The translations under genes and the position numbers were made by a program. Positions 1 through 64,000 of a stretch of DNA of 64,000 nucleotides are shown here, piece after piece. The stretch's first letter is position 1. Every line of letters starts with the position of its first letter. The notes beneath the pieces are model-generated. The model was not told where the DNA came from and did no database searches. It saw only the letters and a list, made by a program, of their open reading frames with translations. This DNA is from Pelagomonas calceolata (lineage: Eukaryota). Location of the stretch: assembly GCA_918797485.1 (NCBI GenBank), contig CAKKNE010000006.1, positions 3,038,001 through 3,102,000 on the forward strand. The letters run 5' to 3'.

Positions 1-167
1 TGTAAAGCGGCCTTGGCCTTGCCGGCGAGCTCGGCCGCGAACCAGGCGCCTTTCGTCGCGAGGGTCGGCTCGTCCCCGGCGTGTTGTATAATCTTGTGGC
101 GCGGCGCCGGCGTCGGGGCGAACGCGGCGACGGTGGTGACGAGGAAAACAGCTACGAAGCGCATCAT
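1..167 (-). CDS. 5' part of a plastid-targeted protein (possibly DUF2358/SnoaL-like); runs off the window
   Basis: ATG at 167 reads MMRFVAVFLVTTVAAFAPTPAPR...ATKGAWFAAELAGKAKAAL: signal peptide plus AAFAP motif. Confidence 0.6.
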   Translation of the reverse strand, partial: MMRFVAVFLVTTVAAFAPTPAPRHKIIQHAGDEPTLATKGAWFAAELAGKAKAAL

Positions 168-392
168 CGTGCAGCACTGAACTCGTGTGAGCTTGAATTT
201 AGATCGCTAACGTCGCGCTGAGGACGCGGCGGCTGGCTTGCGTGGCCAAGGCTCTCCCAAACTCAAAATCACGGCTCTCGAGACCGCTGTTTTTGCGCCA
301 CAGCTCGTGTACGCTGTTCGTTCGGTGCAAAACACGTTCGAATCGCGTATCTAGAGCTCTTCGTTGGACAGCAGAGCTGGAGACGCCGATTA

Positions 393-415
393 CTAGTGCC
401 TTACGGGGCCGCTAG
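393..415 (-). promoter_or_regulatory. CTAG-bounded intergenic motif copy
   Basis: ctagtgccttacggggccgctag between divergent genes. Confidence 0.6.
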
Positions 416-568
416 CTTGTCTCCGGGACTTGAGCTTGAACAGCACGGCAGAGGCTGCGCAACGAGCTCATATACGATACACGCGAGCGATTACAAGTGC
501 TCTGCAAGCAGCGGACCGCTGGAGCCGAACGCCAACGCCTCGGGCTCAACAAAGCAGCTAGCGACAGC

Positions 569-1762
569 ATGCGCCTCGCCATAGCCTTGCTCCTAAGCGC
601 CGCGACGGCCTACACGCCGCCGCGGCCACCTAGACGATCCCCGCGCTCCCCAGGAGGCAACAACAAGCCACCTAGTCGAAAGCGCGAGATCATAGTAGAA
701 CCTCTAGAATCGTGGGGCGCCTTCGACGCCGGCAAGCACCGCATGGGCGTGAGTACCGTGTCCTGGGGTAATCCGGACAACGGTTTTGTAAGGAAGAAGA
801 AGTTGCGAGGTGGAGAACGCTTCAGCCAAAAAGACTGCCGACTCGCGTACCAGGAGCTCATGAAAAATGACGTCAAAACGTTCGCCATCCCGGGCGGGCA
901 GGCCGCAAATGATTGCTTCGGCAAGGCCGTGAAGAAGGCCAAAGTTTTTGACCCTCCGAAGGTTGTTACTTATTGCGCTCCTTCGCTGAAAGCGCGCTAC
1001 TTCGGCAAAGAGGAAAATAGAAAAAGATATGGGTACGCTTCGGTCGCTACGTCCGTGAATGATGTTTTGGAGGTCCTTGGGAGTGCTTATGTGGATGCTT
1101 GTCTCGTTGGCGGGGCTCTACCGGGGTCGAGCTGCCCCGCGCCTCCGCGCGCTAGTAATTCGATAGAGTCCGTGGGCGTCCAGAACGTCCAGGGTGGGTC
1201 GGCTTTGCGCAAGGCGCATCGAGCTTTTGAGAGGAAAGGTCTACAACTGAAGGCGTGCTACGTCGACTTTTCACTCGTGGACAATTTGGCCATGCGGGAC
1301 GGCACGCTGGAGGCGGCCAAGGAGCTCGACATTACGGTATTAGCGCGGTCGCCTTTGTGTGCTGGTCTAGGGAGTGGCGAGATCACGGAGCGCAACCCGA
1401 CCGGCGGTTCGACAGTCGGCGCGTCCCCGAAGTGGCGGCCGCGGGCCCTGCGGCAATTAGCACCCTTACACGACGCCATCGAGCAGGTCTGCGGCATGGT
1501 GCAGGCGCGGCGGGCCGACGACGAGCGGTCGATGGCCCAGCGGCAGAATAGGGACGCCGGAAAAGTAGAAAAGATCCTACCCGTGCAAGTAGCTTTGCAG
1601 TGGGTCCGCGCGAAGGGCGCGGTACCTCTGCCCGCGGTCAAAAATCAGAAGCACGCCCAGGCGATCATCGGGTGCCAGGGCTGGGCGCTCGAGGAAAACG
1701 AGGTCGCGGTGCTCGACGCGGCGCTGCCTCGGTCGGTGCCAAAGTTCGCGCGGCTGCGCTAA
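569..1762 (+). CDS. aldo/keto reductase family protein (pyridoxal reductase-like), probably plastid-targeted
   Basis: MRLAIALLLSAATAYTPP presequence; MGVSTVSWG, ITVLARSPLCAGLGSG, QVALQWVRAKGAVPLP AKR motifs. Confidence 0.75.
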   Translation: MRLAIALLLSAATAYTPPRPPRRSPRSPGGNNKPPSRKREIIVEPLESWGAFDAGKHRMGVSTVSWGNPDNGFVRKKKLRGGERFSQKDCRLAYQELMKNDVKTFAIPGGQAANDCFGKAVKKAKVFDPPKVVTYCAPSLKARYFGKEENRKRYGYASVATSVNDVLEVLGSAYVDACLVGGALPGSSCPAPPRASNSIESVGVQNVQGGSALRKAHRAFERKGLQLKACYVDFSLVDNLAMRDGTLEAAKELDITVLARSPLCAGLGSGEITERNPTGGSTVGASPKWRPRALRQLAPLHDAIEQVCGMVQARRADDERSMAQRQNRDAGKVEKILPVQVALQWVRAKGAVPLPAVKNQKHAQAIIGCQGWALEENEVAVLDAALPRSVPKFARLR

Positions 1763-1802
1763 GTTTATTATATTATTCGGCGATAGCGTGGGGCGGGCCT
1801 AG

Positions 1803-2597
1803 TTAGTCGATCCGCCACGGCGGCAGGATTGTCCCGTAGAGCTCGAGGCCGCGGATGTGCATGCATCGATGTGCATGCATCGATAAGGCCGGTCCCAGCA
1901 GCCGGATCCGGAAGCGGGTCGAGGCGCAGGGGTATAGCTGAAAGGTAACGGCGCCGTTTCCCCCGAGGTAAAACCCGCCAGTCCACGGACTTGGGCGGGA
2001 GTAGAGGAGCCGGCGCCACTCCTCACCATCGAAGGCTTCGAACGCCCAATCTAAAAAGCGTTCTGCACCGCAGCTAGAAAATCCGAAGCTGAAAGCTGTA
2101 ACCTGGAACCGGAACGGGAGCTCGTACTGAACAAAAGAGCCCGTCCCAAGGGTACACTCTCCAACACCACTGATCTTCCTGGCTACATTCTGATCGACGA
2201 TTGCCGACTTTAAAAAAGATGCGTAGGGCTCCGTGTCTGGATCAAAACGTAATTCCATGAGACCTTCCCGATGAATCGTGATTACGAGCCCCGCGGGCGG
2301 CACCGCTGCATTGGCCACCACTTGTGCGCTATTTTGATGGCTGCTGCGTACTATTCTTGTAGGCCACTGCCGCGTCCCGAGCGCAGTTGCGAGTGCGTGG
2401 ACCACGCCGGTGACGCCGCGACCTGACGGCTCTGGCCGTCGCAACGCGTAGCTGTCCGCGCCGCGGGCGCGCGCGAGTGTCGTCGACGTCGCCAGGTCGC
2501 GTAAATGCTTCGAGGCGGCTCCCGCCCCGCGGGCGCAGTCCTTTAAAGGAACAAAGGTCAGGAGCTTGTGGAGGCAGTCGTCGCCGAGGGTATCCAT
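1803..2597 (-). CDS. F-box-like protein with a C-terminal discoidin/galactose-binding-like domain
   Basis: MDTLGDDCLHKLLTFVP F-box-like start; WAFEAFDGEEW...RFRIRL...IRGLELYG C-terminus. Confidence 0.55.
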   Translation of the reverse strand: MDTLGDDCLHKLLTFVPLKDCARGAGAASKHLRDLATSTTLARARGADSYALRRPEPSGRGVTGVVHALATALGTRQWPTRIVRSSHQNSAQVVANAAVPPAGLVITIHREGLMELRFDPDTEPYASFLKSAIVDQNVARKISGVGECTLGTGSFVQYELPFRFQVTAFSFGFSSCGAERFLDWAFEAFDGEEWRRLLYSRPSPWTGGFYLGGNGAVTFQLYPCASTRFRIRLLGPALSMHAHRCMHIRGLELYGTILPPWRID

Positions 2598-2686
2598 TCT
2601 TTTGTGTTGTGAGCGTGTCCTGTCGCCCAGTTGGGGTGCTACGGGATACGCGCGCGCGGAGCTGACCGGATCAAAACAGGTTTTGC

Positions 2687-2908
2687 ATGAACGGCGACAT
2701 CTCGCGCCGCGAGTCGACGACCGGGGAAATTGCCCAGGCGCTCGTCGAGGCAAAAACAACCCTGGCCACCAAGTCGTACGACTTCGACGAAGCACGGCTC
2801 CGTTCGCGCAATGCGGCGATCGCTCTGGAGGCGAGCCACGCGGCCTTCAGAGCGCTTGCGGCCGAGAACGACCGCCTGAGGGCGTCCCGACACAATCACT
2901 CGAAGTAG
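2687..2908 (+). CDS. small coiled-coil hypothetical protein
   Basis: 73-aa ATG ORF with a helical heptad pattern (IAQALVEAKTTLA...LAAENDRLR). Confidence 0.4.
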   Translation: MNGDISRRESTTGEIAQALVEAKTTLATKSYDFDEARLRSRNAAIALEASHAAFRALAAENDRLRASRHNHSK

Positions 2909-3160
2909 CCAACTGTAAAACAAACGTACTTATTCACACAATGCGTCGCGCGTCGACGCGCGAAGACCTGCGTCGGGAACGTGAGCGCGGCAGGATACAC
3001 ACCGCTATAAAATGCGACGAACGAGGCGTTGCGTCGGATACAGATTTAGGTATGGATGTAGTTGCGGACATAGCCGTAGTAGCGGCTCCCAATGACGTGC
3101 AAATGTCGGAGGTTTCGTCACCCGCGTACGATATGAACCCAAAAGGACACGGGCACGCAC

Positions 3161-5062
3161 TTAACTCGTCCAGCGGTCGATCGCCGCAAATTCCACCCTA
3201 CGAGCGTAGGGGGCCTCCGGCGGGTCGTCGTCGTCCGAGAACATCAGGTCCAAATGGTGGGCCCCGAGCGGCAAGATCAGGGCGCTCACGTCCTTTGACG
3301 AGGAAAGGTTCCGGAGCCAGGGGCCCGTGTACCTCCCGGGTTCGATCACCGTCAGATCATCATAGACCCCGGCGCTGCTCCACGGATCTAGTAGCCCGTT
3401 CGAAAAGATAATGTTCGAGTAGCCTTCGAGTGACTTCCTGCCAAAATACGCGTCGAGCCACTGGCTCCACGGGTCGGAAGTCGTAGGATAGCCCGCCAGA
3501 CCGGGCGGCGGCGCGCAGCCCGCTCCTTTCGAACCGATAGGCCCCAAGGCGTCCTCGAGCGTCTCATTGGGAGCGTGGTTCGGCGGCCAGTAGAGACCGT
3601 CGGTGTCGCCCTGGTGGAGGTAGTTCACGAGGTTCAAGTCGTCGTTGCAGACCACGGGCTCCCAGGCGCTCGCGGCGCCGCCCGCGTACTGGGTTGAGCA
3701 CGTATCGCTCTTGGTCGTCGTCGCGAAGGGAGGCGTCTGTTGCTTCAAGGTCGCGTCGACGGCGTCGAGGCGACGCCGCGCCGCCTCGACGCCGTCGACG
3801 TGGCCGTCAGAGAGTCTATGCGTCTCGTGAGAGAGCCACGGAGAGTCGCCGTTCGAGCTGTCGCACTGGCTCGGGTCGAAGCACTTGAGTGTATGAGTGA
3901 CGTTGCACCAGACGCTCCAGGCACCTAAAGCTCCATGTAACAACTTAGTTAAATGAGGCATGCTTTCCAAGTCACTGACAGAAGCGGTCGGGAAGAAGTC
4001 CGAGGAGGTCGCGTCCCAGTCCACACTGATAGAAACGCCGTCCACCGTGACACGGTCGTCGGTCACGTCCACCATTAAATCCAACAATTCCGAACAAGCG
4101 ACGCGCGCCGGCCACGCCGGCAGTGCATAGTTTCCAGGTCCGACGGCCGACGTGATATAGGTCGAGGGAAACGGGTAGTCGGCTTCGGCAACGTCAAAAA
4201 AGACGCCCTGGACGGCCTTCGCTAAGCGTAGGCCGGCCTCCTCATCTGTTCCTAATGAACCAGGGCAGAGCCTGAAGCGTTCCGAGAGGAACGTCCTCCC
4301 AGTCGGAGTTTTGCCGATTTCATTCATCAAAGGAAAAGCTCCTCTCAGATTCCGGGCGCAATGTTCCGACCCGCCGGCCTTGCCGAAGGCCCTTGCTACG
4401 GCGATCGCCCCTCCGTTCAACGGCGGTCTACACAAAGGTAAACCCCAGATCGGCGCCGACGCGGCGATGGCGCCTTGTACCGATGCGGGATACTTCAGCC
4501 GGAACCAGGCCGCGAGCATGCCCCCGTAGCTGCCGCCGACGGCGACGACCGGCACTTGGCCATAGATTGCGCGGAGCTTCTGTATTACCACCGCATAATC
4601 GGCCAACGCTTGCTCCACCGTGCAGAAACTCAGGCAATCTCTCATACCTTTGGTGTCGGGCGTGGATCGCGCCTCGTAGCGGTGCTCGGCCCACACTAAT
4701 AATGTGCCAGGTCGCTTAGCCGCATACTCCCACATGAGTCCAGTATTATTAACGTACTCGTCGACCGGGCTCTCGTTGCCGACGTAGAGTAGTACTCGAG
4801 TGATGTTTTTTGTGGCGAAGCCGTCGTACAGACACAAGCGCTGGTCGAAGGTCTTTTCAATACTCCCGAAGTGGTCGAGCTGTTGGGTCAGCGCCTTCCA
4901 GGAGCAGTTCTGCGCGTCCGGGAGAGTTGTGTGGGTGGCGAAGGGGCTGCGCCTCGACGCGAAGCGGCTGGCGCGCCAGCGGCGGCGGTGTCTCAAGCGT
5001 CGCGCGGCCGCGGCGTGTTGCGACAGCAGCACGGCTGCGAGGGCAGTCAGTGCAGCCCTCAT
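3161..5062 (-). CDS. serine carboxypeptidase S28 (lysosomal Pro-X carboxypeptidase-like)
   Basis: signal peptide; QQLDHF, AEHRY, EQALADYA, GGSYGG, FSNGLLDPW, AHHLDL motifs. Confidence 0.92.
   Translation of the reverse strand: MRAALTALAAVLLSQHAAAARRLRHRRRWRASRFASRRSPFATHTTLPDAQNCSWKALTQQLDHFGSIEKTFDQRLCLYDGFATKNITRVLLYVGNESPVDEYVNNTGLMWEYAAKRPGTLLVWAEHRYEARSTPDTKGMRDCLSFCTVEQALADYAVVIQKLRAIYGQVPVVAVGGSYGGMLAAWFRLKYPASVQGAIAASAPIWGLPLCRPPLNGGAIAVARAFGKAGGSEHCARNLRGAFPLMNEIGKTPTGRTFLSERFRLCPGSLGTDEEAGLRLAKAVQGVFFDVAEADYPFPSTYITSAVGPGNYALPAWPARVACSELLDLMVDVTDDRVTVDGVSISVDWDATSSDFFPTASVSDLESMPHLTKLLHGALGAWSVWCNVTHTLKCFDPSQCDSSNGDSPWLSHETHRLSDGHVDGVEAARRRLDAVDATLKQQTPPFATTTKSDTCSTQYAGGAASAWEPVVCNDDLNLVNYLHQGDTDGLYWPPNHAPNETLEDALGPIGSKGAGCAPPPGLAGYPTTSDPWSQWLDAYFGRKSLEGYSNIIFSNGLLDPWSSAGVYDDLTVIEPGRYTGPWLRNLSSSKDVSALILPLGAHHLDLMFSDDDDPPEAPYARRVEFAAIDRWTS
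3737..3839 (-). repeat. palindromic repeat inserted in the S28 gene; homologous to 51295-51382
   Basis: perfect 19-bp inverted repeat 3754-3772/3782-3800; shares gactctctgacggcc(a/g)cgtcgacg with the 51.3-kb copy. Confidence 0.65.
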
Positions 5063-5190
5063 GATATACTCTGTGGAACCCCCCGGCGAGACAAGAGCGC
5101 TTTGATTTGATGAATGCGGGCTCCGAGGGCCAGCCTACGAGGCGTGCGGCTTCACGCAGCCGATGCGCAGCTTCAGCGCGCTCTGCCGAG

Positions 5191-5212
5191 CTAGCGGCAT
5201 GTAAGACACTAG
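5191..5212 (+). promoter_or_regulatory. CTAG-bounded intergenic motif copy
   Basis: ctagcggcatgtaagacactag between divergent genes. Confidence 0.7.
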
Positions 5213-5483
5213 CCTGGCAAAGCCCAAATCAACTGGATTGCGAGGCCGAGCGCGCGTACAGCATTCTATCCGCGTTTACCGAGGCTCCACAGCGCGCTTA
5301 TTACCGTCAGGAACGAAATCTGCACCGCTCACGACGGGTGCGTTCAAAAACAGCACGCTCTCAAAAGCAGCTGAGATTTGATCTCCGCGCGCGCGGCACA
5401 GCAAGCGATATACGCACGCGACGCCAGCCAACGCGCATCAATCTACACGAGCACGCCAGCCGACGCGCGCATCAATCAAGACA

Positions 5484-6237
5484 ATGTCAGCCGTCCCCTT
5501 CGCCGGCGTCGGCAAGCCCTTCCAGAAGCACGCCGAGCGCCACGCCGCCGGCACGCCGCGGGAATCGATAGACGAGTTTGACGGGCGGGCCGTGCTCGCG
5601 CTGCCGCGGGAGGGCGCGTCCAAGGACGGCGAGCGGCCCTGGTTCTCGGGCCAGGTCGTCGCGACGGACGGGTCGCGGCGCCAGTTCCAGGTCCTCGCGA
5701 CCCCCCTACCGCCCTGCGAGGACGGCTGCAAGTGTTCGGGGGGCGACGGCCTGCATAGATATAGGTTGGCCCTCAAGGACGCGACGCGGCGGTTGTGTGC
5801 GGTGGTCATCTGCGACGCGTCGGGCGGCGACTTCCTGCGGTTGAGACCTGTGTGGACATCAAATTTTACGGCGCGTTCGCCTGCCCGATGGCGTGGCGAT
5901 GTCGGTTCCTCACCGCTCGACGGACACCCGACGCACTGGTTGATTTCCACACAGGTTGACGCCGGCGGACCCTTCGTTAGCATCGTTCGAGCCGGAGACG
6001 CTCCTCGAAGACGACCGCGCGCGGGCCGCGCTAGATACGTTCTTCCCGCGCCTCGCGGCGGAGGCCGACGCCGGTTTTGATTGTTGCGTCGTCGTCGGTC
6101 GGTTTCAATGCAAGCAGTTGCTCCTCTTCGGGGCGACGCGGAAGCGCGGGGCCGCCGATGCTATGCCGGGCGCCACGCCGCCGCCCAAGAAGCCGGCGGT
6201 CGCACCGGCTCCGACGACGCCGCCGCCGGGGCCCTAG
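5484..6237 (+). CDS. two-exon hypothetical protein (5484-5839, 5955-6237); possible OB fold resembling the POT1/RPA C-terminus
   Basis: removing intron 5840-5954 joins GGDFLR|LTPADPSL in frame; YRLALKDAT...FDCCVVV resembles the POT1 C-terminal OB fold. Confidence 0.55.
5848..5954 (+). mobile_element. introner element (intron 5840-5954, GT-AG)
   Basis: TIR ctgtgtggacatcaa/ttgatttccacacag; TSD gttgagac/gttgacgc. Confidence 0.85.
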
Positions 6238-6356
6238 GAGGGGTGCCAGCTCCGAGGCGCCCTGGGAGTGGCGTCGCGTCGTCGCTGTGTCTGTGATCTG
6301 TGTGTGTGCCTAACTACCCCCTTCGACGCCGCCGACGCGCCAACTCATAGACAAAC

Positions 6357-6998
6357 TTAGTGCGTGAAGATCTTCCCCTTGCGCTCGCCGCAGACGGGCC
6401 GCGCCGACATGGGCTCGCGGTACGTCTCGAGGTAGTAGCGCGGCAGGGCCCGATCGTCTTCCTCCTTCTTCGCTTGCAGGGACGATAGCCGCGCTTCCAA
6501 CGCCCTCCTTTCGTCCAGGATGTCATCAAGACGACCCTTCGAGGCATCCACATCGTCCGCTGAAATAGTATAGATGTACTCGTGCCGCCTCATGGTATAC
6601 GGTTTCCGCGGGACGCCCTCATCGGTCAGAAACCGCGGCGACGGCGCGTCGGGCGTCGCCGGCCGCGGCCGCGCTTCCCGTTGTATTATACCTGGTGCCA
6701 TCTTCCCTCTACGAGAGACGGGGTCGTAGGTCACGTCGCCTCGTCTGTAAGCTCTTGCGACTTCGGCCAAAGCCCTACCAGTAGTCGTGTGCTGCGTCCT
6801 TTGGTAAGCGACGGCCTTCGATGCGTCGAAGACGGTCGTGGGGAGGGTGAATTTGGGCGGCGCGCGGTCCTCGTACTTCTGCTCCTTCGTCATCCTATCC
6901 CGCTCGTAGGCCAGTTCCTGCGTCGAGAGGCAGCGCGCCAATGAATTGCCGTCCCTTACTCCGACCTCCTTGTGGGCTACTACTTTCTCGCGCGTCAT
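6357..6998 (-). CDS. hypothetical protein (5' end uncertain)
   Basis: ORF of >200 aa with a coiled-coil segment (ILDERRALEARLSSLQ). Confidence 0.55.
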   Translation of the reverse strand: MTREKVVAHKEVGVRDGNSLARCLSTQELAYERDRMTKEQKYEDRAPPKFTLPTTVFDASKAVAYQRTQHTTTGRALAEVARAYRRGDVTYDPVSRRGKMAPGIIQREARPRPATPDAPSPRFLTDEGVPRKPYTMRRHEYIYTISADDVDASKGRLDDILDERRALEARLSSLQAKKEEDDRALPRYYLETYREPMSARPVCGERKGKIFTH

Positions 6999-7479
6999 CC
7001 TGCGCAGCGATGGCGTCGAGGCGCTTGCAATCACTTATGGTGAGGCTGGCTGCCTGTGGGCCTCCTGGGACGAGCGACGGCGGCCGCGGCGGGAGGCGGC
7101 CGGTTTGTAGTCGTTCGTGTGCCGCAAGCGTCTCCCGCTGGAAGGGCTGCGTTTGCGGGCGGAGAGGCACCGCTACACTCAGGCGCTGCGGCGTGAGATG
7201 GCCTCTCTAGAAACGCGAGCGCTCTCCGCGGGCTGCGGACCACGTGTTAACGCGTCTGGAGACGTATGGGTGTGTGGGAGTGCTCGAAATCCGACATGCT
7301 AGTGGGGTTACCTAGCACCATCGGACAAAATTATTTGGGCCGACAAGCAGCCATTACTTTCCGGTTTTGCAACGACAAGCCGCAAAACTCTCGGATCAGT
7401 CGATTGGCTGCCACGCGCCGCCATTCGTCGCCTCCTCTCGCTCTCAGCCCTCGCCGCGCCGGCGCGCAGCCTGGCAGCC

Positions 7480-8223
7480 ATGCCGGCCACCAAGCGCACG
7501 CTCGCGTTGTTCGACGTCGACGGTACATTAACACCAGCGCGCCTGAAGATCACGCCGGAGATGAAGGCCTTCCTCCAAGAATTGCGGAAAACCATCAGCA
7601 TCGGCGTCGTCGGTGGGTCCGACTTCGTCAAGCAACAGGAGCAAATCGGTAGCGATTCTCTGTCCAATTTCGACTACTCCTTCGCCGAGAACGGGTTGGT
7701 AGCGTACAAAAACGACGAACTAATAGCGAAGGCGTCGTTCGCCCAAAAGATCGGCGAAGAGGAGTTACAGAAATTAATTAATTGGGTCCTCGCGTACCTG
7801 TCCAAAATTACGTTGCCCATCAAGCGGGGCACGTTCATCGAGTTCCGGACGGGCATGCTCAACATCTCGCCGATCGGGCGGAACTGCGCGCGCGACGAAA
7901 GGAACGCGTTCGAGGAGTATGATTTGAAGAACAATATAAGAAAGGACATGGTCGCTGCGATGCAGAAAGAGTTCGCCCACCTCAACCTGACCTTCTCGAT
8001 CGGCGGGCAGATCTCGTTCGACGTGTTTCCCGCGGGGTGGGACAAGACGTACTGCCTCCAGTTTGTGGATAGATCGTTGTTCGACGAGGTCCATTTTTTT
8101 GGAGACAAGACCTTTGAAGGCGGTAATGATTATGAGATCTTTACGCACCCGGACGTGAAGGGCCACTCCGTGACGTCGCCGGACGACACGAAGGCGCAGT
8201 GCACGGAGCTGTTCCTCTCGTAG
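7480..8223 (+). CDS. PMM: phosphomannomutase (eukaryotic HAD type)
   Basis: LFDVDGTLT, VGGSD, KRGTFIEFRTGMLNISPIGR, GGQISFDVFP, FFGDKT...GGND. Confidence 0.97.
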   Translation: MPATKRTLALFDVDGTLTPARLKITPEMKAFLQELRKTISIGVVGGSDFVKQQEQIGSDSLSNFDYSFAENGLVAYKNDELIAKASFAQKIGEEELQKLINWVLAYLSKITLPIKRGTFIEFRTGMLNISPIGRNCARDERNAFEEYDLKNNIRKDMVAAMQKEFAHLNLTFSIGGQISFDVFPAGWDKTYCLQFVDRSLFDEVHFFGDKTFEGGNDYEIFTHPDVKGHSVTSPDDTKAQCTELFLS

Positions 8224-8279
8224 ATGATGGACTGTGGTATAAAAACTTGAGATTTAATTGCTAGGGGGTAGGTCGTGAA

Positions 8280-9440
8280 TTAGAGCGTGATGCCGAAGTT
8301 GGCCTCGAGGGCGTCGCGCCACTCCTTCTCCGTGGAAAGAGTCGTGCGGCTGACTTCGACGCCGCGCTCGACGGTCTTGATGTAGTCCTTGCCGAGCATG
8401 ACATGACCGTCGTCCTTGGCGAGGACGCAGAGGCCTGCGGGCGGAACACACACGTCGCCGTCACGACCGTACGAGTCGAAGGGAAGAGGACACCGGGGCG
8501 CTACGCTTCGCTTGGAAGATGTTCTTCTCGGGGTCTTCGTCGAGCACGGCCGCAAGGCCCTCGACGAATTCCGGCGAATCGTACGGGAGGTCATCTTCTA
8601 AATTCAGGGCGTAGACCGGAATTGGGGGCATAGGCTCCGGCGGCGGCGGAGGAGCTCCCACAATATCGAAGAAGGCTGTTGCTGAGCCAACGCTTCGCTC
8701 GCGCATCAGGACGTGGGAAAACCGCTCAGCAAGACCAAACTCTTCTAGGCCGAAGCCAGCGGATGGCGCGAGATTGTACTTTTCGCCGAGCGCAGGATCG
8801 GTCGCGCCGCCCTTGACGGAGAAGATTGTGCGGATCGCGTCGCCGAAACCGGGATCGACGAGCAATGGGTCCGCTCCGAGGCCGTCCACAAAGATGACCA
8901 AATGTCCCTTGTTGGGCGGAGTGCCGGGCGGGCCGAAGACGTCGGAGCGGCCCAGGCGGACGCTGTAGCCCAGCTGGCGCAGGAGCCACGCGAAGGAGAA
9001 ATTGAGTTCGAAGCAAAAACCTCCCCTGTTTTTCTCGACGAGCTTGCTCAGGCACGCGTCGACGTCGAGCGTTGGTAATAACGGCTTGGAAACGGCAGGC
9101 GTGCCGATGAAGGGCAGTCCCTCGGACGGATGGTTGTGCTGTCCAAGGTTCTCAAAAGGAATTGACGAAAGATGCGCGGTCAGCAACGCCTGGAGGTCCT
9201 CCGCGTTCGGTGCTCGGTCCACGATGGCGGCGTCGACCTGCGTAGCGCGCATGTGTCGCGGCGCGCGCGTCTCACGGGGACGCCGATGGGACGCACGCCG
9301 AGGCGGTTCAGGTACATGTCTCGCATCCCGGCATCGTCCGCGCTGCTCGCCGCCGCGCGGGGCTGCCTATGGACTCTGGAATGGGATGGTGGCAGCGTGA
9401 ACGCTGCCGCGACGGGCACAAGGAGCAGCCAAGCAACCAT
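8280..9440 (-). CDS. NAT: arylamine N-acetyltransferase, 3 exons (9440-9297, 9237-8505, 8434-8280)
   Basis: YLNRLG|VD...IPFENL, GGFCFELN, GHL, LVDPGFG (Cys-His-Asp triad); GT-AG introns 9296-9238 and 8504-8435 restore the frame. Confidence 0.88.
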
Positions 9441-9604
9441 GATCGACGGAGCTGGCTTGATTGTAGCCCTTAGCGGCGTTACACTTGCGAAGGCAGCGTC
9501 TGTCTTCTTTTGGCAGCGTCAAATGATGGGGGAGTTCTAGATTCCAAAAACTTGAACTCATGGTGCGGGTCCGCGAAGGCAGACGGATATAAGTAACAAC
9601 ATGA

Positions 9605-10579
9605 TTACAGCTCCGAAACCACAGTGCTCAGCTCCGCGTTGCGCGTCGGCCGCACTCGCAGCGCGGGAAAGCGGGCGACGGTCCGCCCCGCCCGCTCGAG
9701 TTTTTGAACGCCTTCGAAGAGCGCCCGCTCCGCGGGCCGGCCCCGCGACTCGTCCTGGCCGCCCAGCAACGCGTCGAGCAAAGACGCGTCGAAGCCAATC
9801 ACCTCACTCCGGAGCACGCCGTCGCCTAGCGACCAGGGCGACGGCGTGGATTGGACGACGATGTCCGCATCAACCGTATCGAGCACCGCATCCAGACCTT
9901 CGACGAAGTAGCGGCCCGTGATTTTCACGATCCGCCGGCACCTTTGTAAAGCTGGCAATGCTCGCCGGATCGCGCGGTGCTCGGCGTGGCCCTTGCCCTT
10001 GCTCGCGTCGACCTCGTCGTCCGTGAACGAGACGAAGTGCGCCGACGGTGCCGCCCGTCGCAGCTCCCCTAGATGTGCTCCGGAGTTCTCGACGACGACG
10101 AGCGGTCGTTTCGACGAGGCCGCGTAGCTCTCTAAAACAGCGACGTAGTCCCGCCGTCGTGCGACGGCGTCCCTTAATACGGTGTGCGTCATGGCCGACG
10201 GCGGACAGACCGTCGCGGTGAGTAATATACACCAATCCGAGGCCGGGGCTTCTTCATTTGATACCGGCGGCTCGCAGTCTCCCGCATCAAAGTCGTGGGA
10301 GGCACAGTTAAACCGCGACGCACAACAGCCGTCGCGTCGCGCCGTCGCAGCGGTGCAGCGGCCGTCGCAGTCCCGCGCCTCGCCGCCGGCGCACGGCTCC
10401 GCCGCGTCGCAGAGACCGCAGGTCCGGTTGCAGGCGCCCGCGAAGGGGCAGTCGCCGCAGAACCACGCGCCGCAGAGCGCCGCGTCGCAGGCCGCGCGCG
10501 CGCCGTCGAGCCAGAGCGGCTCGTCCGTGCAATCACTGGCGGCCGCCGCGGCCGCGACGGCGAGCGCGCGCCAGCCCAT
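9605..10579 (-). CDS. secreted Cys-rich (LNR/Notch-like) protein with a putative glycosyltransferase-like domain
   Basis: signal peptide; DGCCASRFNCASHDFDAGDC; ILLTATV...VVVENSG...KGKGHAE...IVKITGRYFV. Confidence 0.6.
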   Translation of the reverse strand: MGWRALAVAAAAAASDCTDEPLWLDGARAACDAALCGAWFCGDCPFAGACNRTCGLCDAAEPCAGGEARDCDGRCTAATARRDGCCASRFNCASHDFDAGDCEPPVSNEEAPASDWCILLTATVCPPSAMTHTVLRDAVARRRDYVAVLESYAASSKRPLVVVENSGAHLGELRRAAPSAHFVSFTDDEVDASKGKGHAEHRAIRRALPALQRCRRIVKITGRYFVEGLDAVLDTVDADIVVQSTPSPWSLGDGVLRSEVIGFDASLLDALLGGQDESRGRPAERALFEGVQKLERAGRTVARFPALRVRPTRNAELSTVVSEL

Positions 10580-10669
10580 ACTATTGGTTTGGCATCGCTG
10601 CGGGGCGCACTGGTTGAATCGCGCCGCGAGGGGCAGCCCTCTCGCGCTCCAATTGTTAGGGAACCGGGC

Positions 10670-10690
10670 TTAGCGGCCGTAAGACACTAG
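10670..10690 (+). promoter_or_regulatory. CTAG-bounded intergenic motif copy
   Basis: ttagcggccgtaagacactag between divergent genes. Confidence 0.7.
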
Positions 10691-10828
10691 CAAACAGCCC
10701 GTGCGCCCGAGGAGGTCCGCAACAGCGTGCACCGCTATTGCGCGGTCTCTGGCTGCCCGTTTTCGCTGGCCCATCCATATATAGCGCCTCGCTAGAACTT
10801 GGGCTGCCCTCTTCTCTGGTCCCACCCT

Positions 10829-11557
10829 ATGGCACCCGGGCCCATACACGATGCCGCACGCGAGCACGACGTCGAGACGCTCCGGCGACTGCTTGCGGAA
10901 GGTGTGTCGCCAGATGCACTCGTGGATCAGCAAGTACGTAGAAGACCTCTTCATTGCTTGTGCCTGCGTGATGATGAGAAAAATGAGGGTGATCGCGCGG
11001 CCTGCTTCGAGCTCCTTCGCGACGCGGGGGCAAATTTGGAAGCGGGCGATCAAATAGGGTACACGATACTTCACCTCGCGGCTAGAGATGCATTCGTCGA
11101 GTTGATATCGTTGCTAGTTCAAGCCCGCGTTAATTTGGATGCGACACTACAGACTGGTGACACAGCGCTGCACCTCGCAGCACGCTATGGGGCTGTCGAT
11201 AGCGTCGAAGTGCTCCTGGCCGCAGGCGCTTCTCTGAATCTAAGAGAAATTCATAACGGGAATACTCCTTTCGACGTGGCACTCTATTATGGCACTGGCG
11301 GCGGCCACGCGCCGCCTGAACAACGCGCTAGAAGTCGCCGGACGTGGCCGCTATTCCTCCGCGCCGGTGCCGCGGTACCTGCTATATACACCGGCTCGGA
11401 AGACCAGTACCTCTTCCGAGTCGTCGCCGCGGGCGGATTCCAGAGATACGCCCAAGCCCATGTCGCGCGGATCGCGTCGATCCTCGAAACGCCCCTCCTC
11501 CCGCCGGAACTCGTCCGGAAAGTCCTTCAGTTTTGGCTCCACGCGGGCTACTACTGA
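10829..11557 (+). CDS. ankyrin repeat protein
   Basis: GYTILHLAA, GDTALHLAARYG, GNTPFDVA repeats. Confidence 0.85.
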   Translation: MAPGPIHDAAREHDVETLRRLLAEGVSPDALVDQQVRRRPLHCLCLRDDEKNEGDRAACFELLRDAGANLEAGDQIGYTILHLAARDAFVELISLLVQARVNLDATLQTGDTALHLAARYGAVDSVEVLLAAGASLNLREIHNGNTPFDVALYYGTGGGHAPPEQRARSRRTWPLFLRAGAAVPAIYTGSEDQYLFRVVAAGGFQRYAQAHVARIASILETPLLPPELVRKVLQFWLHAGYY

Positions 11558-11643
11558 GTAGTGTAAAGCTATATTGTTTGATCATGATGGACTCGGATTG
11601 TAAAGACTTCCTGGTCAACGGAAACTGAAGAGACGCGTGATTG

Positions 11644-11665
11644 CTAGTGGCTGACAGGACACTAG
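11644..11665 (+). promoter_or_regulatory. degenerate CTAG-bounded motif copy between convergent genes
   Basis: ctagtggctgacaggacactag. Confidence 0.4.
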
Positions 11666-11725
11666 CAAAGCACCTTTCGCGCTATGTTACGACGGCCCGG
11701 GTGACTAAGATTACGTTTACTGCCC

Positions 11726-13085
11726 TTACCCGGCCGCCTCCCCGGGATCGCTCCGCGTCGGCAGCCACGGCGCCTTGACGGACAGGCGCGAGCAGGGCCG
11801 CCGCGCGCAGAAGGCCTCCATGAGCTTCGTCATCGTGTCCGCCGTCAGATATTCCCCCGCCTCGGCCTTGCTGGCGCCGAAGGCCTCGACGACGTCCGCG
11901 GGATCGTCCCACGGCGCCACCGCGATCTCGCCGTACGGCTCCACTCGCGCCGTGAGGGGAGGCGGTAGCGTCCGCCGGCACGAACGCCGCAAACAGAAGA
12001 ACTCGAGCATCTTGTTCGCGCTCTGCTCGGTGATCTCGAAGCCGGCGGCCGTCGCCTCGCGCGAAAATTTGGCCACCTGTGTGGAACTCGACCAGTGAGT
12101 CGCGTCGACGGCGTGGAGGTCGACGCGATGTTTTCCGCACGGAGGTCACGGCAGCCGCGGGCTCGCCCCACGGCGGCACCTCCAGCGCGCCGACGCCCTC
12201 CACATCCAAACGCATGGGCGCGACGGGCCGGTGGCAGCTTCGACGCGCGCAGAACCACGCCATCGCCGCGTCGAGCTGCTCCGGGAGTACTGATATATAA
12301 GCTTCGGCGGCCGTCGAGGCCAGCCGTTCTACGGCCGTCGCCGGCTCCTCCGTCGGTAGGCAGGTGACGCTGCCCAGCCCGCTCACGTTCAGCGTCAGCG
12401 GCGGCGTCAGCCCCCGCCCGCAGCTCCTTCTCTTACAACACCACTCGTACAAATCCTGCATGCTCGCTTCATTCACTTCGTGCCCCGACATCGTCGCGGC
12501 GGCCGTCCAGCCCTCGATCGCGTCCGCGACGTCGTGCCAGGGCTCGACAACCAGTCTTCCTACTCCCGTCACGTTGAGTTCCAATCTCCGATCGAGCGCG
12601 TCGACGCACGCGCGCTTCTCACACACGGCGTCGAGCACCCGTCTTAATTGATTCTCGCCCAGGGGGTTGCCCGCGCTCTCGGCCGCCCGTCCGAGCTCGG
12701 CCACCGCTCTGGCCGGCTCGACCCAGGGCTCGACCACTAATGTCCCGACGCCCTTGACGTTCGCCGTCAGCCGTTCCCTGTGGAAGCGCCTTCTACAGGG
12801 CGCGAGGACGCAGAGCTTGTCGAGGATCGTCGTGAGGTTCTGTAACGACAGCGTCACGTTCTGCTTGAGGGCCGTGGCGTAAAAGGCCTCCACCACGTCC
12901 GCCGGGTCGACGCCGGGGTCCACCCGCAGCACGCCGAGGTTCTCGACCGTGAGCGACACGGGCTCAGTCGGCGCCTCCGGCGCCTTGGCTCTTCTTGCCG
13001 CTTCTAACAATGCGCGCGCTCGTCCTTCTACCTCGTCGTCGCTGCGGCACAGCGCGGCGAGGAGCAGAAAATTGCAGCCCCGCAT
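11726..13085 (-). CDS. secreted protein with six ~65-aa Cys-paired repeats; 2 exons (13085-12150, 12076-11726)
   Basis: repeat V.G.G.L.V.P..EPA..V...C.RR.C; splicing 12149-12077 completes repeat 5 (EPAAA|VAKFSRE). Confidence 0.75.
12077..12149 (-). mobile_element. degenerate introner-derived intron (GT-AG)
   Basis: ends ctgtgtggaactcgaccagtgag / ttttccgcacgg; TSD remnant gtgacc/gtggcc. Confidence 0.75.
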
Positions 13086-13269
13086 GCTTGCAATGTCGCA
13101 GGTCCCAGGGGCTGGGGCAGTGGGCCACTTCGCTAGTCGAACGCGTTCGTTCGTAGAATGGCTGCGCGGCCTCGGAAGGGGCCACTCGATGTTCTTACCG
13201 GTTGATGGGCGCTCAAGGGCAGCGGTTTGGTGCCCAAGCGCTTTGGAAAGCCGGCAAGCGAATATCGTG

Positions 13270-13291
13270 CTAGTGTCTTACCGCACGCTAG
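13270..13291 (-). promoter_or_regulatory. CTAG-bounded intergenic motif copy
   Basis: ctagtgtcttaccgcacgctag between divergent genes. Confidence 0.7.
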
Positions 13292-13359
13292 GCGCATCGC
13301 ACCTGCGGCGGCTCATATCGCGCTGGATTCGTCCGCATTGATGCTCAAACACGCATAGG

Positions 13360-14250
13360 ATGAGCAACGACCTCGCGAACGACCTCGCCACCAAAGTCTG
13401 GCAGAGTAAAATACCGCTGCGGCTCTCCCTGCACGACCGAGCCGACGCCACACCTCTCTACCTCCTCCATCCGCGCGGCGCGCCGCTGGCCGCGATTGCA
13501 GGAAGACTAAGACGCCACTTCCGGCGCCACTTAGAAAACCAAACGGACGACGAGTCGCCGCGGCCCTACGCCCCGTCGCTGGCGGACAGTCAATATTTCT
13601 CGCCCCTCGGCAGCGAAGCCTGGGCCGAAGCTGATGAGGAGAACGACGACGACGAGCCGGCGCTGTGGTTCCAGCTCCACGACGCGGTCGTGCGGTGGGA
13701 CATACCCTTGGGGGCCGCGCTCGACGCGCTTGGCCGACCAACACCGTTGCCGATCGACGTCACCCTACATATAGGCCGGCCCCCTCCCAATATAGCGGCC
13801 CTGGATGCGAGTGACGACGGCTTCCGGGCCTTCGTCCACTCGCTGAAGCAGGCGGCGCATCTGGAGCGAGGCACCGCGCGCGCGGTGCTGACATTGGCGC
13901 TCGCGCGGCAGCGGGCGTTGTACGCCGCGTGCGGTGCGGGCGATCTCTCTTCATATGAAGACCTGGAGGACGTGGAGCCAAAAAGGGTGCCGTGCCGCGT
14001 CTTCGTCGATGGGTGTTCCACTTGGACGCAACTGCCCTTCGCCGCGTGTAATGAACACGGCGCGCCGGCGACGGTGGGCGAGGCGCTCGGGCCCTGCGTG
14101 CGCCGGGCCCTCTCCATCCATGATGTGCGCGGTGCGACGGCGGTGTGCCACGGCGTCGAGCTCCCGTGGGACTGCGCCCTCGTGGACGCGTGGCGCGCGC
14201 TGCGGTGCGGCGACCACTTTCTTTACGTCGCCGTGCGGCGTTTGGCGTGA
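13360..14250 (+). CDS. ATG5: autophagy protein 5
   Basis: VWQSKIPL, LWF...VRWDIPLGAALD, FVHSLKQA, CHGVELP...GDHFLYVAV. Confidence 0.85.
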   Translation: MSNDLANDLATKVWQSKIPLRLSLHDRADATPLYLLHPRGAPLAAIAGRLRRHFRRHLENQTDDESPRPYAPSLADSQYFSPLGSEAWAEADEENDDDEPALWFQLHDAVVRWDIPLGAALDALGRPTPLPIDVTLHIGRPPPNIAALDASDDGFRAFVHSLKQAAHLERGTARAVLTLALARQRALYAACGAGDLSSYEDLEDVEPKRVPCRVFVDGCSTWTQLPFAACNEHGAPATVGEALGPCVRRALSIHDVRGATAVCHGVELPWDCALVDAWRALRCGDHFLYVAVRRLA

Positions 14251-14287
14251 GCTGCGCGTGTTTTTTGTTCGTGTAACTTGTTGTTGG

Positions 14288-14305
14288 CTAGCGGTAAGAC
14301 ACTAG
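14288..14305 (+). promoter_or_regulatory. CTAG-bounded intergenic motif copy (short spacer)
   Basis: ctagcggtaagacactag upstream of the gene at 14450. Confidence 0.7.
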
Positions 14306-14449
14306 CAGGCAAAAACTCCGAACTGCTACTGCCAGTAACCTCCACTGCGGGGCCAAACGAAGCTGCGGAAGACCGAAGAATCTCACGTTATATACAGCTT
14401 CACGGCGCACATCAAGAAACTGCATCAATTCCAGCCGCGCGCTTGAAAA

Positions 14450-15940
14450 ATGAGCGTGAGCAGCCTGGTGCTCGTTGCCGCCGCGGCGTCGGCGTACGTC
14501 GTGCCCCTGCGATCGGCGCATCGTTTCACGACGCTGCGGCGGCGTGCGGCACCGGCAGCGGTTCCTGCTGCTGAAAATGCCACCGAGGTCGAGTTCAGCG
14601 CGGGTCTCGTGAGCGGCGGTGCGGCCGTCGCGCCGTCGCCGCTCCAGCAATTATCAGAAGCCTTCGGCCTCAAGGACGCGAGCGACGCCGTCGCCTGGAC
14701 GGAGCCGTTGTCATCAGACCCGTTAAGTCAGATAGCGCCGGACTTCACGTCGTCCCTCAGTTTCTCGACGCCCGAGGTCGCGACACCTACTAGAAGACTA
14801 TCTTTACTACGACAAAGACGGAAGCCGCGCTCCGCGGCAGCGAGTCGAGCCGTGCGCCGTAGAAGAGCGTTAGAGCGCGAACGCGCCCAGGAGCGGGACT
14901 TTGAGTTTTTGCAAAGGGCGCAATTTGTGTCACTCGTATTACCACCGATCCTAGCTTTTGCATTGTGGCCCATGATCGCCGACGCCATGGCCATCTTTTT
15001 TAATGGACAGAACGCGGCGCAGCCCGTGGATGGCAATCTATTTGCGGTGCAACTATTGAGACCGACGGTCAACGGGGTCGTGCTGCCTACGCTTTCCGTC
15101 GCGCTGGGTACGTTGTTGGCCACCACAATTAATGTGCTGCGAAATAGGCAGGTCGACATCCGAGCCGCGCTGAACAAGGAGGCCTGCGAGCTGCGGTTGC
15201 TACGAGCGGCTCTGTTAGGCGCCTACGGCACGGCGCAACATGCTGGACGTAGAGCAGAAGCTCTAGATCTCGTACGAGCTTATAGTGCGAGGATCGTGGC
15301 CGAATCGAGTCCGGGCGCGTTCGAGGCCATTCGGAGGGAAGAACGCGCGGGCGGCGTCGGCGTCAATGAATTGGAGCCCTTGGGACGGATGCTGCACGGC
15401 GTCGACGGCGCCTATGCGGCGAGGCAAGGGTCGGTCCAAGCGTGTTTGCAATTGCTGAACGAGCTGAACTCTCATAGAAGTGAAAGATTAGCGGCGCTGC
15501 TCGGCGGCTTCCCGCCGATCCACTGGTTCGTCCTGTCGCAACTCGCCATATCTATCCTACTCGCCTTCTTGATCGAATCGAACCAGGAGGTGCTTCAGTT
15601 CCTCAACTCTCTACAGTTGCGGGTCTTGTTCGCGTTGATCGTCGCCGTGTGCAGCGGCACCGCAACTTTATGTCTGGACCTGACGGATCCCTTCCGCGGG
15701 CGCTTCTCGGTCGTGACGGCAACGGCCCAAATTGTACGACTGGAAGACCTGCTCGTGGACGACGTGGACGCCGCGGAACGGCTAGTAGACGACGCCCAGA
15801 CGCAGGGCGTCTTGGATGCGGTGTTCTTTCATACCCTGACGTCGGGCTTCGCGGCGCCGGTCCGCGCGGTCGGCGACGTCGTGTCCTACGCGGTCCGGCC
15901 CATCTCGCGCCGGAAGCGGCGGCGCACGGATGACTCCTAA
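14450..15940 (+). CDS. membrane protein, DUF4239/bestrophin-like, with plastid-type presequence
   Basis: signal peptide + ASAY; several TM segments; LNSHRSERL...PPIHW; DLTDPFRGRFSV. Confidence 0.65.
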   Translation: MSVSSLVLVAAAASAYVVPLRSAHRFTTLRRRAAPAAVPAAENATEVEFSAGLVSGGAAVAPSPLQQLSEAFGLKDASDAVAWTEPLSSDPLSQIAPDFTSSLSFSTPEVATPTRRLSLLRQRRKPRSAAASRAVRRRRALERERAQERDFEFLQRAQFVSLVLPPILAFALWPMIADAMAIFFNGQNAAQPVDGNLFAVQLLRPTVNGVVLPTLSVALGTLLATTINVLRNRQVDIRAALNKEACELRLLRAALLGAYGTAQHAGRRAEALDLVRAYSARIVAESSPGAFEAIRREERAGGVGVNELEPLGRMLHGVDGAYAARQGSVQACLQLLNELNSHRSERLAALLGGFPPIHWFVLSQLAISILLAFLIESNQEVLQFLNSLQLRVLFALIVAVCSGTATLCLDLTDPFRGRFSVVTATAQIVRLEDLLVDDVDAAERLVDDAQTQGVLDAVFFHTLTSGFAAPVRAVGDVVSYAVRPISRRKRRRTDDS

Positions 15941-16302
15941 ATTTGTTTTTAGTCTCTCTTGGTGCCGCGTCGGTGGCGTCGCTGGTCCATAGAGCTGGTC
16001 CAGTGACCACTCCAGTGAGCGGTGTCCATGAGCGGCGGAGTTAGCGGCGGTCGCGGACTCGCTGACTCGAGGCGGTCCCAGTCCCGCAAGGCCCCCGGGC
16101 CTCGGTACCCCCTGAAGCGCCCCAGAGAGGTCCAGAAGAGGCTAGGAGCGATGACAACGACGTTCGGGTTCGGGCCAATATTTTTTCGTTGGGATTGGGC
16201 GCCTCGCGAGAGTGCCAGCAGCGCGGCCGTTGGGCAGCGCGCAGTTGCACCATAGGGCCACCGCGAACCCCGCCGCCGCGTTGCGCCGAGGCGGGCTGCG
16301 CC

Positions 16303-17652
16303 ATGCCGCTGCGCCGCATCGTGTCGTTGAAAGTGCTCGACTGGTGGCCTCGCGAGCGCGCGGCGCCGCCGCCGGACCCCGTCTCCATTGATACGACCTA
16401 CGCTTGCGCTGTTGAATGTGACGACGCCGTCGCGCCGCTGGCGCGCCACCGCGCGCCGCCGACGCCGTGCGCGGCGCCGCGCGCGAAGAAGGGATCACCC
16501 CCGAAGAAGACGCCCCTCGTCAAGCAGGCGAAGAGATACGCTTCTCGCTTCTTCAAGCCGGAGATGTCGCGCCAGCCCTTCGTGCCTGATGACCTCGAGG
16601 TTTTGAGGGAGGTGGGCAGAGGGGCCTTCGGCCGCGTCTACGTGTCCCGAGTGAAGGGTGGCGGCGGCGCGTTGTTCGCCGTGAAGGTACTGAGGAAGGC
16701 CGAGGTGTTGAGAGGTGGCGGCGCGGAGTGCGCCTTCACGGAGCGAGCCTTGGGTGCTGATTTAAGGCATGCGGGAGTGGTCCGACTGCGGTGCGCCTTT
16801 CAAACCAAAAAAGCACTTTACTTAGTATCGGACTACTACCCGGGCGGCTCGTTAGGTGAGTTGAGAAGGCCTCTTTCCGTTGATCACGTACGATTCTACG
16901 GCGCGGAGGTCGCGGCGGCCCTGGCCCACATCCACGCGCGGGGCGTGGTCCATCGCGATTTAAAACCGGCAAACATTTTACTCGATAGAGAGGGCCACTG
17001 CGCCCTGGCGGACTTCGGGGTGGCGACGACGGGTAGTACTTTACGAGGATTTAGAGGCACCGTGGCATACATGGCGCCCGAACTACTCCTCAAGACGGCC
17101 AATTCGAATGCGGAGAGCGACTGGTGGGCCTTTGGCTGTTGTTTATATGAATTAACGACGGGTTCGACGCCGTTCTACGCGGACCAGCCGCGGGAGCTAT
17201 TTAAAAACATCCTGCACGCTCCATTTGTGAAAACAAACACGGATGCCGCTTTGGACACGCTCTTGGAGGCGTTACTGGACAAGCAACCTGCGTCGCGGGC
17301 CGCCGATTCGGATGTGGCGACCTGCGCGTTCTTCTCCGCGATTGATTGGGACGACGCCGCGTCGAAGAGACTGACGCCGCCGATCCAACCGTCTCTACCT
17401 TCGTATGTGGAGGCTTCACAGGATGGTTCTTTACGGTTCGTGGGCGACGCCTACCGGCCGAAGAATTTACCGACTCCGAAACGCGTCACGTTCGACGAAG
17501 AAAACGAAAGTCCCTTCGCGAAGCGGTTGTCGGTCCGCGAGACCTACCAGCGCGAGAAGCGACACAGAAGGACCTTCCGCGGCTTCGCGCTGAACGCCGA
17601 AGTCGATCTGGCGGCGTCGCCGCGGACCTTCGCGCGGACGACGACCCTCTGA
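16303..17652 (+). CDS. AGC-family Ser/Thr protein kinase
   Basis: GRGAFGRV, AVKVL, HRDLKPAN, DFG, GTVAYMAPE, FFSAIDW...PPIQP tail. Confidence 0.92.
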   Translation: MPLRRIVSLKVLDWWPRERAAPPPDPVSIDTTYACAVECDDAVAPLARHRAPPTPCAAPRAKKGSPPKKTPLVKQAKRYASRFFKPEMSRQPFVPDDLEVLREVGRGAFGRVYVSRVKGGGGALFAVKVLRKAEVLRGGGAECAFTERALGADLRHAGVVRLRCAFQTKKALYLVSDYYPGGSLGELRRPLSVDHVRFYGAEVAAALAHIHARGVVHRDLKPANILLDREGHCALADFGVATTGSTLRGFRGTVAYMAPELLLKTANSNAESDWWAFGCCLYELTTGSTPFYADQPRELFKNILHAPFVKTNTDAALDTLLEALLDKQPASRAADSDVATCAFFSAIDWDDAASKRLTPPIQPSLPSYVEASQDGSLRFVGDAYRPKNLPTPKRVTFDEENESPFAKRLSVRETYQREKRHRRTFRGFALNAEVDLAASPRTFARTTTL

Positions 17653-17808
17653 GGGCGCTTTATCCTAGCCTCCCGCGTTGCATACGCCGTGCACGGCGGA
17701 CCACGACTGTTAGCTTGGCTCAGGCCGGGCGTTTTATTCTCTCCCCGCACGCGGCCCAACGTCGCGCGCGCATATTACTAACTGCTGTTTATCATAGACA
17801 TACTTACA

Positions 17809-19642
17809 CTAATCCCACCCGTCGTCGCCCGTCGCCACGACCTCCTCCGCGACGGGCTCGACGTAGTCCGTGTACTTCGCGCGGGCGTCCAAGAGCTGCG
17901 GATGGATGTCCTCCGCCAGCTCGCGCCGCGCCGCCGCCGCGGCTTCCACGCGGAGCTCGCGCAGGCGCAACGCCATGCGCGCGGGTATCACGAGCTCGCC
18001 GCCCCGGATGTGGTAGGGCGACTCGTCCCTATAAGCCCAGAGCGCCTCCATGCATGCATCAGCATCGGCGCCGGCGTCGCGCGGCCGCGCCTCGTACTGG
18101 CCCGGCGGCGGCCGCTTCGAGCGCTTTTCGAGCGACGAGCGCGGGTCGCCCTTGGACAGCTTCGGGACCCACTTCTGGGAAAACCTGTGCGTATCTCATT
18201 GAGAAGTGCGAGGACGATCGAAACATTCGACGCCGGACGGGGACTCCTCGAGAAACGATAGCGCCGCATCCTTCGCCGCCGAAGCTATTTCGTCCCCCTC
18301 CCCCTTCACATACTTGGCTTCACGTTCCTCGCGGCGCTTGCGACGCCGCTCGACGACGCGCTCGTCCACGTCATCATCGTCTTGATCGGCCTTGGCCTCT
18401 CTCCTTAAATAACCGCTCTCAAAGGCATTTTGTGGAGTCAACGAACGCACCTCCTCCGTGAGCGCCTCCAATGCTCGCAGCGTCGCGAGGCGGTCGCAGG
18501 CTCGTTGACTGTGTGAACGGTACCGTCGCGTCGATGGCGCGTTGCTCGACGCCATCGACGCGGACCCGAAGTATTGAAGGCACAATTGACACCGAGTCAG
18601 CACTCAAACGCGTAGAGGGGCATCGGCTCGTCCTCGGTGTACCAGCTCGTGCGCGTTTCACCGCCCTCCGCGAGCTCGGCATCTCGCAGCATGGCCGCCT
18701 GTGCACAAATCAACCAGTGAGTCGGGTGCGACAGATGCGCCGCGAGAATTTGATTTATGCACTGATGGTCGCGTCGGGCAGGCCCCCGATCTGGCGCTCG
18801 AGCGCGACGCGCTCCTGGTCCGCCTTCTCGAGCTCAGAGAACTGAAATGCCCAGGTGTCGACCTGTGTGGAAATCAAAATTTTACGGCGCGTTCGCGCTG
18901 AATCTTCGCGTCGAGCTTCACGCCATCGACGCGACGCCTGCTCGATGGCGTGGCGATGCCGGTTCCTCACCGGTCGACAGAGCCAGCGCGGCCAAGTGCA
19001 CCCGACGCAATGGTTGATTTCCACACAGGTGTCGACCATGACGTCGGCCGTCGTCACCAGCCTTTTTAGAACTTGCTTTGGGTCAATCACCTCGTCGTAG
19101 ACTTCCATGGCTTGCTTAGCCAGGAACGGATTGGCGAGTTCTCGCGCCGACCTGTGTGGAAATCAACCAGTGCGTCGGGTGCACCCGACAATTCTTCACT
19201 AAGTCATTTCTCGGCGATGGCGCGGCCGTGCCGGCTCCGTCGGGCGGCGAGGAACCGGCATCCTCACGCTATGGAGCAGGCGCCGCGACGCGCCATAAAA
19301 TTTTGATTTCCACACAGGCGCCGACAGGCGCCGCCGCGGGGCCACCGCGATCTCTACGACCTCTTTCTCGGCCGTGCCCATGTCTACTAAGTATTCCTGG
19401 AACGGTTTGTTGAGCTGGCCGAACGCGGCGCTGTAGGTGCCGGGGAAACGTCTTGGTGAATTGCTATCGAGGTGGGCGTGGTCCTGGAAGGCCTTGAGCC
19501 AATTACCGAGCGGTTCGTTCTTCAAATCAGCCATATAATTCAACTGCTGCTGAACGGCGCGCTGGACGAGGTAGTCGCCGAGGTTGATCTTGGGCGGCGC
19601 CAATGCCCAGGCGGCGGTGGCGAGGCAGAGGTAGCGCCACAT
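17809..19642 (-). CDS. six-exon hypothetical protein with plastid-type presequence (exons 19642-19326, 19151-19037, 18862-18773, 18698-18604, 18508-18245, 18184-17809)
   Basis: five introns removed by hand give one continuous frame from MWRYLCLATAAWALAPP to ...ATGDDGWD*. Confidence 0.75.
18509..18603 (-). mobile_element. old, degenerate introner-like intron (GT-AG)
   Basis: 3' end ttcacacag; internal cgcgtcgatggcg motifs; splicing gives YAFD|QRACDRL. Confidence 0.55.
18699..18764 (-). mobile_element. short introner (intron 18772-18699, GC-AG)
   Basis: TIR ctgtgcacaaatcaa/ttgatttatgcactg; TSD atggccgc/atggtcgc. Confidence 0.8.
18863..19028 (-). mobile_element. intact introner (intron 19036-18863, GT-AG)
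   Basis: perfect 15-bp TIR ctgtgtggaaatcaa; perfect 8-bp TSD gtgtcgac at 18855-18862 and 19029-19036. Confidence 0.93.
19152..19317 (-). mobile_element. intact introner (intron 19325-19152, GT-AG)
   Basis: perfect TIR; perfect TSD gcgccgac at 19144-19151 and 19318-19325. Confidence 0.93.
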
Positions 19643-19872
19643 CTGGTACGTGTTTGTGCGGCTCTCGTTCGCTCGTTCGGCTGAAAGCGACGGATCCAGG
19701 TAGGATTCAGGTGGTCTCTGACTGGCCGACCTTGCGCAGTGAGTTGCGAGGTGTGCGTTGCTGCGCGCTATCGACGGAGCTACCTTTCCGTTTTAATTTA
19801 GTGCTTGATCACTTTTTGGTACGCGTCGTGCCGGACTTCAAGCTCAGCGCGTGCGTGAGTTATTTTTTCAGC

Positions 19873-19894
19873 TTAGCGGCCTGTAACACACTAG
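19873..19894 (+). promoter_or_regulatory. CTAG-bounded intergenic motif copy
   Basis: ttagcggcctgtaacacactag between divergent genes. Confidence 0.65.
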
Positions 19895-19985
19895 CAAAGG
19901 CAAAAAAGCAAAAAGAGCTGCGCAGTAGCAGCCTGAGCCAGCCACACAGCACAGGAATGCGGCTTTCAGCAGTTACAATGCTGCC

Positions 19986-21794
19986 ATGACCGCACTCGCA
20001 GTGATGGCATCTCTCCTCGCGACCACAAAGAGCCTAGACCTAGCAGGCCACCTGCGCGCACTAGGCGCCCCGCGGGCCGCACAACGCCTGGACGGCGGGC
20101 CACCTCCAGTAGCTCCAACGCCGTTCACAGTCGATGCGAGCAAAGTCCACCTGGTAGCCGACGCGGCAGCCGCAGCAGCCTTCAGTGCCGACGTCGGCAG
20201 CGCGTCGGCAATCGCACTGGACTGCGAGTGGCGCCCCGACGGCCCCGGCGAGGACCACGCGGTAGCACTCGCTCAGGTCGCAACGAAGAGCAATGTTTGG
20301 CTCGTTGATTTCGTAGACATCAGCGGGCCCGCGAGAATAACCGCGCTGGACGCGCTGACGAACGCCCTCCAGTCCCAACATACATCAATCGTCGCGTTCT
20401 CCATCGCCGCCGACGTGTCGAAGCTGTCGAGTGTGCTGCCTAACTTCGCCCAAGCGACGCGCGTCGTCGACCTCGCGACGTCGAGCGACGGCCTCGCGGC
20501 GGCCGTGCGCCGCTGGCTGCCTATGTATCACCTCGACAAGGCGCAGCAGCGTAGCGACTGGGCCCTGCGCCCGCTCTCGCCGGCCCAGGTCGCCTACGCG
20601 GCCGCCGACGCGGCCGTGCTGCTTCCTCTTTTGGATGCGATGCGGGCGGGCGGAGCCGCACCTTCTGAGCGCGACGTGGCGCCGGCGCCGCGGACCTCGA
20701 CTGATAGCGACGCGGCCGAGCCGGATGATGACGGCGCGCTGGCCGTCGCGCGGGCGGTAGTCGCTCGCACGCCGGGCTGTAGCATTGTCGCCGCGGATGC
20801 CATGCCGGCGGACGCCGTTGAGGTCAATGCCCTGGCGGTCGAGGCCGGTGATAGGAAGCTCCTCGTCGTCGCCGAGGCGGGAAAGCGGCTCGATCTGAAA
20901 TGGCTCGCGCTCGCGCTGGACACGCCGCGGCGGCGCGTGCGGCTCTCCTCGCGCTGCGTCGAGGCCTTTGGCGTGGCTCCCCACCGCGTGCCTCCCATCG
21001 CCCTGCGAGACGACGTGTCCGTCGTCGCGACGCCGGCGCTCCTGGCCTCGACGCGCCCGCTCTGGGGCTCGGCGGGCGGCGACGGCTACCGAGTCGTCTT
21101 CGAGGACGGCGCGGCGCTGGCGCGCGTCGCGTCACCTCTTCCTGACCCGGCGCTCTACTACGCGACGCTAGATGAGGCGCTCGACGCGTACGGCGGCGGA
21201 AACGCGCCGACGACGTCATCCGGAGCGGTCCGGCTGGCCGCCGGCGCGACGGGCCGCCGCGTCATGCTTGACGCTTCATTGGTGGCCTGTGCGCGGCGGC
21301 TGCGCATGATCGGCGTGGATTGCGCGGTCGCCGGTGAGGTCCTGCGAAAGGAAGCGACGCCGCGGCGGCCGCTCGACGGTTGCGACCGGGTTCACGTGAT
21401 CGCGTCTAAGGTCGACACTGATTTACGACGCGCGGCGCTCGAGGGTCGGCTCGTCGTCGTGGCGTCGTCGCGGAAGCGCGCGCCCGGAGCTTGCTACGTG
21501 GTTCGCGGCACGACGCCGGATCAGCAGTTCGATGAATTGCTCGACGTCCTCGGCGAGCGCGGCGCGGTGGCGACGTGGGGCTCGCGGTGCGGCATCTGCA
21601 ACGGCTGCGACTGGCACACCCTGGCGCCGGAGGCAGTCGTCGGCGAGGCGCCGCAGGGCGTCCTGGCGGACGCTACGGAGTTCTACCGGTGCGGCGTCTG
21701 CGGGCAGTTGTTCTGGCCGGGCGCCAAGTACGAGGACACGATGGCGACGCTGCGCGGGCTCGCGCTGACGAAGGCGGTGTCTTCTGTTTCCTAG
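19986..21794 (+). CDS. MUT-7/EXD3-like protein: DEDD 3'-5' exonuclease + YbaK-like domain + Mut7-C (PIN/Zn ribbon)
   Basis: ALDCEW, SDWALRPLSPAQVAYAAADA; VNALAV...LLVVAE...FGVAPHRVPPI; ARRLRMIGVD; RCGICNG...CGVCGQLFWPG. Confidence 0.8.
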   Translation: MTALAVMASLLATTKSLDLAGHLRALGAPRAAQRLDGGPPPVAPTPFTVDASKVHLVADAAAAAAFSADVGSASAIALDCEWRPDGPGEDHAVALAQVATKSNVWLVDFVDISGPARITALDALTNALQSQHTSIVAFSIAADVSKLSSVLPNFAQATRVVDLATSSDGLAAAVRRWLPMYHLDKAQQRSDWALRPLSPAQVAYAAADAAVLLPLLDAMRAGGAAPSERDVAPAPRTSTDSDAAEPDDDGALAVARAVVARTPGCSIVAADAMPADAVEVNALAVEAGDRKLLVVAEAGKRLDLKWLALALDTPRRRVRLSSRCVEAFGVAPHRVPPIALRDDVSVVATPALLASTRPLWGSAGGDGYRVVFEDGAALARVASPLPDPALYYATLDEALDAYGGGNAPTTSSGAVRLAAGATGRRVMLDASLVACARRLRMIGVDCAVAGEVLRKEATPRRPLDGCDRVHVIASKVDTDLRRAALEGRLVVVASSRKRAPGACYVVRGTTPDQQFDELLDVLGERGAVATWGSRCGICNGCDWHTLAPEAVVGEAPQGVLADATEFYRCGVCGQLFWPGAKYEDTMATLRGLALTKAVSSVS

Positions 21795-21912
21795 GTTGTT
21801 GTGGTTGTAAGTAAGCTTTACTGGCATAAGTTACGTGCGTAGACGAGCAAGAGATTCGATGATAGTAGAGGACGATGAGAATGATGACGAACCCGATATT
21901 GAAGAGCTAGGT

Positions 21913-23262
21913 TCAGCGCTCCATGGCCGCCGCCGCCGCGGGCGCGCCGTACTTTTCCTTGGCCGCGCGGAGCGTGTTTCTTAAGTCGTCCGGCGAGCGA
22001 GCAAGCGCGAGAAGCTCGATGCTCCCCGTCGGTATGAAATGACTGTTCTCTTCACTTTCTATAAGGGTCTCGTGTTTGCTGAAGATGGTCGCTCGATACA
22101 GGCCCTCCGCGTCGGGCTGGATGCAGACGTACATGCAGCAACCCCCGGGGATACAACAGCCGCAATGCAGCCCGACGACCAGGGCGTCGAAAGCGGAATC
22201 CCCCGCGGAACCCCCCATATCACAAAAGTCGCCCTTTCGTGTCGGGACGCACCTGCCGCCGCCGTAGGTGTGGATCCGAACGTTCTTGTCGACGTCGAAG
22301 CCGTCCCAGGCGATCGCGTTGACGCCGTTCTGATGTTTCTGTTCATTGACCCTCCAGTACGGCTGGACGCCAGCCTCTCCTTCTAAGTCCCCACATCCTA
22401 TGCAGCAACAGTTGCACCCACCCCCGGGCGAGTCGGGCCCGAAGTTCCGACGGCCGACGATGCCTTTGTCGGTCAGGATCAGCGCAGCATCACCCCACGG
22501 GGGAAATTCCATGTCCCTGTGTTTGCTGCGGAGCATATTATAGAGAAAAGCGCTCAGGAAAATGGGGGAAAACGCCAGCATGTGAATCGTCCAAGGGAAC
22601 ACGCAGCACATGTACTCCGGGCATTGAGCGCAGTTCTCCATCTCGCCTCTGCGCAGGGTGCCGGGTACCCCATGGCAAACATGCGTGCGCGCTTTTGTGG
22701 CGTTCGCGGCGTCGAAGAGCGTGCGATCGACGCCGAACGCGTCGATCACCGGGTCCGCCGCGCCGACCGGTGTAGTGAAGCCGTCGGGGCCCACGTACAC
22801 GGCGCCGAGCCCCGAGAAGAGGAGCGCGTGGCTTCGCGTCATGTCGCTCAGGGGACCCGGCACCGCAGACTGCTCCTTCCTTGCCCGCGCCACCAGGTTG
22901 GCCCCGGCTCCAGAGTCCTCACCTGCCAATATACCGTCCACCGAAACTAAATGGAAGCCTCGCGGGTCCGTCACTTTCCCTGGGCTCAGGGCCACATGAT
23001 CGTGTTCCTTAACTAAGTGGAACCCTCGCGGTATTTGCGCGACGAGCGGCGAGCCCGCGGCCACCTCGAACGTCTTTTCGCGGCCTTGGTTGACCGTGAG
23101 GCCGCAGTCGCCGGGCGGGAGCTCGAGGACCGCCTCGTTGAAGCCCAGCAGGGACCCGACGGTCGGTCCGCTAGCTTCGGAAGAGAACTCCGTAACGATG
23201 GTGCCCTCGACTACCGGCTCCCCAGTGGATTCGGGCAGCATCTCGCCCGTGAGCGGCTCCAT
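21913..23262 (-). CDS. Cys-rich membrane hypothetical protein
   Basis: long ORF with TM segment WTIHMLAFSPIFLSAFLY and CC clusters. Confidence 0.6.
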   Translation of the reverse strand: MEPLTGEMLPESTGEPVVEGTIVTEFSSEASGPTVGSLLGFNEAVLELPPGDCGLTVNQGREKTFEVAAGSPLVAQIPRGFHLVKEHDHVALSPGKVTDPRGFHLVSVDGILAGEDSGAGANLVARARKEQSAVPGPLSDMTRSHALLFSGLGAVYVGPDGFTTPVGAADPVIDAFGVDRTLFDAANATKARTHVCHGVPGTLRRGEMENCAQCPEYMCCVFPWTIHMLAFSPIFLSAFLYNMLRSKHRDMEFPPWGDAALILTDKGIVGRRNFGPDSPGGGCNCCCIGCGDLEGEAGVQPYWRVNEQKHQNGVNAIAWDGFDVDKNVRIHTYGGGRCVPTRKGDFCDMGGSAGDSAFDALVVGLHCGCCIPGGCCMYVCIQPDAEGLYRATIFSKHETLIESEENSHFIPTGSIELLALARSPDDLRNTLRAAKEKYGAPAAAAAMER

Positions 23263-23402
23263 CAAATCGTTCAGGCAGCCTGCCTGCGGTGCCTCGGCAA
23301 GGCACAAGGAGCTATGCAAACACCGCGACTCGGTCCAGCCGCGGTGTGGGGCAGCCAAAAAGAGTCGCCTCGCGCTGCCTGCGTGCTTCAGGGCTGGAGT
23401 TT

Positions 23403-23424
23403 CTAGTGCCTTACATGCCGCTGG
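23403..23424 (-). promoter_or_regulatory. CTAG-bounded intergenic motif copy
   Basis: ctagtgccttacatgccgctgg between divergent genes. Confidence 0.6.
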
Positions 23425-23559
23425 CAGACCAGCTTTAATTTTTCAGCTGGCACGAGCCGAGGTGACCCGGCGGAGATTGCGCGCCGGCACGGGCCGGCCG
23501 CACCGCGCACGATCGTCCCGGCACTATAGAGTGGCCGGGCAGCCCGGGACGGCTGCGCG

Positions 23560-24639
23560 ATGGCCGCCAGTCTCACCACAAGACCAAGGCCACCCGTTCG
23601 ATGGCTGGCGGCGCTGCTCGCCCTCGCACATGTTAAAGCCGACTGCGCCTCCTGTTTTGTAGAGCCGGTCCACGCCGGCGCCACCAGCGCAGCATTGATC
23701 GTAGGCGACGCCATCACGGACAGTTTTTATCCCGAGGTCGACGCTCTGTTGGATGACACGCCGCCGGACGCGGCCCAGTGCACGGCCGCCGAGGGCGGCG
23801 CGGGGGTGGTCACGACGCGCCGCGGGTCGCTGACCGCCACTACATTATTACGACCGTGCGCTTCTGATCTACTTAATTGCGTCGACAGCGCGCTGAGCAC
23901 GTTCCCGAACGCGTCGTCCGTAGTCAAGGTGGTGCACTTCAACTGGGGCTGGGAGCAGTTCGAGGACTATTCCATAAATCTGGCGAACTACGAGGCCGAG
24001 ATCGGGGACCTCTACGCGAAGCTGCAAACCGCGTTCCCTTCAGCCATATTCGTCTGGGCCACCACAACACCCATCAAGGGCGACGCTAGTATTGAGGCGA
24101 TGAACGAGAGAGCGTTGGCCGCGCTGCCGAGCGACGTCAAAGTCCACGACCTCCACGCGTCCATCCTAGACTACTGCGAAAAGGAAGGATCGGAAACGTG
24201 TTCGCTCCACGAGCCCGCGGGACCCTTGACGCCGTCGGGACGGCGCTACGCCGCCGTCGCCGTCTCATCATACATCGCCAAACTCATTCCCGGCGTCGCG
24301 ACCGAGGGCCTCCGCCACAGCACGCAGGAGGGCGACGCGACGCGATTTCGACCCTGGGAGACCGCTATGATGATTCAAGGGCTCTGCGTCATGTGTCTTG
24401 GCATCCTGGTCTCGTGTGCCTTCGCTTATTTATGGTACTTCGAGCGCAGCGACGCGGTGACCAATAGCTGGCGGCGCGACGACGACGAGGCCATGCCGCC
24501 GCCCGTCGAGATCGCCTCGGTCCAGATGTCGGCGCTGGGCACGATGGCCTCGACGCCGCCGGCGACGCCGCCGCGCCAACCGCTGCAACGGACGCCCTCG
24601 CCGGCCGCGCCCATGCGCACGCCCGACTCCATGCTCTGA
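23560..24639 (+). CDS. SGNH-hydrolase-like type I membrane protein, catalytic residues apparently altered
   Basis: LIVGDAIT (cf. GDS), VVHFNWG, VWATTTP, VHDLH; C-terminal TM. Confidence 0.65.
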   Translation: MAASLTTRPRPPVRWLAALLALAHVKADCASCFVEPVHAGATSAALIVGDAITDSFYPEVDALLDDTPPDAAQCTAAEGGAGVVTTRRGSLTATTLLRPCASDLLNCVDSALSTFPNASSVVKVVHFNWGWEQFEDYSINLANYEAEIGDLYAKLQTAFPSAIFVWATTTPIKGDASIEAMNERALAALPSDVKVHDLHASILDYCEKEGSETCSLHEPAGPLTPSGRRYAAVAVSSYIAKLIPGVATEGLRHSTQEGDATRFRPWETAMMIQGLCVMCLGILVSCAFAYLWYFERSDAVTNSWRRDDDEAMPPPVEIASVQMSALGTMASTPPATPPRQPLQRTPSPAAPMRTPDSML

Positions 24640-24682
24640 TCTGGTAACGTTGTGTTTTTCGAAACAGCAATACTTAGCAAAT

Positions 24683-25021
24683 CTACGCCTTGATGTCGAG
24701 CTTGTCCATCTTCGTGAAGCGCTTCTGCGCCGAGTACTCGAGCGCGAGCGTGCGCTTCATCTTCCCAGCCTTCTCGAGCGACGGGCCGAGCTTGGCGATG
24801 GCGCCGCCGCCGACGATGGCCGCGATGCCCGCGAGCGGCAATAAGCCGAGCGCGACGCCCTCGACCTCCTCGACGAAGCTCACGTCGGCGAGCGCGGCGG
24901 CCGGCGCGAGCGCGGCGGCGGCGGCGGCGACGGCGGGCGCGACCTTGATTTGTGGGCGCGTTTTCGGCGCGGAGAGCGCCGCGGCGCCCGCGACGAGCGC
25001 GAGGAGGACCCTTCGCAGCAT
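24683..25021 (-). CDS. small plastid/thylakoid single-TM protein
   Basis: signal peptide, second hydrophobic segment ending ALA, then one TM and a basic tail. Confidence 0.6.
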   Translation of the reverse strand: MLRRVLLALVAGAAALSAPKTRPQIKVAPAVAAAAAALAPAAALADVSFVEEVEGVALGLLPLAGIAAIVGGGAIAKLGPSLEKAGKMKRTLALEYSAQKRFTKMDKLDIKA

Positions 25022-25416
25022 CTTTTTTTTTACCTGTGTGGCACAAGAGGTGCTATTCGTGCGCGTGTCGACCTCGACGCGGCGTCGAGTTGTCTCGGTG
25101 CGATTCCTGAGGCCGCTGCGCAGTGCCGGGCCGGCGGTAGCGCGTCTCGGCGCTCCCACAAACGATCGCGAGGCACCATAGCGCTTGGCCGCAGCCTTTT
25201 AGCCCGGCTTATGCAGCAGATGCATGAAGCTCGGTTATTAGGGCTCGCCAGCAGCTGAAATTCTCGCTGTGACCTCTCAGCGCATACATGTGACTTAAGA
25301 AGTGCCGTCCGTGTCAAGAAAGTTTGCAAATGCTCCGTTTTATACCGCTTTTAGCCCTGTTGACGCAAGAGGCCGCTTCCTAGTGGTCGTACACCGCTAG
25401 CTACGATGTTGATTGA

Positions 25417-25518
25417 GAGCTAGTGGCAGCCAGGCTCGCTCCTAGGGGCGGTCTGGAGCGACTTCACAGGGTAGTGTCAGTCACCCTAGGGCCTGGACCT
25501 AGGTATGCTGGACCGGTG
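25417..25518 (+). repeat. diverged direct repeat, left copy (pairs with 32309-32397)
   Basis: ggcagccaggctcgc...ggagcga.ttcacagg.tagt...ctagggcc...aggtatg..ggaccggtg shared. Confidence 0.75.
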
Positions 25519-26807
25519 GGCTAGGCCCAGGGCTGCCGGACGGGAAGAGTCTGTCCCCTAAAAGTACGACGCCTGGAAGGGCCCCTCCGACGATCCGACG
25601 AGGTCCCCAAAAAAATATATCGCGCGCCGCGCGCCGCCCACTAATTCTAGGACCGTGACAATATTCATCACGGGTGGGGGACCCCGCGACGTAACTAGCC
25701 TGAGCCTGAGGTCGAGGACAACTCGCCTACGGACCCGCCCTCTTGCACCCAGAGGGAGGGAGTGAGGAGTCTATTTACAAAGCCACTGCCGCGCCCACGC
25801 TTCGCGTCGTCGCCCGCGCCCCGCGCCGGGCCGACGGGTTGTCGCGCAGGTTGTGCGGCTTCAGCGCGCCGCCCGTGCCGGCCGACGCGTCGGCGTTGGG
25901 CGTGTTCAAAGCGCTGAGCGCCGGCCAGTCAAACGGCGTCGTCCGCACCTTCTCGAACACGAAGTCGGGGTAGCCACCGACGCAAGCCCCGCCGTGAGGT
26001 CGGCTCCGGCGTCGCTTCGACGAGCACATGCACCGCTTTTCGTGCGTTGGCACGGCGTAGGCGTAGGCGTGGACTCGGCCCCGGCGTCAGCGCGGTCTGG
26101 CATCGGTCAAAGTGTCGGTCCAGGCCTAGGGATTCCGTGTAGGCGTAGGCGCAGGCGAGGGCGACATGGGCAAAGGCGAGGGCGTCGATTTCAGGCGCAG
26201 GTCCCGGCCAGACCAAGGGTTCGTGCAGAAATCACAATGTGTCAGGTGGGGCAGTTTTCAGCCCTTCTCACGCGACGCGCGCAGCTACACGACTCCATGG
26301 GCAACCTACGGGTCCACGGCGTCCTCGGCTACGGCAGCAAGCATGCCTTGTGGCTCTGGTCCGCGCCGTCGCCGACGTTCGAGCAAATGATGCATGGGCC
26401 CTCGTCGGCGCCCGAGGCTGTCCGGCGCGTCCGCCACGGTGGCTGGCGACGTAGGGAGGCAGTCGGAGGACTCGCGCCGGCCTCCTCTGGCTCCTGGCTT
26501 GTGCTGTAGCAAAACGGCGGCATTCGAGAGCATGAAGGATGAACCCAATCGACGCCCGAGGATGCGTAGCTCGTCCGCCGCGGTGGAGCGGACGTCTGCC
26601 GGTTGGCGCGGTGATCGATGGGCTCCGACGCCGGCGCCGGCCGCCGCAGATTGCGGCAAATCGCTGTAATCTCGCTTGACAGCTCTCCCAAAAACCCGGC
26701 AAAGATATGAAAACGCTCCGCTCAGATTCCCGCGCTGCGGCTGCAGTATAAGCGCAGCCAAGGCAGCTGTTTGAAGACAAACCAAGGTGTGAAACCCGCG
26801 TCGAAAT

Positions 26808-26828
26808 CTAGAGTCTTACCGCCGCTAG
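26808..26828 (-). promoter_or_regulatory. CTAG-bounded motif copy upstream of the giant ORF
   Basis: ctagagtcttaccgccgctag. Confidence 0.6.
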
Positions 26829-27290
26829 CTTTACGCCCGGTAGAAAGTTCGGGTCTGATCAAACGCCCTTGCGGCCAACACACGCGCTGCGACTCGTAAA
26901 GTGGCCTCGGATCTGGTGCTGACTGCCTATTAGTAGGGCGCAAGCCTTATGGCGTGCCGGCGCGTGGCCTCGCGGCCCCGCGCTGCGCCCAAATGTCCAT
27001 CACCACCATCACTCTGGCCGAGCGTTTTGTGCGCGCTGGCTCTTGCGGCAACCGCTTCGCAGCGATGCCGCAGTCCCGCCACGCACGCTTCGCCGGTGCG
27101 CGCCTCGCAGCTCCTCGGCCGGCCGTCGCCGGAGAATACGAGCGCCGCCGCGAGCGCCGACACTTTTTTTTGTTTCAAGGCATCATCATCAACGACATCG
27201 CGCCGACCTCGTGCTCGCCGACGCCGAGGCTCTTCGTGCTCACGCCGTTCTTCTACTGCTGGAGACGCGCGCGCCGACGCCTGCGGCGCC

Positions 27291-30200
27291 ATGACGCTCA
27301 AGGATATCAAAAAGCAGCTCCTCACTTTGTGCACGGTCCAGGCCGTCAATCTTCACGGAGGTCGCTTCGCGAAGTGCGTGGAGAAGTGTGTCAAGAAATT
27401 GTTTAGCCTCAATAAACGCTTAGACGTCGTCAAGTTCGACAGGAGCATTTGGAGCTACTACTTCCACGGAAGAACGGACTGGGAGCTCCGTGGTGTCGCC
27501 CGAGCATTGCGTTCGCTCGGCGTCTACACCGTGACGCTCATAGACGGCTTTGGTCAAACCATAGTGAAAGTGCGCCACACGGGCAAGTTCGTGAGGTTCC
27601 GCGTGAACCCGCTCTGTATCTGCTGCGCGTGGCTCGGCCGCAACCACGCCGCGGTCCTCGCCCTGGGACTCTACGTGCCGGACGATTTGTACGATTTGGC
27701 GGCGCGCGTCCGCGAGGACGCCGCTTTAGTCGCTTCGCAGTCCAAGCCGCAGGAGGCCGACTACGAGGCGTACAAGAACGCCGGTTTCTGCGTTGTAAGG
27801 GAGGGCGACGTCGGAGCTCTCCTCGACGCCGTGCAGCAGAAACTAGGTTCGGGCACCGTTCTGGCTGGCGTAGGCGACGCCGACGCCGCTGGTAGCCTGA
27901 TGGAGTTGTTACTACCCGACCTGGACGTGGCGGACCTCACGAACGACGGCGACGCCGGGCTCGTCAACTCGTACATCACGCACGAGCGAAATCTGGGGCG
28001 GTTCGCCGTGTACGACACGCGCTTCGAGGACGACCAGCGGAGGAAGATGCTCTGGACGGCGCTCAACTTGTGCGGCGAGGGCGACTGCATGGTCCGCGAC
28101 GTCCTCAGCAGGACGACTCAACGCGACTCGGTTCGCTTCACGGCGATCTCGGGCCGCATCGACTCGGGCCGCATCACGACCCTCGACCAGCTGTTCGCCG
28201 AGGTCGGCGCGAGCCGCGACCAGCGCCTGCACGTCATCTACGCGCTGACGACCTACGTCAACGGCGTGTGGTGCGTCGACGGCACCCCCAAGCCGTTGCG
28301 GATCCTCGCCACGGCCGAGCAGTACGCGCGGTCGTCGCTGACGCGGAACCGCGTGGCGGTGCGGCGCGCCGTCCTCGCTAGCAGCGCCGATTCCAAGCTC
28401 GTCGAGGCGGTGTTCGAAGCCGCCTTCAGCACGGCGCGCGGCTACTACGGCGTCAAGGACGTCGCCGCGGCGCTCATGGAAATCTCGCAAGGTGCGACGA
28501 AGGTGCATGTGCTCGATCGCCGCGAGGCGGTGCTCAAGGACGTCGATGAGGCGTTCGATGATGCGACGGCCGTTTTAGCTACGAGCGCTTTGGCGGAGAA
28601 CTTCGGCGAGGCGGAGCTCCAGGGGTTGCTGGCCGAGGTCTACAAAGACAAGGCCTGGCTGGCGCTGACAAATGATAGTGTGTTCTTCCCGCCGTCCCGC
28701 GAGGAGGTCGACTGCCGGGGGGCGGAGGTAGCCTTCGCCGCCCTGAAGAAAAAAGCTGATGACGTGAAATCGCGCCTGGAGCTCTTCTACCGCCTGATAT
28801 CACGTGCAGAGCAGGCTGTGTCGCACGCCGGCGAGGCTTCGCGGCGGGCCATCGACGCTCTAGACAGATTGGCTGCCGGCTCCTCCGTCCTGGACGCCGC
28901 CATCGCGGCTGCTACGAGCCACATCGACTCCATTGATGCGGCGGTGGTGGGTCGCGCGGCGTCGGCCTTTAATTTAGCTGTGGAAGCGTGGAAGCAGAAC
29001 AACGTCGAGGGCGTCACGGCGCAGATCGATGCCTTGAAAGCGGCGGTGGATCCCGCGCTTGTCATGGGATTGCAGGGGTGCGCCGTCCGGTTGCACTCTG
29101 CGGTGGTAGATGCGACGTGGGCGTCGCAGCAACGTGTGCCGGAGGTTACGCGCTCCACCCTCGAAGCGCTCTCTGCGCATGGTTCATTATCGGCTTCGTT
29201 AAGGGACCACCTCAAGACATTCTTCGACCAGTGCGCCGCCGAGACGGACCTGGACCGCTTCCTGGGCGTGTTGAATGAAGAGCTCGCCGGCGGTCTGCGG
29301 TGGGGTACGCTACACGCCATCGAGCGAGCGGCCGGCGTGGCGTCCACAGCATTAGGTCGCGCGTCCAGTGTACGGCGCATCGTCGACGGCGTGATCGACC
29401 GGGTTAGGTATTTCGAGAAGTCGTGTTTTGGCGGTCCCACTGCTTATGTTGCACTGCAGACCCTCCTAGGCTCTGGCGACGCCGCCACGGAAGGGTCGCT
29501 GGAGCAACTCATCGTCGAGGACCTAGACACGCTCTCACATGCTTTGGTGCCCATTGTACAGCAGGCCTTGCTCGCCGACGAGCCGTCGGTAGACGAAGTG
29601 CTAGAGACTTTTGATAGAACGGTTGCGGATGTTTGGAGAAAGCTAGGCGCCGCTGACACGCCGTCTGCACGCCGGCGTGCTCTAGTGAGCAGAGTGGCAG
29701 ACATCGCGAGGCGGCCCTATGTAGCCGGAGAAACCGTGCGGCGCCACACCGACGCGTTACGCGCGGCTTTGAGTGGCGATGCTACCGCCCAAGCTACCCT
29801 CGCGTCGGTTGATGCACGATGCGGTACTGCTACTGATGCGGCGTCTGTCGAGCTCCGGGGGCGCCTCGTCGCCGCGCTGGGCGCGCTGGCCGGCGGCGCT
29901 GACGCCGTCGAGTCGCGGCTCGCCGCCGCGGAGGCGGCGGCAGACCGGGCGTGTCGGGACGTGTGGGCGCTCGTCGCTCGGCTTGCTCGCGTGGCGGACA
30001 TCGCGGCGCTGCCCGGCGCCGCTCGGGAAGCCGCGCTGCGCTACGCCGACGCGTTACGCGCGACTTTGAGTGGCGATGCGGGCGCTGAAGCCCTCCTCGT
30101 GTCGGTTGTTGGACGATGCGGTGCTGCTACTGATGCGGCGTCCGACGAGCTCCGAGGGGCCCTCGTCGCCGCGCTGGACGCGTTGGCTCGCGGCGCGGAT

Positions 30201-31979
30201 GACGTCGAGTCGCGGCTCGCCGCCGCGGAGGCGGCCGCGGCCGCGGCGTGTCGGGACGTGGGGGCGCTCGGCTCTCAGCTCGAGCGCGTGGCGGGCATTG
30301 CGAGGCGGCCCTACGTAGCCCGAGGAGCAGTGCGGCGCGAGGCCGACGCATTACGCGTGGCTTTGAGGGGCGATGCTGGCGCCTTAGCCGTCCTCGCGTC
30401 AGTTGTTGGGCGATGCGATTCTGCTACTGATGCGGCGTCCGACGCGCTCCAAGGGGCCCTCGTCGCCGCGCTGGGCGCGCTGGCCCGCGGCGCGGAGGAC
30501 GTCGAGTTGCGGCTCGCCGCCGCGGAGGCGGCCGCGGCCGCGGCGTGTCGGGACGTGGGGGCGCTCGGCGCTCAGCTCAAGCGCGCGGCGGACATCGCGA
30601 CGCTGCCCTACGTCGCTCAGAAAGCCGTGCGGCGCGACGCTGACGCGTTGCGCGTGGCTTTGAGGGATGATGCTGGCGCCCTAGCTGTCCTCCGGTCGGT
30701 CGTTGCACAATGCGGTACTGCTACTCATGCGGCGTCCGTCGCGCTCCGGGGGCCCCTTGGCGCCGTGCTGGGCGCGCTGGCCGGCGGCGCGGAGAACGTC
30801 GAGTCGCGGCTCGCCGCCGCGGATGAGGCGTGTCGGGGCGCGCTAGCGCCAGTCGACCTGCTCGCTCGCGTGGCGTCGGCCTTAGACCGGGCCCGCGCGG
30901 CTTCCGGAGCGCGCACCGCTTTACCCGCGGAATTTTCCGACCTTAGAAATGACCTCATCGCGGCTTCTGATGCTGCATCGACCACGGTTCCGACGCACGC
31001 CCTGGCTGCTCTGAGAGCGATCGCCGCCAACGACGCGGCCGTGGCCGAGACGGAACTACTCGCAGCGGAGAGAGCGGTGGACTCGAAGCTACGCGCGGCG
31101 GCGGCGTTTTGGACGGCTGAGGCGAAGCGGCGCGCTGCGGCGGGGCCGGAGGTGTCCGCTCTCCTAGAGCCAGCCGCTTTCCTAGAGCAAGTGACGCGGG
31201 AGTACGGCGGCTGCGACATTAAGGTCTGCCAGGTCGTCCGCTCGGCCGTCGAGGGGCTGGCCCAGAAGGACGCCGCCGTCGTGACGGGTCGGGGTTGGGT
31301 CGAACATTTGGACGACGCCGGCTTCCGAGACCTGCCGAGGTCCGTCCTCTGCGTGTTCCGCGAGCTCGAGTCCGTCTGCCACGAGAAGGCGCGCCAGTGG
31401 GTGCCGGCCCTCGTAAGGAAGGCCACGGCGGCGCTCGCCTACCTCGACGCGCGCGAGGGCGGCGCGGACCCGCGCGCGGCCGAGGCCGCCGCCCAGGCCG
31501 TCGCGGAGGAGCTGCCGCGGTCGAACCGCGAGATAGCACGGAACTCGCGCGTCGAGACGCCCGTCGAGGAGAATCTTCGCTTGCTCAAGCGCGCGCTCGC
31601 CGAGGGCCTACGAAAGAAGGAGCCGAAGGCCGATGGCACCGCCAAGGCGCAAGGATGGGGGGAAAACCTGTCAAGGCCCGAGCGTCGCGAAGCGCTCCGG
31701 GCGTTGGGGAAGTCATCGCCTGAGATCCTCAAGGAGCTCGCGTGCCTGCAAATGTGCAAACGGGCGTTCGGAACTGAGTTGAAACCGGGGTTTGGCCCGA
31801 GGCTCCGCGAGGCGGCCTTCTCGGTGCTCGAGGAATTGGACGCCGCGGCCGCAAACGCGCTCGTGCGCCCGCCGGAGCTGATACAGTCCGAGTCCGCGCC
31901 GGCGGTCGCCTCGAAGTCGGTTCGTAAATCGAAGCGGCAGAGGGTCCTGCGCGACCCCAACGTCGACGCGCAGGGCTGA
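27291..31979 (+). CDS. giant helical orphan protein (~1560 aa; frame open from 26949) with four 99-aa tandem repeats
   Basis: uninterrupted ~5-kb ORF; repeat starts at 29691, 29988, 30285, 30582. Confidence 0.75.
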   Translation: MTLKDIKKQLLTLCTVQAVNLHGGRFAKCVEKCVKKLFSLNKRLDVVKFDRSIWSYYFHGRTDWELRGVARALRSLGVYTVTLIDGFGQTIVKVRHTGKFVRFRVNPLCICCAWLGRNHAAVLALGLYVPDDLYDLAARVREDAALVASQSKPQEADYEAYKNAGFCVVREGDVGALLDAVQQKLGSGTVLAGVGDADAAGSLMELLLPDLDVADLTNDGDAGLVNSYITHERNLGRFAVYDTRFEDDQRRKMLWTALNLCGEGDCMVRDVLSRTTQRDSVRFTAISGRIDSGRITTLDQLFAEVGASRDQRLHVIYALTTYVNGVWCVDGTPKPLRILATAEQYARSSLTRNRVAVRRAVLASSADSKLVEAVFEAAFSTARGYYGVKDVAAALMEISQGATKVHVLDRREAVLKDVDEAFDDATAVLATSALAENFGEAELQGLLAEVYKDKAWLALTNDSVFFPPSREEVDCRGAEVAFAALKKKADDVKSRLELFYRLISRAEQAVSHAGEASRRAIDALDRLAAGSSVLDAAIAAATSHIDSIDAAVVGRAASAFNLAVEAWKQNNVEGVTAQIDALKAAVDPALVMGLQGCAVRLHSAVVDATWASQQRVPEVTRSTLEALSAHGSLSASLRDHLKTFFDQCAAETDLDRFLGVLNEELAGGLRWGTLHAIERAAGVASTALGRASSVRRIVDGVIDRVRYFEKSCFGGPTAYVALQTLLGSGDAATEGSLEQLIVEDLDTLSHALVPIVQQALLADEPSVDEVLETFDRTVADVWRKLGAADTPSARRRALVSRVADIARRPYVAGETVRRHTDALRAALSGDATAQATLASVDARCGTATDAASVELRGRLVAALGALAGGADAVESRLAAAEAAADRACRDVWALVARLARVADIAALPGAAREAALRYADALRATLSGDAGAEALLVSVVGRCGAATDAASDELRGALVAALDALARGADDVESRLAAAEAAAAAACRDVGALGSQLERVAGIARRPYVARGAVRREADALRVALRGDAGALAVLASVVGRCDSATDAASDALQGALVAALGALARGAEDVELRLAAAEAAAAAACRDVGALGAQLKRAADIATLPYVAQKAVRRDADALRVALRDDAGALAVLRSVVAQCGTATHAASVALRGPLGAVLGALAGGAENVESRLAAADEACRGALAPVDLLARVASALDRARAASGARTALPAEFSDLRNDLIAASDAASTTVPTHALAALRAIAANDAAVAETELLAAERAVDSKLRAAAAFWTAEAKRRAAAGPEVSALLEPAAFLEQVTREYGGCDIKVCQVVRSAVEGLAQKDAAVVTGRGWVEHLDDAGFRDLPRSVLCVFRELESVCHEKARQWVPALVRKATAALAYLDAREGGADPRAAEAAAQAVAEELPRSNREIARNSRVETPVEENLRLLKRALAEGLRKKEPKADGTAKAQGWGENLSRPERREALRALGKSSPEILKELACLQMCKRAFGTELKPGFGPRLREAAFSVLEELDAAAANALVRPPELIQSESAPAVASKSVRKSKRQRVLRDPNVDAQG
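29691..30840 (+). repeat. 297-bp tandem repeat, ~4 units
   Basis: RVADIA...DALR.AL.GDA...CG.ATDAAS..LRG.LVAALGALA.GA..VESRLAAAE repeated. Confidence 0.9.
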
Positions 31980-32308
31980 GTGGCAGCTGCTGCACGCCGG
32001 GGTAAGAGTGTCGTGTGAAGTTGAAAATTCAAGATATTGTTGGTTTATTGTTACGGTGCTAGAACTAGTGGGCGGAGTCCCTTGGGGGGGCACGCTAGCT
32101 AGCGGATAGCAGCAGCAGCAGCACCCGTGCCCTCGCGCGGGCGCGGCCGGTGTCGGCGCCGACACCGCGGCCAACGCCTCCCATGACGCCGCAGCCGACG
32201 CCGTGCACACAGGCCGCGGCGCTGCGCGCGAAGCTGGACCGCGTAGCCCAAGCCAACACCGCGGAGGTGCGCGCGCGCGACGCCGAGATCGCGAGCCCGC
32301 ACGCTTAC

Positions 32309-32397
32309 GAGCTTTGGCAGCCAGGCTCGCGCCAGGAGTGGTCCGGAGCGAGTTCACAGGATAGTAACACGCTAGGGCCAGGTATGAAGGACCGGTG
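32309..32397 (+). repeat. diverged direct repeat, right copy
   Basis: matches 25417-25518. Confidence 0.75.
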
Positions 32398-32502
32398 TTG
32401 ATCGACGGCGGACGCGCGGCGCCCGAGCCCACGAGTCCTACCACCGGAACGCCGTCGACGCGAGAAGGAGACTAGTATCACGTAGAGTTAAACACAATAG
32501 AC

Positions 32503-33174
32503 CTACTTCGCCGTCTTCGCCTTCTTCGGCGGAGAGACGAAGTCGCTGATGCCGAGGAACTTCTTGCAGACCTCTTTATTGGAGCGGTAGCGCTTGCCGT
32601 CCGACGAGTGGAAGTAGTAGTCGATGCCGCCTTCCGTGTTGCCCTCCATGCGCTGCTTGCAGGTGACGGTAATTTCCCGCTCGACCTTGTCGGCGTCGCC
32701 ACCATTGGCCTTGACGAACTCGATCAGCTTGAGCTTTCGTTCCGCACATTTGTCCGCGTTGTCGCCCGTCGACAAGCGAGGCTTCTTCTTCGTTTCGCGG
32801 TGGAGTCTTTGCTCGAACAACCACCGGATGTATTTCCGGGCCTCGTCTCGGTCGGCATCCGTCACGCCGAGCGGATCCGCGTCGTCGGGCACGTAGGGCT
32901 CCACCGGTGTACTATACAGACTCTCGTAGGGCGGTCGCAATTCCACGGCATTCCTCGTCGCCATCAACGCGTCCTTCACAGACTGATCTTCGATGTGGAT
33001 GAAACCCTTGATGATGTCGTTGGCTAAGTCACCCCTCGAACCGCCGAGATCCAGGACCATCTGCAATGACGTGGCGCACTTGTACCTATCGTACCTAGCC
33101 GCGGACGTGCCCCTCTTGGGGTTTTCTTGTTGTAAAGTGCAGCGCGCGCGCATGTGCTCCGGGCTGAACTTCAT
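32503..33174 (-). CDS. protein with an N-terminal NPK...RY..YK module and a C-terminal methyl-CpG-binding (MBD)-like domain
   Basis: KQRMEGNTEGGIDYYFHSSDGKRYRSNKEV fits the MBD pattern R..G...G..D.YY.SP.GK.FRS..E. Confidence 0.7.
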   Translation of the reverse strand: MKFSPEHMRARCTLQQENPKRGTSAARYDRYKCATSLQMVLDLGGSRGDLANDIIKGFIHIEDQSVKDALMATRNAVELRPPYESLYSTPVEPYVPDDADPLGVTDADRDEARKYIRWLFEQRLHRETKKKPRLSTGDNADKCAERKLKLIEFVKANGGDADKVEREITVTCKQRMEGNTEGGIDYYFHSSDGKRYRSNKEVCKKFLGISDFVSPPKKAKTAK

Positions 33175-33651
33175 TTGTGCCTTCTTGCTGTTGTTTTTTG
33201 CGTCGCGGCGGCGGCGTCTAGCTGCGGTTTCGCGCGCGCGCGGCTGGAGTCAAATATCAGTCGCTGCGGCGTACGCGTGGAAAATCGCTGCAGTTACGGC
33301 TCTGTGACAGTGAGGAGAGATGCCCTGTGTCCGCGCGTCGCGTGCGGGCTCGTATTTGCAGAGTTTGGCTCGACCAAAATGCCCACAAAACCCGAATTCA
33401 AATCGTGTCGTGTTTCCGGCCAATCCATGCGTATGAAGCTTGCCGATGAGTCGTCCAGAAGCCATCCAGACAAATGGAGGGATGATACGTGCTCGAGATT
33501 CGGGCCGATCACTCGACGCTGCCGCGCTTGAGCAGCTTGGTTACACGTGTAGGAACGCGCTGGGGACGCGAGCAGCGATTCACAAACACCACAGGACTCG
33601 TGTGCGCCACTGTCGCCATCGGTGCGTCGTGAGGCGCCCTAAAACACCGCT

Positions 33652-35231
33652 ATGATGTCATATTGCAAATTGCTGCTGCTTTGGGCAGCAGCGGCACGCC
33701 CCGTCGCGGCATGTAGGTTCATCGCCTACTGCGGCAACCGCACGGTCGACGCGCGAAAACTACTCTTGGACGGCGAGAACAATTTACTCGCCCTAGCGAC
33801 GAGCCGACCGCTCCTCCCAGCTCTCTCGCTGTCGAGGCACTACGACGAGGCACAAGTACCACTAAGGAACGTGGAGAAGAACCTGGATGGCTACGGCGTG
33901 TCCTGGTACGAAGAAGGCGAGTCCTTTCCTCGCAGAGTCAGAAGTGCCAATCCGATCATCAAGGATAATGTGTCGGATGCGACCTTCCAGAATTTGTTGG
34001 ATGGGCGGGCCGCTGTGTGGAAATCGACCAGTGAGTTAGGTTATTTGCGGAGACCTTCGTGAACCTCCACGCCATCGAACCGGCGCGGTCGCGTCGACAA
34101 TGTCGCGTCGATGGCTGAAAACCACGCTATCGAGCAGACAGCTACGGAGACAACATCGCGTCGATGGCGTAGGGCGCCCGAAATTTGATTTCCACACAGG
34201 CGCGCCGTGCCCATGCTGTTCCGGGCTTCATTAGATGTTTGTGTGGAAGAGCCGCAGCCACCTTCACAAGTAGCTCTTGAATCTAGAGCCGTCTTCGCGC
34301 ACGTAAGGGCCGCATCCCCCAATTCGACGCAGAAGGAGACCAATTCGCACCCGTTCGCATTTCATACGTTAACATGGCTCCACAATGGTCATGTTTGGGG
34401 TTTTGAAAAGTTTCGGGAGCAGCTCATCGCGAAGCTTCCCAGGAAATTGCTGCCGTTGGTCGCCGGCGACACTGATAGTGAACTGGCCGGTGCTGTGTTT
34501 GCGTCGCATCTCGCGGGGTTTCCTTATCGGAAGACGTATGATTTGGTCGCGTTGCGGGCGGCGATGCTCGCGACGGTGGCGAATCTGCGGGAGCGCTCGT
34601 TGCGGGTCCACGAGAGCGAGGGTTCCGATCTGTGTGGAAATCAACCAGTGCGTCGGGCGCACCGGCATCACCACGTCATCGAGCAGGCGTCGCGTCGATG
34701 GCGTGGAGGTCGACGCGAACGATTCAGCACGAACGATTCCACACAGGTTCCGATGTCTGCCCCGACATGCCGCCCTCATCTCTAAACTTCGCTGTTTCAG
34801 ATGGTACATCCCTGGTCGTTATAAGGTTCCGGTCCTCGATGAGCGAGGACCCGCCCACGCTCTACTACCGGATTGTACCAGAGGGCGTGATCGTCGCCTC
34901 GGAGCCGTCGTCTTCAGACGCCGAAACGCTCAGGGAGTGGACGCTGCTCGGCAAAAATAGGATGCTCTCTTATAGTCCCTCGACGGGCGTCCACGTCGAG
35001 TGCGTCTGCCCGCACAGCTGCGACGACGACGTGTCGGCGGCGGCGCACTTTTCCGGGCGGTCCGAGGCTGACGCCGTTGTTGGCAAGGGCCTGGTTTGGT
35101 ACGCCGCCGCCACGGTCCTGGCGTTCCTGCTGGGCCGGCGGTGGCCTGCTCGGTCTTTATCTGAGGAACTGGCGCTTTCTGTCGTCACCGTGTTGTTAGC
35201 CTGGTGGTGCCTGACCACTCCTCCATGGTGA
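33652..35231 (+). CDS. class II glutamine amidotransferase (EgtC/DUG3-like Ntn hydrolase), 3 exons (33652-34004, 34200-34621, 34747-35231)
   Basis: CRFIAYCG, NLDGYGVSWY, FAHVRAAS, NSHPF, WLHNG, GDTDSE, SLNFAVSDG, VASEP; two introners removed in frame. Confidence 0.88.
34013..34199 (+). mobile_element. introner (intron 34005-34199, GC-AG)
   Basis: TIR ctgtgtggaaatcga/ttgatttccacacag; TSD gcgggccg/gcgcgccg. Confidence 0.9.
34630..34746 (+). mobile_element. introner (intron 34622-34746, GT-AG)
   Basis: ctgtgtggaaatcaa...gattccacacag; perfect TSD gttccgat. Confidence 0.9.
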
Positions 35232-35302
35232 GGCCGTTCCCAGTGTAATTATGTGTGAAATTGAACCCCGGATCGCCGTGGGGGCGCGTCGACAGCGTTT
35301 AG

Positions 35303-35322
35303 CTAGCGGTCTAAGACACTAG
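35303..35322 (+). promoter_or_regulatory. CTAG-bounded intergenic motif copy
   Basis: ctagcggtctaagacactag upstream of the selenoprotein gene. Confidence 0.65.
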
Positions 35323-35632
35323 CAAGTACCTCAGGCCACGCTGGCGGCCTTGTAGCGGTGCGTAGAGTCCACCAGAGTTGGCTCCAGTGCGCAAGGATCG
35401 TCTACGTGTGGCTGGTCGACGGGTAGGCTAACCTCCGTAGCTCGGGAGACAGCGTACGTGACACTGCACACTGTATGACCAACGCAGCACTCGTGCCGCT
35501 AGATCTCGAGGACGGAGTCGTAGGCTACGACGCAGTCCTAGCAGAGATCAAGTGATACGCGACGTCTGAAGGCACCTACGCGCTCCCATACGTGTCGGGC
35601 ATCTTTTGTATTTTACCAGCAGCGGCGATACT

Positions 35633-36367
35633 ATGGTGGCGACTCGTATCATCTTAGCGCTGGCGCTGGCGCAAACTTCGGCGCTCGTCCCACCAGCAAG
35701 GCGCGTCGCGACGACGCTCGCCGCCACACAGACTGATTGCGGCTGCGAGGTCATGACCGGGGACGTCCCGACCAAGGCGCAGACGATGCGCCATCGATCG
35801 GTGGTCAGCGACCTGCCCCTCCTCACGACCGACGGCACGCGAACGACGCTCAAGACTTCGATACCGGAGCGCGTCGCCGTCGTCGCGTTCCTGCGGAGTT
35901 TTGGGTGACCCTTCTGCCAGGAGCTCCTCGTCCAGCTGGAGAGGCGGCGCTCGGAGCTCGAGAAGGAGGGCGTGGGCCTCTACGCCGTGGGCATCGGCAC
36001 CTCTGAGAAGGCGCGACTTGTGGCTGACCACGTCGGCTACTCCCCTTCGAAGTTACTGGCGGACCCGGACAATTTGTTGTACGACGCCCTTTCCTTGAAT
36101 GCGGGTTTGCAAAGAACTTTTTTCAATCCATCCACACCCTACGCCATCTTGGATCGACTCACATCAAATAAAATGGGCGATTTGAATGACGTGCTCGGCA
36201 AGTGGGGAGACGCGTTCATCATTCCGCCCAAGCAGAGCCAAGCGTTGAACCAAGGGGGCTTGTTCGTTTTTGACGGCGAGGACAGCGCGTTCGTCCACTA
36301 CGACGCGTCGACGGGCGCGCACGGCGATCTCGACCAGGCCGTCGCCGTCGCGCTCGCTCGAGCCTGA
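35633..36367 (+). CDS. AhpC/TSA-like (PRXL2/SelU-type) selenoprotein; TGA 35906-35908 read as Sec
   Basis: VVAFLRSFG-TGA-PFCQE (UxxC) continues in frame into GLYAVGIG...LLADPDN...QGGLFVFDG. Confidence 0.88.
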
Positions 36368-36377
36368 ATACTCGGTT

Positions 36378-36441
36378 GCGCGTGTTCGTGACGCGCCAAG
36401 TTCCCTCGTACTGCGGGGCTTGGCGCCGACTTCATACGCGC
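36378..36441 (+). other. SECIS element candidate
   Basis: helix I gcgcgtgt/atacgcgc, core GUGAC(36388-92)/CGAC(36427-30), helix II gcgccaag/cttggcgc; starts 11 nt after the stop codon. Confidence 0.72.
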
Positions 36442-36887
36442 GCCGGGGGCGTTTGTTAAATGTTTATCCTCCTACTGCCTGCGCGGCGCGCTCGCGCGAA
36501 ACTGCAGCCAAGCACAGTACCCCTGCTCGACGAAGTCTGGACCAGTAGCCTCGGGCGACGACTGCGACCAGGAATATTTGATGTCTCTTGATCGTCACGA
36601 CACCCGCGCACGCTTACTTTCATTTGAGGGGCGACAGGCAAAAACTGCTCCTGCCGCATTTCCTCAGCCTATACATTGATATAGCTCGGAAAAGCAGACG
36701 CCACCGGAACTCCGTTTCGCTGCGCTCCTCGTCGTGCAAAAAAATCGCTGGTCGCAGCTCCTCCGCAGCTGTAAACACAGCAAGTTTCTGCAGCAGCTAC
36801 AGCAAAGCTGCAGCGTTCCTAGGCTCCGGACACGAGTTCCGCAGCGCCGCCACTACGTCGCAGACAGCCCGGCGAAGCTAAGCCACG

Positions 36888-38370
36888 ATGATGCGCGCCG
36901 CCCGCCGCACCTTCAGCGAGATGAAGCCGCGCACGCGATTCGCAGCGCATAAATCAAATGTCGCATCCGCACGCCATCGCCGCGGCGCCTGCACGACGGC
37001 GTGGCGGCGCAGCGCCCTGACCTCATAGCGACTCACACAGGCGCTTCGTCATCAAGACCTTCAACAAGATCAGCCCGCAGGGCTTGGAGCGCTTTAGACC
37101 GGAAATGTACCGCATTAAACCGGGCGAGGACCAGCCTCCGGTAGCACATGCCATCATGCTCCGCTCCCACAAGATCCAAGATAGCGACGTCCCGTTGACG
37201 TGCCGAGCCATCGTGCGGTGCGGCGCGGGCACGAACAATTGCAACGTGCCGCGGATGACGGAGCTCGGGATTCCCGTCTTTAATACTCCTGGGGCCAATG
37301 CCAACGCGGTGAAAGAGTTGGTGCTTTGTGGGTTGCTCATGGCTTCTAGAGGTATTTATGAGGGTGCCAGTCACATGACGAAGTTACATGCCGAAGGCAC
37401 GGCCCACGAGCGCATCGAGAAGGACAAGGCCATGTTCGGGGGGCGCGAGTTGACGGGCAAGACGCTCGGGGTCGTCGGTCTCGGCGCCATCGGTGCGGCC
37501 GTGGCGCATTCCGCCATCGCCCTCGGCATGAATGTCGTAGGGTACGACCCCGGGTTGTCCGTCGAAGCGGCTCTCAGACTACCTTCCGGCGACATGGAGA
37601 TGGCGTCTTTGGAAGACCTCGTCGAGCAGAGCGACTACGTGACGCTACACGCTCCTTACATCAAAGATGTCACTCATCATTTGATCAACGCCGAGTTGTT
37701 GGCGAAGATGAAGCCCGATGCTAGTCTCTTAAACTTCGCGCGAGGCGAGTTAGTAGATGAAGCGGCTCTCAACGAGCGCTACGAGGATGGTGGCGGTGGT
37801 AGGTACATCACGGACTTCGCCGTTTCGGACGAGTTGTACCCGAGACCGAACGTCATCTCCATCCCGCACTTGGGAGCGTCCACGGAGGAGGCCGAGGCGA
37901 ACGCGGCCGCGATGGCCGCCGACACGGTCCAGCTCTACCTCGAGACGGGCACGATCAAGGACAGCGTCAACTTCCCGGCCTGCTCCTTACCGGCGCGCGA
38001 CGAGGAACATGTCCACCGCTGCACCGTGATCACGGAGAATCGGCCGGGCATGCTCGGTGACTTGATGAGCGTCTTCGGCGACGCTAATCTCAATGTGGTG
38101 CAACAAATAAACACCTCCAAAGGAGAACTCGCGTACAACGTGATTGATCTGGAACTTCCTAGAACGGCAGATGGGAAGGTCGACGTCGGTGAATTCGGCA
38201 CCGGCGACTTTGATAAGTTGCAGGCCAAGATCATGGAGGTGTCCGGGGTGAAGTCGACGCGGTTCATTTCGGACTGGTGCCCGGGGACGGGCTACGCCGT
38301 CAAGGTCGATGATCAGATCATCGGCATTGGCGTGGATTCGCCCGAGCAGGCGTCGTACGCGGAGCTCTGA
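36888..38370 (+). CDS. PGDH: D-3-phosphoglycerate dehydrogenase with ACT domain, 2 exons (36888-36934, 37041-38370)
   Basis: RCGAGTNN, FNTPGANANAVKELV, GVVGLGAIG, NFARGELVD, PHLGASTEEA, NRPGMLG. Confidence 0.93.
36943..37040 (+). mobile_element. degenerate introner (intron 36935-37040, GC-AG)
   Basis: cagcgcataaatcaaa...actcacacag; TSD gcgattcg/gcgcttcg; splicing gives KPRT|RFVIKTFNKIS. Confidence 0.75.
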
Positions 38371-38437
38371 ACAAACTATCGCCTGGGCAAGTCCAAGTCC
38401 CCTCGAAGGCGATATCGTATCGATTAACTAGTGTCTA

Positions 38438-40174
38438 TTAAACTATCTCGACCTCGTCGTCGTCGTCCGTCCGCTGGCGTTTCTGGGGCTTGCGGAAGAT
38501 GTCGAAGAGGGGCTTGTTCGTATTTCCGGCGGCGGCGTCCTTCGTGAACTTCGCCTTCGGGCGCGGCGCGAGCATGCACTGCCGCGGGTTGTTGAAGGGC
38601 CGGAGGCGCTTCTGCTCGCGTGTTTGCTCGAAGTCGACGATCTTTTCGAGAACCTATGTGGAAATCAACCAGTGAGCCTCGTGAGAGCAGATGCGGTGAC
38701 GGGAATTACGTCGCGTCGATGGCGTAGCGTCGCGTCGATGGCGTAGAACCTCCACGCCATCGAGCAGATGCCGCGATGGAGACACCATCGCGTCGATGGC
38801 GTAGGGCGCCCGAAATTTGATTTCCACACAGATCGTCGCCTCGCCCGGCGCGAAATTATCGGGTAAGGCGGCCTTCGCCGCGGCGCACGCGTCCTTCGCG
38901 TTCTGGATGTCCTCGAGTAGTGCTCTGGCCGATTCATACGCTTGCTGCGCCGCTGCCTTCTCCGCGGCGCGCTGCCGACGGACCTCGTCCTTCCACTCGC
39001 TAAGGGCGCGGTGGAACTTGTTCCTTGCTCTCAACACCTTCAGCCGCGCGCCGACGTCCAACCTTCGTTGGAGGCGCTCGCACGGCGCCACAGTATAAAA
39101 CGTCTGCGGCTGACCTAGAGACTGAAGAGCGATCGCCGCGCAAGGTCCTAGAGTTGGACGAGGGACCCAGAAGTAGCGCGAGGAAGCTTGTAGACAAGCG
39201 AGGGACGCGCCGTCCAAACAGGGCCCAAGATGAGCCAGAAACAGGTCGTCCGGCAGTAGAGGACACGGTCTCTCGGTCGCAGCAAGGCGCCACTTCGCCA
39301 AACAAACGCGGGCCTCGCGCATGGATCTCTCAGGTAAACCCATGGATCCGACTTGTGACGCCTGGGCGGCCTGGGCCCAGGCGTCCTCCGCGTCGTCGTC
39401 CAGAACGTGTCGCCGTCGCGCCTGTTTCCGGCCGTTCCGCGCCGCGATCATACGACGGTCTTCACCGGAGTCGAAGGGGTGGGCACACGGCTGGTTGTCG
39501 CGTTCCCACTCTCGTACCTGATCCTTGGGTCCTGCTAACCGCCACGCCCTTAATTCAAGTGCGCCAGATAAAGCTTGTATGGGCGGCACGTGGCCCTTCC
39601 ACACGTCATCTAAGAGCGCTCTCGTGTAGTCCGCGGCGAGCTCGTCGTTCCAGACGCTCGTCAGGTAGAGGCCGTCGATCAGACCATTCATATTTGATTG
39701 GGCACGCTTCTTCTTCTTCCGCGGCGGCGCGATCTGCGTTGGTCGCGGCGGCCTCGCGGGCGCGAGGCCGAAACCCGCCGTCGCGGCCCGCCTTTGTGCC
39801 GCGCCCGACACGGGCCTTGGCGGCAAAGCATTAGGCGCGCGCGGCGCCGCGAGGCCGAATCCATTGGATGCGGCCCGCCTTTGTGCTGCGCCCGACGCGG
39901 GCCTTGGCGGCGGCGGCGGCGCCCGCGGCCGCGCTTTTGATGGAGGCGGCGCGCCGGGCGACTCGACGCGCGGCGCGGCCGTGGACAGGCGCCGTCTTAA
40001 TGATGCGGCCTCCAGCACCGCGGCGTCTCTAGCACTACTCGTCGCCGCGAGGTCCCTTCTTAGGGTCTCGACGTCGCGGCGCAGGTGGTGCTTGTCACGC
40101 TGCAGCGTCTTGACCTCCGCTAGCAGCGCATCTCGGTGCTGCGTGACGCTTCGCAACTGCTCGGCGGGGTCCAT
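38438..40174 (-). CDS. coiled-coil hypothetical protein with an F-box-like segment, 2 exons (40174-38840, 38653-38438)
   Basis: LLPDDLFLAHLGPCLDGASLACLQASSR; splicing gives APGE|VLEKIVDFEQ...EVEIV*. Confidence 0.65.
38654..38831 (-). mobile_element. introner (intron 38839-38654, GC-AG)
   Basis: TIR ctatgtggaaatcaa/ttgatttccacacag; its last ~45 bp match the 34013 copy. Confidence 0.85.
39761..39911 (-). repeat. intragenic duplication with 87-bp period
   Basis: PRP(A/V)SGAAQRRAA...GFGLA twice. Confidence 0.7.
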
Positions 40175-40326
40175 GAGCGGTTTGGTGGCTCTAGCGCTCC
40201 AATCTGTCCCGCGTTTTCGCGCGGAGCGCTGCGGCGACACCACTGTGCACTAATGCCGTGGACTGTGGCCACCTTTAGGCTTCGAAGGCTGTGAAATCCG
40301 CATACGCGGCTAATTGCGCGCGATTG

Positions 40327-40348
40327 CTAGCGTGCTGTAAGACACTAG
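40327..40348 (+). promoter_or_regulatory. CTAG-bounded intergenic motif copy
   Basis: ctagcgtgctgtaagacactag between divergent genes. Confidence 0.7.
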
Positions 40349-40539
40349 CGAGGCGCTGATTTTTGAGAATTGTGCTGTACAGCGCTGCATACTGCCTAAA
40401 ACAACGCCAGAGATACCTCGCAGAGACCAGTGTTCACCAGTACTGGGCCTCAGCCAAAAGAAACGCACTCATCGGACGATTAGACGACGTTTTTTGCTCC
40501 ACGAGTCAAAAGCCTCAACTTTTTTGAACAGCGCGAGCG

Positions 40540-41691
40540 ATGGAAGCCCGCCTCGCAGCCCTCAACCTCTCACACTATGCTGCAGCGCTACGGGGCCACG
40601 AGATCGACGACGACATCCTAAAACTGATGACCGTCGCGGACCTGCGCGAGGCGGGCCTCGACCCAACTGCAGCGCAGCGCCTGCACGCGGACGTGTCTGG
40701 CGTCGCCGCGCCGCCGGGCCTCGCGCCGCCGCCGGGCTTCAGCGCACCGTCGCCGCGCGCCCTTGCTGCGCTGGGCTTCGACAGTGCCACGTCGCAGAGC
40801 GCGCCTATGCCGCTCGCGGACGCGCCGCCGCCGGGCTTCCAGCAACGCGCGACCGGCGCTACGACGTCTCCGTGGGGCAGCCGGGAGTCGTCGCCGCGCG
40901 CCGCCGCGGAGGAGCCATGGAGCAGCAGACCGCCTGTTCTCACGCACGCGTCGACGACGTCGGTCGCCCACGACGAGGACGACGACGACGACGACGCCTT
41001 CGCGGGTTTCCTGCCGAGCGACCTGCTGGACGACGACGACGACGACGCGGACGCGGCGGTCGTCGCACGGGTCGCGGGCGCCTCCAAGGCCGTGGCGGAC
41101 CTCGACCCGAAGCTGCGCCTCGCCGTGCAGCTCGTCCTCGCGGTGGCCGTCGTCGAAAGCATCCGTCGCTTGGTGGCGATCGCCGGCGAGGCGTTGGTCG
41201 CGCTTGCGCTCGGCGCGGGCTACGTCCTCTACCGCCGGGGCCGGGCGCGGGCCGCGCCGCTGCCGATCGTCTGCGCCGTCCTCGCCGGCAAGGCGCGCTC
41301 TGCGGTCGACGACAGCACATTCCACGCTGTGATAGCCCAACTCCTCGCGCTCCTCTGCGCGGCGGCGTGCTGGTGGCTCGCGACGCGGCCGCGCAAGAAG
41401 CGGCGGCGCCGCCCGCCGGTCATAAAACAGAAGTCCGCCGACGACTGGAACGTGGCGACGGGCGCCGCGTCGAACGCGCCGAAACGAAAGAAGAAGAAGG
41501 GCAAAACACCGCGCGCGAAGACGCCGCGGGCCGTTGCTCCCGCGCCCGAGCCGGCCCCAAAACCGGAGCCGGAGCCCGAGCCCGAGCAACCGGAGCAACC
41601 GGAACCCGAAGCAGCGCCGCGCCGCCGGAACCAGCGCTCGCGGCAGGCGCCGGACCCGCGGCTTGCCGCCGCGTTGTTTGGGGGGCGCTAG
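40540..41691 (+). CDS. SAM (sterile alpha motif) domain membrane protein
   Basis: LNLSHYAAALRGHEIDDDILKLMTVADLREAGL; several TM segments. Confidence 0.7.
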   Translation: MEARLAALNLSHYAAALRGHEIDDDILKLMTVADLREAGLDPTAAQRLHADVSGVAAPPGLAPPPGFSAPSPRALAALGFDSATSQSAPMPLADAPPPGFQQRATGATTSPWGSRESSPRAAAEEPWSSRPPVLTHASTTSVAHDEDDDDDDAFAGFLPSDLLDDDDDDADAAVVARVAGASKAVADLDPKLRLAVQLVLAVAVVESIRRLVAIAGEALVALALGAGYVLYRRGRARAAPLPIVCAVLAGKARSAVDDSTFHAVIAQLLALLCAAACWWLATRPRKKRRRRPPVIKQKSADDWNVATGAASNAPKRKKKKGKTPRAKTPRAVAPAPEPAPKPEPEPEPEQPEQPEPEAAPRRRNQRSRQAPDPRLAAALFGGR

Positions 41692-41725
41692 ACTGTCTAA
41701 TGTGATAAATGTTCGGAAGAATACT

Positions 41726-42592
41726 TTAGACGGGCGGCACCGATGCGGCGAACGGGTCACCGCCCCGGTCGCCCACCGCTGACAAGAGCGCGGATATGCC
41801 GTCGTTCGGCGAGGACGTCTCGGGCGGCGGCGTCGGTACAACAGGCGGCGGCGGCGGCGAAGAGACAGAGCCGTTCTCGGCCCGCGCCGACGGCGCCGGG
41901 TCAATATCCATGGCGACGACGTCGGGCCCCAGCGCTTCTCGCGCTTTCTCGGCGGCCCAGGCCGCGGCGACGACGTCCAAGCGCAGCTCCTTGAAGGCGT
42001 CGCGGCCCGCGCGCGTCGTGGGTCGTTCACCGATATGCGGCCAGTCCGGTGGCGTCTTCCGGGTCAATAAGTGCGCGTAGGAGCCGGGCGTGTGGTGCAC
42101 GCCTAATGTTGGAGGCCCCGCGCTTATCGGCACGGGCGACGCCTCGAAGTCGTCCTCGCGGTACTCATCATCAGAATCGTTCTGGAAGGCAACACATTCT
42201 ACAACGGGCTCGGGCGACGGCGACCGCGGCCGCTTCCGCGGCGGCTCGAGCGCCGCGCGGTCGGCGTCGCGCCGCGCGGCGACGCCCCGACACAGCGCCG
42301 CGAACGTTGGATTTGAGGGCACCTCATCAACAGCTCGGGCCGCATCAGCGACGCACTGCGCAGCCGTGATCGCCGCCCGGTACGCGGCGGGCCGCTCATT
42401 GACAGGCACGCGCCGCATCAATTCAAAGATGCGCCGCGTGACGTGCGTCGTCGGCAGCGGCCCGCGGTCGAGAATCACGACCCGCGCCGGCGGCGCGCGC
42501 GCGGGCCGGCCGCAGCTCTTGCCGTGCTGGATGGCCGCTGGCGGGTGGTCGAAGGTGCGGCCGCAGCCGGCGGGGCAGGGGAAGCGGCCCAT
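41726..42592 (-). CDS. hypothetical protein with an N-terminal C2HC zinc finger
   Basis: MGRFPCPAGCGRTFDHPPAAIQHGKSC. Confidence 0.6.
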   Translation of the reverse strand: MGRFPCPAGCGRTFDHPPAAIQHGKSCGRPARAPPARVVILDRGPLPTTHVTRRIFELMRRVPVNERPAAYRAAITAAQCVADAARAVDEVPSNPTFAALCRGVAARRDADRAALEPPRKRPRSPSPEPVVECVAFQNDSDDEYREDDFEASPVPISAGPPTLGVHHTPGSYAHLLTRKTPPDWPHIGERPTTRAGRDAFKELRLDVVAAAWAAEKAREALGPDVVAMDIDPAPSARAENGSVSSPPPPPVVPTPPPETSSPNDGISALLSAVGDRGGDPFAASVPPV

Positions 42593-43058
42593 TGCGTGCG
42601 CGTGTCGCAGTGGAGGCTCTGGCGGTGCGTCGTCGCCGGTGCGTCGTCGGCGTGCCGACACGGGGCAGCGCTCCGGGCCTGGCCGAAAGGGCGCTGCCGG
42701 GGGCTTTACAGGGGCTGGCGGCGGCGGAAACGCAGCGGAAACGCAGCACCCCGTGGCGGGTGGACCGATGCGGCCTTGAGGGCAGCCCGGCGTCGGCCGG
42801 GGGCGGCGCGCGGCGTAGCGATTTGCGCTGGGCTGGGCTCTCTTGCTTCCAATTCGGGTTCGGGTCTCGCAGGCGAAGTAACGCGACGAGGGCCCTCCCG
42901 ACCGCTCGCGGACCTCTCCGCGGGACCCGCAGTGACAAAGACGCGTCCGCGATGCCACTATGTATCTTTGGGAAGGAATTCCCCAGGCCTGGGCGGTCGC
43001 ACCAAAGGGCTAAACTTGCTGCAAAGGGCTGCCCAGCACCCGCGTTCACCGAAGGACG

Positions 43059-43904
43059 ATGTCGCCCGAGGAACTCGACGACGAGATGGAGGCGCTCCAG
43101 CCGGCGCGCGCGAACCGCGGCCGCGCCGTCGTCGTGGGAGCCGCTTTGCTGTCCTCTGCGCTGTTCGCCGTGAGCGCCAAGCAATCCACACAAACGCGCG
43201 CCCGTATTAATGTGGAGATGGCCCGGAAAGCCGTGCGCGAGCAGCAGGACGTGACCAAGGACCTCTACGTCCCTACAACCGAGGCGGACACGTCCCATTC
43301 GTCGGACCCGCGAGTAGACCCTTGCCTGCCCGATTCGTCGGCGCCCATCACGAAGTTTCCTTCATTGATCCAACTCGCGGCGGGCTACAGCGCGGAGGGC
43401 GTGCCCTACGGCGGCGTGCTCTTTAGCGACCGCGGGCAGTACGCCGAGCTGCACGGCGGTACTGATTATGACCTCCAGGGCATGCGGACGAACGTCATCG
43501 CGAAGTACGACGAGCTCTTGGCCAACTGTCTCACGTCGAAAGGCGCGCGCGCGGCCGACGTCTGCGAGCACGTCTACGACACGCAGTGCGAACTCGACCG
43601 GAGCGACGACGAGAAGAAGGGCCAGGTGTCGTGCGTCGAGGATTGCGTGAATTCGCGGTTCGCGCAGTTCGTCGAGAGCGAGGGCATCGTCGAGGACGCG
43701 TCGACGTGCGCCTACCCCGTGCTCAGCGGGTTCCTGCTGGCGCCGAACGTCATCAAGAGCTGCATCGACCCGGCCTACGACGCGACGGAGGGGGGGAAGC
43801 ACGCGTCGTCCATCGCGGGCTGCTACGACTGCGTGACGACGTGCCTGGCCGGGGACCACTTCTCGTTTATCTGCTCAGCTGAGACTCCTAAATACCTGTA
43901 TTAG
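43059..43904 (+). CDS. Cys-rich type II membrane protein, family A
   Basis: N-terminal TM; GVPYGGVLFSDRGQYAELHG shared with 48411-49280. Confidence 0.75.
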   Translation: MSPEELDDEMEALQPARANRGRAVVVGAALLSSALFAVSAKQSTQTRARINVEMARKAVREQQDVTKDLYVPTTEADTSHSSDPRVDPCLPDSSAPITKFPSLIQLAAGYSAEGVPYGGVLFSDRGQYAELHGGTDYDLQGMRTNVIAKYDELLANCLTSKGARAADVCEHVYDTQCELDRSDDEKKGQVSCVEDCVNSRFAQFVESEGIVEDASTCAYPVLSGFLLAPNVIKSCIDPAYDATEGGKHASSIAGCYDCVTTCLAGDHFSFICSAETPKYLY

Positions 43905-44380
43905 ATTTTTCGTCGACGACGGCGTGCCGGCTCGGAGAGGTACGTCGATTTCTACTATGAAGTGTGTGTGCGTCGCGGCGGGCCGTCGGCGGCGTGCTGG
44001 CTCACATCTAAGAACTGCGACCGGTCTCACACTCACACTTACACCTCCAAACGGGTCTCACACTCACATCTAACACCCTCGCTGCCCCCCTGGCCTGGTT
44101 CGGGTCGCGCGAGTCAAACCGCGGCAGCAGAATTTGTTGTGCGCCTAGGCGCGCGTGGGCCGCTCTGGGCGGAGAGCGCCGTGGCGAGTCGCGATGCCGA
44201 GGGGACGTGTCCGGGCGACCCCACCTCGAGGGAGAGGCGGATGCGGTCGCGCCCCACTGCGGCAGGTTAATGTATGTGTTACACGAGAAAATACGAATCG
44301 AACGACGACCGACCGAGTCGAGAAGAACGAGCGAGTCTTGGCCCGGAGTTCCGCTTCTGAACGACACCGGGTATATCCAA

Positions 44381-45163
44381 TCATCGCGCGTAGGTCCCCG
44401 CCCCCACGAAGGCCACGCCGAGCCCCTCGCAGAGCTCGGGCAGGTCCCGGCCGACAGCAAGTAAGGCAGAAAGAGCCATCGTCTGCGACGACGACGACGC
44501 GAAGACCGCCGCCGAGCCGCCGGAGGGCGAGCCGTACTTCCCGAGGACCGCGCTGCACCGGCCCGGCGACTGCGAGCAGGCCATGCAGAACGCGTGTTCG
44601 TCGCACGACAATAAGTCGGGCTCCGACAGCTTCGGCCGTTTGCTCTTCACGAACGACGCTGCTGGCGGTGCGGCGTCGAAGGTGCCCGCACACACGTCGG
44701 GCAAGCGCGCCACGGCCTCCCAGAGGCAGGGCATGAAGTAGGCTTCATCTGTGTTTTCACAGGCGGCGCCGCAGACCTTGCGAGCATTCGCCAATATAGG
44801 AAACAAGGACGCCTTATCGGTGGAGAGCATGCTCGCGAATAAGTCGGCCGACGCCCCGAGCTCGCCTTCATGTGAACCGCAGAAGATGTCCGAGTCCATG
44901 CTCACGCAGCCGTCCCGCATCGCCGCGTCATCATCAAAATTCGCGCAGTTCGCGAGGTCCAGGGGCACGGGGAGCCGGTTTTCTACGAGGTTTGTTGTGC
45001 GGCTTCGCGTTGCTAAGGCGGCGGCACTTACGACGAGCGCGCCGGCCGCAACAATGTATGGTCGTCGTCGCCGGCGCCGTTGCGGTCGTTCCAGGAGGGG
45101 CTCCTCCTCGTCTATAAATGGATTCGGCGCCTCGTCGCCGTCGGAGGCGTCGTGGTGCTCCAT
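44381..45163 (-). CDS. Cys-rich type II membrane protein, family B
   Basis: DEEEPLL, basic patch, TM; SCDEHAFCMAC. Confidence 0.7.
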   Translation of the reverse strand: MEHHDASDGDEAPNPFIDEEEPLLERPQRRRRRRPYIVAAGALVVSAAALATRSRTTNLVENRLPVPLDLANCANFDDDAAMRDGCVSMDSDIFCGSHEGELGASADLFASMLSTDKASLFPILANARKVCGAACENTDEAYFMPCLWEAVARLPDVCAGTFDAAPPAASFVKSKRPKLSEPDLLSCDEHAFCMACSQSPGRCSAVLGKYGSPSGGSAAVFASSSSQTMALSALLAVGRDLPELCEGLGVAFVGAGTYAR

Positions 45164-45498
45164 GGCTGCCTCTTGCCTTTTTACGACGCTGCGCGACTGC
45201 GAGGGCTGCCCCCGGTCCTTCTGTGGCTGCCCTGTGTTGCCTCGCGCAGCCCGAAGCGGTCTGGGTTGCGAAGAGCGGGATTTACGCGCGTGCGGAGGCC
45301 CTGCTTGGGCACAATGTATCTTGGAATTGCTTAATTCCTCGCCTGCTATTGCCATTTGGCGCCCCGCAATTGCTGCCCGCGGAGTCACCTCGGCTCTCGC
45401 CGGGCCACATCGGACGCACGGAGCCTCCTCCGAGCACTGCGCGCGCAGCAGCCGGTCTCGCGCGCCCGTGGAGTTGCCACAGAGGTAGCACAAGCACG

Positions 45499-46191
45499 AT
45501 GGACGACGACGGCGCGTACACGCCCATCCCCGACGAGGAGGAGCCCCTTCTAGTACCACAAAAGAGGACACGAAGAGTAAGATACGCCGTCGGCGCCGCC
45601 GCTGTGCTCTGTGCGGGCGGCGCCGCCGCGCGCGCCACGACGAGACCGACCGCAGAAAAACTCTTCTCGCTCAGCCAGTGCCCCGCCGCTTTAGCGCAGG
45701 ACATCGACCCCACTGTGTGTGCCGAGGCCGACGCCGAGCAGTGCGCCCACTTGTGTACGGACGGCGGCAACGACTGCCAGACCCTCTGCGCCGACGCCTG
45801 CGACGAGGGCGCGGGCGCCGTCTGCGCGTTGGCGGCCTTTGCTAATCTCGACACGGTCTGCCCTGCTTTAGGATACTGCGCCGGCGAACTTGTAGATGAT
45901 GTGCAGGCGTGGTTCGCGCCGACGTGGAAAGGCTACCTGGAGACAGCTTTGACGATCAAGGCGGACTACGAACCCGGTTGGGCGCTTATCCCGGACTGGG
46001 GGTCGGGCGACGACGACACGGCCATGTCTTGTGACCTGTACGCGTGGTGCACCGTTTGTGCGGGGGCGGACTCGTGCGCGGACGTGGAGACCGTCGCGGC
46101 GACGGCGATGCACGACCTCTACAAGCTCGAAAATAGGTGCAAGTCGAGGGACGCCTGCCTGCCGCCGCACACGCACGGCGCGCGGCGATGA
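45499..46191 (+). CDS. Cys-rich type II membrane protein, family B
   Basis: DEEEPLL, basic patch, TM; SCDLYAWCTVC. Confidence 0.7.
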   Translation: MDDDGAYTPIPDEEEPLLVPQKRTRRVRYAVGAAAVLCAGGAAARATTRPTAEKLFSLSQCPAALAQDIDPTVCAEADAEQCAHLCTDGGNDCQTLCADACDEGAGAVCALAAFANLDTVCPALGYCAGELVDDVQAWFAPTWKGYLETALTIKADYEPGWALIPDWGSGDDDTAMSCDLYAWCTVCAGADSCADVETVAATAMHDLYKLENRCKSRDACLPPHTHGARR

Positions 46192-46363
46192 GGACCGTAG
46201 TAGTTGTACATAACGTAATTCTTCCGCTTGAACTTGTGACCGGGCCCCGTCGCCATCCCTATAGTACGCCGCGGTGACGCACTCGGCCCGGGCTAGCTCA
46301 ATAAGCGAGAGTCTCTCTCCGAGTCTCTGGTGAAAGGAACATAGCATGATACCACTTAGCCTG

Positions 46364-46681
46364 CTAGGGCGGCACGTCCTCGTCCTCGTCGGGCGAGTCC
46401 TCCTCGGCCTCCTTTATGAGTTCCTGCTCGAGCGCCTCGATGTCGACCTTCAGCGCCGCGATGTCACTATCATTAATTTGCGCCGAGACGTCGCCCCGCT
46501 GCCCCTCGAGGTCCTGCAACCTCTGCTTCATCTCCCTTAACATCGTGAAGTTGCGCGTCGGCGGCGTCGCTTTGCTGAGATCTACGGTCCGCTCGAACGG
46601 TCTTATCGCAGTGTCTTTGAGGGGCGACTGCGACCGCCGCCAGGTCTTCATCTCGTGGGGCGTCGCCATGTCGCACGACAT
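46364..46681 (-). CDS. small coiled-coil protein with acidic tail
   Basis: MKQRLQDLEGQRGDV...IEALEQELIKE. Confidence 0.5.
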   Translation of the reverse strand: MSCDMATPHEMKTWRRSQSPLKDTAIRPFERTVDLSKATPPTRNFTMLREMKQRLQDLEGQRGDVSAQINDSDIAALKVDIEALEQELIKEAEEDSPDEDEDVPP

Positions 46682-47042
46682 TTTTTCGTCGTCGCGGTCA
46701 CAGTCGCGGCGACGTCGCGGTAGTCGTGTCGAATGTCGGCAGCGGTCCGCCCTCCGTTGCGTATGTCTCAAGGTGATGTGCTGCCCACTCGGCTTGGAGT
46801 CGTCTAACGCGATCGAGCAGGCGTTCTGGCGGGCTTGCAGAGCGTGGCTTCGACTGCCGAGAGCTTTCGTGTCTCGTGGGCAGCCCTGGTGTCCACAGCA
46901 GGCTGGTATTTGCGCTGCTGCGGGCGGCGCTACGCGGCGCTCTCACAGTGCCGGGTTTGGAGTCGCACCTCCACACCTCGCCGCGAGGGAGGTCTACCTC
47001 TCCCGCCGCTGCGAGGGGTCGTCCGAGCTTTAGGAGGGGTAC

Positions 47043-47555
47043 TTACCCGAACGCCGCGGCCACGTCCTTCCGCAGCTGCGAGACGATCTTCTCCTCGCTC
47101 ATCTGCTTCACGATACCTGCCCCCTCGTAGGCGCAGCGCGCCGCGACGATGGCGCCGCCGTCGGCCGAGACGTCGACCCCGCCGGTGCCGGCCTTCGGCG
47201 GTGCCGGCGCGTCGTCGCCGTCGTCGTTCCATTTGTCGTCCTTCGCCTTGTCTTTGTCGGCGTAGCCAGAGCCCGATGTCGTGAAGAGGAGGCGCGCGCC
47301 ACTCTCTCGTCGCGCCAGCTTCACGGGTGTCGTTAATTTCACGGACGCGCCGCCGGCGCCTTCACCGATGATGGCGCGTCGCGCCCACTTCTCGCACCAC
47401 TCGTCGAGCTCGGCATCCGGGGTGTTTAAGGAGCCAGAGCGCCACAATTCGGCCTCGTAGTCGACCGCTTTGAGTCCTGGGAGGCTGCTAGGCCTGATGC
47501 TCTGCGGGGCAAAGGCAGTGGTGCAGACAAGCAGTGGTGCCAGCGACCTAGGCAT
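47043..47555 (-). CDS. plastid-targeted hypothetical protein
   Basis: MPRSLAPLLVCTTAFAP presequence; GGVDV...IVKQMSEEKIVSQL. Confidence 0.65.
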   Translation of the reverse strand: MPRSLAPLLVCTTAFAPQSIRPSSLPGLKAVDYEAELWRSGSLNTPDAELDEWCEKWARRAIIGEGAGGASVKLTTPVKLARRESGARLLFTTSGSGYADKDKAKDDKWNDDGDDAPAPPKAGTGGVDVSADGGAIVAARCAYEGAGIVKQMSEEKIVSQLRKDVAAAFG

Positions 47556-47627
47556 GGTATGTGGGTGCCAAACGTGTGCGCGCACGGCAGAATAGGCAGC
47601 TGTCGCAGTTGTTTGGCCTCTGTCGAG

Positions 47628-47649
47628 CTAGCGTCCTGTAAGTCTCTAG
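47628..47649 (+). promoter_or_regulatory. CTAG-bounded intergenic motif copy
   Basis: ctagcgtcctgtaagtctctag between divergent genes. Confidence 0.65.
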
Positions 47650-47763
47650 CACACTCTATGAGTAAGACGAGCTGCCGCACGCTTCCTTAAAGATAGCAGG
47701 CTGTGAATAGCTTGTTTGGATAGCTTGGGCCCGAGCCTGACCTGGCAAAGCGACGCAAAAACC

Positions 47764-48396
47764 ATGCCGAGCCCTGGATCTGTCGTGCTCGTCGCCTCTG
47801 CCTTGACGGCGCACAGCTGGCTCGCCCCGGTCGCAAGGCGAGCTGGACCGCTGCGCGCGGAGCCCGTGGTCAGCCCCTTCGAGGCCGGTGAAAACAAGGC
47901 CGACGCGGCGAGCGAGGCCGCCGCGTCCTTGGGCGAGCTCGAGTTCACGCCCGCGTCGGTGGACGAGGTCCTGAATAGGGTGCGGCCCTACTTGGTTGCC
48001 GACGGCGGCGACGTGGCCGTAGTCGAGGTTAAACCAGAAACGAAGGACGTCGTCTTGCGGCTGGAAGGTGCTTGTGGGTCTTGTCCATCCTCAACAACAA
48101 CGATGAAGATGGGCATCGAGCGCGTATTGCGGGAGCGGTGGCCGGACCTCGGCAGCGTTTCCAGGGACACGGACCCCGAGAACCAGAAGTTCGACGTGGA
48201 GACGGTGGAGACCCTGCTGGCGCCGATTTCTGGTGCGGTGACGAAATTGGGTGCTACTTTGACAGTCAAATCGGCTGGTACTGAACCAGGACTGGTGGAG
48301 ATCCTGTACAAGGGGCCCGAGAACGTCAGGTACGGCGTGGAGCTGTCTCTGTTGGATTCGCCTTTGGTCACGGAGGTGCGGTGGCTGAGCGAGTAA
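47764..48396 (+). CDS. NFU: plastid-type NifU/NFU Fe-S carrier
   Basis: VRPYLVADGGDV...LEGACGSCPSSTTTMKMGIER plus a degenerate second NifU domain. Confidence 0.92.
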   Translation: MPSPGSVVLVASALTAHSWLAPVARRAGPLRAEPVVSPFEAGENKADAASEAAASLGELEFTPASVDEVLNRVRPYLVADGGDVAVVEVKPETKDVVLRLEGACGSCPSSTTTMKMGIERVLRERWPDLGSVSRDTDPENQKFDVETVETLLAPISGAVTKLGATLTVKSAGTEPGLVEILYKGPENVRYGVELSLLDSPLVTEVRWLSE

Positions 48397-48410
48397 TAAT
48401 ATGAATAAAG

Positions 48411-49280
48411 TTATAGTACACCAATCAAAATCCCGGCCGCCAGCGCGAACGGCTTCAGCGAAACACCCGCGTCGGGCGGGGCTACGGCCCGCCCGCGGTT
48501 GCCCGACGCGAACGTCTCCTCCCCTGGTCGTAGCGGCTCCCCCTCGACGACGTCGACGTACGCCGCGTCGCAGTCGAGCCGCAGCACGCCCTTTGTTGTA
48601 TCCCCGAGGCAGCCCGAGATGCAGTCGTAGCAGTCGCTCGGCACCGGCGCGTCGTAATCAGGGTCGACGCAGGACTTGACGAGCGACGGCGTCGACGTGA
48701 AGGCCGACAGCACGGGAAAATAACATGAATCGTGCGTCTCCAACGTATCGAGGACGCGCTGCGACGCGCCGTCGACCGCCAGAAAGTCCTTGAACCGCGA
48801 CTCGACGCAGGTCTCCACGCAACTTAATTGAGCGTCGGCCTCGTCCGTCACGACCAATGAACAACTCTTTGTGAGGTCGAGCGGGCCCGCGCAGTCGCCG
48901 CCAGTCATGCATTTATCCAGTAACTCATCATAGCCTTCCGTGATCCTACCAGTAGGTACGTCGTAGGCTTCATCACCGTGGAGCTCGGGGAACTGGCCGC
49001 GGTCCGCCAACAAAATACCGCCGTACGGGAGGCCTAATCTTTGATAGCCGGCCACATTCTGCAGGCCCTCGGGGAAGTCCTCGGTCCCCTCGACGTAGCA
49101 GGGGTCGCCCGTCGGCTGGGCCTCCGTCTCTACCACTAGGTTTGTGCGCGTCGTCCGCGCCTGGAGCATCACCCCGGACGAGAGGAGGGCGGCCCCCGCG
49201 ACGGCGGCGCGGCCGTATCGTGTAGTGCCCCTTGCTACGAGGGGGCGCTGCTCCGTGGGCGTGTCGGCCTCGTCCTCCAT
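48411..49280 (-). CDS. Cys-rich type II membrane protein, family A
   Basis: GLPYGGILLADRGQFPELHG, SCVETCVESRF, KSCVDPDYDA, CYDCISGCLG paralogous to 43059. Confidence 0.75.
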   Translation of the reverse strand: MEDEADTPTEQRPLVARGTTRYGRAAVAGAALLSSGVMLQARTTRTNLVVETEAQPTGDPCYVEGTEDFPEGLQNVAGYQRLGLPYGGILLADRGQFPELHGDEAYDVPTGRITEGYDELLDKCMTGGDCAGPLDLTKSCSLVVTDEADAQLSCVETCVESRFKDFLAVDGASQRVLDTLETHDSCYFPVLSAFTSTPSLVKSCVDPDYDAPVPSDCYDCISGCLGDTTKGVLRLDCDAAYVDVVEGEPLRPGEETFASGNRGRAVAPPDAGVSLKPFALAAGILIGVL

Positions 49281-49673
49281 CTTGGTGGGGCGGGGCAGCT
49301 TGGCTGGCCTCCCTGCGGTCGAGCCAAAGCTTGGAAACAAAGGAAGCTAGTAGCTTTTACGGGATCACGAGCTGACATGCGTCATGGGGCGCGTCGATGG
49401 CGTACTGCGCTTCGGATTCGTGGCTGTAACGGACCCCTCTCAGGCCTGAAAACCCGGCAAATCGAGACCGCTGGACTTGTGACACGCTGCAGTTGCACGT
49501 AGGCCGGCATAGGGCTGTGCTGTTAGCTCGTACGAGGTAGCAGGAGTACGTATTGACAAGTGCAAAGCGATCTCTCGCTTTTGCACACGCGTCCGGGCCG
49601 ATAAAGGCTGCTGCAATTGGGAGAGCATCTCTCTTGCACGCGTGCGTGCCGCACAGCACAAATAGCTGCAACG

Positions 49674-51266
49674 ATGCGCCGCCGCAGCCGCGTCTGGCTC
49701 GTCGCCGTCGCGCACGCACTCACGCCGCCGGCGGGCCTGCGCAAGCTGACGCGCTCCGTCGCGTCGCCCGAGCTGCTCGACCACAACGACGCCGTCACGT
49801 TCCTCCAGGAGACGGGCGTGCCGACGTTTGCCGCTGATGAAGCTTGGCTCGAGCTCGACGACGCCGCGCCGGCTTCGAAGGCCGTGCCCGTCGACGGCGC
49901 CGACGCGATCTTGATCGAGCACGCCCTCTCACCTGAAGAGTGCGAACGGTTGATAAACGAAGCGGAGCGCGCGGGTTTTAGTGAATTCGACGCGGGCAAG
50001 AACACGCACGCCGCTCTACAAGTTTGCGTCCACGAGGCGCTTGAGGCTGCAGCCTGCGCGAGGATTTCAAGACATGTCCCTCGCGAAGTGGAAACATCGA
50101 GATACGCCCACCTCCTGAACCAGCGCTGGCGGTTTTACAGATACGCGGCCGACGGCAAGCAGGAGTTCCGGCCCCACGTCGACGCGGGTTTTCCTCCCTC
50201 GAGCGTTGATGGAGACGCGTTGGTCATGGACGCGCACGATGGCAGGTACGAATCGCGGTACTCGGCTCTCTTCTACCTCAACGACGACTTCGACGGCGGC
50301 GCGACGCGCTTCTACCTGGCGAATAATACAGAAATCGACGTCAAACCGGCACAGGGCGCTTGCCTACTGATAAAGCAAGCCTTGGAGGGCGAGGAGTGGG
50401 AGGTCGCCGACGTCGCCGGCCACGCCGGTACTCAAGTACTCGAAGGGAGGCCGAAGTATGTTATTAGGACGGACTGCATGTATACGACGCAACCCGATCC
50501 GAACGCGCACGCTCTTGAGAGGACCCTGCGACCGTTTTCATCAATCTATGATCGCGAGTTCCTCGAGGCATGTAGACCGTTATACTCGGTGCACATGGGC
50601 GTCGAGAACGCCGCGTCCCTCTTGTATTCTCTGATACGCTTCGTCAAACCACATTCAGTGGTCGAGGTCGGCGCGGGCTACACGTCGCTGTGGTTGTTGA
50701 GAGCTTTGGCGGACAACGACGACGAATTGCAACGATTATCAAAGCTGCAGGAGGAGGGCGGCGCCGATCTGCTGGCGTGGCCCTGGTGCGAACCTATACA
50801 TATCAAAAAATCATCCTTGATCTGCGTCGACAACTGCCGCCACCAGACGTCGACGGCGCGGAAAGTCGAGACCGTGGCCCATGACCTGGATCTAGGCGAT
50901 CGTCTGCAGTTCATCGAGGGCGATGCGTTCGAGCTCTTCCGCGATAGATTTGACGATGAAAGCATAGACTGCTTCTGGCTGGACTTTGGGGTTGGGGATA
51001 GAGTAGCGGACTTCGTGCGGGGTTTGTGGCCGGCCATAAGTCCGGGCGGGTTTGTATTGTGCCACTCGTCGGTGACGAATCGAGGGACGCGACAGTGGTT
51101 GGACGCGGTCCGGCGGAATGAGCCTGAACACGAAACAGGCGTGCCGCCGGGCGAGGCCCACCACATCTCGTTCCTGGAGCCGCACAAGCACTTCCAGAAC
51201 GCTATTACAGTATTACAGAAGCGGCCGGCGGGGTTCGCGGAGCCGCTCTACTCCGAGCGGGCTTGA
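49674..51266 (+). CDS. fusion of a 2OG-Fe(II) oxygenase (P4H-like) and a class I SAM methyltransferase
   Basis: RFYRY..FRPHVD, FYLNDDFDGGATRF, GHAG..KYVIRTD; VVEVGAGYTS, DCFWLD, SPGGFVLCHS. Confidence 0.8.
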   Translation: MRRRSRVWLVAVAHALTPPAGLRKLTRSVASPELLDHNDAVTFLQETGVPTFAADEAWLELDDAAPASKAVPVDGADAILIEHALSPEECERLINEAERAGFSEFDAGKNTHAALQVCVHEALEAAACARISRHVPREVETSRYAHLLNQRWRFYRYAADGKQEFRPHVDAGFPPSSVDGDALVMDAHDGRYESRYSALFYLNDDFDGGATRFYLANNTEIDVKPAQGACLLIKQALEGEEWEVADVAGHAGTQVLEGRPKYVIRTDCMYTTQPDPNAHALERTLRPFSSIYDREFLEACRPLYSVHMGVENAASLLYSLIRFVKPHSVVEVGAGYTSLWLLRALADNDDELQRLSKLQEEGGADLLAWPWCEPIHIKKSSLICVDNCRHQTSTARKVETVAHDLDLGDRLQFIEGDAFELFRDRFDDESIDCFWLDFGVGDRVADFVRGLWPAISPGGFVLCHSSVTNRGTRQWLDAVRRNEPEHETGVPPGEAHHISFLEPHKHFQNAITVLQKRPAGFAEPLYSERA

Positions 51267-51294
51267 GCGCTCCTTGAGAGGTGGGTACCGGCAT

Positions 51295-51382
51295 GTGGTC
51301 TCAGAGACGCCATCGACTCTCTGACGGCCGCGTCGACGCCGTCGCGGCGTCGCGGTCTCGCGAAGACGCCATCGACGCGACC
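51295..51382 (+). repeat. intergenic copy of the 3737-3839 repeat
   Basis: gtggtctcagagacgccatcgactctctgacggccgcgtcgacg...cgacgcgacc. Confidence 0.6.
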
Positions 51383-51475
51383 ACGCCACCCCAAACTTAA
51401 ATATCTGATGTGTAACGATTACAAACAAGTTCCCCGAACACGTGTGTGTTGGGACAATACGATCATGCGAGCGCT

Positions 51476-52264
51476 TCAGCGCCGCTTGTCGACGACGCGG
51501 CCGTCCGCCTGCACAGAAAACTGGCGCCGCCAGTTCCGCCGCTTGTGCGCGAAGACCACCAGCGACCATCGGACGCCTCTCGTGAGGTCCGTCACGGCGT
51601 GGGCCACGTCCGCGCTATGTGCGGCGGCGCTCCCGGCCTGGCGCGGCGCCGTCAGCAGCGCATTGTCCGAGAGCATGACCAGGTCCCCGCCGTCGTACTC
51701 CGACCCATCTACTAAATTGACGGAGATGGACGCGTCGCAGCCGTCGCAGTGGAAGGGTAAGCGCGGCCTGGAGGTCGTCGAGTACTTGCGCACGAACGCG
51801 CTCACCGCCCGCGGCATGACGCCTAGAATCTGGGACGCCGGGGCTAGTAACCGCGCGTAGCCCTCCGAGCCGAGCAGCTCCTTGAGGGCCGCTTTCGGTA
51901 GGTTCGCTTGGTGCGCGGGTGCGCCATCCACCGAATCGACCTCGTTCGACGCCGCGCCGGTCACCGTCGACGGCATGGCCCACTTCGCAAAAGTTATGAG
52001 CCGGTCGCAGTGCTCCTCTGTTACTACGTTATCAAGAGTAACTACGAAGTCGTCCCTCGCCAAGGCTTCTTTGGCCCGTTTTCTGTCAGATGGTTGGAGC
52101 GGTAACATATTGACGAGCTCCTTCGGATTTACGTCAAAGTCGCCTCCCAGGACTCTGTTCACGGGCTTTGGCGTGTTGCTCTGCGAAAGGGCGAAGAGGG
52201 GGTGGGGCTGCGTCGAGGCCTGGAGCGCGGCCGCGGCGGCGAGGGTCGACGCGAGCACGAGCAT
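51476..52264 (-). CDS. 2OG-Fe(II) oxygenase
   Basis: FVRKYS..LPFHCD, EYDGGDL, AHAVTDLTRGVRWSLVVF. Confidence 0.85.
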   Translation of the reverse strand: MLVLASTLAAAAALQASTQPHPLFALSQSNTPKPVNRVLGGDFDVNPKELVNMLPLQPSDRKRAKEALARDDFVVTLDNVVTEEHCDRLITFAKWAMPSTVTGAASNEVDSVDGAPAHQANLPKAALKELLGSEGYARLLAPASQILGVMPRAVSAFVRKYSTTSRPRLPFHCDGCDASISVNLVDGSEYDGGDLVMLSDNALLTAPRQAGSAAAHSADVAHAVTDLTRGVRWSLVVFAHKRRNWRRQFSVQADGRVVDKRR

Positions 52265-52557
52265 GGTTGCTGGCGTGCGGCGCGGCGCACCGATGCGCGT
52301 ATGGCGTCAGGTGCGACGCAGCGTCGCCCCGATGGCGTGTGGCCAGCGGTAATCCTCGCGCTCGCGCTGGCGGCGTCCAGATCTGTCCGGCACCGAGGCT
52401 TGTGGCTTGTGGTGCCAGCAGCTGTGGCAGTGATCAGCGGGAGCTAGACAGCGCGATTCTATGAGTCCAAGGGAGTGTCTGTACGAAGCTGGCAGCTTCT
52501 GTAAGTATGAGGGGCGCCGTTTAAGCCGAAGCTGCCTTGGATGCAAGGCGCTGTTAA

Positions 52558-52577
52558 CTAGTGTAGCGACACACTAG
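52558..52577. promoter_or_regulatory. degenerate CTAG-bounded motif copy
   Basis: ctagtgtagcgacacactag. Confidence 0.4.
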
Positions 52578-52662
52578 GCCAAAAAAACAATTGCTCAGAG
52601 CTAGGCCGCCTAGCCGATAGGAGCCATACGCCATCGACGCGAGAGAAGCACAAAAACACAGC

Positions 52663-53937
52663 TTACACGGCAAGAACCCAGAACTCCATCGTGTGCCGGA
52701 ACGCCGCGAGGCCGCCGGCGTTGCACGGCCCGCGGGCCACGACGTCCAAACCCAACAAATCGAAGAGCGCGTCCCACTCTTTCCTATGTCTGAAGGTCCC
52801 GCGCGGGTCGTGGGCGAAGGCGTTTCTCGCGTCGTCGTCGCTGTCGATGACGTCCTCGAGAACTACCACATATGTCCGGGCGACGCGTCTCGCTTCCTTT
52901 AACAGTGAAATGGTGTCGCCGGCGGCGTGGTGCAAGACGTACGTGAGTAACGCGACGTCGTATTGGTCATCCTCAAGTTCGAGGGTCCTCCCGTCAAAAG
53001 TTCGCACTGGATGCGTTTCAGAGAAGGCGTCGAAGGACCTTGAAAAGAGCGCCGCCGCGGTCGACCCGAGGCCGCGGTTCGTCTCGCCGTCGTCGACGTC
53101 TACCAGATGTATGTCTGGGGCGTCAAGCACCGCAGCAACGATGGCCGTCAGCGTCCCCGTTCCGGCCCCGACGTCCACCAAACTCAATTTCGACGCGCCG
53201 AACCGTGTGGCAAGCTCCCTTATAAAAAACTCGTCGCGCCGCAGCCAAAATTCAGCTACATTCACAAACGTTCCGTTCGAGACTCCTATATAAGTATGTG
53301 GCCGGAGCCGCCAGAGCGGGGCTAGCGTCCGAGGCGCCGGGAGGAGGCTCTCCAACGAACCGAGCTGCCACGACACGTGCGTGGCGATCAATGCTTCTTC
53401 TGCTTCTTTCTCGACGGCGTCCGTTTCAACCGCGTCGAGTGCATAGGATCGCGCGAACGTTTGCACGGCGTCCTTAAGTGATGCGCTAGTGGTAGACTCG
53501 TCAAAAACAACAGCGAGCGCCGGCTGCGGCACGTGCACCACGACGTCCACATCAACAACGGTGGAGATCGGCGCCACCAGACCTACTAATTTAGAAGCGA
53601 GGCGCCGTCTCAATGCTTCGCTCAGGCCCACGTAGCAGACCGCGCCTTTGTCAAGTTTGCGGCAGCGGCTCGTCGCGGTGTTTTGCGAAGCGGCGCAGCG
53701 GTCTCTTGCAGATATCGCGGCCGCTCTTAGACGATCGCGCACGCAGGCCAGGTCGTCGCAGCCCGCGCCTTGCGCGAGCGAGCCGCCGGCGCGGTCCGCG
53801 AGGTCGTCCGCTACGGCGGTTGCGTTCGCAGTCGCGTCAAATAAGGAAGTGACATCCGTGCTGTCTATTCTTAACTCGAGGGCGCACGGCGCGCTCGCTG
53901 TCGCGACGGCGCAGGCGAGAGCTCCTAGAAGCCGCAT
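52663..53937 (-). CDS. secreted/organellar class I SAM methyltransferase
   Basis: signal peptide MRLLGALACAVA; LVDVGAGTG, YDVALLTYVLHH, LLKEARRV. Confidence 0.8.
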   Translation of the reverse strand: MRLLGALACAVATASAPCALELRIDSTDVTSLFDATANATAVADDLADRAGGSLAQGAGCDDLACVRDRLRAAAISARDRCAASQNTATSRCRKLDKGAVCYVGLSEALRRRLASKLVGLVAPISTVVDVDVVVHVPQPALAVVFDESTTSASLKDAVQTFARSYALDAVETDAVEKEAEEALIATHVSWQLGSLESLLPAPRTLAPLWRLRPHTYIGVSNGTFVNVAEFWLRRDEFFIRELATRFGASKLSLVDVGAGTGTLTAIVAAVLDAPDIHLVDVDDGETNRGLGSTAAALFSRSFDAFSETHPVRTFDGRTLELEDDQYDVALLTYVLHHAAGDTISLLKEARRVARTYVVVLEDVIDSDDDARNAFAHDPRGTFRHRKEWDALFDLLGLDVVARGPCNAGGLAAFRHTMEFWVLAV

Positions 53938-54073
53938 CACGGGGGCAGCCTGTGCAGCACGCATCTCTTCACCACGGCGTCGCAGGCATGTGATGGGACG
54001 CCTTCGGCGCCTTGGGCAGCCTTTCCGGCGCGTGGGCGAGCTGTGCGCTGCCAAAGCTGATTCTCTACGATTG

Positions 54074-54095
54074 CTAGTGTCTTACAAGACGCTAG
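54074..54095 (-). promoter_or_regulatory. CTAG-bounded intergenic motif copy
   Basis: ctagtgtcttacaagacgctag between divergent genes. Confidence 0.7.
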
Positions 54096-54302
54096 GGTGA
54101 AATTGTTGCCGGCAAAAGTCCGCAAAACGGCGCCAGATCGCAGCCAAACACAGCACCGGAAGCTCGGTTTAAGCTCGTGCACACGCTGCGCCCCAGCCCG
54201 CGCATCAATTTGTGCCTGAAACGCCAGCGTCTACTCTGAAACTCCTGCGCATTGTCAGGGCCACCGATCTAGACTCCTGCGTCAGCGCCACCGATCAAAA
54301 GA

Positions 54303-54962
54303 ATGGCGTACCCCGGCCACTCCGCCGACGACCTGCAGGAGGACGAGGACGAAGCGAAAGCGTGGATCGAGGCCGTCACTCAATTACAAAAGCCGGACGA
54401 CGAGACCTTCGAGGCCTGGCTGCGGAGCGGCGTCGTCCTTTGTACCCTGTTAAACGCCTTGAAGCCCGGCTCCATTAAAAAAATCTCCACATCACAAATG
54501 CCGTTCAAGCAGATGGAGCAGATTAGTTTATTTTTGAGAGGTATAAGGACATTGGGCGTGCAGGAGTTCGAGGTCTTCGACACGAATGATTTGTATCGAG
54601 GCAAGGACATGAGAAAAGTAGTGCAATGTATTCATAGTATAGGCACCGCTGTAAAAAAGTCGGGTTGGTCTGGGCCGCAGCTCGGCGTCAAAATAGCCTC
54701 GCCGAACAAACGGGACTTCTCGGAGCAGCAGCTGCTCGAGGCTCGTTCAGCGACCTCCAAGTTAACTGTCGGGTCCGCTGGGTTTACGGAGCGGTCAGAA
54801 GTCCTCAAGGAAGGTATTACGTTCGGCAACGACCAGTCCGGCTCCGGGGCCGCCCTAAATTCGCGGCAGACGATGGGCTCGGCCGCGTCCACCGAACGGT
54901 TGGAGGTCATCGACCGGGGCATCACGATGGGGTCAAATGCCGCGACGCGGGACCTCGAGTAA
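54303..54962 (+). CDS. calponin-homology protein (transgelin/calponin-like)
   Basis: WLRSGVVLCTLLNALKPGSI...MPFKQMEQI..F..FDTNDLY...GPQLGVK..NKRDFSEQQL. Confidence 0.9.
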   Translation: MAYPGHSADDLQEDEDEAKAWIEAVTQLQKPDDETFEAWLRSGVVLCTLLNALKPGSIKKISTSQMPFKQMEQISLFLRGIRTLGVQEFEVFDTNDLYRGKDMRKVVQCIHSIGTAVKKSGWSGPQLGVKIASPNKRDFSEQQLLEARSATSKLTVGSAGFTERSEVLKEGITFGNDQSGSGAALNSRQTMGSAASTERLEVIDRGITMGSNAATRDLE

Positions 54963-54977
54963 CAAGTGTTAATGTTA

Positions 54978-56305
54978 TTAGTCACAGTTTGTCATGCGCT
55001 CGATGGCGTCGAGCTGCATCGCCGCCTCCGTGCGGACGACGGGGAGCACGTCCTTGAGCGGCCGCGGCGCCTTGCTCGCATCGAAAACAAACGAGAAGTT
55101 GTTCGTCAGCGTGCTCTCGCGGAGGCCCGGCTTCCACACGGCAGCTGTCACGTCGACGCAGACGCGGCCCTGGTCGCAGACGTGGACGACGTGCGACTTG
55201 AGCGCCAGGAGAGCCCCCACTTCAACTGGTCGCACGAAGTCGACTTGCGCGATGGACCGCGTCGTCGGCGCGCACCTGCGTGACACGCCATCGACGCGGA
55301 CCGTCTCGCGAAAATGACGCCGGTGCGGCACCCCGAGAACGCGTACGCCGTCGCGAACGCTAATTCTAGAGCGTAGCGCATCAGCGCGCCGCCGAAGACT
55401 CGTCCGGCGGTGTTCCGCACTTGCGGCTGGGTGGTTATCGCGTTCTTCAGGGACGTCTCGTGCATCAATACAAAGCCCTCGTCGGCCTGGCCCGGAAAAT
55501 CTCTGGCGATGCGCCCGGGCTTCAGGAGCGCCTCGATCTGCGCGTCGCGCGCCGCGGCGCTCTCCGCTTTCTTGGAAGGATCTTTCGCGGCCTGGCGCTG
55601 CTCTTTTCGCGCGGCCTGGATTTTGGCTGCATCTGCGAATAACCGTTTCTCGGTCTCAGTCTCCGGGGTTAGCGGAGGAACTGTGTGACCTCCAGACCCG
55701 TCCCGCTTCCGGGCCACGAACGTGAAGACGGCGGACAGCGCCACGGCGTCGCTATCTTTGTGGCGAAGCTCGGCCACGATCTCGAGCGAGGACCGCCCCG
55801 CCCAAACCAAACTACCAACCAAATTGTAGTCTTCATCCAACGCGAGCGTGTCGTCCCTGACCTCGAGGCGCTCCATCGACGCCGTGACGAGGATGGGCGG
55901 CGCCGTGTCCGGATTGCCGTCGTCCACATGTAAATACGCCACGCTGCCGGCGAGAGCGTCCATGTCCTCCAAGAGCCGCCCGACTCGTAATGTCCCGAAG
56001 GCCGATTCGTACCTGTTTCTCAGCTCCTTGTCTTGCGTGAGATCATACGCGACGACAACCCTCGAGTCCGCGGGCAGGCGGCTGCCGTCCGGTCTCAGCG
56101 GCGGCGCCTGCGACTCGCGCAGCTTCCAGAGGTGCTGCGTGACGCTCGTGCGGTGCGCGGCGGCTGCCGTTCGCGCGTCGTCGGCTGCTGTAGTGCTCAA
56201 ACAGCGGCAAAGAGCACTCGTGCCGCGCGAACAGCGGCTCAGAGCCGTCCTGGCCAGCAGTCTATGCAGCGGTGCGGCGCGCCTCAGACAGTTGGAAGCG
56301 ATCAT
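54978..56305 (-). CDS. acyl-CoA thioesterase (ACOT9-like, double hot-dog), 2 exons (56305-55332, 55275-54978)
   Basis: GRLLEDMDALAG, LVTAS, WAGRSSLEI, RNTAGRVFGGALMR, AFSG|CAP...VDFVRPVEVG. Confidence 0.88.
55276..55331 (-). mobile_element. short degenerate introner-like intron (GT-AG)
   Basis: internal cgcgtcgatggcgt; TSD remnant gtgccgca/gtgcgcgc. Confidence 0.5.
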
Positions 56306-56412
56306 GATCGCTGCGGTTTATGAACAACTGGTCGTGATGCTTGCGTAAACGAAACAAAATAGCGGTCGAACAGGGCTGTTTTGCAGAATTTTGCTTTGCT
56401 TCTTGTAGAATG

Positions 56413-56434
56413 CTAGTGTCTTACACGCCGCTAG
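56413..56434 (-). promoter_or_regulatory. CTAG-bounded intergenic motif copy
   Basis: ctagtgtcttacacgccgctag between divergent genes. Confidence 0.7.
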
Positions 56435-56642
56435 CTAATTCCGCGGCTCGCGCGCGCCAGCCGACTTTGCCACGCTACGCCCTAAGTTTAAAAAGTAGGG
56501 ACTGTGCCGGTCTATATCTTTGCGCGCTGCAACGTAATTGGACTGGGGACGGCGCTGGGCGGCACACAAAAACACCTTGTGGAGAGCGCAACATCGCAGC
56601 GCGCCCGGGCCGCCGCGACGGACTGCAGACACCACAGATAAA

Positions 56643-58085
56643 ATGGACAGCTCCTCAGACGACGACGACGCCTCGGCCTGCAAACTCCCCGAAAAAGAAA
56701 AAGCGACACTGGCACGCTGGGCGCCCGCGGCCCAGCGGCGCATGCTCGAGCGCCTGGCCGACCGCCCGCCCGTTAGACTTGGCCGCGCAAAACCGCCGCA
56801 GAAGCACGACGTGCCGAATTTGTTTGGCTCGAAGAAGCAAGAGACGGAAATTTTTGAAAGATTAAAGGCCGCGGCGGTGCAAGGCGCGTCGACGTCCCTC
56901 ATACTCTGCGGCCACGCGGGCTGTGGCAAGAGAGCTCATCTCGCCCGAGCGATCGACCGGTTGGATGGAGAAAAGGGAGTACCTCGCTTCGACGTCGCGG
57001 AACTGCACGGTCTCGTGCACGCGGACGCGGCGACGGGTTTGAGAGACCTCGCGCGGCAACTCGACGCCGGTCGTCGGAGGAACGCCACGTCGCGGTACGT
57101 CGACGACCTGGGTATCTTAGTTGAGGAATTGAGAAGACGGCGAGCCGAGCGAAGGGCACCGTTGCTAGTCATTCTCCACGAGCTCGACGCCTTCGCCCTG
57201 CAACCAAGACAAACACTACTCTACGTCCTGTTGGATGCCATGCAGAGTAGACTAGGCTGCGTCATCGTCTGCGGCATCACGCGGGACCACGCCGTGCTCG
57301 AGCTCTTCGAAAAACGGGTCAAGAGTAGATTGCAGAACCATCACGTGGCGTTCAACCGCCCTACAAAAGTTGACATAATACAATTCTTCCAGGATCGGTT
57401 TCGCTTGTGTGGCGAGGATTTGGGTGGCGCTTCCGAGCGACTCATGCAGGAGACGTCTTCCAGGAAACGTCCTCGCGACGAAGAGGACACGCGTGAAATA
57501 TATATCAAAGCACATTCAAAGGCTTTCGAAGCGTGCATCACGGATCCGAGGGTGGCGAAGATGCTCGACGACTCCGTGAGTTGTGGCCGATCGATGCGGT
57601 GGTTTTGTCGCGTCGCGCAGCGGTGCGCGTGCGAGATTAATGAAGACGATCCCCTACTCAGGCCGGCGCATCTGCTCGAAGCGTTTAGAGCTCAGGAGCC
57701 GAATTCGTGTCGGGCCTGGCGCGAGGCGTTGCGGTCGCTGCCGCCGGCGGAGAAGGCTTTGGTGATAGCGTACCTCAAGTTAGAAAGAATAGGCAAACAA
57801 TATTGTCTGGAGAACGCCGCGCACGCCCTCGCGCGCCTGGGCCAGGCGTCCTCCCAAGAGGCCTTCGACGAGGATCGGCTGTTGGAGGCGCAGACGTTAC
57901 TATTAGACAAGTCCATGGTCCTGCTGAGCGCGGAGGCGCGGAACCGGCGCGACGCGCACGTCTTGCGGTTCGCGCCGTGCCGCCTGGCGCCGGCGTTGGA
58001 TGTGGACGACCTGTGGCTGGCGTTAAGAGGCGACGACCTCGGCTGTACCACTACCCTTAGACAGTGGGCGCTGAACCACGTTTGA
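56643..58085 (+). CDS. ORC4: origin recognition complex subunit 4
   Basis: GHAGCGK, LHGLVHAD, ELDAFA..RQTLLYVLLD, LELFEKRVKSR. Confidence 0.88.
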   Translation: MDSSSDDDDASACKLPEKEKATLARWAPAAQRRMLERLADRPPVRLGRAKPPQKHDVPNLFGSKKQETEIFERLKAAAVQGASTSLILCGHAGCGKRAHLARAIDRLDGEKGVPRFDVAELHGLVHADAATGLRDLARQLDAGRRRNATSRYVDDLGILVEELRRRRAERRAPLLVILHELDAFALQPRQTLLYVLLDAMQSRLGCVIVCGITRDHAVLELFEKRVKSRLQNHHVAFNRPTKVDIIQFFQDRFRLCGEDLGGASERLMQETSSRKRPRDEEDTREIYIKAHSKAFEACITDPRVAKMLDDSVSCGRSMRWFCRVAQRCACEINEDDPLLRPAHLLEAFRAQEPNSCRAWREALRSLPPAEKALVIAYLKLERIGKQYCLENAAHALARLGQASSQEAFDEDRLLEAQTLLLDKSMVLLSAEARNRRDAHVLRFAPCRLAPALDVDDLWLALRGDDLGCTTTLRQWALNHV

Positions 58086-58175
58086 GTAGTCTGCCTAACA
58101 ACTTGTGACGTATAAGATCGCGGCGATAGCGTAAGACACAGAATAGTTACTCTCGCGACGACCGACACAGACGCC

Positions 58176-58679
58176 TCATTTGCCACCAAAACCAAGCGGG
58201 TTCGTGAGGTCCTTGGCGAAGCGCTGGAGCGGGTTCGTCGACCGCAGGGCCTCGGCCCGGTCCGCCGGCGTCACGGGGTCGTCCGGGAAAATCGCGCGGT
58301 TGTAGCCATAATCTAAATCGCCCTTGACGCCGGCCTGGCGCGCAACTTGTAATAGCGATTCCTCGTTGCCGAAGATGGACTGGCTGACCGACTCCGTCCT
58401 AGGTACTGTAACACATCCAATAGGAGTCCATTGTTCCGTTCCGGTAGGCGTGACGTAGACGCGGTACTCGGGCACGCCGCTCGCCTTCGCGGCGTCGTAG
58501 GCGCTCGCCGCGCGCTCCTTCTCGACCTTAGCGGCGGTTTTGGGTTTGCTTTTACTGAACTTGTCGTCGCCGAAGCCCTTACGTTTCGCGGCGAGGGCGC
58601 TGATGCGGTGCGTCGCGGCTGGTGCGACCCATGCGTGCGACGCCGCGAGCAGGCATGCGGCGAGGAGGGATCTCGACAT
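58176..58679 (-). CDS. plastid-targeted protein, HHL1-like
   Basis: signal + SHAW presequence; GVPEYRVYV...WTPIGCVTVPR...IFGNEESL...YGYN..FPDDP. Confidence 0.55.
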   Translation of the reverse strand: MSRSLLAACLLAASHAWVAPAATHRISALAAKRKGFGDDKFSKSKPKTAAKVEKERAASAYDAAKASGVPEYRVYVTPTGTEQWTPIGCVTVPRTESVSQSIFGNEESLLQVARQAGVKGDLDYGYNRAIFPDDPVTPADRAEALRSTNPLQRFAKDLTNPLGFGGK

Positions 58680-58981
58680 GTTGGCAGTTCTTCCGTCACC
58701 GGAGTGCAGAGATGATGGCTGTCACACGCAGAGAGATGTGTGAGAGCTGAGGGCGGTTAGGCGCAACGCACTGCAGCAACGCCTCGAATATCTGGTCGTG
58801 AGCTGTCTGAAAGCTACTGGATGCAACCACGAAGGCTTTGGACTGCCTGTATATGGAATGCCGCGGTGGTCAAGCGCGACTTGCGTGTTTTCTAGAGTGT
58901 TTGATACACTATTATTATGGGGCAACTTGGGGCAGCCTCGCAGCACGCTAACAGTGCAAGCCGCCGCCGCATGGGTGGGGC

Positions 58982-61213
58982 ATGAGGACCGCACTCCTGC
59001 GATGCGTCGCGCTGCGCGCCGCCGCCGCGGCCACGGCGCCGCTCCTTTATGCACCCATCGACCGCGAGGTCTGCGTGCCCACCGTCACGGACGACGGCAC
59101 AGGCCCGTCCTTCTGCGTCGACTTCGTGAGGGAGGACTTGTTTGACGCAGCGGAACGGTTCTGCGACGATAATAATGTGTGCAGCGGCCACGAGGCGGGC
59201 GCGCTGGCGTACGCGGCGCGACGCGAACTCGAAAGGCAAGGTAATGAAGCCGAGCGGGCCTTGCGTGGACGGTTCCTGGAACTCGTGTCCGAAAAGGAAG
59301 ACCCCTGGACTACTGTGAGTGATCCCATCGCGAAAAGACGGACGAGAATTAGGAGGCACCAGGCGCGCGTTTTGGTGCAAGGGTCCTTCCCGGAGCCAGA
59401 AGAAGGCTGCCCCAACCAACGGGAACGAGCGTTAAGAGCGTGCGCGTTATCCAGGGCCTACACGGTCATCGACGTCCCACCTAACTTGAACGAGACGAGG
59501 GTGTGGCTCCTGAACACCTCTGTGGTCAATGTGGGCCCCAAAGCCTGGGCGTTGATCGGCGAGGTCTTCACGGAGGACGAGCACTACGCCCACGCCATCG
59601 CTTGCTTCTTGAGAAGCTTGGAGCAGGGCCTCGCGATTCGCGATCCCGGACGGGCGGCTTTATTAGATATGAACCTCGGGACGGTATTAGGGTGCTGGGG
59701 CGAACTTGCACTAGCAGCGCGATTGCTGGGCCGGGCCCACGCCCGGGCGTTGAAGCTCGCGGAGGCGAACCAATCCTACGATTATGCGGCACTAGCATTA
59801 GCGGCCAGGGTGAACGCGGCCGTATTGGTGCCGCCCGTCGTGCCCCCTCCACATGAGTTGAATGACCTACGTAATCTGCTACGGAGCGACCTGCGAGCCC
59901 TCGCGTCCCAAGATCTCCGCAAAAGTGCAGCTCGACATATTCAAGGAGACGATTCGAGTTATGATGAAGCCATTGTGAGAAGAGTCGGAAGGACGTTGTT
60001 CAACCTGGCGCACCAGTGCGGTCAGGATGATGCGGAGATCATGTTTTTACTAGCTTCGACGTTAACAAGGGCGGCGCCGTCCCTCGTCGAAGAAGTCCCG
60101 GAGCTGCCAAGGTTACAAAATGAAGTCGTAAAGCTGGGCTTCGCCTCGGCGCATTTGTGCGACCATAGTATTGGCAAGATGCTCGCGGACCCTCTCATTT
60201 TCCTGGCGCGGGATCCGCGGCTCGAGGTCTATGCCTTGCATGTCGCGTTCGGCCCGCCCTCGGACGACGACCACGTCCGCAAGTTCTTGCACGAGTTACT
60301 CGGCGAGCGGTCCTACGCTTTATCGGTGGATGTGAGAGAGGCCCGCAAAGAGGTCATTTCATTCAACCTAGACGTTTTAGTGTTCCCGGATCTGGGGATG
60401 GAGATCCCTTCCTATTTACTCGCCTTTTCGAGGTTGGCCCGAGTCCAGTGCGCGTGGTGGGGCCACCCCGTGTCGACGGGTCTACCGTCGATCGACTATT
60501 GGTTGGGCCTGGACACGGAGCGAGATGATGCTTTCCAGGAGTACTCCGAGCAGCTCGTGAGGTTTAGTCACGTGAACACGGCGCCGTTTCATCCGCAACG
60601 AGGCACGCCGGTCAACCGGACCGATCTGGTATCAAAAGATCCGGGCGGCGCCATCTACCTGGTGCTCGGGAGGCTGTTCAAGGTCCACGCTTTGTTTGAT
60701 GATATGTTGCTGGATTTACTGGAGCGTGATCGAACGGGCGTCGTGCTACTCGTGGGCGAGCCCCAGGAGCCGCTTACCATCAAAACTTATCAAAGAATTC
60801 AGAGGAGAGGTCTAGAGAGAAATCTGAAGACGGACCGCATCCACTTTATTGATTATTGGGCCTACATGGGGGCCCTCGCTACTGCTAGAGTCGTGCTCGA
60901 TACGCACCCCTACGGGGGCTGTCTTACCGCATTAGATGCGCTGTCGAACGGCGTACCTCTGGTCGTGTTACCGGGCCCCGCGGAGCGCGGGAGGCACGCG
61001 GCGTCTATTTATCAACAGATGGGGGTGTCGGACTTCGTGGCCGCCAATCAATCGGACTATGTCAGTATAGCCGCCCGCCTGGGCACGGACGACGCGTATC
61101 ATGAAGCGGCGGTCGCTAGGATCCGGGCGTCGTACCTGGACGCGCACCGCGCCGGGGCCGTCGCGGCCGAATGGGCGGGGGCGTTCCTGCGCATGGCGCG
61201 GGGGGCGGTCTGA
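58982..61213 (+). CDS. GT41 (SPINDLY/OGT-like) glycosyltransferase with signal peptide
   Basis: LCDHSIGK, LDVLVFPDLGM, RLARVQCAWWGHPVSTG, LDTHPYGGCLTALDAL. Confidence 0.85.
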   Translation: MRTALLRCVALRAAAAATAPLLYAPIDREVCVPTVTDDGTGPSFCVDFVREDLFDAAERFCDDNNVCSGHEAGALAYAARRELERQGNEAERALRGRFLELVSEKEDPWTTVSDPIAKRRTRIRRHQARVLVQGSFPEPEEGCPNQRERALRACALSRAYTVIDVPPNLNETRVWLLNTSVVNVGPKAWALIGEVFTEDEHYAHAIACFLRSLEQGLAIRDPGRAALLDMNLGTVLGCWGELALAARLLGRAHARALKLAEANQSYDYAALALAARVNAAVLVPPVVPPPHELNDLRNLLRSDLRALASQDLRKSAARHIQGDDSSYDEAIVRRVGRTLFNLAHQCGQDDAEIMFLLASTLTRAAPSLVEEVPELPRLQNEVVKLGFASAHLCDHSIGKMLADPLIFLARDPRLEVYALHVAFGPPSDDDHVRKFLHELLGERSYALSVDVREARKEVISFNLDVLVFPDLGMEIPSYLLAFSRLARVQCAWWGHPVSTGLPSIDYWLGLDTERDDAFQEYSEQLVRFSHVNTAPFHPQRGTPVNRTDLVSKDPGGAIYLVLGRLFKVHALFDDMLLDLLERDRTGVVLLVGEPQEPLTIKTYQRIQRRGLERNLKTDRIHFIDYWAYMGALATARVVLDTHPYGGCLTALDALSNGVPLVVLPGPAERGRHAASIYQQMGVSDFVAANQSDYVSIAARLGTDDAYHEAAVARIRASYLDAHRAGAVAAEWAGAFLRMARGAV

Positions 61214-61310
61214 GGCGGTCTTGTCTCTTAAAATTTAGTGTGTGTCTACTTTTTTGAATCTACTAATTTACATTAGCATCTCGGAAAACTCGTCGCTTCC
61301 GGAGATCGGG

Positions 61311-61332
61311 CTAGCGTCCTGTAAGACACTAG
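61311..61332 (+). promoter_or_regulatory. CTAG-bounded intergenic motif copy
   Basis: ctagcgtcctgtaagacactag. Confidence 0.7.
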
Positions 61333-61434
61333 GCATCCCTAAGGCAAGGACGCCGCCGCGCCCGACTAGCCCAGCCGTGGTTTAGTGACAACTGGGTCGC
61401 GGTCCACGCGACGACGACGACGAGCGTCAACTTG

Positions 61435-61713
61435 ATGGGCCGTAGTACCCACTGGAACCCCCTAACAAAAGCGGAGAGGAAGCGAGTAAAAACTGGACAA
61501 GCGCACGGAGTAGCAGGCATTTTGGGAGGGGGCGCCACACCTGATAGGGACAGGCGGCAGACAAACGAACCGGTCGCCTGGAACGCAACAAAGCGCCGAA
61601 CCGCGCTCGACTCGCGCCGCCCCGCTAAGTCGAACTCCTCCGAGTCGACTCTCCACGCGATCCTCTTCTGCGTGCTCGTGTTGATCGTGGGAGCGTGGGC
61701 CCTCGGGTACTAA
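61435..61713 (+). CDS. small tail-anchored membrane protein
   Basis: C-terminal TM LHAILFCVLVLIVGAWALGY. Confidence 0.45.
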   Translation: MGRSTHWNPLTKAERKRVKTGQAHGVAGILGGGATPDRDRRQTNEPVAWNATKRRTALDSRRPAKSNSSESTLHAILFCVLVLIVGAWALGY

Positions 61714-61715
61714 AG

Positions 61716-63329
61716 ATGACTAGAAGGGCGAACATGCGTTTGCTACCACTTTTGGTCGCCGCTGCTGCGTCTCCCTGCGAACGCGCGTTCGAGGCCGCCG
61801 GCGCCCGAAACGGCTGGGTCACCGGATCAAGTGTGAGGGCCTACTGCGAGCGCGAGGGACTCATGCGGAGTTTGGGCCGCGAGACGTTGGCCCGCGTGTG
61901 GGCCCAGGTCGACGACGCCAGAGACACGCGCGGTATCCAGGTCGAGACGTTCTGCCGCTTCCTGCGGCTGCTCGAGTCGGCACGCGCTTTACCGGGGCCC
62001 GATGATCCGGCGCGCGCCCTGCCGGAGCCCTCGGCGCCGGCGGACCACGATCTGCAGTCTTTGCCCCTCGCCGTCAACGACGTCTGCTATCGCGCCTGCC
62101 GGGACGGCTCGAAACCCTCGGTTTTGCGGCGCGACGACTGCCCGCCCGGCACCGCCTGCCGCGCCACGCAGCCGCCGGGCGTCTACCTCGACAATTGCCT
62201 CGCGCCCGACACGTGCCAGGCGCGGAGCGACGCCGCGCCGGTCCGGAACGCGTCGGGCGCGCCCGGCTCGGGCAGCGCCGTGGCCTGCACTAGTACCTCC
62301 GATCCCCACCTGCGGAAGTTCGTGGGCCTGCGGTGCTGCCGCGACCGCGCGACGCGCCGACCCTACACGATCCACGTCGGCCACGCGTCCGGCGGCTTCC
62401 GCGGCCTGACCCACGCGGCCATGTACGAGCCCGCGCGCGAGACGCTGCGGCGGGGCTTTTTGGCGCGCGCGGACGAGTGCGGATATACAGTGGCGACCTA
62501 CCTCGGCCCGCTGAAGCCAGAAACGCTCCGCGACGGCGACGTCGTCATTTCGATGGGAACGAACGGCCCCTATTGGTGGGGCTTTGCGAAAGTCGCGAAC
62601 GACCTCCGCCAGCGGCCGATCGCGTTCATCAACTACGAGACGGAGCCCGGAGGGCTACCGGCGAAGAAGGTCGGCATGCTGCTGCCGCGGCATCATGGGC
62701 GGAGTTTAAGACGCGGGCCCGGTGGCATGATGACGGAGATCTGGTCGTACGCCTTCTCGCACGGCGCGAAGGCCAACCGTATTAAAATAGTGCCGCCCGG
62801 CTTTCTGGAGCGCTTTCCGATACCGGAGACGGAGCCGGGGCCAGTCCGCACTTTTAAGTGGCTGGGGATGGCGGGCCGCTGCATGGACCGCCTGCCTCCC
62901 GATGTTAGGCGCCGCGTCTCCGAGACCTACGGCGTGCGCACTTTGTCGGATTGGCAGAGAACGATGGCCGCGAATCACACGGTGTATTTGAACCTGCACA
63001 AGGAGCACTGCAAGGGCGGCCGGCCGTCGCGAGACCTACCCGCGGAGTACTTCCGGTTGTCCGCCATAGTGTCGGCCGGCGGCCTCGTGGTCTCGGAGCC
63101 GTCGTACCCGGTCGACGAGGCGGCGCTCAAAGACATCGTCGTCTTCGAGCCCTCTATTTACGACAAGGCGGGCGGCTGGAGCGCTTCTACCACCACCCTC
63201 CTCGCCGACGGCGCGCGGCTCCGCGCGTGGCGCGACCAAGCCCTCGCGGCGTACCGGAGCCGCTTCGACCCCGTCGCGCTTCTGCGGCAGGCCGACGCGT
63301 GGAACGAGCGGCCGCGCGGGGATTTGTGA
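61716..63329 (+). CDS. secreted protein with an EH/EF-hand-like domain and a putative glycosyltransferase-like C-terminus
   Basis: LARVWAQVDD...GIQVETFC; FINYETEP, VYLNLHK...AEYFRLS...LVVSEPS. Confidence 0.6.
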   Translation: MTRRANMRLLPLLVAAAASPCERAFEAAGARNGWVTGSSVRAYCEREGLMRSLGRETLARVWAQVDDARDTRGIQVETFCRFLRLLESARALPGPDDPARALPEPSAPADHDLQSLPLAVNDVCYRACRDGSKPSVLRRDDCPPGTACRATQPPGVYLDNCLAPDTCQARSDAAPVRNASGAPGSGSAVACTSTSDPHLRKFVGLRCCRDRATRRPYTIHVGHASGGFRGLTHAAMYEPARETLRRGFLARADECGYTVATYLGPLKPETLRDGDVVISMGTNGPYWWGFAKVANDLRQRPIAFINYETEPGGLPAKKVGMLLPRHHGRSLRRGPGGMMTEIWSYAFSHGAKANRIKIVPPGFLERFPIPETEPGPVRTFKWLGMAGRCMDRLPPDVRRRVSETYGVRTLSDWQRTMAANHTVYLNLHKEHCKGGRPSRDLPAEYFRLSAIVSAGGLVVSEPSYPVDEAALKDIVVFEPSIYDKAGGWSASTTTLLADGARLRAWRDQALAAYRSRFDPVALLRQADAWNERPRGDL

Positions 63330-63536
63330 GTAGTGGCGTCGGTGTTCCCAAAGTTAATGACAATATACCTCTCCAAGCGTCCCTCGGCTAGTGGCCTGCC
63401 TGCAAGCTCCCAAGCAAAGTGGTGCAGCGCGCACAAAAGAGGCTGCCCGAAGCCAGCAAAGCGGGCACCTTTGGCTGCCCACCCATCACGAATCCACGGC
63501 CCGCCACGCCATCGCTGCGACCACACGACAAACACC

Positions 63537-64000
63537 ATGGACCTCCGGCCGCCCCGCCTCTACAAATGGTACAAGCCCATCGACGAGCGGGAGAAGGCCC
63601 TGGACCAGCCCGACCTCACTGAGGAGCAGCGCGCGGCCATGGACCTCGCGCGGCCCCCGGCGCCGAGCCTCCCGGGCGCCCCCGAGGGCGAGCCGGGCGC
63701 GGCGCCCGCCGCCGCGCCGGAAGATGAGGGAGAGGGCGAGCCCGTGGTCTTCACGGCGCCGGAGCACGTGCAGATCCAGACGCGCGAGGAGCAGCTCGAG
63801 GAGATCCGGCAGATGGGCCTCGGCGATTTATGCATGGACGATCCAGAACCAAAAATCGCCATGCCCGACTGGGCCGGCGGCGGCAGCGAGTCGTTAGGTG
63901 TAAAATACGACGAGGAACGAGAAAAGTTGGCCCGGGAGTTATGTGAGGACGAGCCGATGGAGTCCGAGGCGCCGGACGCGTGCGCGCCGGCGCCGGCGCC
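63537..64000 (+). CDS. 5' part of an acidic hypothetical protein; runs off the window
   Basis: ATG 63537 MDLRPPRLYKWYKPIDERE... open to the window end. Confidence 0.55.
   Translation, partial: MDLRPPRLYKWYKPIDEREKALDQPDLTEEQRAAMDLARPPAPSLPGAPEGEPGAAPAAAPEDEGEGEPVVFTAPEHVQIQTREEQLEEIRQMGLGDLCMDDPEPKIAMPDWAGGGSESLGVKYDEEREKLARELCEDEPMESEAPDACAPAPA

What the first reader, a model, noticed from the sequence alone, without database searches (positions are those of the whole stretch)
393..61332. Recurrent ~22-bp CTAG...GTAAGACACTAG element marking intergenic promoter regions
About 18 copies of YTAGCG-N(0-5)-GTAAGACACTAG occur in either orientation, at 393, 5191, 7299*, 10670, 11644*, 13270, 14288, 19873, 23403, 25380*, 26808, 35303, 40327, 47628, 52558*, 54074, 56413 and 61311 (* degenerate). 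Every copy I found is outside a CDS. Nearly all sit ~70-350 bp upstream of a start codon, mostly between divergent genes of unrelated function (PMM, ATG5, ORC4, NFU). Two CTAG palindromes frame a conserved asymmetric core with a variable spacer. Inference: a general bidirectional promoter or nucleosome-phasing element bound by an unknown factor, or a domesticated micro-transposon. I do not recognise it as a described core promoter motif. It is not universal: some divergent gaps (e.g. 45163/45499) lack a clear copy.
Basis: partly seen in the sequence, partly recalled or inferred. Interest (0 to 1): 0.85.

Follow-up and report, generated by a model that had tools for sequence, protein, structure and literature searches.

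The report
Dominant two-way promoter element in Pelagomonas
A 24-base, nearly mirror-symmetric DNA motif sits as a single copy in half of the promoter-bearing gaps of this stretch of the abundant ocean alga Pelagomonas, with RNA ends about 10 to 75 bases away on either side; it is likely the docking site of an unidentified general factor that opens promoters in both directions, and it was not found in the papers searched.

Summary
Real and far beyond chance. Fifteen strong copies of GCTAGCG-(G/T)CCT-GTAAGACACTAGC lie in the window; 20 simulations gave none. All 15 are intergenic: 11 of 18 divergent, 3 of 10 tandem and 1 of 17 convergent gaps. The window is Pelagomonas calceolata, and the density implies roughly 8,000 copies per genome. 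The 'spacer' has its own consensus, so the element is an 11+2+11 quasi-palindrome. RNA 5' ends lie 9-76 bp from the edge on both sides (median 30), and 5 of 9 sharp 5' pile-ups have a CTAG 30-36 bp upstream (p about 1e-4). In 4 homologous locus pairs from marine metagenomes the element keeps its place while its flanks are unalignable; in 2 of the 4 it is inverted. There is no target-site duplication, no hairpin covariation and no uniform decay, so it is not a MITE or a cruciform. Best reading: an orientation-independent site for an unknown general promoter factor, working like yeast Reb1/Abf1 sites or the vertebrate CGCG element. It is unusually long (about 28 bits against the 13 needed). Binding, nucleosome effects and sufficiency are untested.

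The parts
392..416 (-). strong site, 5-nt spacer; divergent gap
   Evidence: 27.4 bits; RNA 5' pile-up at 357, 35 bp from the edge; contig ends of the + gene at 425 and 465
5190..5213 (+). strong site; divergent gap (S28 peptidase / unknown gene)
   Evidence: 35.9 bits; two RNA contigs end at 5181; inverted in the orthologous locus L007
10669..10691 (+). strong site, 3-nt spacer; divergent gap
   Evidence: 30.5 bits; 5' pile-up at 10722, 31 bp from the edge
11643..11666 (-). near-symmetric strong site between two 3' ends (the convergent exception)
   Evidence: 25.0 bits, and 14.9 bits on the other strand; convergent gap by ORFs and stranded RNA
13269..13292 (-). strong site; divergent gap (ATG5)
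   Evidence: 34.5 bits; contig ends at 13223 and 13193
14287..14306 (+). strong site, no spacer; tandem gap 36 bp after the ATG5 stop
   Evidence: 32.9 bits; contig ends at 14323 and 14335
19872..19895 (+). strong site; divergent gap
   Evidence: 29.3 bits; gene map
23402..23425 (-). strong site; divergent gap
   Evidence: 27.1 bits; gene map
26807..26829 (-). strong site, 3-nt spacer; upstream of the long repeat-containing ORF
   Evidence: 29.6 bits; the left-hand gene is uncertain and no RNA was laid here
35302..35323 (+). strong site, 2-nt spacer; tandem gap
   Evidence: 29.5 bits; no RNA was laid here
40326..40349 (+). strong site; divergent gap
   Evidence: 35.9 bits; contig end at 40365
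47627..47650 (+). strong site; divergent gap (NFU)
   Evidence: 30.1 bits; Pfam NifU
54073..54096 (-). strong, nearly palindromic site; divergent gap (methyltransferase / calponin-homology protein)
   Evidence: 34.5 bits; contig end at 54064
56412..56435 (-). strong site; divergent gap (ORC4)
   Evidence: 35.9 bits; contig ends at 56359
61310..61333 (+). strong site; tandem gap
   Evidence: 32.8 bits; gene map
7298..7316 (.). degenerate CTAG pair upstream of PMM
   Evidence: below 8 bits; PMM 5' pile-ups at 7344 and 7346, about 30 bp from the CTAG
7207..7210 (.). lone CTAG, possible half-site
   Evidence: 33 bp upstream of the 5' pile-up at 7173/7175
   Evidence: CTAG 36 bp upstream of the 5' pile-up at 49309-49315
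52557..52578 (.). degenerate symmetric CTAG pair; tandem gap
   Evidence: below 8 bits; contig ends at 52542 and 52539
25379..25401 (.). degenerate CTAG pair beside a CTAG-rich repeat
   Evidence: below 8 bits; seen in the sequence; status uncertain

Best explanation
This is a single-copy, orientation-independent element in the promoter gaps of Pelagomonas, and it is likely the binding site of an abundant, unidentified general regulatory factor that would hold the promoter open so that RNA polymerase II starts a few tens of bases away on either side. Shown: abundance, intergenic position, preference for gaps holding a gene start, RNA 5' ends flanking it on both sides, conservation against diverged flanks, and both orientations at homologous promoters. 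Inferred: a protein reads it as two CTAG-containing half-sites. The strong right half is AAGACACTAGC and the weaker left half is GCTAGCG(G/T)CCT. Spacing of 2-5 bp is tolerated, which fits two flexibly linked DNA-binding modules or two proteins better than a rigid homodimer. Also inferred and untested: it creates a nucleosome-depleted region, serves mostly moderately expressed genes, and may block read-through from neighbouring genes.
For: 15 strong sites against 0 in 20 simulations. 15 of 15 are intergenic. None of 120 metagenome-locus sites lies in a frame that scores as coding on both sides. Among 51 of 149 sites with both neighbours called, 30 are start/start, 19 start/end and 2 end/end; p=0.004 against the share of convergent gaps by length. 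The caller was right on 79 of 82 calls at the window's own gaps, where it was trained. 5 of 9 sharp 5' pile-ups have a CTAG 30-36 bp upstream against a background of 0.064, p=1e-4. Twelve RNA ends next to strong sites lie 9-76 bp from the edge, median 30: 8 on the right-half side and 4 on the left. In 4 of 4 homologous pairs the element is kept while flanks within 15 bp do not align; 2 of the 4 are inverted. Three MYND-type paralogs carry it about 60-65 bp before the ATG with unrelated flanks. Base-composition profiles are mirror-symmetric about the element (AT r=0.57, reached by 0 of 300 shifted controls). Sites are not clustered: 0.03-0.06 per kb within 2.5 kb of another site, 0.26 per kb beyond. 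0 of 17 genes with a strong site, but 6 of 13 without one, exceed read depth 150 (read by hand; p=0.003).
Against: No binding, chromatin or reporter data exist. No nucleosome-scale or 10-bp periodicity is anchored on the site, though the genome shows none at all. Only 2 of the 5 matching pile-ups are at strong sites; 3 are at degenerate or lone CTAGs. One intragenic pile-up (3682) was left out, which makes it 5 of 10 (p=2e-4). 32 rows of RNA ends were not shown, and poly(A) RNA-seq loses true 5' ends. One strong site lies between two 3' ends. 7 of 18 divergent gaps have no strong site. Tandem sites show no stable divergent RNA. Convergent gaps are short, so part of the divergent excess is length. 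All metagenome loci were picked by the motif, so its presence in both members of a pair is expected. The 6 high-depth genes include at least two paralogs. About 28 bits of information against about 13 needed is more than one ordinary transcription factor requires.
Confidence: 0.65

Rival explanations
1. The element is itself the core promoter. A divergent TBP-like factor reads the central TGTAAGA (TCTTACA on the other strand) in place of TATA, and the two CTAG boxes act as symmetric TFIIB-type or SNAPc-type contacts, so one site launches polymerase either way.
For: The outermost RNA ends lie only 9-17 bp from the edge at 5 strong sites (425, 5181, 14323, 40365, 54064), which would put the -30 position inside the element. 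The T before GTAAGA is 76% conserved although it was not in the search pattern. The excess information fits a multi-subunit complex. Another stramenopile lineage lacks detectable TATA boxes (PMC3599244, abstract).
Against: Sharp pile-ups at strong sites are 31-35 bp from the edge, and ends scatter out to 76 bp. Spacer length varies from 0 to 6 bp. The asymmetric core does not set gene direction (14 forward against 5 reverse at tandem sites, p=0.06). The Pelagomonas TBP sequence could not be obtained here.
Confidence: 0.17
2. It is a tiny insertion element that targets promoter CTAG sites, duplicates the CTAG and inserts in either orientation; any promoter effect is incidental or a later domestication.
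For: The element is bounded by CTAG repeats. It has a master-like consensus (GCCT is the commonest spacer, 26 of 139 sites). It is inverted at 2 of 4 homologous places. Lone CTAGs at the same distance from 5' ends could be empty sites.
Against: The part between the CTAGs is only 14 bp and has no terminal repeats. There is no excess of 3-8 bp flanking duplications in 147 sites; a small 2-bp excess (76 against 59) has no preferred offset. Conservation is position-specific (21-29 of 29 at the CTAG boxes and most core positions against 7-12 of 17 in the spacer), and uniform decay would imply about 209 hidden copies in 64 kb. The AAGC flank follows the element's orientation. A paralog without the element (L011) shows no CTAG at that place.
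Confidence: 0.08
3. It is primarily a boundary, cohesin-loading or replication-origin signal that lies in promoter gaps because those are the open intergenic DNA.
For: One copy every 4 kb, evenly spaced; one site between two 3' ends; several tandem sites lie 36-110 bp after a stop codon. Yeast general factors also act as roadblocks to RNA and DNA polymerases (PMC5052057, abstract).
Against: It is depleted in convergent gaps even after length correction, and RNA 5' ends keep a narrow distance from the CTAG. About 8,000 copies in 32 Mb is very dense for origins (recalled comparison).
Confidence: 0.08
4. It acts as a DNA hairpin or cruciform rather than as a protein-read sequence.
For: 2 of 6 sites folded as DNA are more stable than shuffles (z -3.0 and -4.0).
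Against: 4 of 6 are not. The consensus keeps a C-A mismatch between the arms, and the outer positions do not covary (93 paired against 94.9 expected among 151 sites).
Confidence: 0.02

Closest known systems
Yeast general regulatory factor sites (Reb1, Abf1, Rap1); PMC8163841 (passages read), PMC5052057 (abstract read)
   Same: Sequence-specific promoter sites. In yeast they act as barriers with symmetric nucleosome arrays and as polymerase roadblocks. Abf1 has a gapped two-part motif (recalled).
   Different: No sequence match that I recognise (from recall; no motif database was available). This element is longer, about 28 bits, and sits at about half of promoter gaps, whereas each yeast factor covers a minority (recalled). 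Its protein and chromatin effect are unknown.
Vertebrate CGCG element TCTCGCGAGA; PMC6192621 (abstract start and passages read)
   Same: Palindromic element in TATA-less housekeeping promoters, with divergent start sites mostly within 50 bp and activity independent of orientation.
   Different: Unrelated sequence; 10 bp and a perfect palindrome against 24-28 bp and asymmetric with variable spacing; present in a subset of promoters. Methylation sensitivity and sufficiency are shown there and untested here.
Oomycete core promoter motifs INR, FPR and DPEP; PMC3599244 (abstract and section 12 read)
   Same: Lineage-specific, TATA-less promoter code in a stramenopile.
   Different: Those motifs overlap or follow the start site, and DPEP is mostly forward-oriented; INR+FPR is in about 13% of genes. 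This element lies upstream of the RNA ends on both sides and occurs in either orientation.
Pelagophyte introner elements (MITE-like introns); 10.1101/2021.10.25.465678 (passages read)
   Same: Thousands of short dispersed repeats with inverted ends in the same genome.
   Different: Introners are about 200 bp, sit inside genes and are spliced out. This element is 24 bp, intergenic and shares no sequence with them by eye.

Membership tests
General regulatory factor site (Reb1/Abf1-like role) | Promoter-proximal, intergenic, at many unrelated genes | tested here: met
   15 of 15 intergenic, 14 of 15 in gaps with a gene start; neighbours include ATG5, ORC4, NFU and a peptidase
General regulatory factor site (Reb1/Abf1-like role) | Acts in either orientation | tested here: met
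   Gene starts on both sides; inverted in 2 of 4 homologous pairs. Occurrence is shown, activity is inferred.
General regulatory factor site (Reb1/Abf1-like role) | Nucleosome-depleted region with phased arrays on both sides | tested here: inconclusive
   Mirror-symmetric composition, but no nucleosome-length periodicity at the site or anywhere in the sequence
General regulatory factor site (Reb1/Abf1-like role) | Bound by a known GRF protein or matching its motif | not testable with these tools
CGCG element | Consensus TCTCGCGAGA | tested here: not met
   The consensus is different
CGCG element | Divergent start sites within about 50 bp | tested here: met
   10 of 12 RNA ends next to strong sites lie within 50 bp; these are RNA-seq ends, not capped ends
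CGCG element | Sufficient in a two-way reporter; silenced by CG methylation | not testable with these tools
   Needs experiments; the element holds one CG, kept in 26 of 29 less-biased sites
TATA-box core promoter | TATAWAAR consensus (recalled) | tested here: not met
   The central TGTAAGAC matches 5 of 8 positions by eye (consensus)
TATA-box core promoter | Sets one direction and a fixed distance to the start | tested here: inconclusive
   14 against 5 at tandem sites, p=0.06; ends at 9-76 bp
MITE or transposon remnant | Target-site duplication outside the element | tested here: not met
   No excess for 3-8 bp in 147 sites; a fixed CTAG duplication cannot be excluded by this test
MITE or transposon remnant | Neutral, uniform decay of copies | tested here: not met
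   Position-specific conservation and bimodal scores
MITE or transposon remnant | Presence/absence polymorphism with empty sites | tested here: inconclusive
   Loci were picked by the motif; one paralog without it has no CTAG there
Structured RNA or cruciform | Covarying base pairs or an Rfam match | tested here: not met
   No covariation; 0 Rfam hits in the window

The most novel reading that the evidence does not exclude
Pelagomonas has replaced the usual promoter code with one long, flippable site that is the core promoter of about half its genes. A lineage-specific multi-subunit or transposase-derived factor, or a TBP of altered specificity, reads two CTAG boxes around TGTAAGA and launches polymerase II both ways from a single site.
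Probability: 0.2. Interest if true: 0.88.

Novelty: new variant of a known kind. Interest (0 to 1): 0.66.

Why it matters
P. calceolata is among the most abundant eukaryotes of the open ocean, and no promoter element for a pelagophyte turned up in the papers searched. One long motif at about half of promoter gaps gives a direct handle on how gene-dense algal genomes define and share promoters. It is bait for pulling down the factor, a compact candidate two-way promoter for transformation, and a landmark for gene calling and for spotting pelagophyte DNA in metagenomes. Its excess information and its flipping between relatives make the choice between a barrier factor and a new core-promoter code directly testable.

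Tried and rejected
No whole genome is held, so genome-wide counts are extrapolated.

Nucleosome phasing from sequence: there is no CG or WW period near nucleosome length at the site, no such autocorrelation in the sequence at all, and no 10-11 bp period (best case reached by 13 of 200 controls). The test is uninformative. The random-anchor control was badly posed, because anchors inside genes score as 'start'; it was replaced by the gap-midpoint validation.

Whether the flips are micro-inversions or stepwise turnover is unresolved: flanks within 40 bp align well in neither orientation.

Other collections: the exact motif has 0 hits in viral contigs. A relaxed motif has 3 hits in 38-44% GC contigs that look like chance. 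Prokaryote genomes give 32 hits in 596 Gb, mostly without the extended consensus. ORC4 and PMM scans of viral contigs gave no pelagophyte loci. An attempt to reach the Pelagomonas TBP through archaeal TBP loci was dropped as unlikely to work. RAG/Transib-type ends were considered after PMC9435367 (passages read): the Aureococcus terminal repeats given there do not resemble the element. An RFX X-box resemblance (recalled) fails on spacing.

Not-in-print searches: GTAAGACACTAG, 0 papers; three sub-strings, 21 papers, 20 listed, none on algae by title; Pelagomonas+promoter+motif; Pelagomonas calceolata+intergenic; Aureococcus+nucleosome+promoter+motif; pelagophyte+TSS; core promoter+stramenopile; TBP+Aureococcus. 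These were seen as listings only. The genome preprint has 0 occurrences of 'motif' or 'promoter' in its main text. Its supplements, the journal version and subscription papers were not seen and may bear on novelty. Papers on Aureococcus linker methylation and introners are not held. Earlier scan notes held nothing on this motif.
Full report
Observation. The core GTAAGACACTAG occurs 13 times with at most one mismatch, against 0.08 expected, and the bipartite exact pattern 8 times against 0.00. A two-block weight matrix built from 15 seed sites finds those 15 at 25-36 bits, then only one further place at 12 bits inside a coding sequence. Twenty Markov simulations give none above 18 bits.

Organism. 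Six of six window proteins looked up are in the collection on a contig of 3,909,377 bp. A protein named Pelagomonas calceolata lies on a contig of the same length. GC content near 63% and spliced introner-type repeats agree with the species' genome preprint (10.1101/2021.10.25.465678, passages read: 32.4 Mb, 16,667 genes).

Anatomy. With the window these give 151 sites after dropping one duplicate locus (L077) and one low-GC locus (L117). Spacer lengths among 139 locus sites were 4 (78), 3 (36), 5 (11), 2 (10), 1 (2), 0 (1) and 6 (1). Positions that were not in the search pattern are still conserved: the 4-nt spacer reads (G/T)CCT, and the right flank reads C-A-A-G-C with decaying strength. 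The element is therefore GCTAGCG-KCCT-GT-AAGA-CACTAGC, two 11-bp arms around 2 bp, with a strong right arm and a weak left arm. It is read as sequence, not as structure: the arms keep a C-A mismatch, outer positions do not covary (93 paired against 94.9 expected), and 4 of 6 sites fold no better than shuffles. In the less-biased set of 29 sites the information is about 28 bits, against about 13 bits needed to find 7,600 sites in the genome.

Position. On a hand-made map of 46 genes, all 15 strong sites are intergenic: 11 of 18 divergent, 3 of 10 tandem and 1 of 17 convergent gaps. Convergent gaps are short (2.2 of 12.5 kb), so the window alone is weak evidence on this point. Across 149 sites, 51 had both neighbours called: 30 start/start, 14 end/start in the element's direction, 5 in the opposite direction and 2 end/end; p=0.004 after length correction. 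The caller was right on 79 of 82 calls at the window's gaps, on genes it was trained on. None of 120 testable locus sites lies in a frame that scores as coding on both sides. Further sites are rare within 2.5 kb of a site and reach 0.26 per kb beyond, close to the window's 0.23 per kb. That extrapolates to 7,600-8,400 per genome.

RNA. Stranded poly(A) reads (X21, X22, X24, one sample) and contigs (X5, X6, X9) were laid on 40 of the 64 kb. Sharp 5' pile-ups lie at 357, 7173/7175, 7344/7346, 10722, 43008-43026, 45296, 45364/45365, 46906 and 49309-49315. Five of these nine have a CTAG 30-36 bp upstream, against a background of 0.064 (p=1e-4). Adding the intragenic pile-up at 3682, which I had dropped, gives 5 of 10 (p=2e-4). 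Two of the five are at strong sites and three at degenerate or lone CTAGs. Twelve RNA ends next to strong sites lie 9-76 bp from the edge (median 30), on both sides. None of the 32 contig pieces shown crosses a strong site; 738 pieces were not shown, and two X5 contigs from other loci share sequence up to 5213, so the element does sometimes occur in contigs. Such libraries lose true 5' ends (established knowledge), so real starts may be closer. Tandem sites at 14287 and 52557 show no stable divergent RNA. None of 17 genes with a strong site exceeds depth 150, leaving aside a repeat pile-up at 18677-19343, while 6 of 13 genes without one do (hand-read; p=0.003); two of the six are clear paralogs.

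Relatives. L007 is orthologous to window 2804-6242 at 77-84% nucleotide and 85% protein identity. It carries the element at the same place but inverted relative to collinear outer flanks. L039/L086 is also inverted; L016/L118 and L054/L098 keep the orientation. In all four pairs the flanks within 15 bp do not align (z at most 2.3 in either orientation), while 90-180 bp away they do. Orthology is firm for window/L007 and L016/L118, where both neighbours match, and less sure for the other two. Three paralogs of a MYND-type family carry the element 60-65 bp before the ATG, and a fourth (L011) lacks it there. Because loci were picked by the motif, its presence is expected; the informative parts are the kept position, the unalignable flanks and the flips. 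More distant pelagophytes (ORC4 at 38-56% identity) could not be examined. Prokaryote and viral collections show chance-level hits or apparent algal contamination.

Mechanism. Shown: a long, single-copy, position-conserved site flanked by RNA starts on either side. Inferred (0.65): a general regulatory factor with two DNA-binding modules binds it and keeps the gap open, as Reb1 and Abf1 do in yeast (PMC8163841, passages), and polymerase starts on whichever side has a gene. The near symmetry lets the site flip, by template switching or through symmetric intermediates such as 11643 and 54073, without loss. Rivals are a true core promoter read by a divergent TBP-like complex (0.17), a CTAG-duplicating mini-insertion (0.08), a boundary or origin signal (0.08) and a cruciform (0.02).

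Comparison and novelty. It works most like yeast general-factor sites and the vertebrate CGCG element (PMC6192621), but it is a member of neither by sequence. It differs from the oomycete INR/FPR/DPEP code (PMC3599244). The motif was not found in ten literature searches (two of them sought analogues) or in the main text of the genome preprint; supplements and subscription papers were not seen.

Verdict. A real, apparently undescribed, genome-scale promoter element of a known functional kind, unusual in its length, its dominance and its flipping. Interest 0.66.

Noticed in passing
window 42960-42968 and 45314-45322: A second promoter motif, CAC(T/A)ATGTATCTT, lies 40-60 bp upstream of the 5' pile-ups of two highly expressed genes that lack the main element. 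At 45314 it sits between divergent 5' ends only 69 bp apart. The exact 9-mer has 0 copies in the 121 loci.
   Followed up: partly
window 25424-25518 and 32315-32397: A 95-bp CTAG-rich direct repeat (76% identical) brackets the 1,676-codon ORF at 26949-31979. The ORF has four 297-bp tandem repeats, no Pfam hit and no Atlas hit for its N-terminal part. Possibly a mobile or captured unit that carries its own strong site at 26807.
   Followed up: partly
window 61333-61350; L019, L060, L062, L068, L111, L116, L119: When the element ends in CTAGG, 8 of 17 sites continue with CAT or GAT, often with a further (T/A)AG, instead of the usual AAGC. This may be a second overlapping module.
   Followed up: no
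window 12074-12146, 18852-19025, 19144-19317, 38653-38838: Spliced introns carrying the introner-type terminal repeat.
   Followed up: no
window 36935-37040: GC-AG intron near the 5' end of the phosphoglycerate dehydrogenase-like gene; the transcript begins near 36834, well upstream of the listed ORF.
   Followed up: no
window 8237-8252, 43898, 48419, 54965: First-mate pile-ups lie within about 30 bp of stop codons, which suggests very short 3' UTRs.
   Followed up: no
L123:2148-3041, L138:355-1672, L149: Contigs of marine prokaryote genome bins carry a full-consensus element, in L123 and L138 next to algal-looking ORFs; L138 and L149 share the flank. Likely pelagophyte contamination or chimeric contigs.
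   Followed up: partly
L007; proteins P0216 and P0217: Marine metagenomes hold Pelagomonas-like lineages at about 84-87% protein identity to the window. All 4 homologous pairs found were divergent; none was near-identical.
   Followed up: partly
window 43059-43904, 44381-45163, 45499-46191, 48411-49280: Four nearby, highly expressed genes of unknown function share a similar N-terminal stretch; two are clear paralogs at 37% identity.
   Followed up: no
window about 9470-9491, 58892-58912 and 63387-63397: Further half-site-like or degenerate matches seen by eye in promoter gaps without a strong site; not above noise.
   Followed up: no

What the first reader, a model, noticed from the sequence alone, without database searches (positions are those of the whole stretch)
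5840..55331. Introner family that makes scarless introns using its own target-site duplication as the donor
About 11 elements, the best preserved with CTGTGTGGAAATCAA...TTGATTTCCACACAG ends. Where a TSD is discernible it is 8 bp and begins with GT or GC on the sense strand (e.g. gtcgacac, gtcggcgc, gttccgat, gcgggccg, gcgattcg). The 5' TSD copy gives the donor and the TIR's terminal CAG gives the acceptor, so splicing restores the original coding sequence. All tested splices keep the frame. This matches the introner mechanism known from Aureococcus. Interiors differ in length (66-187 bp) and are built from cgcgtcgatggcgt units.
Basis: partly seen in the sequence, partly recalled or inferred. 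Interest (0 to 1): 0.7.

Follow-up and report, generated by a model that had tools for sequence, protein, structure and literature searches.

The report
Known Pelagomonas self-splicing-compatible transposon introns
Small jumping-DNA copies sit inside genes of the marine alga Pelagomonas calceolata and are cut cleanly out of the messenger RNA together with one copy of the 8-letter duplication they likely made on landing, a real but already catalogued way of creating new introns.

Summary
The window is Pelagomonas calceolata DNA. It holds 11 intact or decayed copies of a 15-bp-TIR element. Seven boundaries predicted in advance (E3-E9) match polyA RNA joints exactly (10-64 reads per run). E2 has indirect support; E1 and E10 have no RNA evidence shown. 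In 95 metagenome copies the duplication is 8 bp (42 perfect). All 42 start GT/GC on one strand, and that is the coding strand in 35 of 37 testable copies, whichever way the element points. Relatives have empty sites without indels. Corrections: E9 and E3b show no TSD; frame-keeping is a weak test; only one of three subfamilies is built from the repeat unit; the master length is 203 bp. No transposase was found. Published: 956 putative introners in this species (PMC9481584 supplement), and a 340-copy, 202-bp family, "co-opt 5', carry 3'", called hAT (PMC12130899 dataset).

The parts
5840..5954 (+). E1 predicted intron: 5' TSD GTTGAGAC (5840-5847) + 107-bp subfamily I element, orientation B>A; 3' TSD GTTGACGC at 5955-5962
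   Evidence: restores a 212-aa ORF; no RNA joint among those displayed (169 joints hidden)
12077..12149 (-). E2 predicted 73-nt intron, decayed subfamily I element, GT donor, TSD 5/8
   Evidence: contigs of X5 and X11 end their match at 12147, which fits a donor at 12149 (table 8); indirect
18185..18244 (-). E3c, a 60-nt GT..AG intron ending CGCACAG; no family homology shown; shared with relatives that lack E3-E5
   Evidence: 36 reads
18509..18603 (-). E3b, a 95-nt GT..AG intron; decayed element with repeat units, no discernible TSD (2/8)
   Evidence: 27 reads + 2 contig sets
18699..18772 (-). E3, a 74-nt GC..AG intron: TSD GCGACCAT + 66-bp element
   Evidence: 39 reads + 2 contig sets
18863..19036 (-). 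E4, a 174-nt GT..AG intron: perfect TSD GTCGACAC + 166-bp subfamily I element, A>B; in frame and stop-free if retained
   Evidence: 30 reads + 2 contig sets
19152..19325 (-). E5, a 174-nt GT..AG intron: perfect TSD GTCGGCGC + 166-bp subfamily I element, B>A
   Evidence: 30 reads + 2 contig sets
17809..19642 (-). Host gene with five introns (E5, E4, E3, E3b, E3c); 418 aa, no Pfam hit in the 4 exon pieces scanned
   Evidence: spliced product identical to NCBI CAH0379986.1 of P. calceolata
34005..34199 (+). E6, a 195-nt GC..AG intron: TSD GCGGGCCG (7/8) + 187-bp subfamily II element, A>B
   Evidence: 18+19 reads + X7 contig
34622..34746 (+). E7, a 125-nt GT..AG intron: perfect TSD GTTCCGAT + 117-bp subfamily I element, A>B
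   Evidence: 16+15 reads + X7, X13 contigs
33652..35231 (+). Host gene, class II glutamine amidotransferase (GATase_6), 419 aa
   Evidence: spliced product identical to NCBI CAH0379993.1
36935..37040 (+). E8, a 106-nt GC..AG intron: TSD GCGATTCG (7/8) + decayed 98-bp element, in a D-2-hydroxyacid (phosphoglycerate-type) dehydrogenase gene 36888-38370
   Evidence: 64+41 reads + X7, X13 contigs; Pfam
38654..38839 (-). E9, a 186-nt GC..AG intron (acceptor CATAG): 8-nt spacer + 178-bp subfamily II element, B>A; TSD eroded (1/8) but the register is kept
   Evidence: 10+25 reads + X7 contig; no indel against P0113 and P0117
55276..55331 (-). E10 predicted 56-nt GT..AG intron, heavily decayed (TSD 4/8)
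   Evidence: extends the ORF from 385 to 423 aa; not covered by either RNA lay
54541..54548 (+). Empty site: an uninterrupted position in a 219-codon gene whose metagenome orthologue L162 carries a 203-bp element with TSD GCATTCGC/GCATCCGC
   Evidence: gap-free DNA alignment across the site

Best explanation
These are short non-coding elements with 15-bp inverted ends and an 8-bp flanking duplication, removed from the mRNA together with the first copy of the duplication, and they likely spread as non-autonomous cut-and-paste DNA transposons (introners) moved by a transposase not yet found. Shown: the upstream TSD copy supplies the GT/GC donor; the element's last bases (CAG, once TAG) supply the acceptor; the downstream TSD copy stays in the exon, so the message regains its original length. 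Both ends finish in CAG, so either orientation works (window, 9 copies with readable ends: 6 B>A, 3 clear A>B plus E7, i.e. both used; metagenome 19 vs 17). Inferred: the GT/GC rule comes mainly from selection, because insertions into coding DNA survive only if the TSD starts GY on the sense strand. After insertion the interior shrinks by deletion from a 203-bp master, and the intronic TSD copy drifts except at GY.
For: RNA joints at the boundaries noted in advance (note) for E3-E9, 7 of 7 displayed, from raw reads of one sample plus contigs of three other studies. TSD length test on 95 of 96 paired metagenome elements: mean identity 0.82 and 42 perfect at 8 bp, against 0.20-0.32 at the other lengths 2-13. 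GY on one strand in 42 of 42 perfect TSDs (background 0.33, p=4e-21); on both strands in only 6 of 42 (background 0.094, p=0.28), so no palindromic preference; orientation split 19/17. The GY strand scores as coding in 35 of 37 testable copies. End B keeps its terminal AG in 35 of 35 copies where it is the acceptor, against 27 of 33 where it lies on the donor side (p=0.010). TSD mismatches fall at positions 3-8 (7-11 of 31 each), rarely at 1-2 (2 and 1). Empty sites without indel: DNA pair L162/window; uninterrupted ORFs on 21-122 kb contigs across the E3-E6 and E9 sites.
Against: No transposase or autonomous copy: none in 30 ORFs beside six unpaired or odd ends. The published annotation table gave only one Tc1-like hit for the six terms searched, and that file was cut when stored. 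E9 (1/8) and E3b (2/8) show no TSD. E1 and E10 have no RNA evidence. Retention could not be measured, because reads from other copies pile on the elements (about 5,000-fold at E5 against about 37 in the flanking exon). No perfect-TSD copy lacks GY (0 of 42), although selection alone would allow intergenic non-GY copies. At E7, relatives have one extra residue 5 codons after the junction, in a variable loop. The codon model was trained on window genes.
Confidence: 0.93

Rival explanations
1. Same elements and splicing, but the GT/GC rule is a real target preference of the transposase (or of transcription-coupled targeting) rather than a selective filter.
For: 0 of 42 perfect TSDs lack GY; paired copies outside coding DNA are scarce (2 of 37 score better on the other strand).
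Against: GY is not tied to either element end (19 vs 17) and is not palindromic (6 of 42, p=0.28). It follows the host strand (35 of 37). Several unpaired, truncated End A copies have non-GY flanks and run into what looks like intergenic DNA (by eye).
Confidence: 0.2
2. The elements spread by reverse splicing of the excised intron RNA (as proposed for fungal ILEs), and the TSD and TIR are incidental.
For: Almost all paired copies are sense-strand introns; no transposase was found.
Against: Both orientations occur relative to the gene; the mobile unit begins 8 nt inside the intron; the 8 nt are site-specific and duplicated. An RNA route predicts one orientation and a constant intron start.
Confidence: 0.03
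3. The empty sites in relatives reflect precise intron loss from an ancestor that carried all these introns, not recent gain.
For: cDNA-mediated loss is also scarless; several window copies are decayed and so old (E2, E3, E3b, E10).
Against: More distant relatives (69-74% identity, 44-122 kb contigs) lack all of them. Near-identical 203-bp copies (up to 96%) sit at unrelated sites. Three different insertion points occur within about 25 codons of the E9 gene in different relatives.
Confidence: 0.07

Closest known systems
Pelagomonas calceolata introner fam2 (also fam1, 3, 39), Gozashti et al. 2025, PMC12130899 dataset sd07 (rows seen; main text passages)
   Same: Same species; TIR DNA element of 202-203 bp; TIR 13-15 bp; GT 281 / GC 42 donors, AG acceptor; mechanism 'co-opt 5' carry 3''; TE starts 7 columns after the donor in their alignment.
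   Different: Identity with this family is inferred from these features: the TIR string was not found in the 14 supplementary files searched. Their automated fam2 row gives no TSD length (8 bp is measured here). They class it as hAT from a RepBase hit (hATv-2N1_EHux), which I could not test.
956 putative introner elements of P. calceolata, Guerin et al. 2022, PMC9481584 (main-text passages; Supplementary Note 3 passages; Fig. S3 not visible)
   Same: GT and GC donors, AG acceptor, conserved TIR, intron length peak near 210 bp (203+8 = 211 here). Two host proteins are identical to NCBI P. calceolata models that already splice these introns.
   Different: The passages seen do not describe the TSD, orientation, subfamilies or empty sites.
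Aureococcus anophagefferens introner elements, Huff, Zilberman and Roy 2016 (paper not held; known from passages of bioRxiv 10.1101/2020.10.14.339549, PMC9860276, and dataset row fam1)
   Same: Pelagophyte; one splice site carried, the other taken from the TSD; works in either orientation; intron about 210 bp; 'co-opt 5' carry 3''.
   Different: Sequence relationship of the TIRs not tested (no Aureococcus copy in hand). Another Aureococcus family adds 12 bp to the mRNA (PMC9860276 Fig. 2F legend), unlike this one.
Polarella glacialis ILE classes 6, 8 and 10 (bioRxiv 10.1101/2020.10.14.339549, passages)
   Same: 8-nt TSD starting at the donor; either orientation.
   Different: Dinoflagellate; GA donors allowed (GHN6); no sequence link tested.

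Membership tests
Introner (TIR/TSD type, co-opt 5' carry 3') | Many similar copies at unrelated sites in genes | tested here: met
   11 in the window; 96 distinct sites in 120 metagenome loci
Introner (TIR/TSD type, co-opt 5' carry 3') | Removed from mRNA at the predicted boundaries | tested here: met
   7 of 7 displayed joints, E3-E9; E1 and E10 untested, E2 indirect
Introner (TIR/TSD type, co-opt 5' carry 3') | Donor from the TSD, acceptor from the element end | tested here: met
   TSD not discernible at E9 and E3b
Introner (TIR/TSD type, co-opt 5' carry 3') | Empty orthologous sites without length change | tested here: met
   DNA pair L162/window; protein alignments; one-residue difference near E7
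MITE (non-autonomous TIR DNA transposon) | Short, non-coding, TIRs, fixed-length TSD, uniform master length | tested here: met
   15-bp TIR, 8-bp TSD, mode 203 bp (14 of 96)
MITE (non-autonomous TIR DNA transposon) | Autonomous partner with the same TIR | tested here: inconclusive
   none in 267 kb of short loci or 30 ORFs; no whole genome held
hAT superfamily | 8-bp TSD and short TIR | tested here: met
   also fits P, Merlin and others (recalled)
hAT superfamily | TIR starting YARNG (recalled consensus) | tested here: not met
   the TIR starts CTGTG; the consensus is from memory, and divergent hAT subgroups may differ
hAT superfamily | hAT-type DDE transposase in the autonomous element | not testable with these tools
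P. calceolata fam2 of Gozashti 2025 | Sequence identity with the published consensus | not testable with these tools
   consensus not in the supplements searched; length, TIR, donors and mechanism agree

The most novel reading that the evidence does not exclude
Wild Pelagomonas populations are still polymorphic for these introns, site by site: near-identical alleles lack E6 but carry E7, and three different insertions fall within about 25 codons of one gene. At least three subfamilies with largely unrelated interiors share one TIR and exactly 203 bp, pointing to one still-active, non-canonical 8-bp-TSD transposase and a strict length constraint (possibly one nucleosome repeat). An abundant, culturable alga would then allow intron gain and its selective filter to be watched directly.
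Probability: 0.4. Interest if true: 0.5.

Novelty: already known. Interest (0 to 1): 0.22.

Why it matters
It is a clean, RNA-supported example of how DNA transposons create introns without changing proteins, a main route of intron gain. The mechanism and its presence in this species are published, so the gain in knowledge is small. What this work adds: the measured 8-bp TSD, evidence that the donor rule follows the host strand rather than the element, selection on the acceptor end, three interiors of one length, and apparent presence/absence variation among wild relatives.

Tried and rejected
No whole genome was held, so no genome-wide count or transposase search was possible. Viral contigs: 53 single 15-mer hits; one had a chance-level partner (2 mismatches, 2 kb away, without the family's subterminal sequence); no sign of a viral carrier. 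Prokaryote genomes: one hit, at a contig end in a MAG, most likely an assembly join or contamination. Autonomous element: of 122 End A hits, 26 had no partner within 450 bp at <=3 mismatches. None had a far partner at <=2 mismatches; 17 of these loci were re-examined with looser rules; 30 ORFs from six loci gave no transposase domain. Branch point inside the TIR (TTGAT): considered, not supported, because these positions are no better conserved at acceptor ends than at donor-side ends. Palindromic target preference: rejected. L060/L107 as an empty-site pair: rejected, low-complexity match. Frame-keeping as proof of boundaries: rejected. Huff 2016 not held under two ids. Review PMC11282704 (passages) does not mention Aureococcus. 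Searches 'introner + Pelagomonas' and 'introner + pelagophyte' listed only Guerin 2022 and one Mamiellales preprint; the and 63 listings were not relevant. Metatranscriptome X15 did not display the window's joints and is not used as evidence. Supplements not seen: the figures of PMC9481584, its scanned file 5 and the cut part of file 4.
Full report
Observation. The window is 63% GC, gene-dense eukaryotic DNA. The TIR CTGTGTGGAAATCAA occurs 12 times at up to 2 mismatches, against 0.05 in shuffles. Six copies have recognisable paired TIRs (E1, E4, E5, E6, E7, E9), three are decayed pairs (E2, E3, E8), and two more are recognisable by the repeat unit and a CACAG/CGCAG end (E3b, E10). TSD matches out of 8 are 8, 8, 8 (E4, E5, E7), 7, 7, 7 (E3, E6, E8), 6 (E1), 5 (E2), 4 (E10), 2 (E3b) and 1 (E9). 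The two ends differ just inside the TIR (End A continues CCAGTG, End B continues AATTT), and both orientations occur relative to the host gene.

Organism. An exon of the E3-E5 gene is 100% identical to a UniRef entry of Pelagomonas calceolata. The spliced products of the E3-E5 gene (418 aa) and the E6-E7 gene (419 aa) are identical to NCBI proteins CAH0379986.1 and CAH0379993.1 of that species. Public annotation therefore already removes these seven introns.

Splicing. I wrote the predicted boundaries (5' TSD copy + element) into the notebook before laying reads. Raw polyA reads show joints of exactly the predicted size and place, within the ambiguity the TSD causes: E3 74 nt (39 reads), E4 174 (30), E5 174 (30) in X21; E6 195 (18 and 19), E7 125 (16 and 15), E8 106 (64 and 41), E9 186 (10 and 25) in X21 and X22, which are one sample. 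Contigs from three other studies agree: X5 and X11 for E3-E5, X7 for E6-E9, X13 for E7 and E8. Read strands fit the gene strands. E3b (95 nt, 27 reads) and a 60-nt intron E3c (36 reads) are also spliced. E1 and E2 joints were not among the 15 displayed (169 hidden). For E2, two contigs stop matching at 12147, which fits a donor at 12149. E10 lay outside both lays. Retention could not be measured, since reads from other copies pile up on the elements. Their loose ends show further sites flanked by GY-starting 8-mers, one in what reads like a light-harvesting protein exon (recalled motif).

Family statistics. Of these, 96 paired with End B at distinct sites and 26 did not. In the 95 with enough flank, the duplication is 8 bp: mean identity 0.82 and 42 perfect, against 0.20-0.32 for the other lengths from 2 to 13. 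All 42 perfect TSDs, and all 60 with at most one mismatch, start GT or GC on one strand (background 0.33). Among the 42, the GY lies on the A>B strand only in 19, on the B>A strand only in 17, and on both in 6, no more than chance. In the 37 copies with long flanks, at most one TSD mismatch and a one-sided GY, a codon model trained on 4,090 window codons prefers the GY strand in 35. So the donor follows the host gene, not the element. Among 68 copies with an assignable role, End B keeps its final AG in 35 of 35 as acceptor and 27 of 33 on the donor side (p=0.010). In 31 imperfect TSDs the first two positions rarely differ; this is partly built into the selection rule.

Subfamilies. The modal length is 203 bp (14 of 96). 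Three interiors share the TIR and this length: I (65 copies), II (19, rich in CGCGTCGATGGCGT units) and III (4, without them); 8 are unassigned. I and II share only a patchy 60-nt stretch, and III only 12-17 nt. The window copies are internal-deletion derivatives of I (E1, E2, E4, E5, E7, E8) and II (E6, E9, marginally E3b). 'Built from units' therefore describes subfamily II only.

Empty sites. Locus L162 carries a 203-bp copy in a gene whose window orthologue (87% identical) is uninterrupted at 54541-54548, with a gap-free alignment once the element and one TSD copy are removed. Orthologous ORFs called as uninterrupted on contigs of 21, 39, 44 and 122 kb cross the E3, E3b, E4, E5, E6 and E9 sites with no indel. 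At E7 they have one extra residue five codons downstream. Nine near-identical records cross the E6 site and then read into E7. Several cross E5-E3b and read into E3c. In the E9 gene, P0114 reads into E9, while P0115/P0116 and P0111/P0112 read into what look like other copies 8 codons before and about 11 codons after it. This suggests presence/absence variation among wild relatives, but the DNA origin of the short contigs is not shown, and partly spliced or misassembled RNA could mimic some cases.

Mechanism. Shown: the structure, the 8-bp TSD, splicing that removes the element plus one TSD, both orientations, and empty sites. Inferred: mobilisation by a cut-and-paste transposase in trans, a selective filter for GY on the sense strand, and later decay. 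No autonomous element or transposase was found, and no genome was available. The superfamily is open: the TSD fits hAT, but the TIR start does not fit the recalled hAT consensus.

Prior knowledge. Guerin et al. 2022 (PMC9481584; passages of main text and Supplementary Note 3) report an intron peak near 210 bp and 956 putative introners with GT/GC donors, AG acceptors and conserved TIRs. Gozashti et al. 2025 (PMC12130899; passages and dataset rows) list 11 families in this species. Their fam2 has 340 copies, 202 bp, a TIR, mechanism 'co-opt 5' carry 3'' and a hAT call, and Aureococcus fam1 has the same mechanism. Either-orientation splicing in Aureococcus is mentioned in bioRxiv 10.1101/2020.10.14.339549 (passages). 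Gozashti 2022 (PMC9860276, passages) describes the class. Huff 2016 itself was not held; what I say of it comes from these citing passages. I could not match sequences to the published consensus. Earlier scan notes held no look-alike of E5 and nothing on pelagophyte introners.

Verdict. Observation confirmed, interpretation supported, already known in this species. Interest 0.22. The open points worth pursuing are the missing transposase, the fixed 203-bp length across unlike interiors, and variation among wild strains. A separate intergenic motif seen in passing may be less explored than the finding itself.

Noticed in passing
window 393, 5202, 10680, 13270, 14295, 19884, 23403, 26808, 35312, 40338, 54074, 56413, 61322 (variants at 11655, 47639): Motif CTAGCG-N(2-6)-TAAGACACTAG, an imperfect inverted repeat CTAGYG...CRCTAG. 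TAAGACACTAG occurs 14 times at <=1 mismatch against 0.3 expected; 13 of 14 look intergenic by eye, mostly between divergent gene starts. There are 39 hits in 267 kb of metagenome loci. Likely a general promoter element; one five-term paper search found nothing, which is weak evidence.
   Followed up: partly
window 18185-18244 (-): The 60-nt intron E3c is spliced (36 reads) and appears retained in gene calls of relatives that lack E3-E5. It ends CGCACAG, so it may be a much older copy.
   Followed up: partly
window about 8435-8500 (-) and 9240-9315 (-): Two more probable short introns ending CCCGCAG / TACGCAG in one gene; possibly old decayed copies; no joint among those displayed.
   Followed up: no
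window 19152-19317 and 34630-34746, loose ends: Hundreds to thousands of polyA reads join other genes' exons to element ends, one with a light-harvesting-like motif (recalled) and a GTTTGCAT flank. This points to retained or exonic copies in highly expressed genes elsewhere.
   Followed up: no
window 3752, 15966, 32449, 49390, 51366, 52628: Isolated copies of the CGCGTCGATGGCGT unit without TIRs, several near gene ends; possibly remnants.
   Followed up: no
L062, L065, L136, L152: Subfamily III: the same TIR and 203-207 bp length but an interior unlike I and II; absent from the window.
   Followed up: partly
L174:2653-2673: An End A fragment at the end of a contig of a bacterial MAG, next to a metallophosphoesterase ORF; most likely a chimeric assembly.
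   Followed up: partly
window about 27290-31980 (+): A long ORF of about 1,500 codons with several tandem, diverged internal repeats (about 29700-30830); not analysed.
   Followed up: no
window about 25440-25510 and 32320-32400: Two similar intergenic stretches (ggcagccaggctcgc...ttcacagg.tagt...ggaccggtg); a possible second small repeat.
   Followed up: no

What the first reader, a model, noticed from the sequence alone, without database searches (positions are those of the whole stretch)
25417..32397. 6.4-kb island bounded by inverted repeats and outer direct repeats, carrying a giant orphan gene
30-bp inverted repeats (25634-25663 vs 32046-32075, 27/30 identity) enclose an ~1560-aa ORF with no recognisable motif. 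A diverged ~90-100-bp direct repeat (25417-25518, 32309-32397) lies just outside each side. Near both arms a GC-rich hairpin-like run is followed by CTAG (~25671-25698, ~32077-32102), reminiscent of Helitron-type ends. Gene density drops here and the region has no introners. I see no transposase, RT or recombinase motif and no TSD. Inference: a non-autonomous cargo element or an unclassified mobile element.
Basis: partly seen in the sequence, partly recalled or inferred. Interest (0 to 1): 0.7.

Follow-up and report, generated by a model that had tools for sequence, protein, structure and literature searches.

The report
Hidden flap-nuclease cassette among mini-repeats
The supposed orphan is a transcribed gene predicted to encode a very divergent FEN1/EXO1-type DNA-cutting enzyme from a scattered, domain-swapping algal gene family, and its 'inverted repeats' are two copies of a short, highly abundant genomic repeat; the cassette likely spreads by recombination-driven copying rather than as a classical transposon.

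Summary
The repeats and the 1562-aa ORF are real, but the reading changes. (1) The ORF is not motif-less. Its first ~340 aa model as a FEN1/XPG/EXO1/GEN1 5'-nuclease (best match EXO1, Z about 12), with seven acidic residues and an arch Lys/Arg. (2) It belongs to a mosaic family of marine, probably pelagophyte, proteins. Several nuclease subtypes (24-95% identical) carry either this helical tail or an SBP-like zinc module. (3) A paralog at an unrelated locus shares the non-coding leader and has two copies of the 'IR' motif upstream, in the opposite orientation. (4) The IR is a ~44-bp repeat at about 1,200 times single-copy depth, so it is not an element-specific terminus. (5) The ~100-bp direct repeat is low-copy and is flanked by an identical 7-mer, a candidate target-site duplication (chance about 1%). 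(6) CTAG is mostly a common promoter-like motif; Helitron ends fail. No empty site, transposase or second close copy was found. Best reading: an old, now apparently fixed insertion of a dispersed nuclease cassette. Self-driven mobility linked to the mini-repeat is possible but unproven.

The parts
25407..25413 (+). Candidate target-site duplication, left copy (TGTTGAT)
   Evidence: 2 of the window's 3 plus-strand copies of this 7-mer sit at the DR edges; chance 17 of 3000 (tight offsets), 42 of 3000 (looser), 599 of 3000 (the wide search in which it was first seen)
25414..25518 (+). Left direct repeat (105 bp), low copy
   Evidence: one X3 contig runs through it, 25023-25656 at depth 505
25634..25663 (-). 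Copy of the high-copy mini-repeat M (left 'IR' arm), diverged and lacking the G-rich tail
   Evidence: bin depth 32,702 vs about 550 baseline in X3
25800..26770 (-). Divergent poly(A) transcript, coding status unresolved; region has further near-identical copies in the genome; ends approximate
   Evidence: X21 depth 103-141 on the minus-RNA side; X3 depth 1,268-1,511 (2-3x); 1-bp variant at 26352 in 46 of 109 reads; no Pfam hit at cut-off for 4 of 4 frames tried
26280..26650 (.). Non-coding block shared with paralogous locus L001 (84% and 74%); contains a 144-bp-spaced internal duplication
   Evidence: score 226, reached by 0 of 300 shuffles
26808..26819 (+). Host-type promoter-like motif (variant of CTAGTGTCTTAC) between the two divergent transcripts
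27100..27290 (+). 5' leader shared with L001 and with other subtypes
   Evidence: score 144, 0 of 300 shuffles; translated leaders of P0048 and P0078 match here
27291..31979 (+). Intact, transcribed 1562-aa ORF; RNA 3' end at 32013
27291..28310 (+). Predicted FEN1/XPG/EXO1/GEN1-type 5'-nuclease domain (aa 1 to about 340); D50, D85, K93, R95, D196, D198, D219, D221, D265
29694..30884 (+). About four 297-bp (99-aa) Ala-rich repeats; dN/dS 0.85-0.97 among the first three
30891..31976 (+). Helical C-terminal module shared with P0039 and P0075, ending in a basic NLS-like tail (NLS label recalled); fold unassigned
32046..32089 (+). Full ~44-bp copy of mini-repeat M (right 'IR' arm), 33 bp past the RNA 3' end
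   Evidence: summed depth up to 612,178 vs about 500 beside it; varied flanks; tandem copies elsewhere with 10- and 16-nt spacers
32090..32305 (+). Spacer with a coding-like fragment; 32179-32232 matches another locus
32306..32397 (+). Right direct repeat (92 bp), single-copy depth; contains a variant of the promoter-like motif at 32364-32375
32396..32402 (+). Candidate target-site duplication, right copy (TGTTGAT; its first two bases overlap the DR end, so the TSD is 5 or 7 bp)
32431..32454 (-). Degenerate third M copy (20 of 24), just outside the unit
   Evidence: (0 of 500 shuffles)

Best explanation
The segment is a transcribed copy of a dispersed gene cassette predicted to encode a FEN1/EXO1-type 5' nuclease with a swappable C-terminal module; it likely arrived here by an old duplicative insertion and likely spreads and reshuffles by ectopic recombination, and the 'IR' arms are two copies of an abundant mini-repeat rather than transposon ends. 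Shown by calls: the repeats, transcription, the high depth of M, the low depth of the DR, the mosaic family, and one paralog at an unrelated locus with a shared leader and adjacent M copies. Predicted: the nuclease fold, the active site and nuclear targeting. Inferred: the protein cuts branched or nicked DNA, in most relatives guided by an SBP-like zinc module, and break repair that uses paralogs as templates copies and recombines the cassette. This would explain the swapped modules, leaders more alike than the nuclease domains, repeat-number changes and a broken copy. The unit 25414-32395/7 with its DR and 5-7-bp duplication would be the scar of one such insertion. Whether the nuclease itself starts these events is untested.
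For: Fold: AF2 pLDDT 77, pTM 0.81. Against 48,161 chains, the top 13 VIA rows are all 5'-nucleases: EXO1 Z 11.7 (rmsd 5.5, 249 aligned), FEN1 10.6, GEN1 9.9, XPG 9.9; EXO1 Z 12.2; Foldseek top hits Rad2, T5 FEN and EXO1. Residues: D50, K93, R95, D196, D198, D219 and D221 are invariant in 13 of 13 rows that cover them (of 14); position 265 is D or E in 12 of 12. Mosaic: P0014 is 85-100% identical per 100 aa over aa 1-600 and then switches to a Cys/His module; P0039 is 22-29% identical over aa 1-500 but 63-85% over aa 601-850 and the C-terminus; P0075 has the window's architecture. The Cys/His module follows four different nuclease subtypes. Dispersal: L001 neighbours are HSF, GT8 and a short-chain dehydrogenase, unlike the window's, yet two leader blocks align. 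M. TSD. A sequenced pelagophyte has a family member (P0069) and separate annotated FEN1, EXO1, GEN1 and XPG genes (PMC9481584 supplement), so the family is likely additional to the repair set.
Against: No joint skipping the unit among the 15 shown (233 not shown). The ORF is at single-copy depth at >=80% likeness (528-629 in 6 bins over 27411-29816), the long X3 and X9 contigs have 0 differences to the ORF, and the 3' end is identical in X8 and X11 and 0-1 differences away in a seawater run: no sign of recent movement. Only one other locus could be read, and it is cut just past the gene. It lacks the DR (4 of 4 tests at shuffle level), and 2 of its 5 upstream blocks (the M-proximal ~580 bp) do not align. 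GC3 (0.75-0.84) and the promoter motif are host-like. D85 is absent from one subtype (6 of 13 rows). The TSD was noticed post hoc. The SBP hits are below Pfam's cut-off. A FEN-type nuclease cuts but does not join DNA (established knowledge).
Confidence: 0.5

Rival explanations
1. An ordinary fast-evolving host gene family: nuclear nucleases with DNA-binding tails, used for example in repair or defence, duplicated passively. M and the DR are unrelated intergenic features and the 7-mer is chance.
For: Single-copy, expressed and identical in several samples; host-like promoter motif and GC3; with about 10^3 M copies, a few per 64 kb are expected; the DR contains a promoter-like motif and may be a duplicated intergenic piece.
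Against: All 3 M copies in the 64-kb window lie within 7 kb around this gene, and both M copies in the 13-kb L001 lie 1.4 kb upstream of its paralog. Leader DNA is 74-84% identical where the nuclease DNA gives no blastn match. The L001 copy has an in-frame stop. TSD chance is about 1%.
Confidence: 0.3
2. A self-mobilising system like bacterial REP-RAYT: the nuclease, aimed by its zinc module, cuts at M and drives the spread of M and, rarely, of its own cassette.
For: A short, extragenic, very abundant repeat with tandem arrays; M beside 2 of 2 loci upstream and 1 of 1 downstream; each subtype low-copy and highly divergent but catalytically conserved, as described for RAYTs (PMC3337134 section 5).
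Against: No HUH or other strand-transfer domain; M folds weakly; its orientation differs between the loci; the window's protein lacks the zinc module; n = 2 loci; no binding or cleavage data.
Confidence: 0.15
3. Passive cargo of a non-autonomous element with short terminal direct repeats (TRIM/LTR-like), moved by machinery encoded elsewhere.
For: Terminal DRs of 92-105 bp, a 5-7-bp duplication, TG at the left end, and a captured-looking fragment at 32090-32305.
Against: The DR is not repeated elsewhere at >=80% likeness; the right end is not CA; no polypurine tract was seen by eye; L001 has no DR.
Confidence: 0.12
4. A TIR transposon or Helitron bounded by the 30-bp IR and CTAG ends.
For: The IR is real and beyond chance.
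Against: M is ~44 bp and extends past the 'IR' on the right, with varied flanks; opposite orientation in L001; no TSD at the IR ends; CTAG is followed by C and is generic; no RepHel or transposase hit.
Confidence: 0.04

Closest known systems
XPG/Rad2-family structure-specific 5' nucleases (EXO1, FEN1, GEN1, XPG; FEN-like group of PIN domains, PMC5499597)
   Same: Predicted PIN core, acidic residues at matching secondary-structure positions, basic residues in the arch region, G-x-D motif after the core; best structural match EXO1.
   Different: 9-14% identity and no Pfam XPG hit; K-x-R spacing in the arch; fused to more than 1,000 aa of helical sequence and, in relatives, an SBP-like module; dispersed, mosaic and partly broken copies.
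Viral FEN/XPG-like nucleases (giant-virus flap endonucleases, poxvirus G5, T5 D15)
   Same: Same fold; Foldseek E about 4e-4 to giant-virus XPG-like proteins.
   Different: Scores are no better than for cellular hits; no sequence link; no relative found in viral contigs with 2 of 2 protein queries. A viral origin is not shown.
Bacterial REP/REPIN-RAYT systems (PMC3337134)
   Same: Low-copy divergent nuclease gene flanked by copies of a short, abundant extragenic repeat.
   Different: RAYT is an HUH/Y1 transposase; REPINs are hairpin doublets. Here the enzyme is FEN-type, the host is a eukaryote and M folds weakly. This is an analogy only.
SBP (SQUAMOSA promoter-binding) zinc domain, PF03110
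   Same: Relatives P0002/P0014, P0009 and P0069 hit profile positions 17-57 (E 0.0016, 0.0045, 0.02).
   Different: All are below the gathering score of 27; P0007 and P0032, with the same module, do not hit; absent from the window's own protein.
TRIM / LTR retroelements (features recalled)
   Same: Short terminal direct repeats and a 5-7-bp flanking duplication.
   Different: No TG...CA ends, no gag/pol, DR not multi-copy.

Membership tests
FEN-like 5' nucleases | PIN-like core fold with FEN elaborations | tested here: met
   (predicted model; EXO1 Z 11.7-12.2, about 250 residues aligned, rmsd 5.5)
FEN-like 5' nucleases | Six acidic core residues after S1, S2, S4 and before H4, H5, plus one from H2TH/H3TH (PMC5499597) | tested here: met
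   D50, D85, D196, D198, D219, D221 and D265 lie at these element ends in the model's secondary structure and are conserved; the mapping is by position, not by a residue-level superposition
FEN-like 5' nucleases | Helical arch with catalytic Lys | tested here: inconclusive
   K93 and R95 are invariant in 13 of 13 rows, but residues 87-103 have pLDDT under 50
FEN-like 5' nucleases | Metal-dependent 5' flap/exo nuclease activity | not testable with these tools
   needs an assay
Pfam XPG_N / XPG_I / XPG_I_2 / XRN_N families | Profile match above cut-off | tested here: not met
   0 of 14 alignment members hit these profiles; P0001 no family
TIR DNA transposons (incl. CACTA, MITE-like cargo) | Inverted repeats are the element's termini | tested here: not met
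   M is a free high-copy repeat with the opposite orientation at L001
TIR DNA transposons (incl. CACTA, MITE-like cargo) | TSD at the IR ends | tested here: not met
   at most 2-bp matches over 22 symmetric offsets
Helitron HLE1 (PMC11417382) | 3' hairpin + CTRR followed by host T; 5' TC | tested here: not met
   CTAG at 25695, 32095 and 32099 is followed by C; weak hairpins; CTAG is generic
Helitron HLE1/HLE2 | RepHel transposase in autonomous copies | tested here: not met
   no Pfam hit; the modelled parts are FEN-like and helical; aa 400-1200 were not modelled
Helitron HLE2 | 11-18-nt TIRs, insertion between T and T | tested here: not met
   30-bp IR with GC-rich outer flanks
LTR retroelements / TRIM (features recalled) | Terminal direct repeats with 4-6-bp TSD | tested here: met
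   candidate only, chance 0.6-1.4% at the DR edges
LTR retroelements / TRIM (features recalled) | TG...CA termini | tested here: not met
   starts TG, ends TG or GG
LTR retroelements / TRIM (features recalled) | Primer-binding site and polypurine tract | tested here: inconclusive
   inspected by eye only; no host tRNA set was available (one search found none in the window)
LTR retroelements / TRIM (features recalled) | Terminal repeat present in further copies | tested here: not met
   depth 506.6 in all 6 bins over 32299-32424 at 80% likeness; more diverged copies would be missed
REP-RAYT | Short high-copy extragenic repeat flanking the nuclease gene | tested here: met
   two loci only
REP-RAYT | HUH/Y1 transposase | tested here: not met
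SBP domain (relatives only) | PF03110 above gathering score | tested here: not met
   15.6-19.1 bits vs 27; no SBP structure hit; works-like lead only

The most novel reading that the evidence does not exclude
A new kind of eukaryotic selfish system: a FEN/EXO1-fold nuclease with an SBP-like DNA-binding module that recognises and amplifies a ~44-bp intergenic repeat to about a thousand copies and occasionally copies its own cassette. This would be a eukaryotic counterpart of REP-RAYT built on a flap nuclease, with no transposase, reverse transcriptase or recombinase.
Probability: 0.15. Interest if true: 0.88.

Novelty: new variant of a known kind. Interest (0 to 1): 0.58.

Why it matters
It converts an orphan into a previously unannotated branch of the FEN/XPG nuclease superfamily. 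This branch is invisible to the profile libraries tried, joins a nuclease to an SBP-like module in most subtypes, and is polymorphic in marine populations of a probably abundant picoalga. It also exposes a very abundant ~44-bp intergenic repeat and a frequent promoter-like motif. If the nuclease and the repeat are functionally linked, this would be a transposition route not based on any known transposase class, and it is directly testable in vitro. Six literature searches returned no paper describing this family or repeat. The library lacks most subscription journals, so this is weak evidence of novelty.

Tried and rejected
No whole genome is held for the window, so genome-wide counts rest on read and contig depth. 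Pfam, PHROGs, NCBIfam, PDB sequence searches and the ESM Atlas gave nothing usable for the ORF. A SWIM-finger reading of the Cys/His near aa 109-119 was dropped because the cysteines are not conserved. The C-terminal model is low-confidence (pLDDT 59) and matches only generic helical bundles; no fold is assigned. Structured-RNA or ribozyme reading of the DR: z-scores -0.3 to -2.2, no Rfam hit above noise, no hammerhead core. A supposed deleted M copy at 25660-25690 was not better than shuffles (388 and 311 of 500). Extension of the DR homology beyond its ends was not significant (64 and 276 of 500). The M pattern found 0 viral loci and 1 prokaryotic locus, L002, a chance match in a 37%-GC bacterial contig. 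The single metagenome scan returned 1 locus of 175 candidates. The X3/X9 joint 25707 to 28358 has only a 21-base side and was not taken as an empty site. The short CTAGTKG motif alone is not enriched (8 vs 7.3). Four look-ups of earlier findings returned nothing. The tree separates the subtypes, but long branches meet, so no order of events is drawn from it.


Full report
Observation. The inverted repeat (25634-25663 / 32046-32075, 27 of 30) and the direct repeat (25414-25518 / 32306-32397, 78 of 92 aligned bases) are present and exceed all 200 dinucleotide shuffles. The ORF runs from 27291 to 31979 (1562 aa) and holds about four 297-bp repeats. The host is inferred to be a pelagophyte alga: GC is about 63%, introner-like repeats occur elsewhere in the window, and a family member is named Pelagomonas calceolata by its source (P0069). 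No genome was held.

The ORF is a predicted nuclease. Profile searches found nothing. Searches of the protein collections found 11 relatives for aa 1-800 and 9 for the N-terminal alignment, all unnamed in those lists. A 14-row alignment conserves D50, K93, R95, D196, D198, D219 and D221 in all 13 rows that cover them, D or E at 265 in 12 of 12, and D85 in 7 of 13. AlphaFold2 on it gave pLDDT 77 and pTM 0.81. Foldseek ranks Rad2, T5 flap endonuclease and EXO1 first (E 6.5e-4 onward). VIA-align against 48,161 chains puts 5'-nucleases in the top 13 rows, with EXO1 at Z 11.7 (rmsd 5.5, 249 aligned), and unrelated folds from Z 7.7 down (Z 12.2). The acidic residues fall at the element ends described for FEN-like nucleases (PMC5499597, passages seen). 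Viral XPG-like proteins match no better than cellular ones. The C-terminal 362 aa model poorly and remain unassigned. Residues 400-1200 were not modelled.

The family is mosaic. P0014 shares the nuclease half (85-100% per 100 aa to aa 600) and then ends in a Cys/His module. P0039 has a distant nuclease half (22-29%) but the window's middle and C-terminus (63-85%). P0075 has the window's overall architecture with fewer repeats. The Cys/His module occurs behind four nuclease subtypes; three of the five such proteins scanned hit Pfam SBP below cut-off. dN/dS among the internal repeats is 0.85-0.97. In the portion of a P. calceolata annotation table that is held (PMC9481584 supplement 4, cut when stored), 7 genes carry the XPG-I profile, among them FEN1, EXO1, GEN1 and XPG, and 0 carry SBP. 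The family is therefore likely additional to the repair set.

A second locus. One metagenome locus was recovered (L001; 1 of 175 candidates). Its neighbours differ from the window's. It shares non-coding DNA with window 26280-26650 and 27100-27290 (0 of 300 shuffles each), weakly 26650-27100 (1 of 300), and not 25690-26280 or the DNA beyond M. Two tandem copies of the IR motif lie 1.4 kb upstream, in the orientation of the window's right arm. It lacks the DR, carries an in-frame stop, and ends just past the gene.

The IR is a free mini-repeat (M). In DNA run X3 the summed contig depth over 32046-32089 reaches 612,178 against about 500 beside it, with varied flanks and tandem copies with 10- and 16-nt spacers. 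X9 agrees at bin level. The tool warns that summed depth is not a copy number. For scale, an introner-like arm at 34718 reaches 563,726, and 956 putative introners are reported for P. calceolata (PMC9481584 supplement 2, passages). M is therefore probably of the order of hundreds to a thousand copies. The window has 3 copies, all within 7 kb of the gene. The DR stays at single-copy depth.

Boundaries. There is no TSD at the IR ends. TGTTGAT stands directly outside both DR copies. Random position pairs give a match of 7 or more in 17 of 3000 (tight offsets), 42 of 3000 (looser) and 599 of 3000 (the wide search in which it was first seen). It is a candidate, not proof. The Helitron reading fails on the criteria in PMC11417382 (passages). 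CTAG richness is largely explained by a motif seen 17 times against 1.9 expected, mostly 90-230 bp upstream of gene starts.

Expression and fixation. Poly(A) reads cover the ORF on the sense strand and end at 32013, and a stronger opposite-strand transcript covers about 25800-26770, a region with further near-identical copies. The ORF is single-copy at 80% likeness and identical in the long X3 and X9 contigs. A seawater run holds 95% and 85% variants of the 5' part and a near-identical 3' part. No empty-site joint is among the 15 shown (233 hidden).

Mechanism. Best supported (0.5): a dispersed nuclease cassette placed here by an old duplicative insertion and reshuffled by ectopic recombination. 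The copying route and any role of the nuclease in starting it are inferred. Rivals: a passive host family (0.3); a REP-RAYT-like self-driven system (0.15; comparison from PMC3337134, abstract and section 5); TRIM-like cargo (0.12); a TIR or Helitron element (0.04). The first and third overlap in part.

Novelty. A new variant of a known kind: a divergent FEN/XPG-fold family with an unusual fusion and a repeat-rich setting. Searches (listings only) showed no description of it. One supplementary file of PMC9481584 could not be read and another was cut; either could bear on whether M was already catalogued. TRIM/LTR features, the NLS label and the statement that FEN nucleases do not join DNA are recalled, not taken from a call.

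Noticed in passing
window 393, 5201, 10679, 13270, 14294, 19883, 23403, 26808, 35311, 40337, 54074, 56413, 61321 and others: Recurrent motif CTAGTGTCTTAC, often followed by GCTAG: 17 matches against 1.9 expected, mostly 90-230 bp upstream of gene starts and often between divergent genes. Likely a core promoter element; 0 matches in L001. The left half of M resembles it (by eye).
   Followed up: partly
window 34013-34200, 34625-34740, 18860-19318, 5845-5962, 38654-38835, 3749-3832, 51299-51382, 12077-12141: Introner-like repeats with inverted arms and very high depth in DNA runs.
   Followed up: partly
window 19986-21794: Mut7/EXD3-like gene: 3'-5' exonuclease + tRNA-editing domain + Mut7-C; this arrangement is mentioned for oomycetes in PMC5499597.
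   Followed up: no
window 25800-26770 (-): Abundant transcript without a clear ORF; near-identical copies elsewhere, one with a 1-bp difference at 26352. Some M-containing RNAs continue into the sequence that follows M in L001, so an L001-like copy is probably expressed in the same organism.
   Followed up: partly
window 32090-32305: Coding-like fragment with a 20-bp perfect palindrome at 32148-32167; 32179-32232 matches another locus.
   Followed up: no
window 39761-39911: Local direct duplication of about 64 bp, 86% identical.
   Followed up: no
L001 9600-9720: Tandem array of about five 20-bp units in the paralog's 5' leader, where the window has one or two diverged units.
   Followed up: no
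window 32503-33174 (-), 21913-23262 (-), 23560-24639 (+), 24683-25021 (-): Flanking ORFs without any Pfam hit; the two direct neighbours of the unit are transcribed.
   Followed up: no

Follow-up and report, generated by a model that had tools for sequence, protein, structure and literature searches.

A single polyadenylated transcript in the window analyzed here (the whole 64,000-nucleotide stretch of DNA) carries two conserved reading frames. Each has a UGA within it, in frame, and both of these codons are probably decoded as selenocysteine (Sec) with the help of one SECIS element in the 3′ untranslated region (UTR). The main frame would yield a predicted plastid-imported oxidoreductase of the SelU/PRXL2 type, and the upstream open reading frame (uORF) would likely yield a 60-residue membrane peptide of an unnamed family. 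A sequence-only reading of this DNA had described the main gene; the SECIS element and the conserved uORF with its second in-frame TGA, which that reading left out, were both found here.

The main gene, its transcript and its SECIS element

The main coding sequence (35633–36367, + strand) extends for 91 amino acids to a TGA at 35906–35908 and then for 152 amino acids up to a terminal TGA at 36365–36367, giving a read-through protein of 244 residues with Sec at position 92. The sequence-only reading had taken the first TGA to split a frame that continues for about 150 residues, and this picture holds: 14 metagenome loci were fetched (L numbers below), several of them near-duplicates, and all 13 that cover the codon have TGA, with purifying selection on both sides of it in the haplotype comparison (omega 0.23 and 0.12, or more exactly 0.123 after the Sec codon). 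By parsimony, the first codons after the Sec codon carry 11 amino-acid changes among 39 codon changes. The context, FLRSFG-TGA-PFCQE, gives the motif FGUPFC and thus a UxxC site, and alignments bear out the earlier suggestion that the TGA stands at the first Cys of a CxxC motif: its counterpart is that Cys in a mango homologue (XP_044470429.1; E 3e-31) and, by a weak alignment (E 0.023), in the human prostamide/PGF synthase (PDB 9us9). Two findings would have told against that reading, orthologues lacking both Cys and Sec here and an intron across the TGA; homologues have TGA or Cys at the position, and the raw polyA reads contain no joints.

Profile matches agree with the earlier assignment to AhpC/TSA proteins of the PRXL2/SelU-like kind. 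The read-through protein scores 52.6 bits against AhpC-TSA_2 (PF13911; Pfam cut-off 27), and the Pfam cut-offs for AhpC-TSA and Redoxin are passed only when the two halves of the frame are joined. Among named homologues, those of Aureococcus anophagefferens come closest (69% over 53% of the length); a protein from Monoraphidium that NCBI names 'seleno protein U' is 45% identical over 71% of the length. Judged by these relatives, the host is probably a pelagophyte alga. Against the model for SelL-related redox proteins (NF040769), the protein reaches 61 bits, below the curated cut-off of 120, and the TGGUT motif given for algal AhpC_a selenoproteins in excerpts of PMC7539508 is absent from it, FGUPFC being present instead. 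That the main frame encodes a Sec-containing protein is, in our judgment, virtually certain; the protein is predicted to be a thioredoxin-fold thiol oxidoreductase with a UxxC site, likely of the plastid. Taken alone, the main gene enlarges the known algal SelU/PRXL2 family by one member, and the addition of one mis-annotated plastid-type SelU is of modest value.

The plastid assignment comes from the N-terminus, which the sequence-only reading had likened to a signal plus transit peptide and whose anatomy is as described. The predicted bipartite presequence (35633–35734) comprises a 17-residue signal peptide ending in Ala, a Leu at +1 and then 17 residues that include basic but no acidic ones. 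Judged by hand rules in place of a predictor, 8 haplotypes (L011 and L012 left out) share a hydrophobic segment of 15–17 residues ending in Ala, followed by Leu (Phe in L004) and by a transit part of 15–17 residues with 2–3 basic and 0–1 acidic residues. The +1 residue of such presequences follows an F/W/Y/L rule. By hand reading, the N-terminus also fits the ASAFAP-type motif named in excerpts of PMC5462543, and on these grounds there is a good chance that the protein is plastid-imported. The predicted mature protein opens with a DCGC motif (35735–35746) that none of the 11 loci covering it has lost, L011 and L012 included; the motif may represent a second dithiol or a metal site outside of the thioredoxin domain.

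Continuous stranded read depth defines an unspliced polyA transcript (35349–36472, + strand) that comprises the leader, uORF, main coding sequence and SECIS element, with 5′ ends at 35349–35367 and a 3′ end at 36472. The reads are short polyA reads from four runs of one sample, 6–12% of each run having been used; their depth at the main TGA codon is 46–65, and no variant at or above 3% occurs at the main or the uORF TGA in these runs, i.e. no editing is seen. Their strand orientation agrees with that of reads lying farther 3′, before the next gene on the + strand. Low-depth reads of the opposite strand occupy 36488–36650, between the main gene and the next one, and an insertion of one A at 36737 appears in 3–6 reads in three runs. 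Of the neighbouring genes, a class-II glutamine amidotransferase-like one lies upstream, broken into pieces (33652–35231), and one for a D-2-hydroxyacid (phosphoglycerate-type) dehydrogenase with an ACT domain lies downstream (37105–38370); both are syntenic in L007/L008, and the dehydrogenase is also found in L012. Elsewhere in the window, a TGA at 13339 (+) joins frames of 85 and 302 amino acids, with a Cys adjoining and no SECIS-pattern match nearby; it is probably an intron boundary or a chance occurrence.

The SECIS element (36378–36441, + strand) was recognized by pattern, folding and covariation, and consists of an 8-bp helix I, a GUGAC/CGAC core (36388–36392 and 36427–36430), a helix II of 10–12 bp and an apical CC. 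The search pattern, which is of our own design rather than that of SECISearch3, has one match in the 64 kb on both strands, directly after the main frame, and none in 20 shuffles. The core is kept in all 12 loci that reach both of its sides (L009 and L013 end too early). An alignment of 10 sequences shows helix II 100% paired and both sides changed at 4 of its 10 pairs, which exceeds every slid control; the structure was derived from the window sequence, a procedure that favours that structure. The element, which lies within the transcript's 3′ UTR, has the UGAN/NGAN core, the helix II and, of the AA or CC expected 10–13 nt past the quartet, the CC; the NTGA_CC_GA pattern in excerpts of PMC2375036 is fitted by the window and 10 of 12 loci, the exceptions being L011 and L012. 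The SECIS-like hairpins of those two loci (L011:2585–2622 and L012:1207–1250) have an AUGAC core and neither AA nor CC 10–13 nt after the quartet. An Rfam scan of 35400–37200 returned no SECIS model match and three chance-level matches, and no tRNA is present in the 64-kb window. Excerpts of PMC3753652 put the minimum working distance between UGA and SECIS at 51–111 nt; the main Sec codon, retained in the mRNA, lies 479 nt from the SECIS core and is above this minimum, whereas the terminal TGA is only 20 nt from the core and is therefore predicted to act as a stop.

The upstream open reading frame

The uORF (35475–35657, + strand) begins at the sole ATG of the leader, meets its own TGA at codon 27 (35553–35555, 832 nt ahead of the SECIS core) after 26 amino acids, and, if read through, ends as a 60-residue peptide at a TAG (35655–35657) that lies 25 nt inside the main coding sequence and out of frame with it. 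Upstream DNA is available for 12 loci, and 10 of them have the uORF; the other two, L012 and the Aureococcus-like L011, have the main gene and a SECIS that lacks AA or CC at the standard place, and no uORF. In all 10 uORF-bearing loci the offset between the two frames is the same and the overlap is 19–25 nt, despite indels. Between the two starts, no further ATG occurs in 1216 nt, as compared with 1.5 per 150 nt window-wide, and the context of the uORF AUG is weak, with T at −3 in all seven haplotypes that include it. Identity to the window is 44–72% for the leader DNA upstream of this ATG and 67–91% for the uORF itself.

What marks the codons beyond the upstream TGA as coding? Among 8 distinct haplotypes (L002, L006 and L008 were dropped as duplicates, and the remaining haplotypes are related, so that alignment columns are not independent), the 23 codons after the TGA have 5, 5 and 19 variable columns at the first, second and third codon positions and an omega of 0.118. 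The third-position excess in the uORF frame gives a Fisher p of 1.7e-6 on columns, at a synonymous divergence of about 0.5, and parsimony counts 7 amino-acid changes among 41 codon changes. In the other two sense frames omega exceeds 2; in one antisense frame it is 0.40, and the window sequence breaks that frame with a stop. Constraint is weaker over the first 26 codons (omega 0.48 overall, 0.10 for the last nine of them). Since the TGA is not followed by any in-frame ATG, the codons beyond it can, barring a non-AUG start, be reached only by read-through. Metatranscriptome contigs cover the uORF and have at least five variants at 35534–35588, those listed being at third positions; contigs cannot show a single transcript, and they are not counted as support. 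A frameshift joining the uORF to the main frame was rejected, because the uORF frame itself is the one under selection after its TGA. We also rejected a global TGA=Trp code, since TGA ends 12 of the 21 long open reading frames in the window and Trp is TGG in both frames of this transcript.

The uORF therefore has what one looks for in a selenoprotein frame, i.e. a conserved in-frame UGA flanked on either side by coding-type conservation, with a SECIS farther along the mRNA, as well as what defines a conserved-peptide uORF, i.e. a peptide under purifying selection upstream of the main frame on the same transcript. From these patterns of conservation, we consider it likely that the UGA is read through, with Sec insertion by way of the shared SECIS as the leading candidate. 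Residues 36–54 of the read-through peptide (35580–35636) form a predicted membrane helix: hydropathy is 1.8–2.2 over 19 residues, and an AF2 model of the Leu allele described below places a helix at 35–54 with a mean pLDDT of 65. The peptide matches no Pfam family (best E 0.04–0.2) and, by sequence, nothing in NCBIfam or the PDB; a Foldseek search with the low-confidence model gave no match, and the Atlas gave none, or a best score of 0.82, which is at chance level.

The residue at the upstream UGA and competing explanations

Which residue belongs at the upstream site? Of 10 loci, 8 have TGA and the remaining two, L007 and L008, which are one genotype, have TTA; TTA is derived on the tree, where L007 is sister to L009, which has TGA. 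A window-type protein, P0040, has Gly there, and downstream of the site the peptide is unaltered in the Leu and Gly sense alleles. Of the related protein calls, nineteen have their end precisely there (the stop codon is not shown in them), as does one L007-type call whose cluster-mates read Leu. A full HMMER search, which returned 11 representatives, showed that the family reaches distant unnamed proteins, which share with the uORF peptide a core of about 35 residues with variable ends (profile match 97%). Among 16 distant proteins examined, 14 have W at the site, P0114 starts just after it and P0120 ends before it. P0120 reproduces the beginning of P0116 exactly and breaks off right before the residue that its cluster-mates read as 'W', such that the cluster of P0116, P0120 and P0121 contains calls reading W and a call stopping at the same codon. 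Gene calling under translation table 4 reads TGA as Trp, and we infer that such callers were used for these proteins. The simplest reading would then be that the distant 'W' is a TGA on which gene callers differ, one taking it for a stop and another for Trp, and Sec codons may lie concealed behind 'W' in unnamed metagenome proteins. Searches of viral and prokaryote collections did not find the DNA of these distant homologues, and the homologue searches yielded no Cys form of the peptide, the site being W, L, G or the end of a call. Leu and Gly replacements are unusual for a catalytic Sec; that such alleles are tolerated and that a Cys form is missing is easier to square with a role for the codon than with one for Sec chemistry.

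The explanation that competes best with Sec insertion, and which we nonetheless regard as unlikely, is that the upstream site was ancestrally Trp (TGG), has mutated to TGA in this lineage, and is now read by a near-cognate Trp-tRNA or only opportunistically as Sec, the main gene still being a selenoprotein. The 14 W calls among the 16 distant proteins speak for it, as do the single transition that leads from TGG to TGA and the Leu and Gly alleles, which show Sec chemistry to be dispensable; moreover, basal read-through of UGA often inserts Trp. Yet TGG is found in none of the 10 loci, although reversion would be easy, and the 19 calls that end exactly at the site also argue against a Trp ancestor. 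P0120 stopping at its cluster-mates' W and P0114 beginning just after the site are as expected for a TGA read by a table-4 caller, with the reservation that P0120 could be a truncated call. A weak further count against Trp is the W:C ratio in the flanks of the distant proteins, 28:23, with 17:23 in the control.

Less probable still is that the uORF stands apart from the main gene, either as a small selenoprotein gene with an overlapping transcript to itself or as a bicistronic passenger that has no regulatory link. The read depth has a step near 35516, being higher at 35408–35515 than at 35516–35620, the orthologous loci L011 and L012 lack the uORF, and bicistronic mRNAs are, according to excerpts of PMC7896298, common in green algae. 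Against this idea, none of the four runs shows a peak of read ends between the two frames, and the out-of-frame overlap is kept in all 10 loci; in addition, the window has a single SECIS-pattern match, and therefore the uORF has no SECIS of its own.

We see very little room for a uORF that truly ends at its TGA as a 26-residue peptide, with the conservation beyond as a relic or an RNA-level constraint. TGA is indeed the commonest stop of the window's long open reading frames (those 12 of 21), and the +4 base is U at the uORF TGA and C at the main Sec codon. Opposed to a true end are the concentration of changes at third positions of the uORF frame, the omega values of the alternative frames, the existence of sense alleles, and single-sequence folds, in which no shared fold or conserved hairpin is evident after the TGA.

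Finally, that the main TGA truly ends the frame of a pseudogene, or is removed by splicing in the manner of the NCBI Aureococcus models P0020, P0025, P0098 and P0100, which lack the FLRSFG-x-PFC segment, is scarcely credible given the joint-free raw reads, the TGA in 13 of 13 covering loci, the purifying selection on both sides and the SECIS covariation. These four models are named 'prostaglandin-F synthase', and the active-site segment around the Sec codon is missing from them, apparently modelled as an intron; in the Aureococcus-like locus L011, the TGA-bearing segment is in frame.

A candidate selenium sensor and its known relatives

With Sec insertion at both UGA codons as the preferred reading, what might the arrangement accomplish? 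Ribosomes may divide between the weak-context uORF AUG and the main AUG by leaky scanning. Those that stop at the uORF UGA would do so 74–83 nt before the main AUG (77 nt in the window), from where re-initiation is possible, whereas those that insert Sec would run 19–25 nt past the main AUG, and re-initiation there would not be possible. Sec-tRNA supply would then set both the output of uORF peptide and initiation on the main frame, in a selenium-dependent feedback that is the least certain step of the scheme. In other words, the uORF, as part of what may be an old, unnamed peptide family, might act as a selenium sensor in which SECIS-dependent read-through turns a short, re-initiation-permissive uORF into an overlapping one encoding a membrane peptide, and thereby sets the amount of the plastid selenoprotein. 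We offer this proposal tentatively, as a possibility drawn from the layout of the sequence, and the absence of the uORF in L011 and L012 counts against it.

If true, a eukaryotic mRNA would have one SECIS serving two open reading frames, together with a new selenopeptide family without a Cys form. Since the programs that search for selenoproteins depend on Cys homologues or presume one open reading frame per SECIS, they would miss a 60-residue, Cys-less peptide that shares a SECIS. If the read-through is Sec-dependent, there would be a testable model of how selenoprotein output is tuned at translation initiation in selenium-dependent marine algae, and a new selenopeptide family to seek in other algae. 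Literature listings contained no case of a UGA-containing uORF or a bicistronic selenoprotein mRNA; the uORF peptide could be among the 'hypothetical' selenoproteins of the two Aureococcus selenoproteome papers. The uORF motifs were found neither by a full-text search nor in supplements of PMC3753652, PMC2375036 and PMC6627142, some of whose alignments may be images.

Several known systems invite comparison. Conserved-peptide uORFs and overlapping-uORF switches are known kinds of control. The uORF described here resembles them in its short conserved core with variable ends, its low omega, its leader position and its out-of-frame overlap, and differs from them in having an in-frame UGA under a SECIS and in a link to the same main frame that is seen only within one clade. 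The Sec form of SELENOU occurs in more than half of 36 algal genomes, according to excerpts of PMC7539508. The main protein is like these SELENOU/PRXL2 algal selenoproteins in scoring above the PF13911 cut-off and in its UxxC at the CxxC position, and unlike them in its predicted stramenopile plastid presequence and N-terminal DCGC; its gene, moreover, has a CC-type SECIS and is located behind a UGA-containing uORF. With the Cys-form PRXL2 proteins (9us9 and XP_044470429.1), it shares the R-x-F-G-C-x-x-C motif region and a C-terminal QGG-x-FVF; the residue is Sec here and Cys there, and the likeness is one of sequence and carries no implication of prostaglandin substrates. Lastly, the transcript is like the green-algal bicistronic mRNAs described in excerpts of PMC7896298 in that it carries two open reading frames and has an upstream start context predicted to set their ratio, and unlike them in that the host is a stramenopile, the frames overlap and both would depend on UGA recoding.
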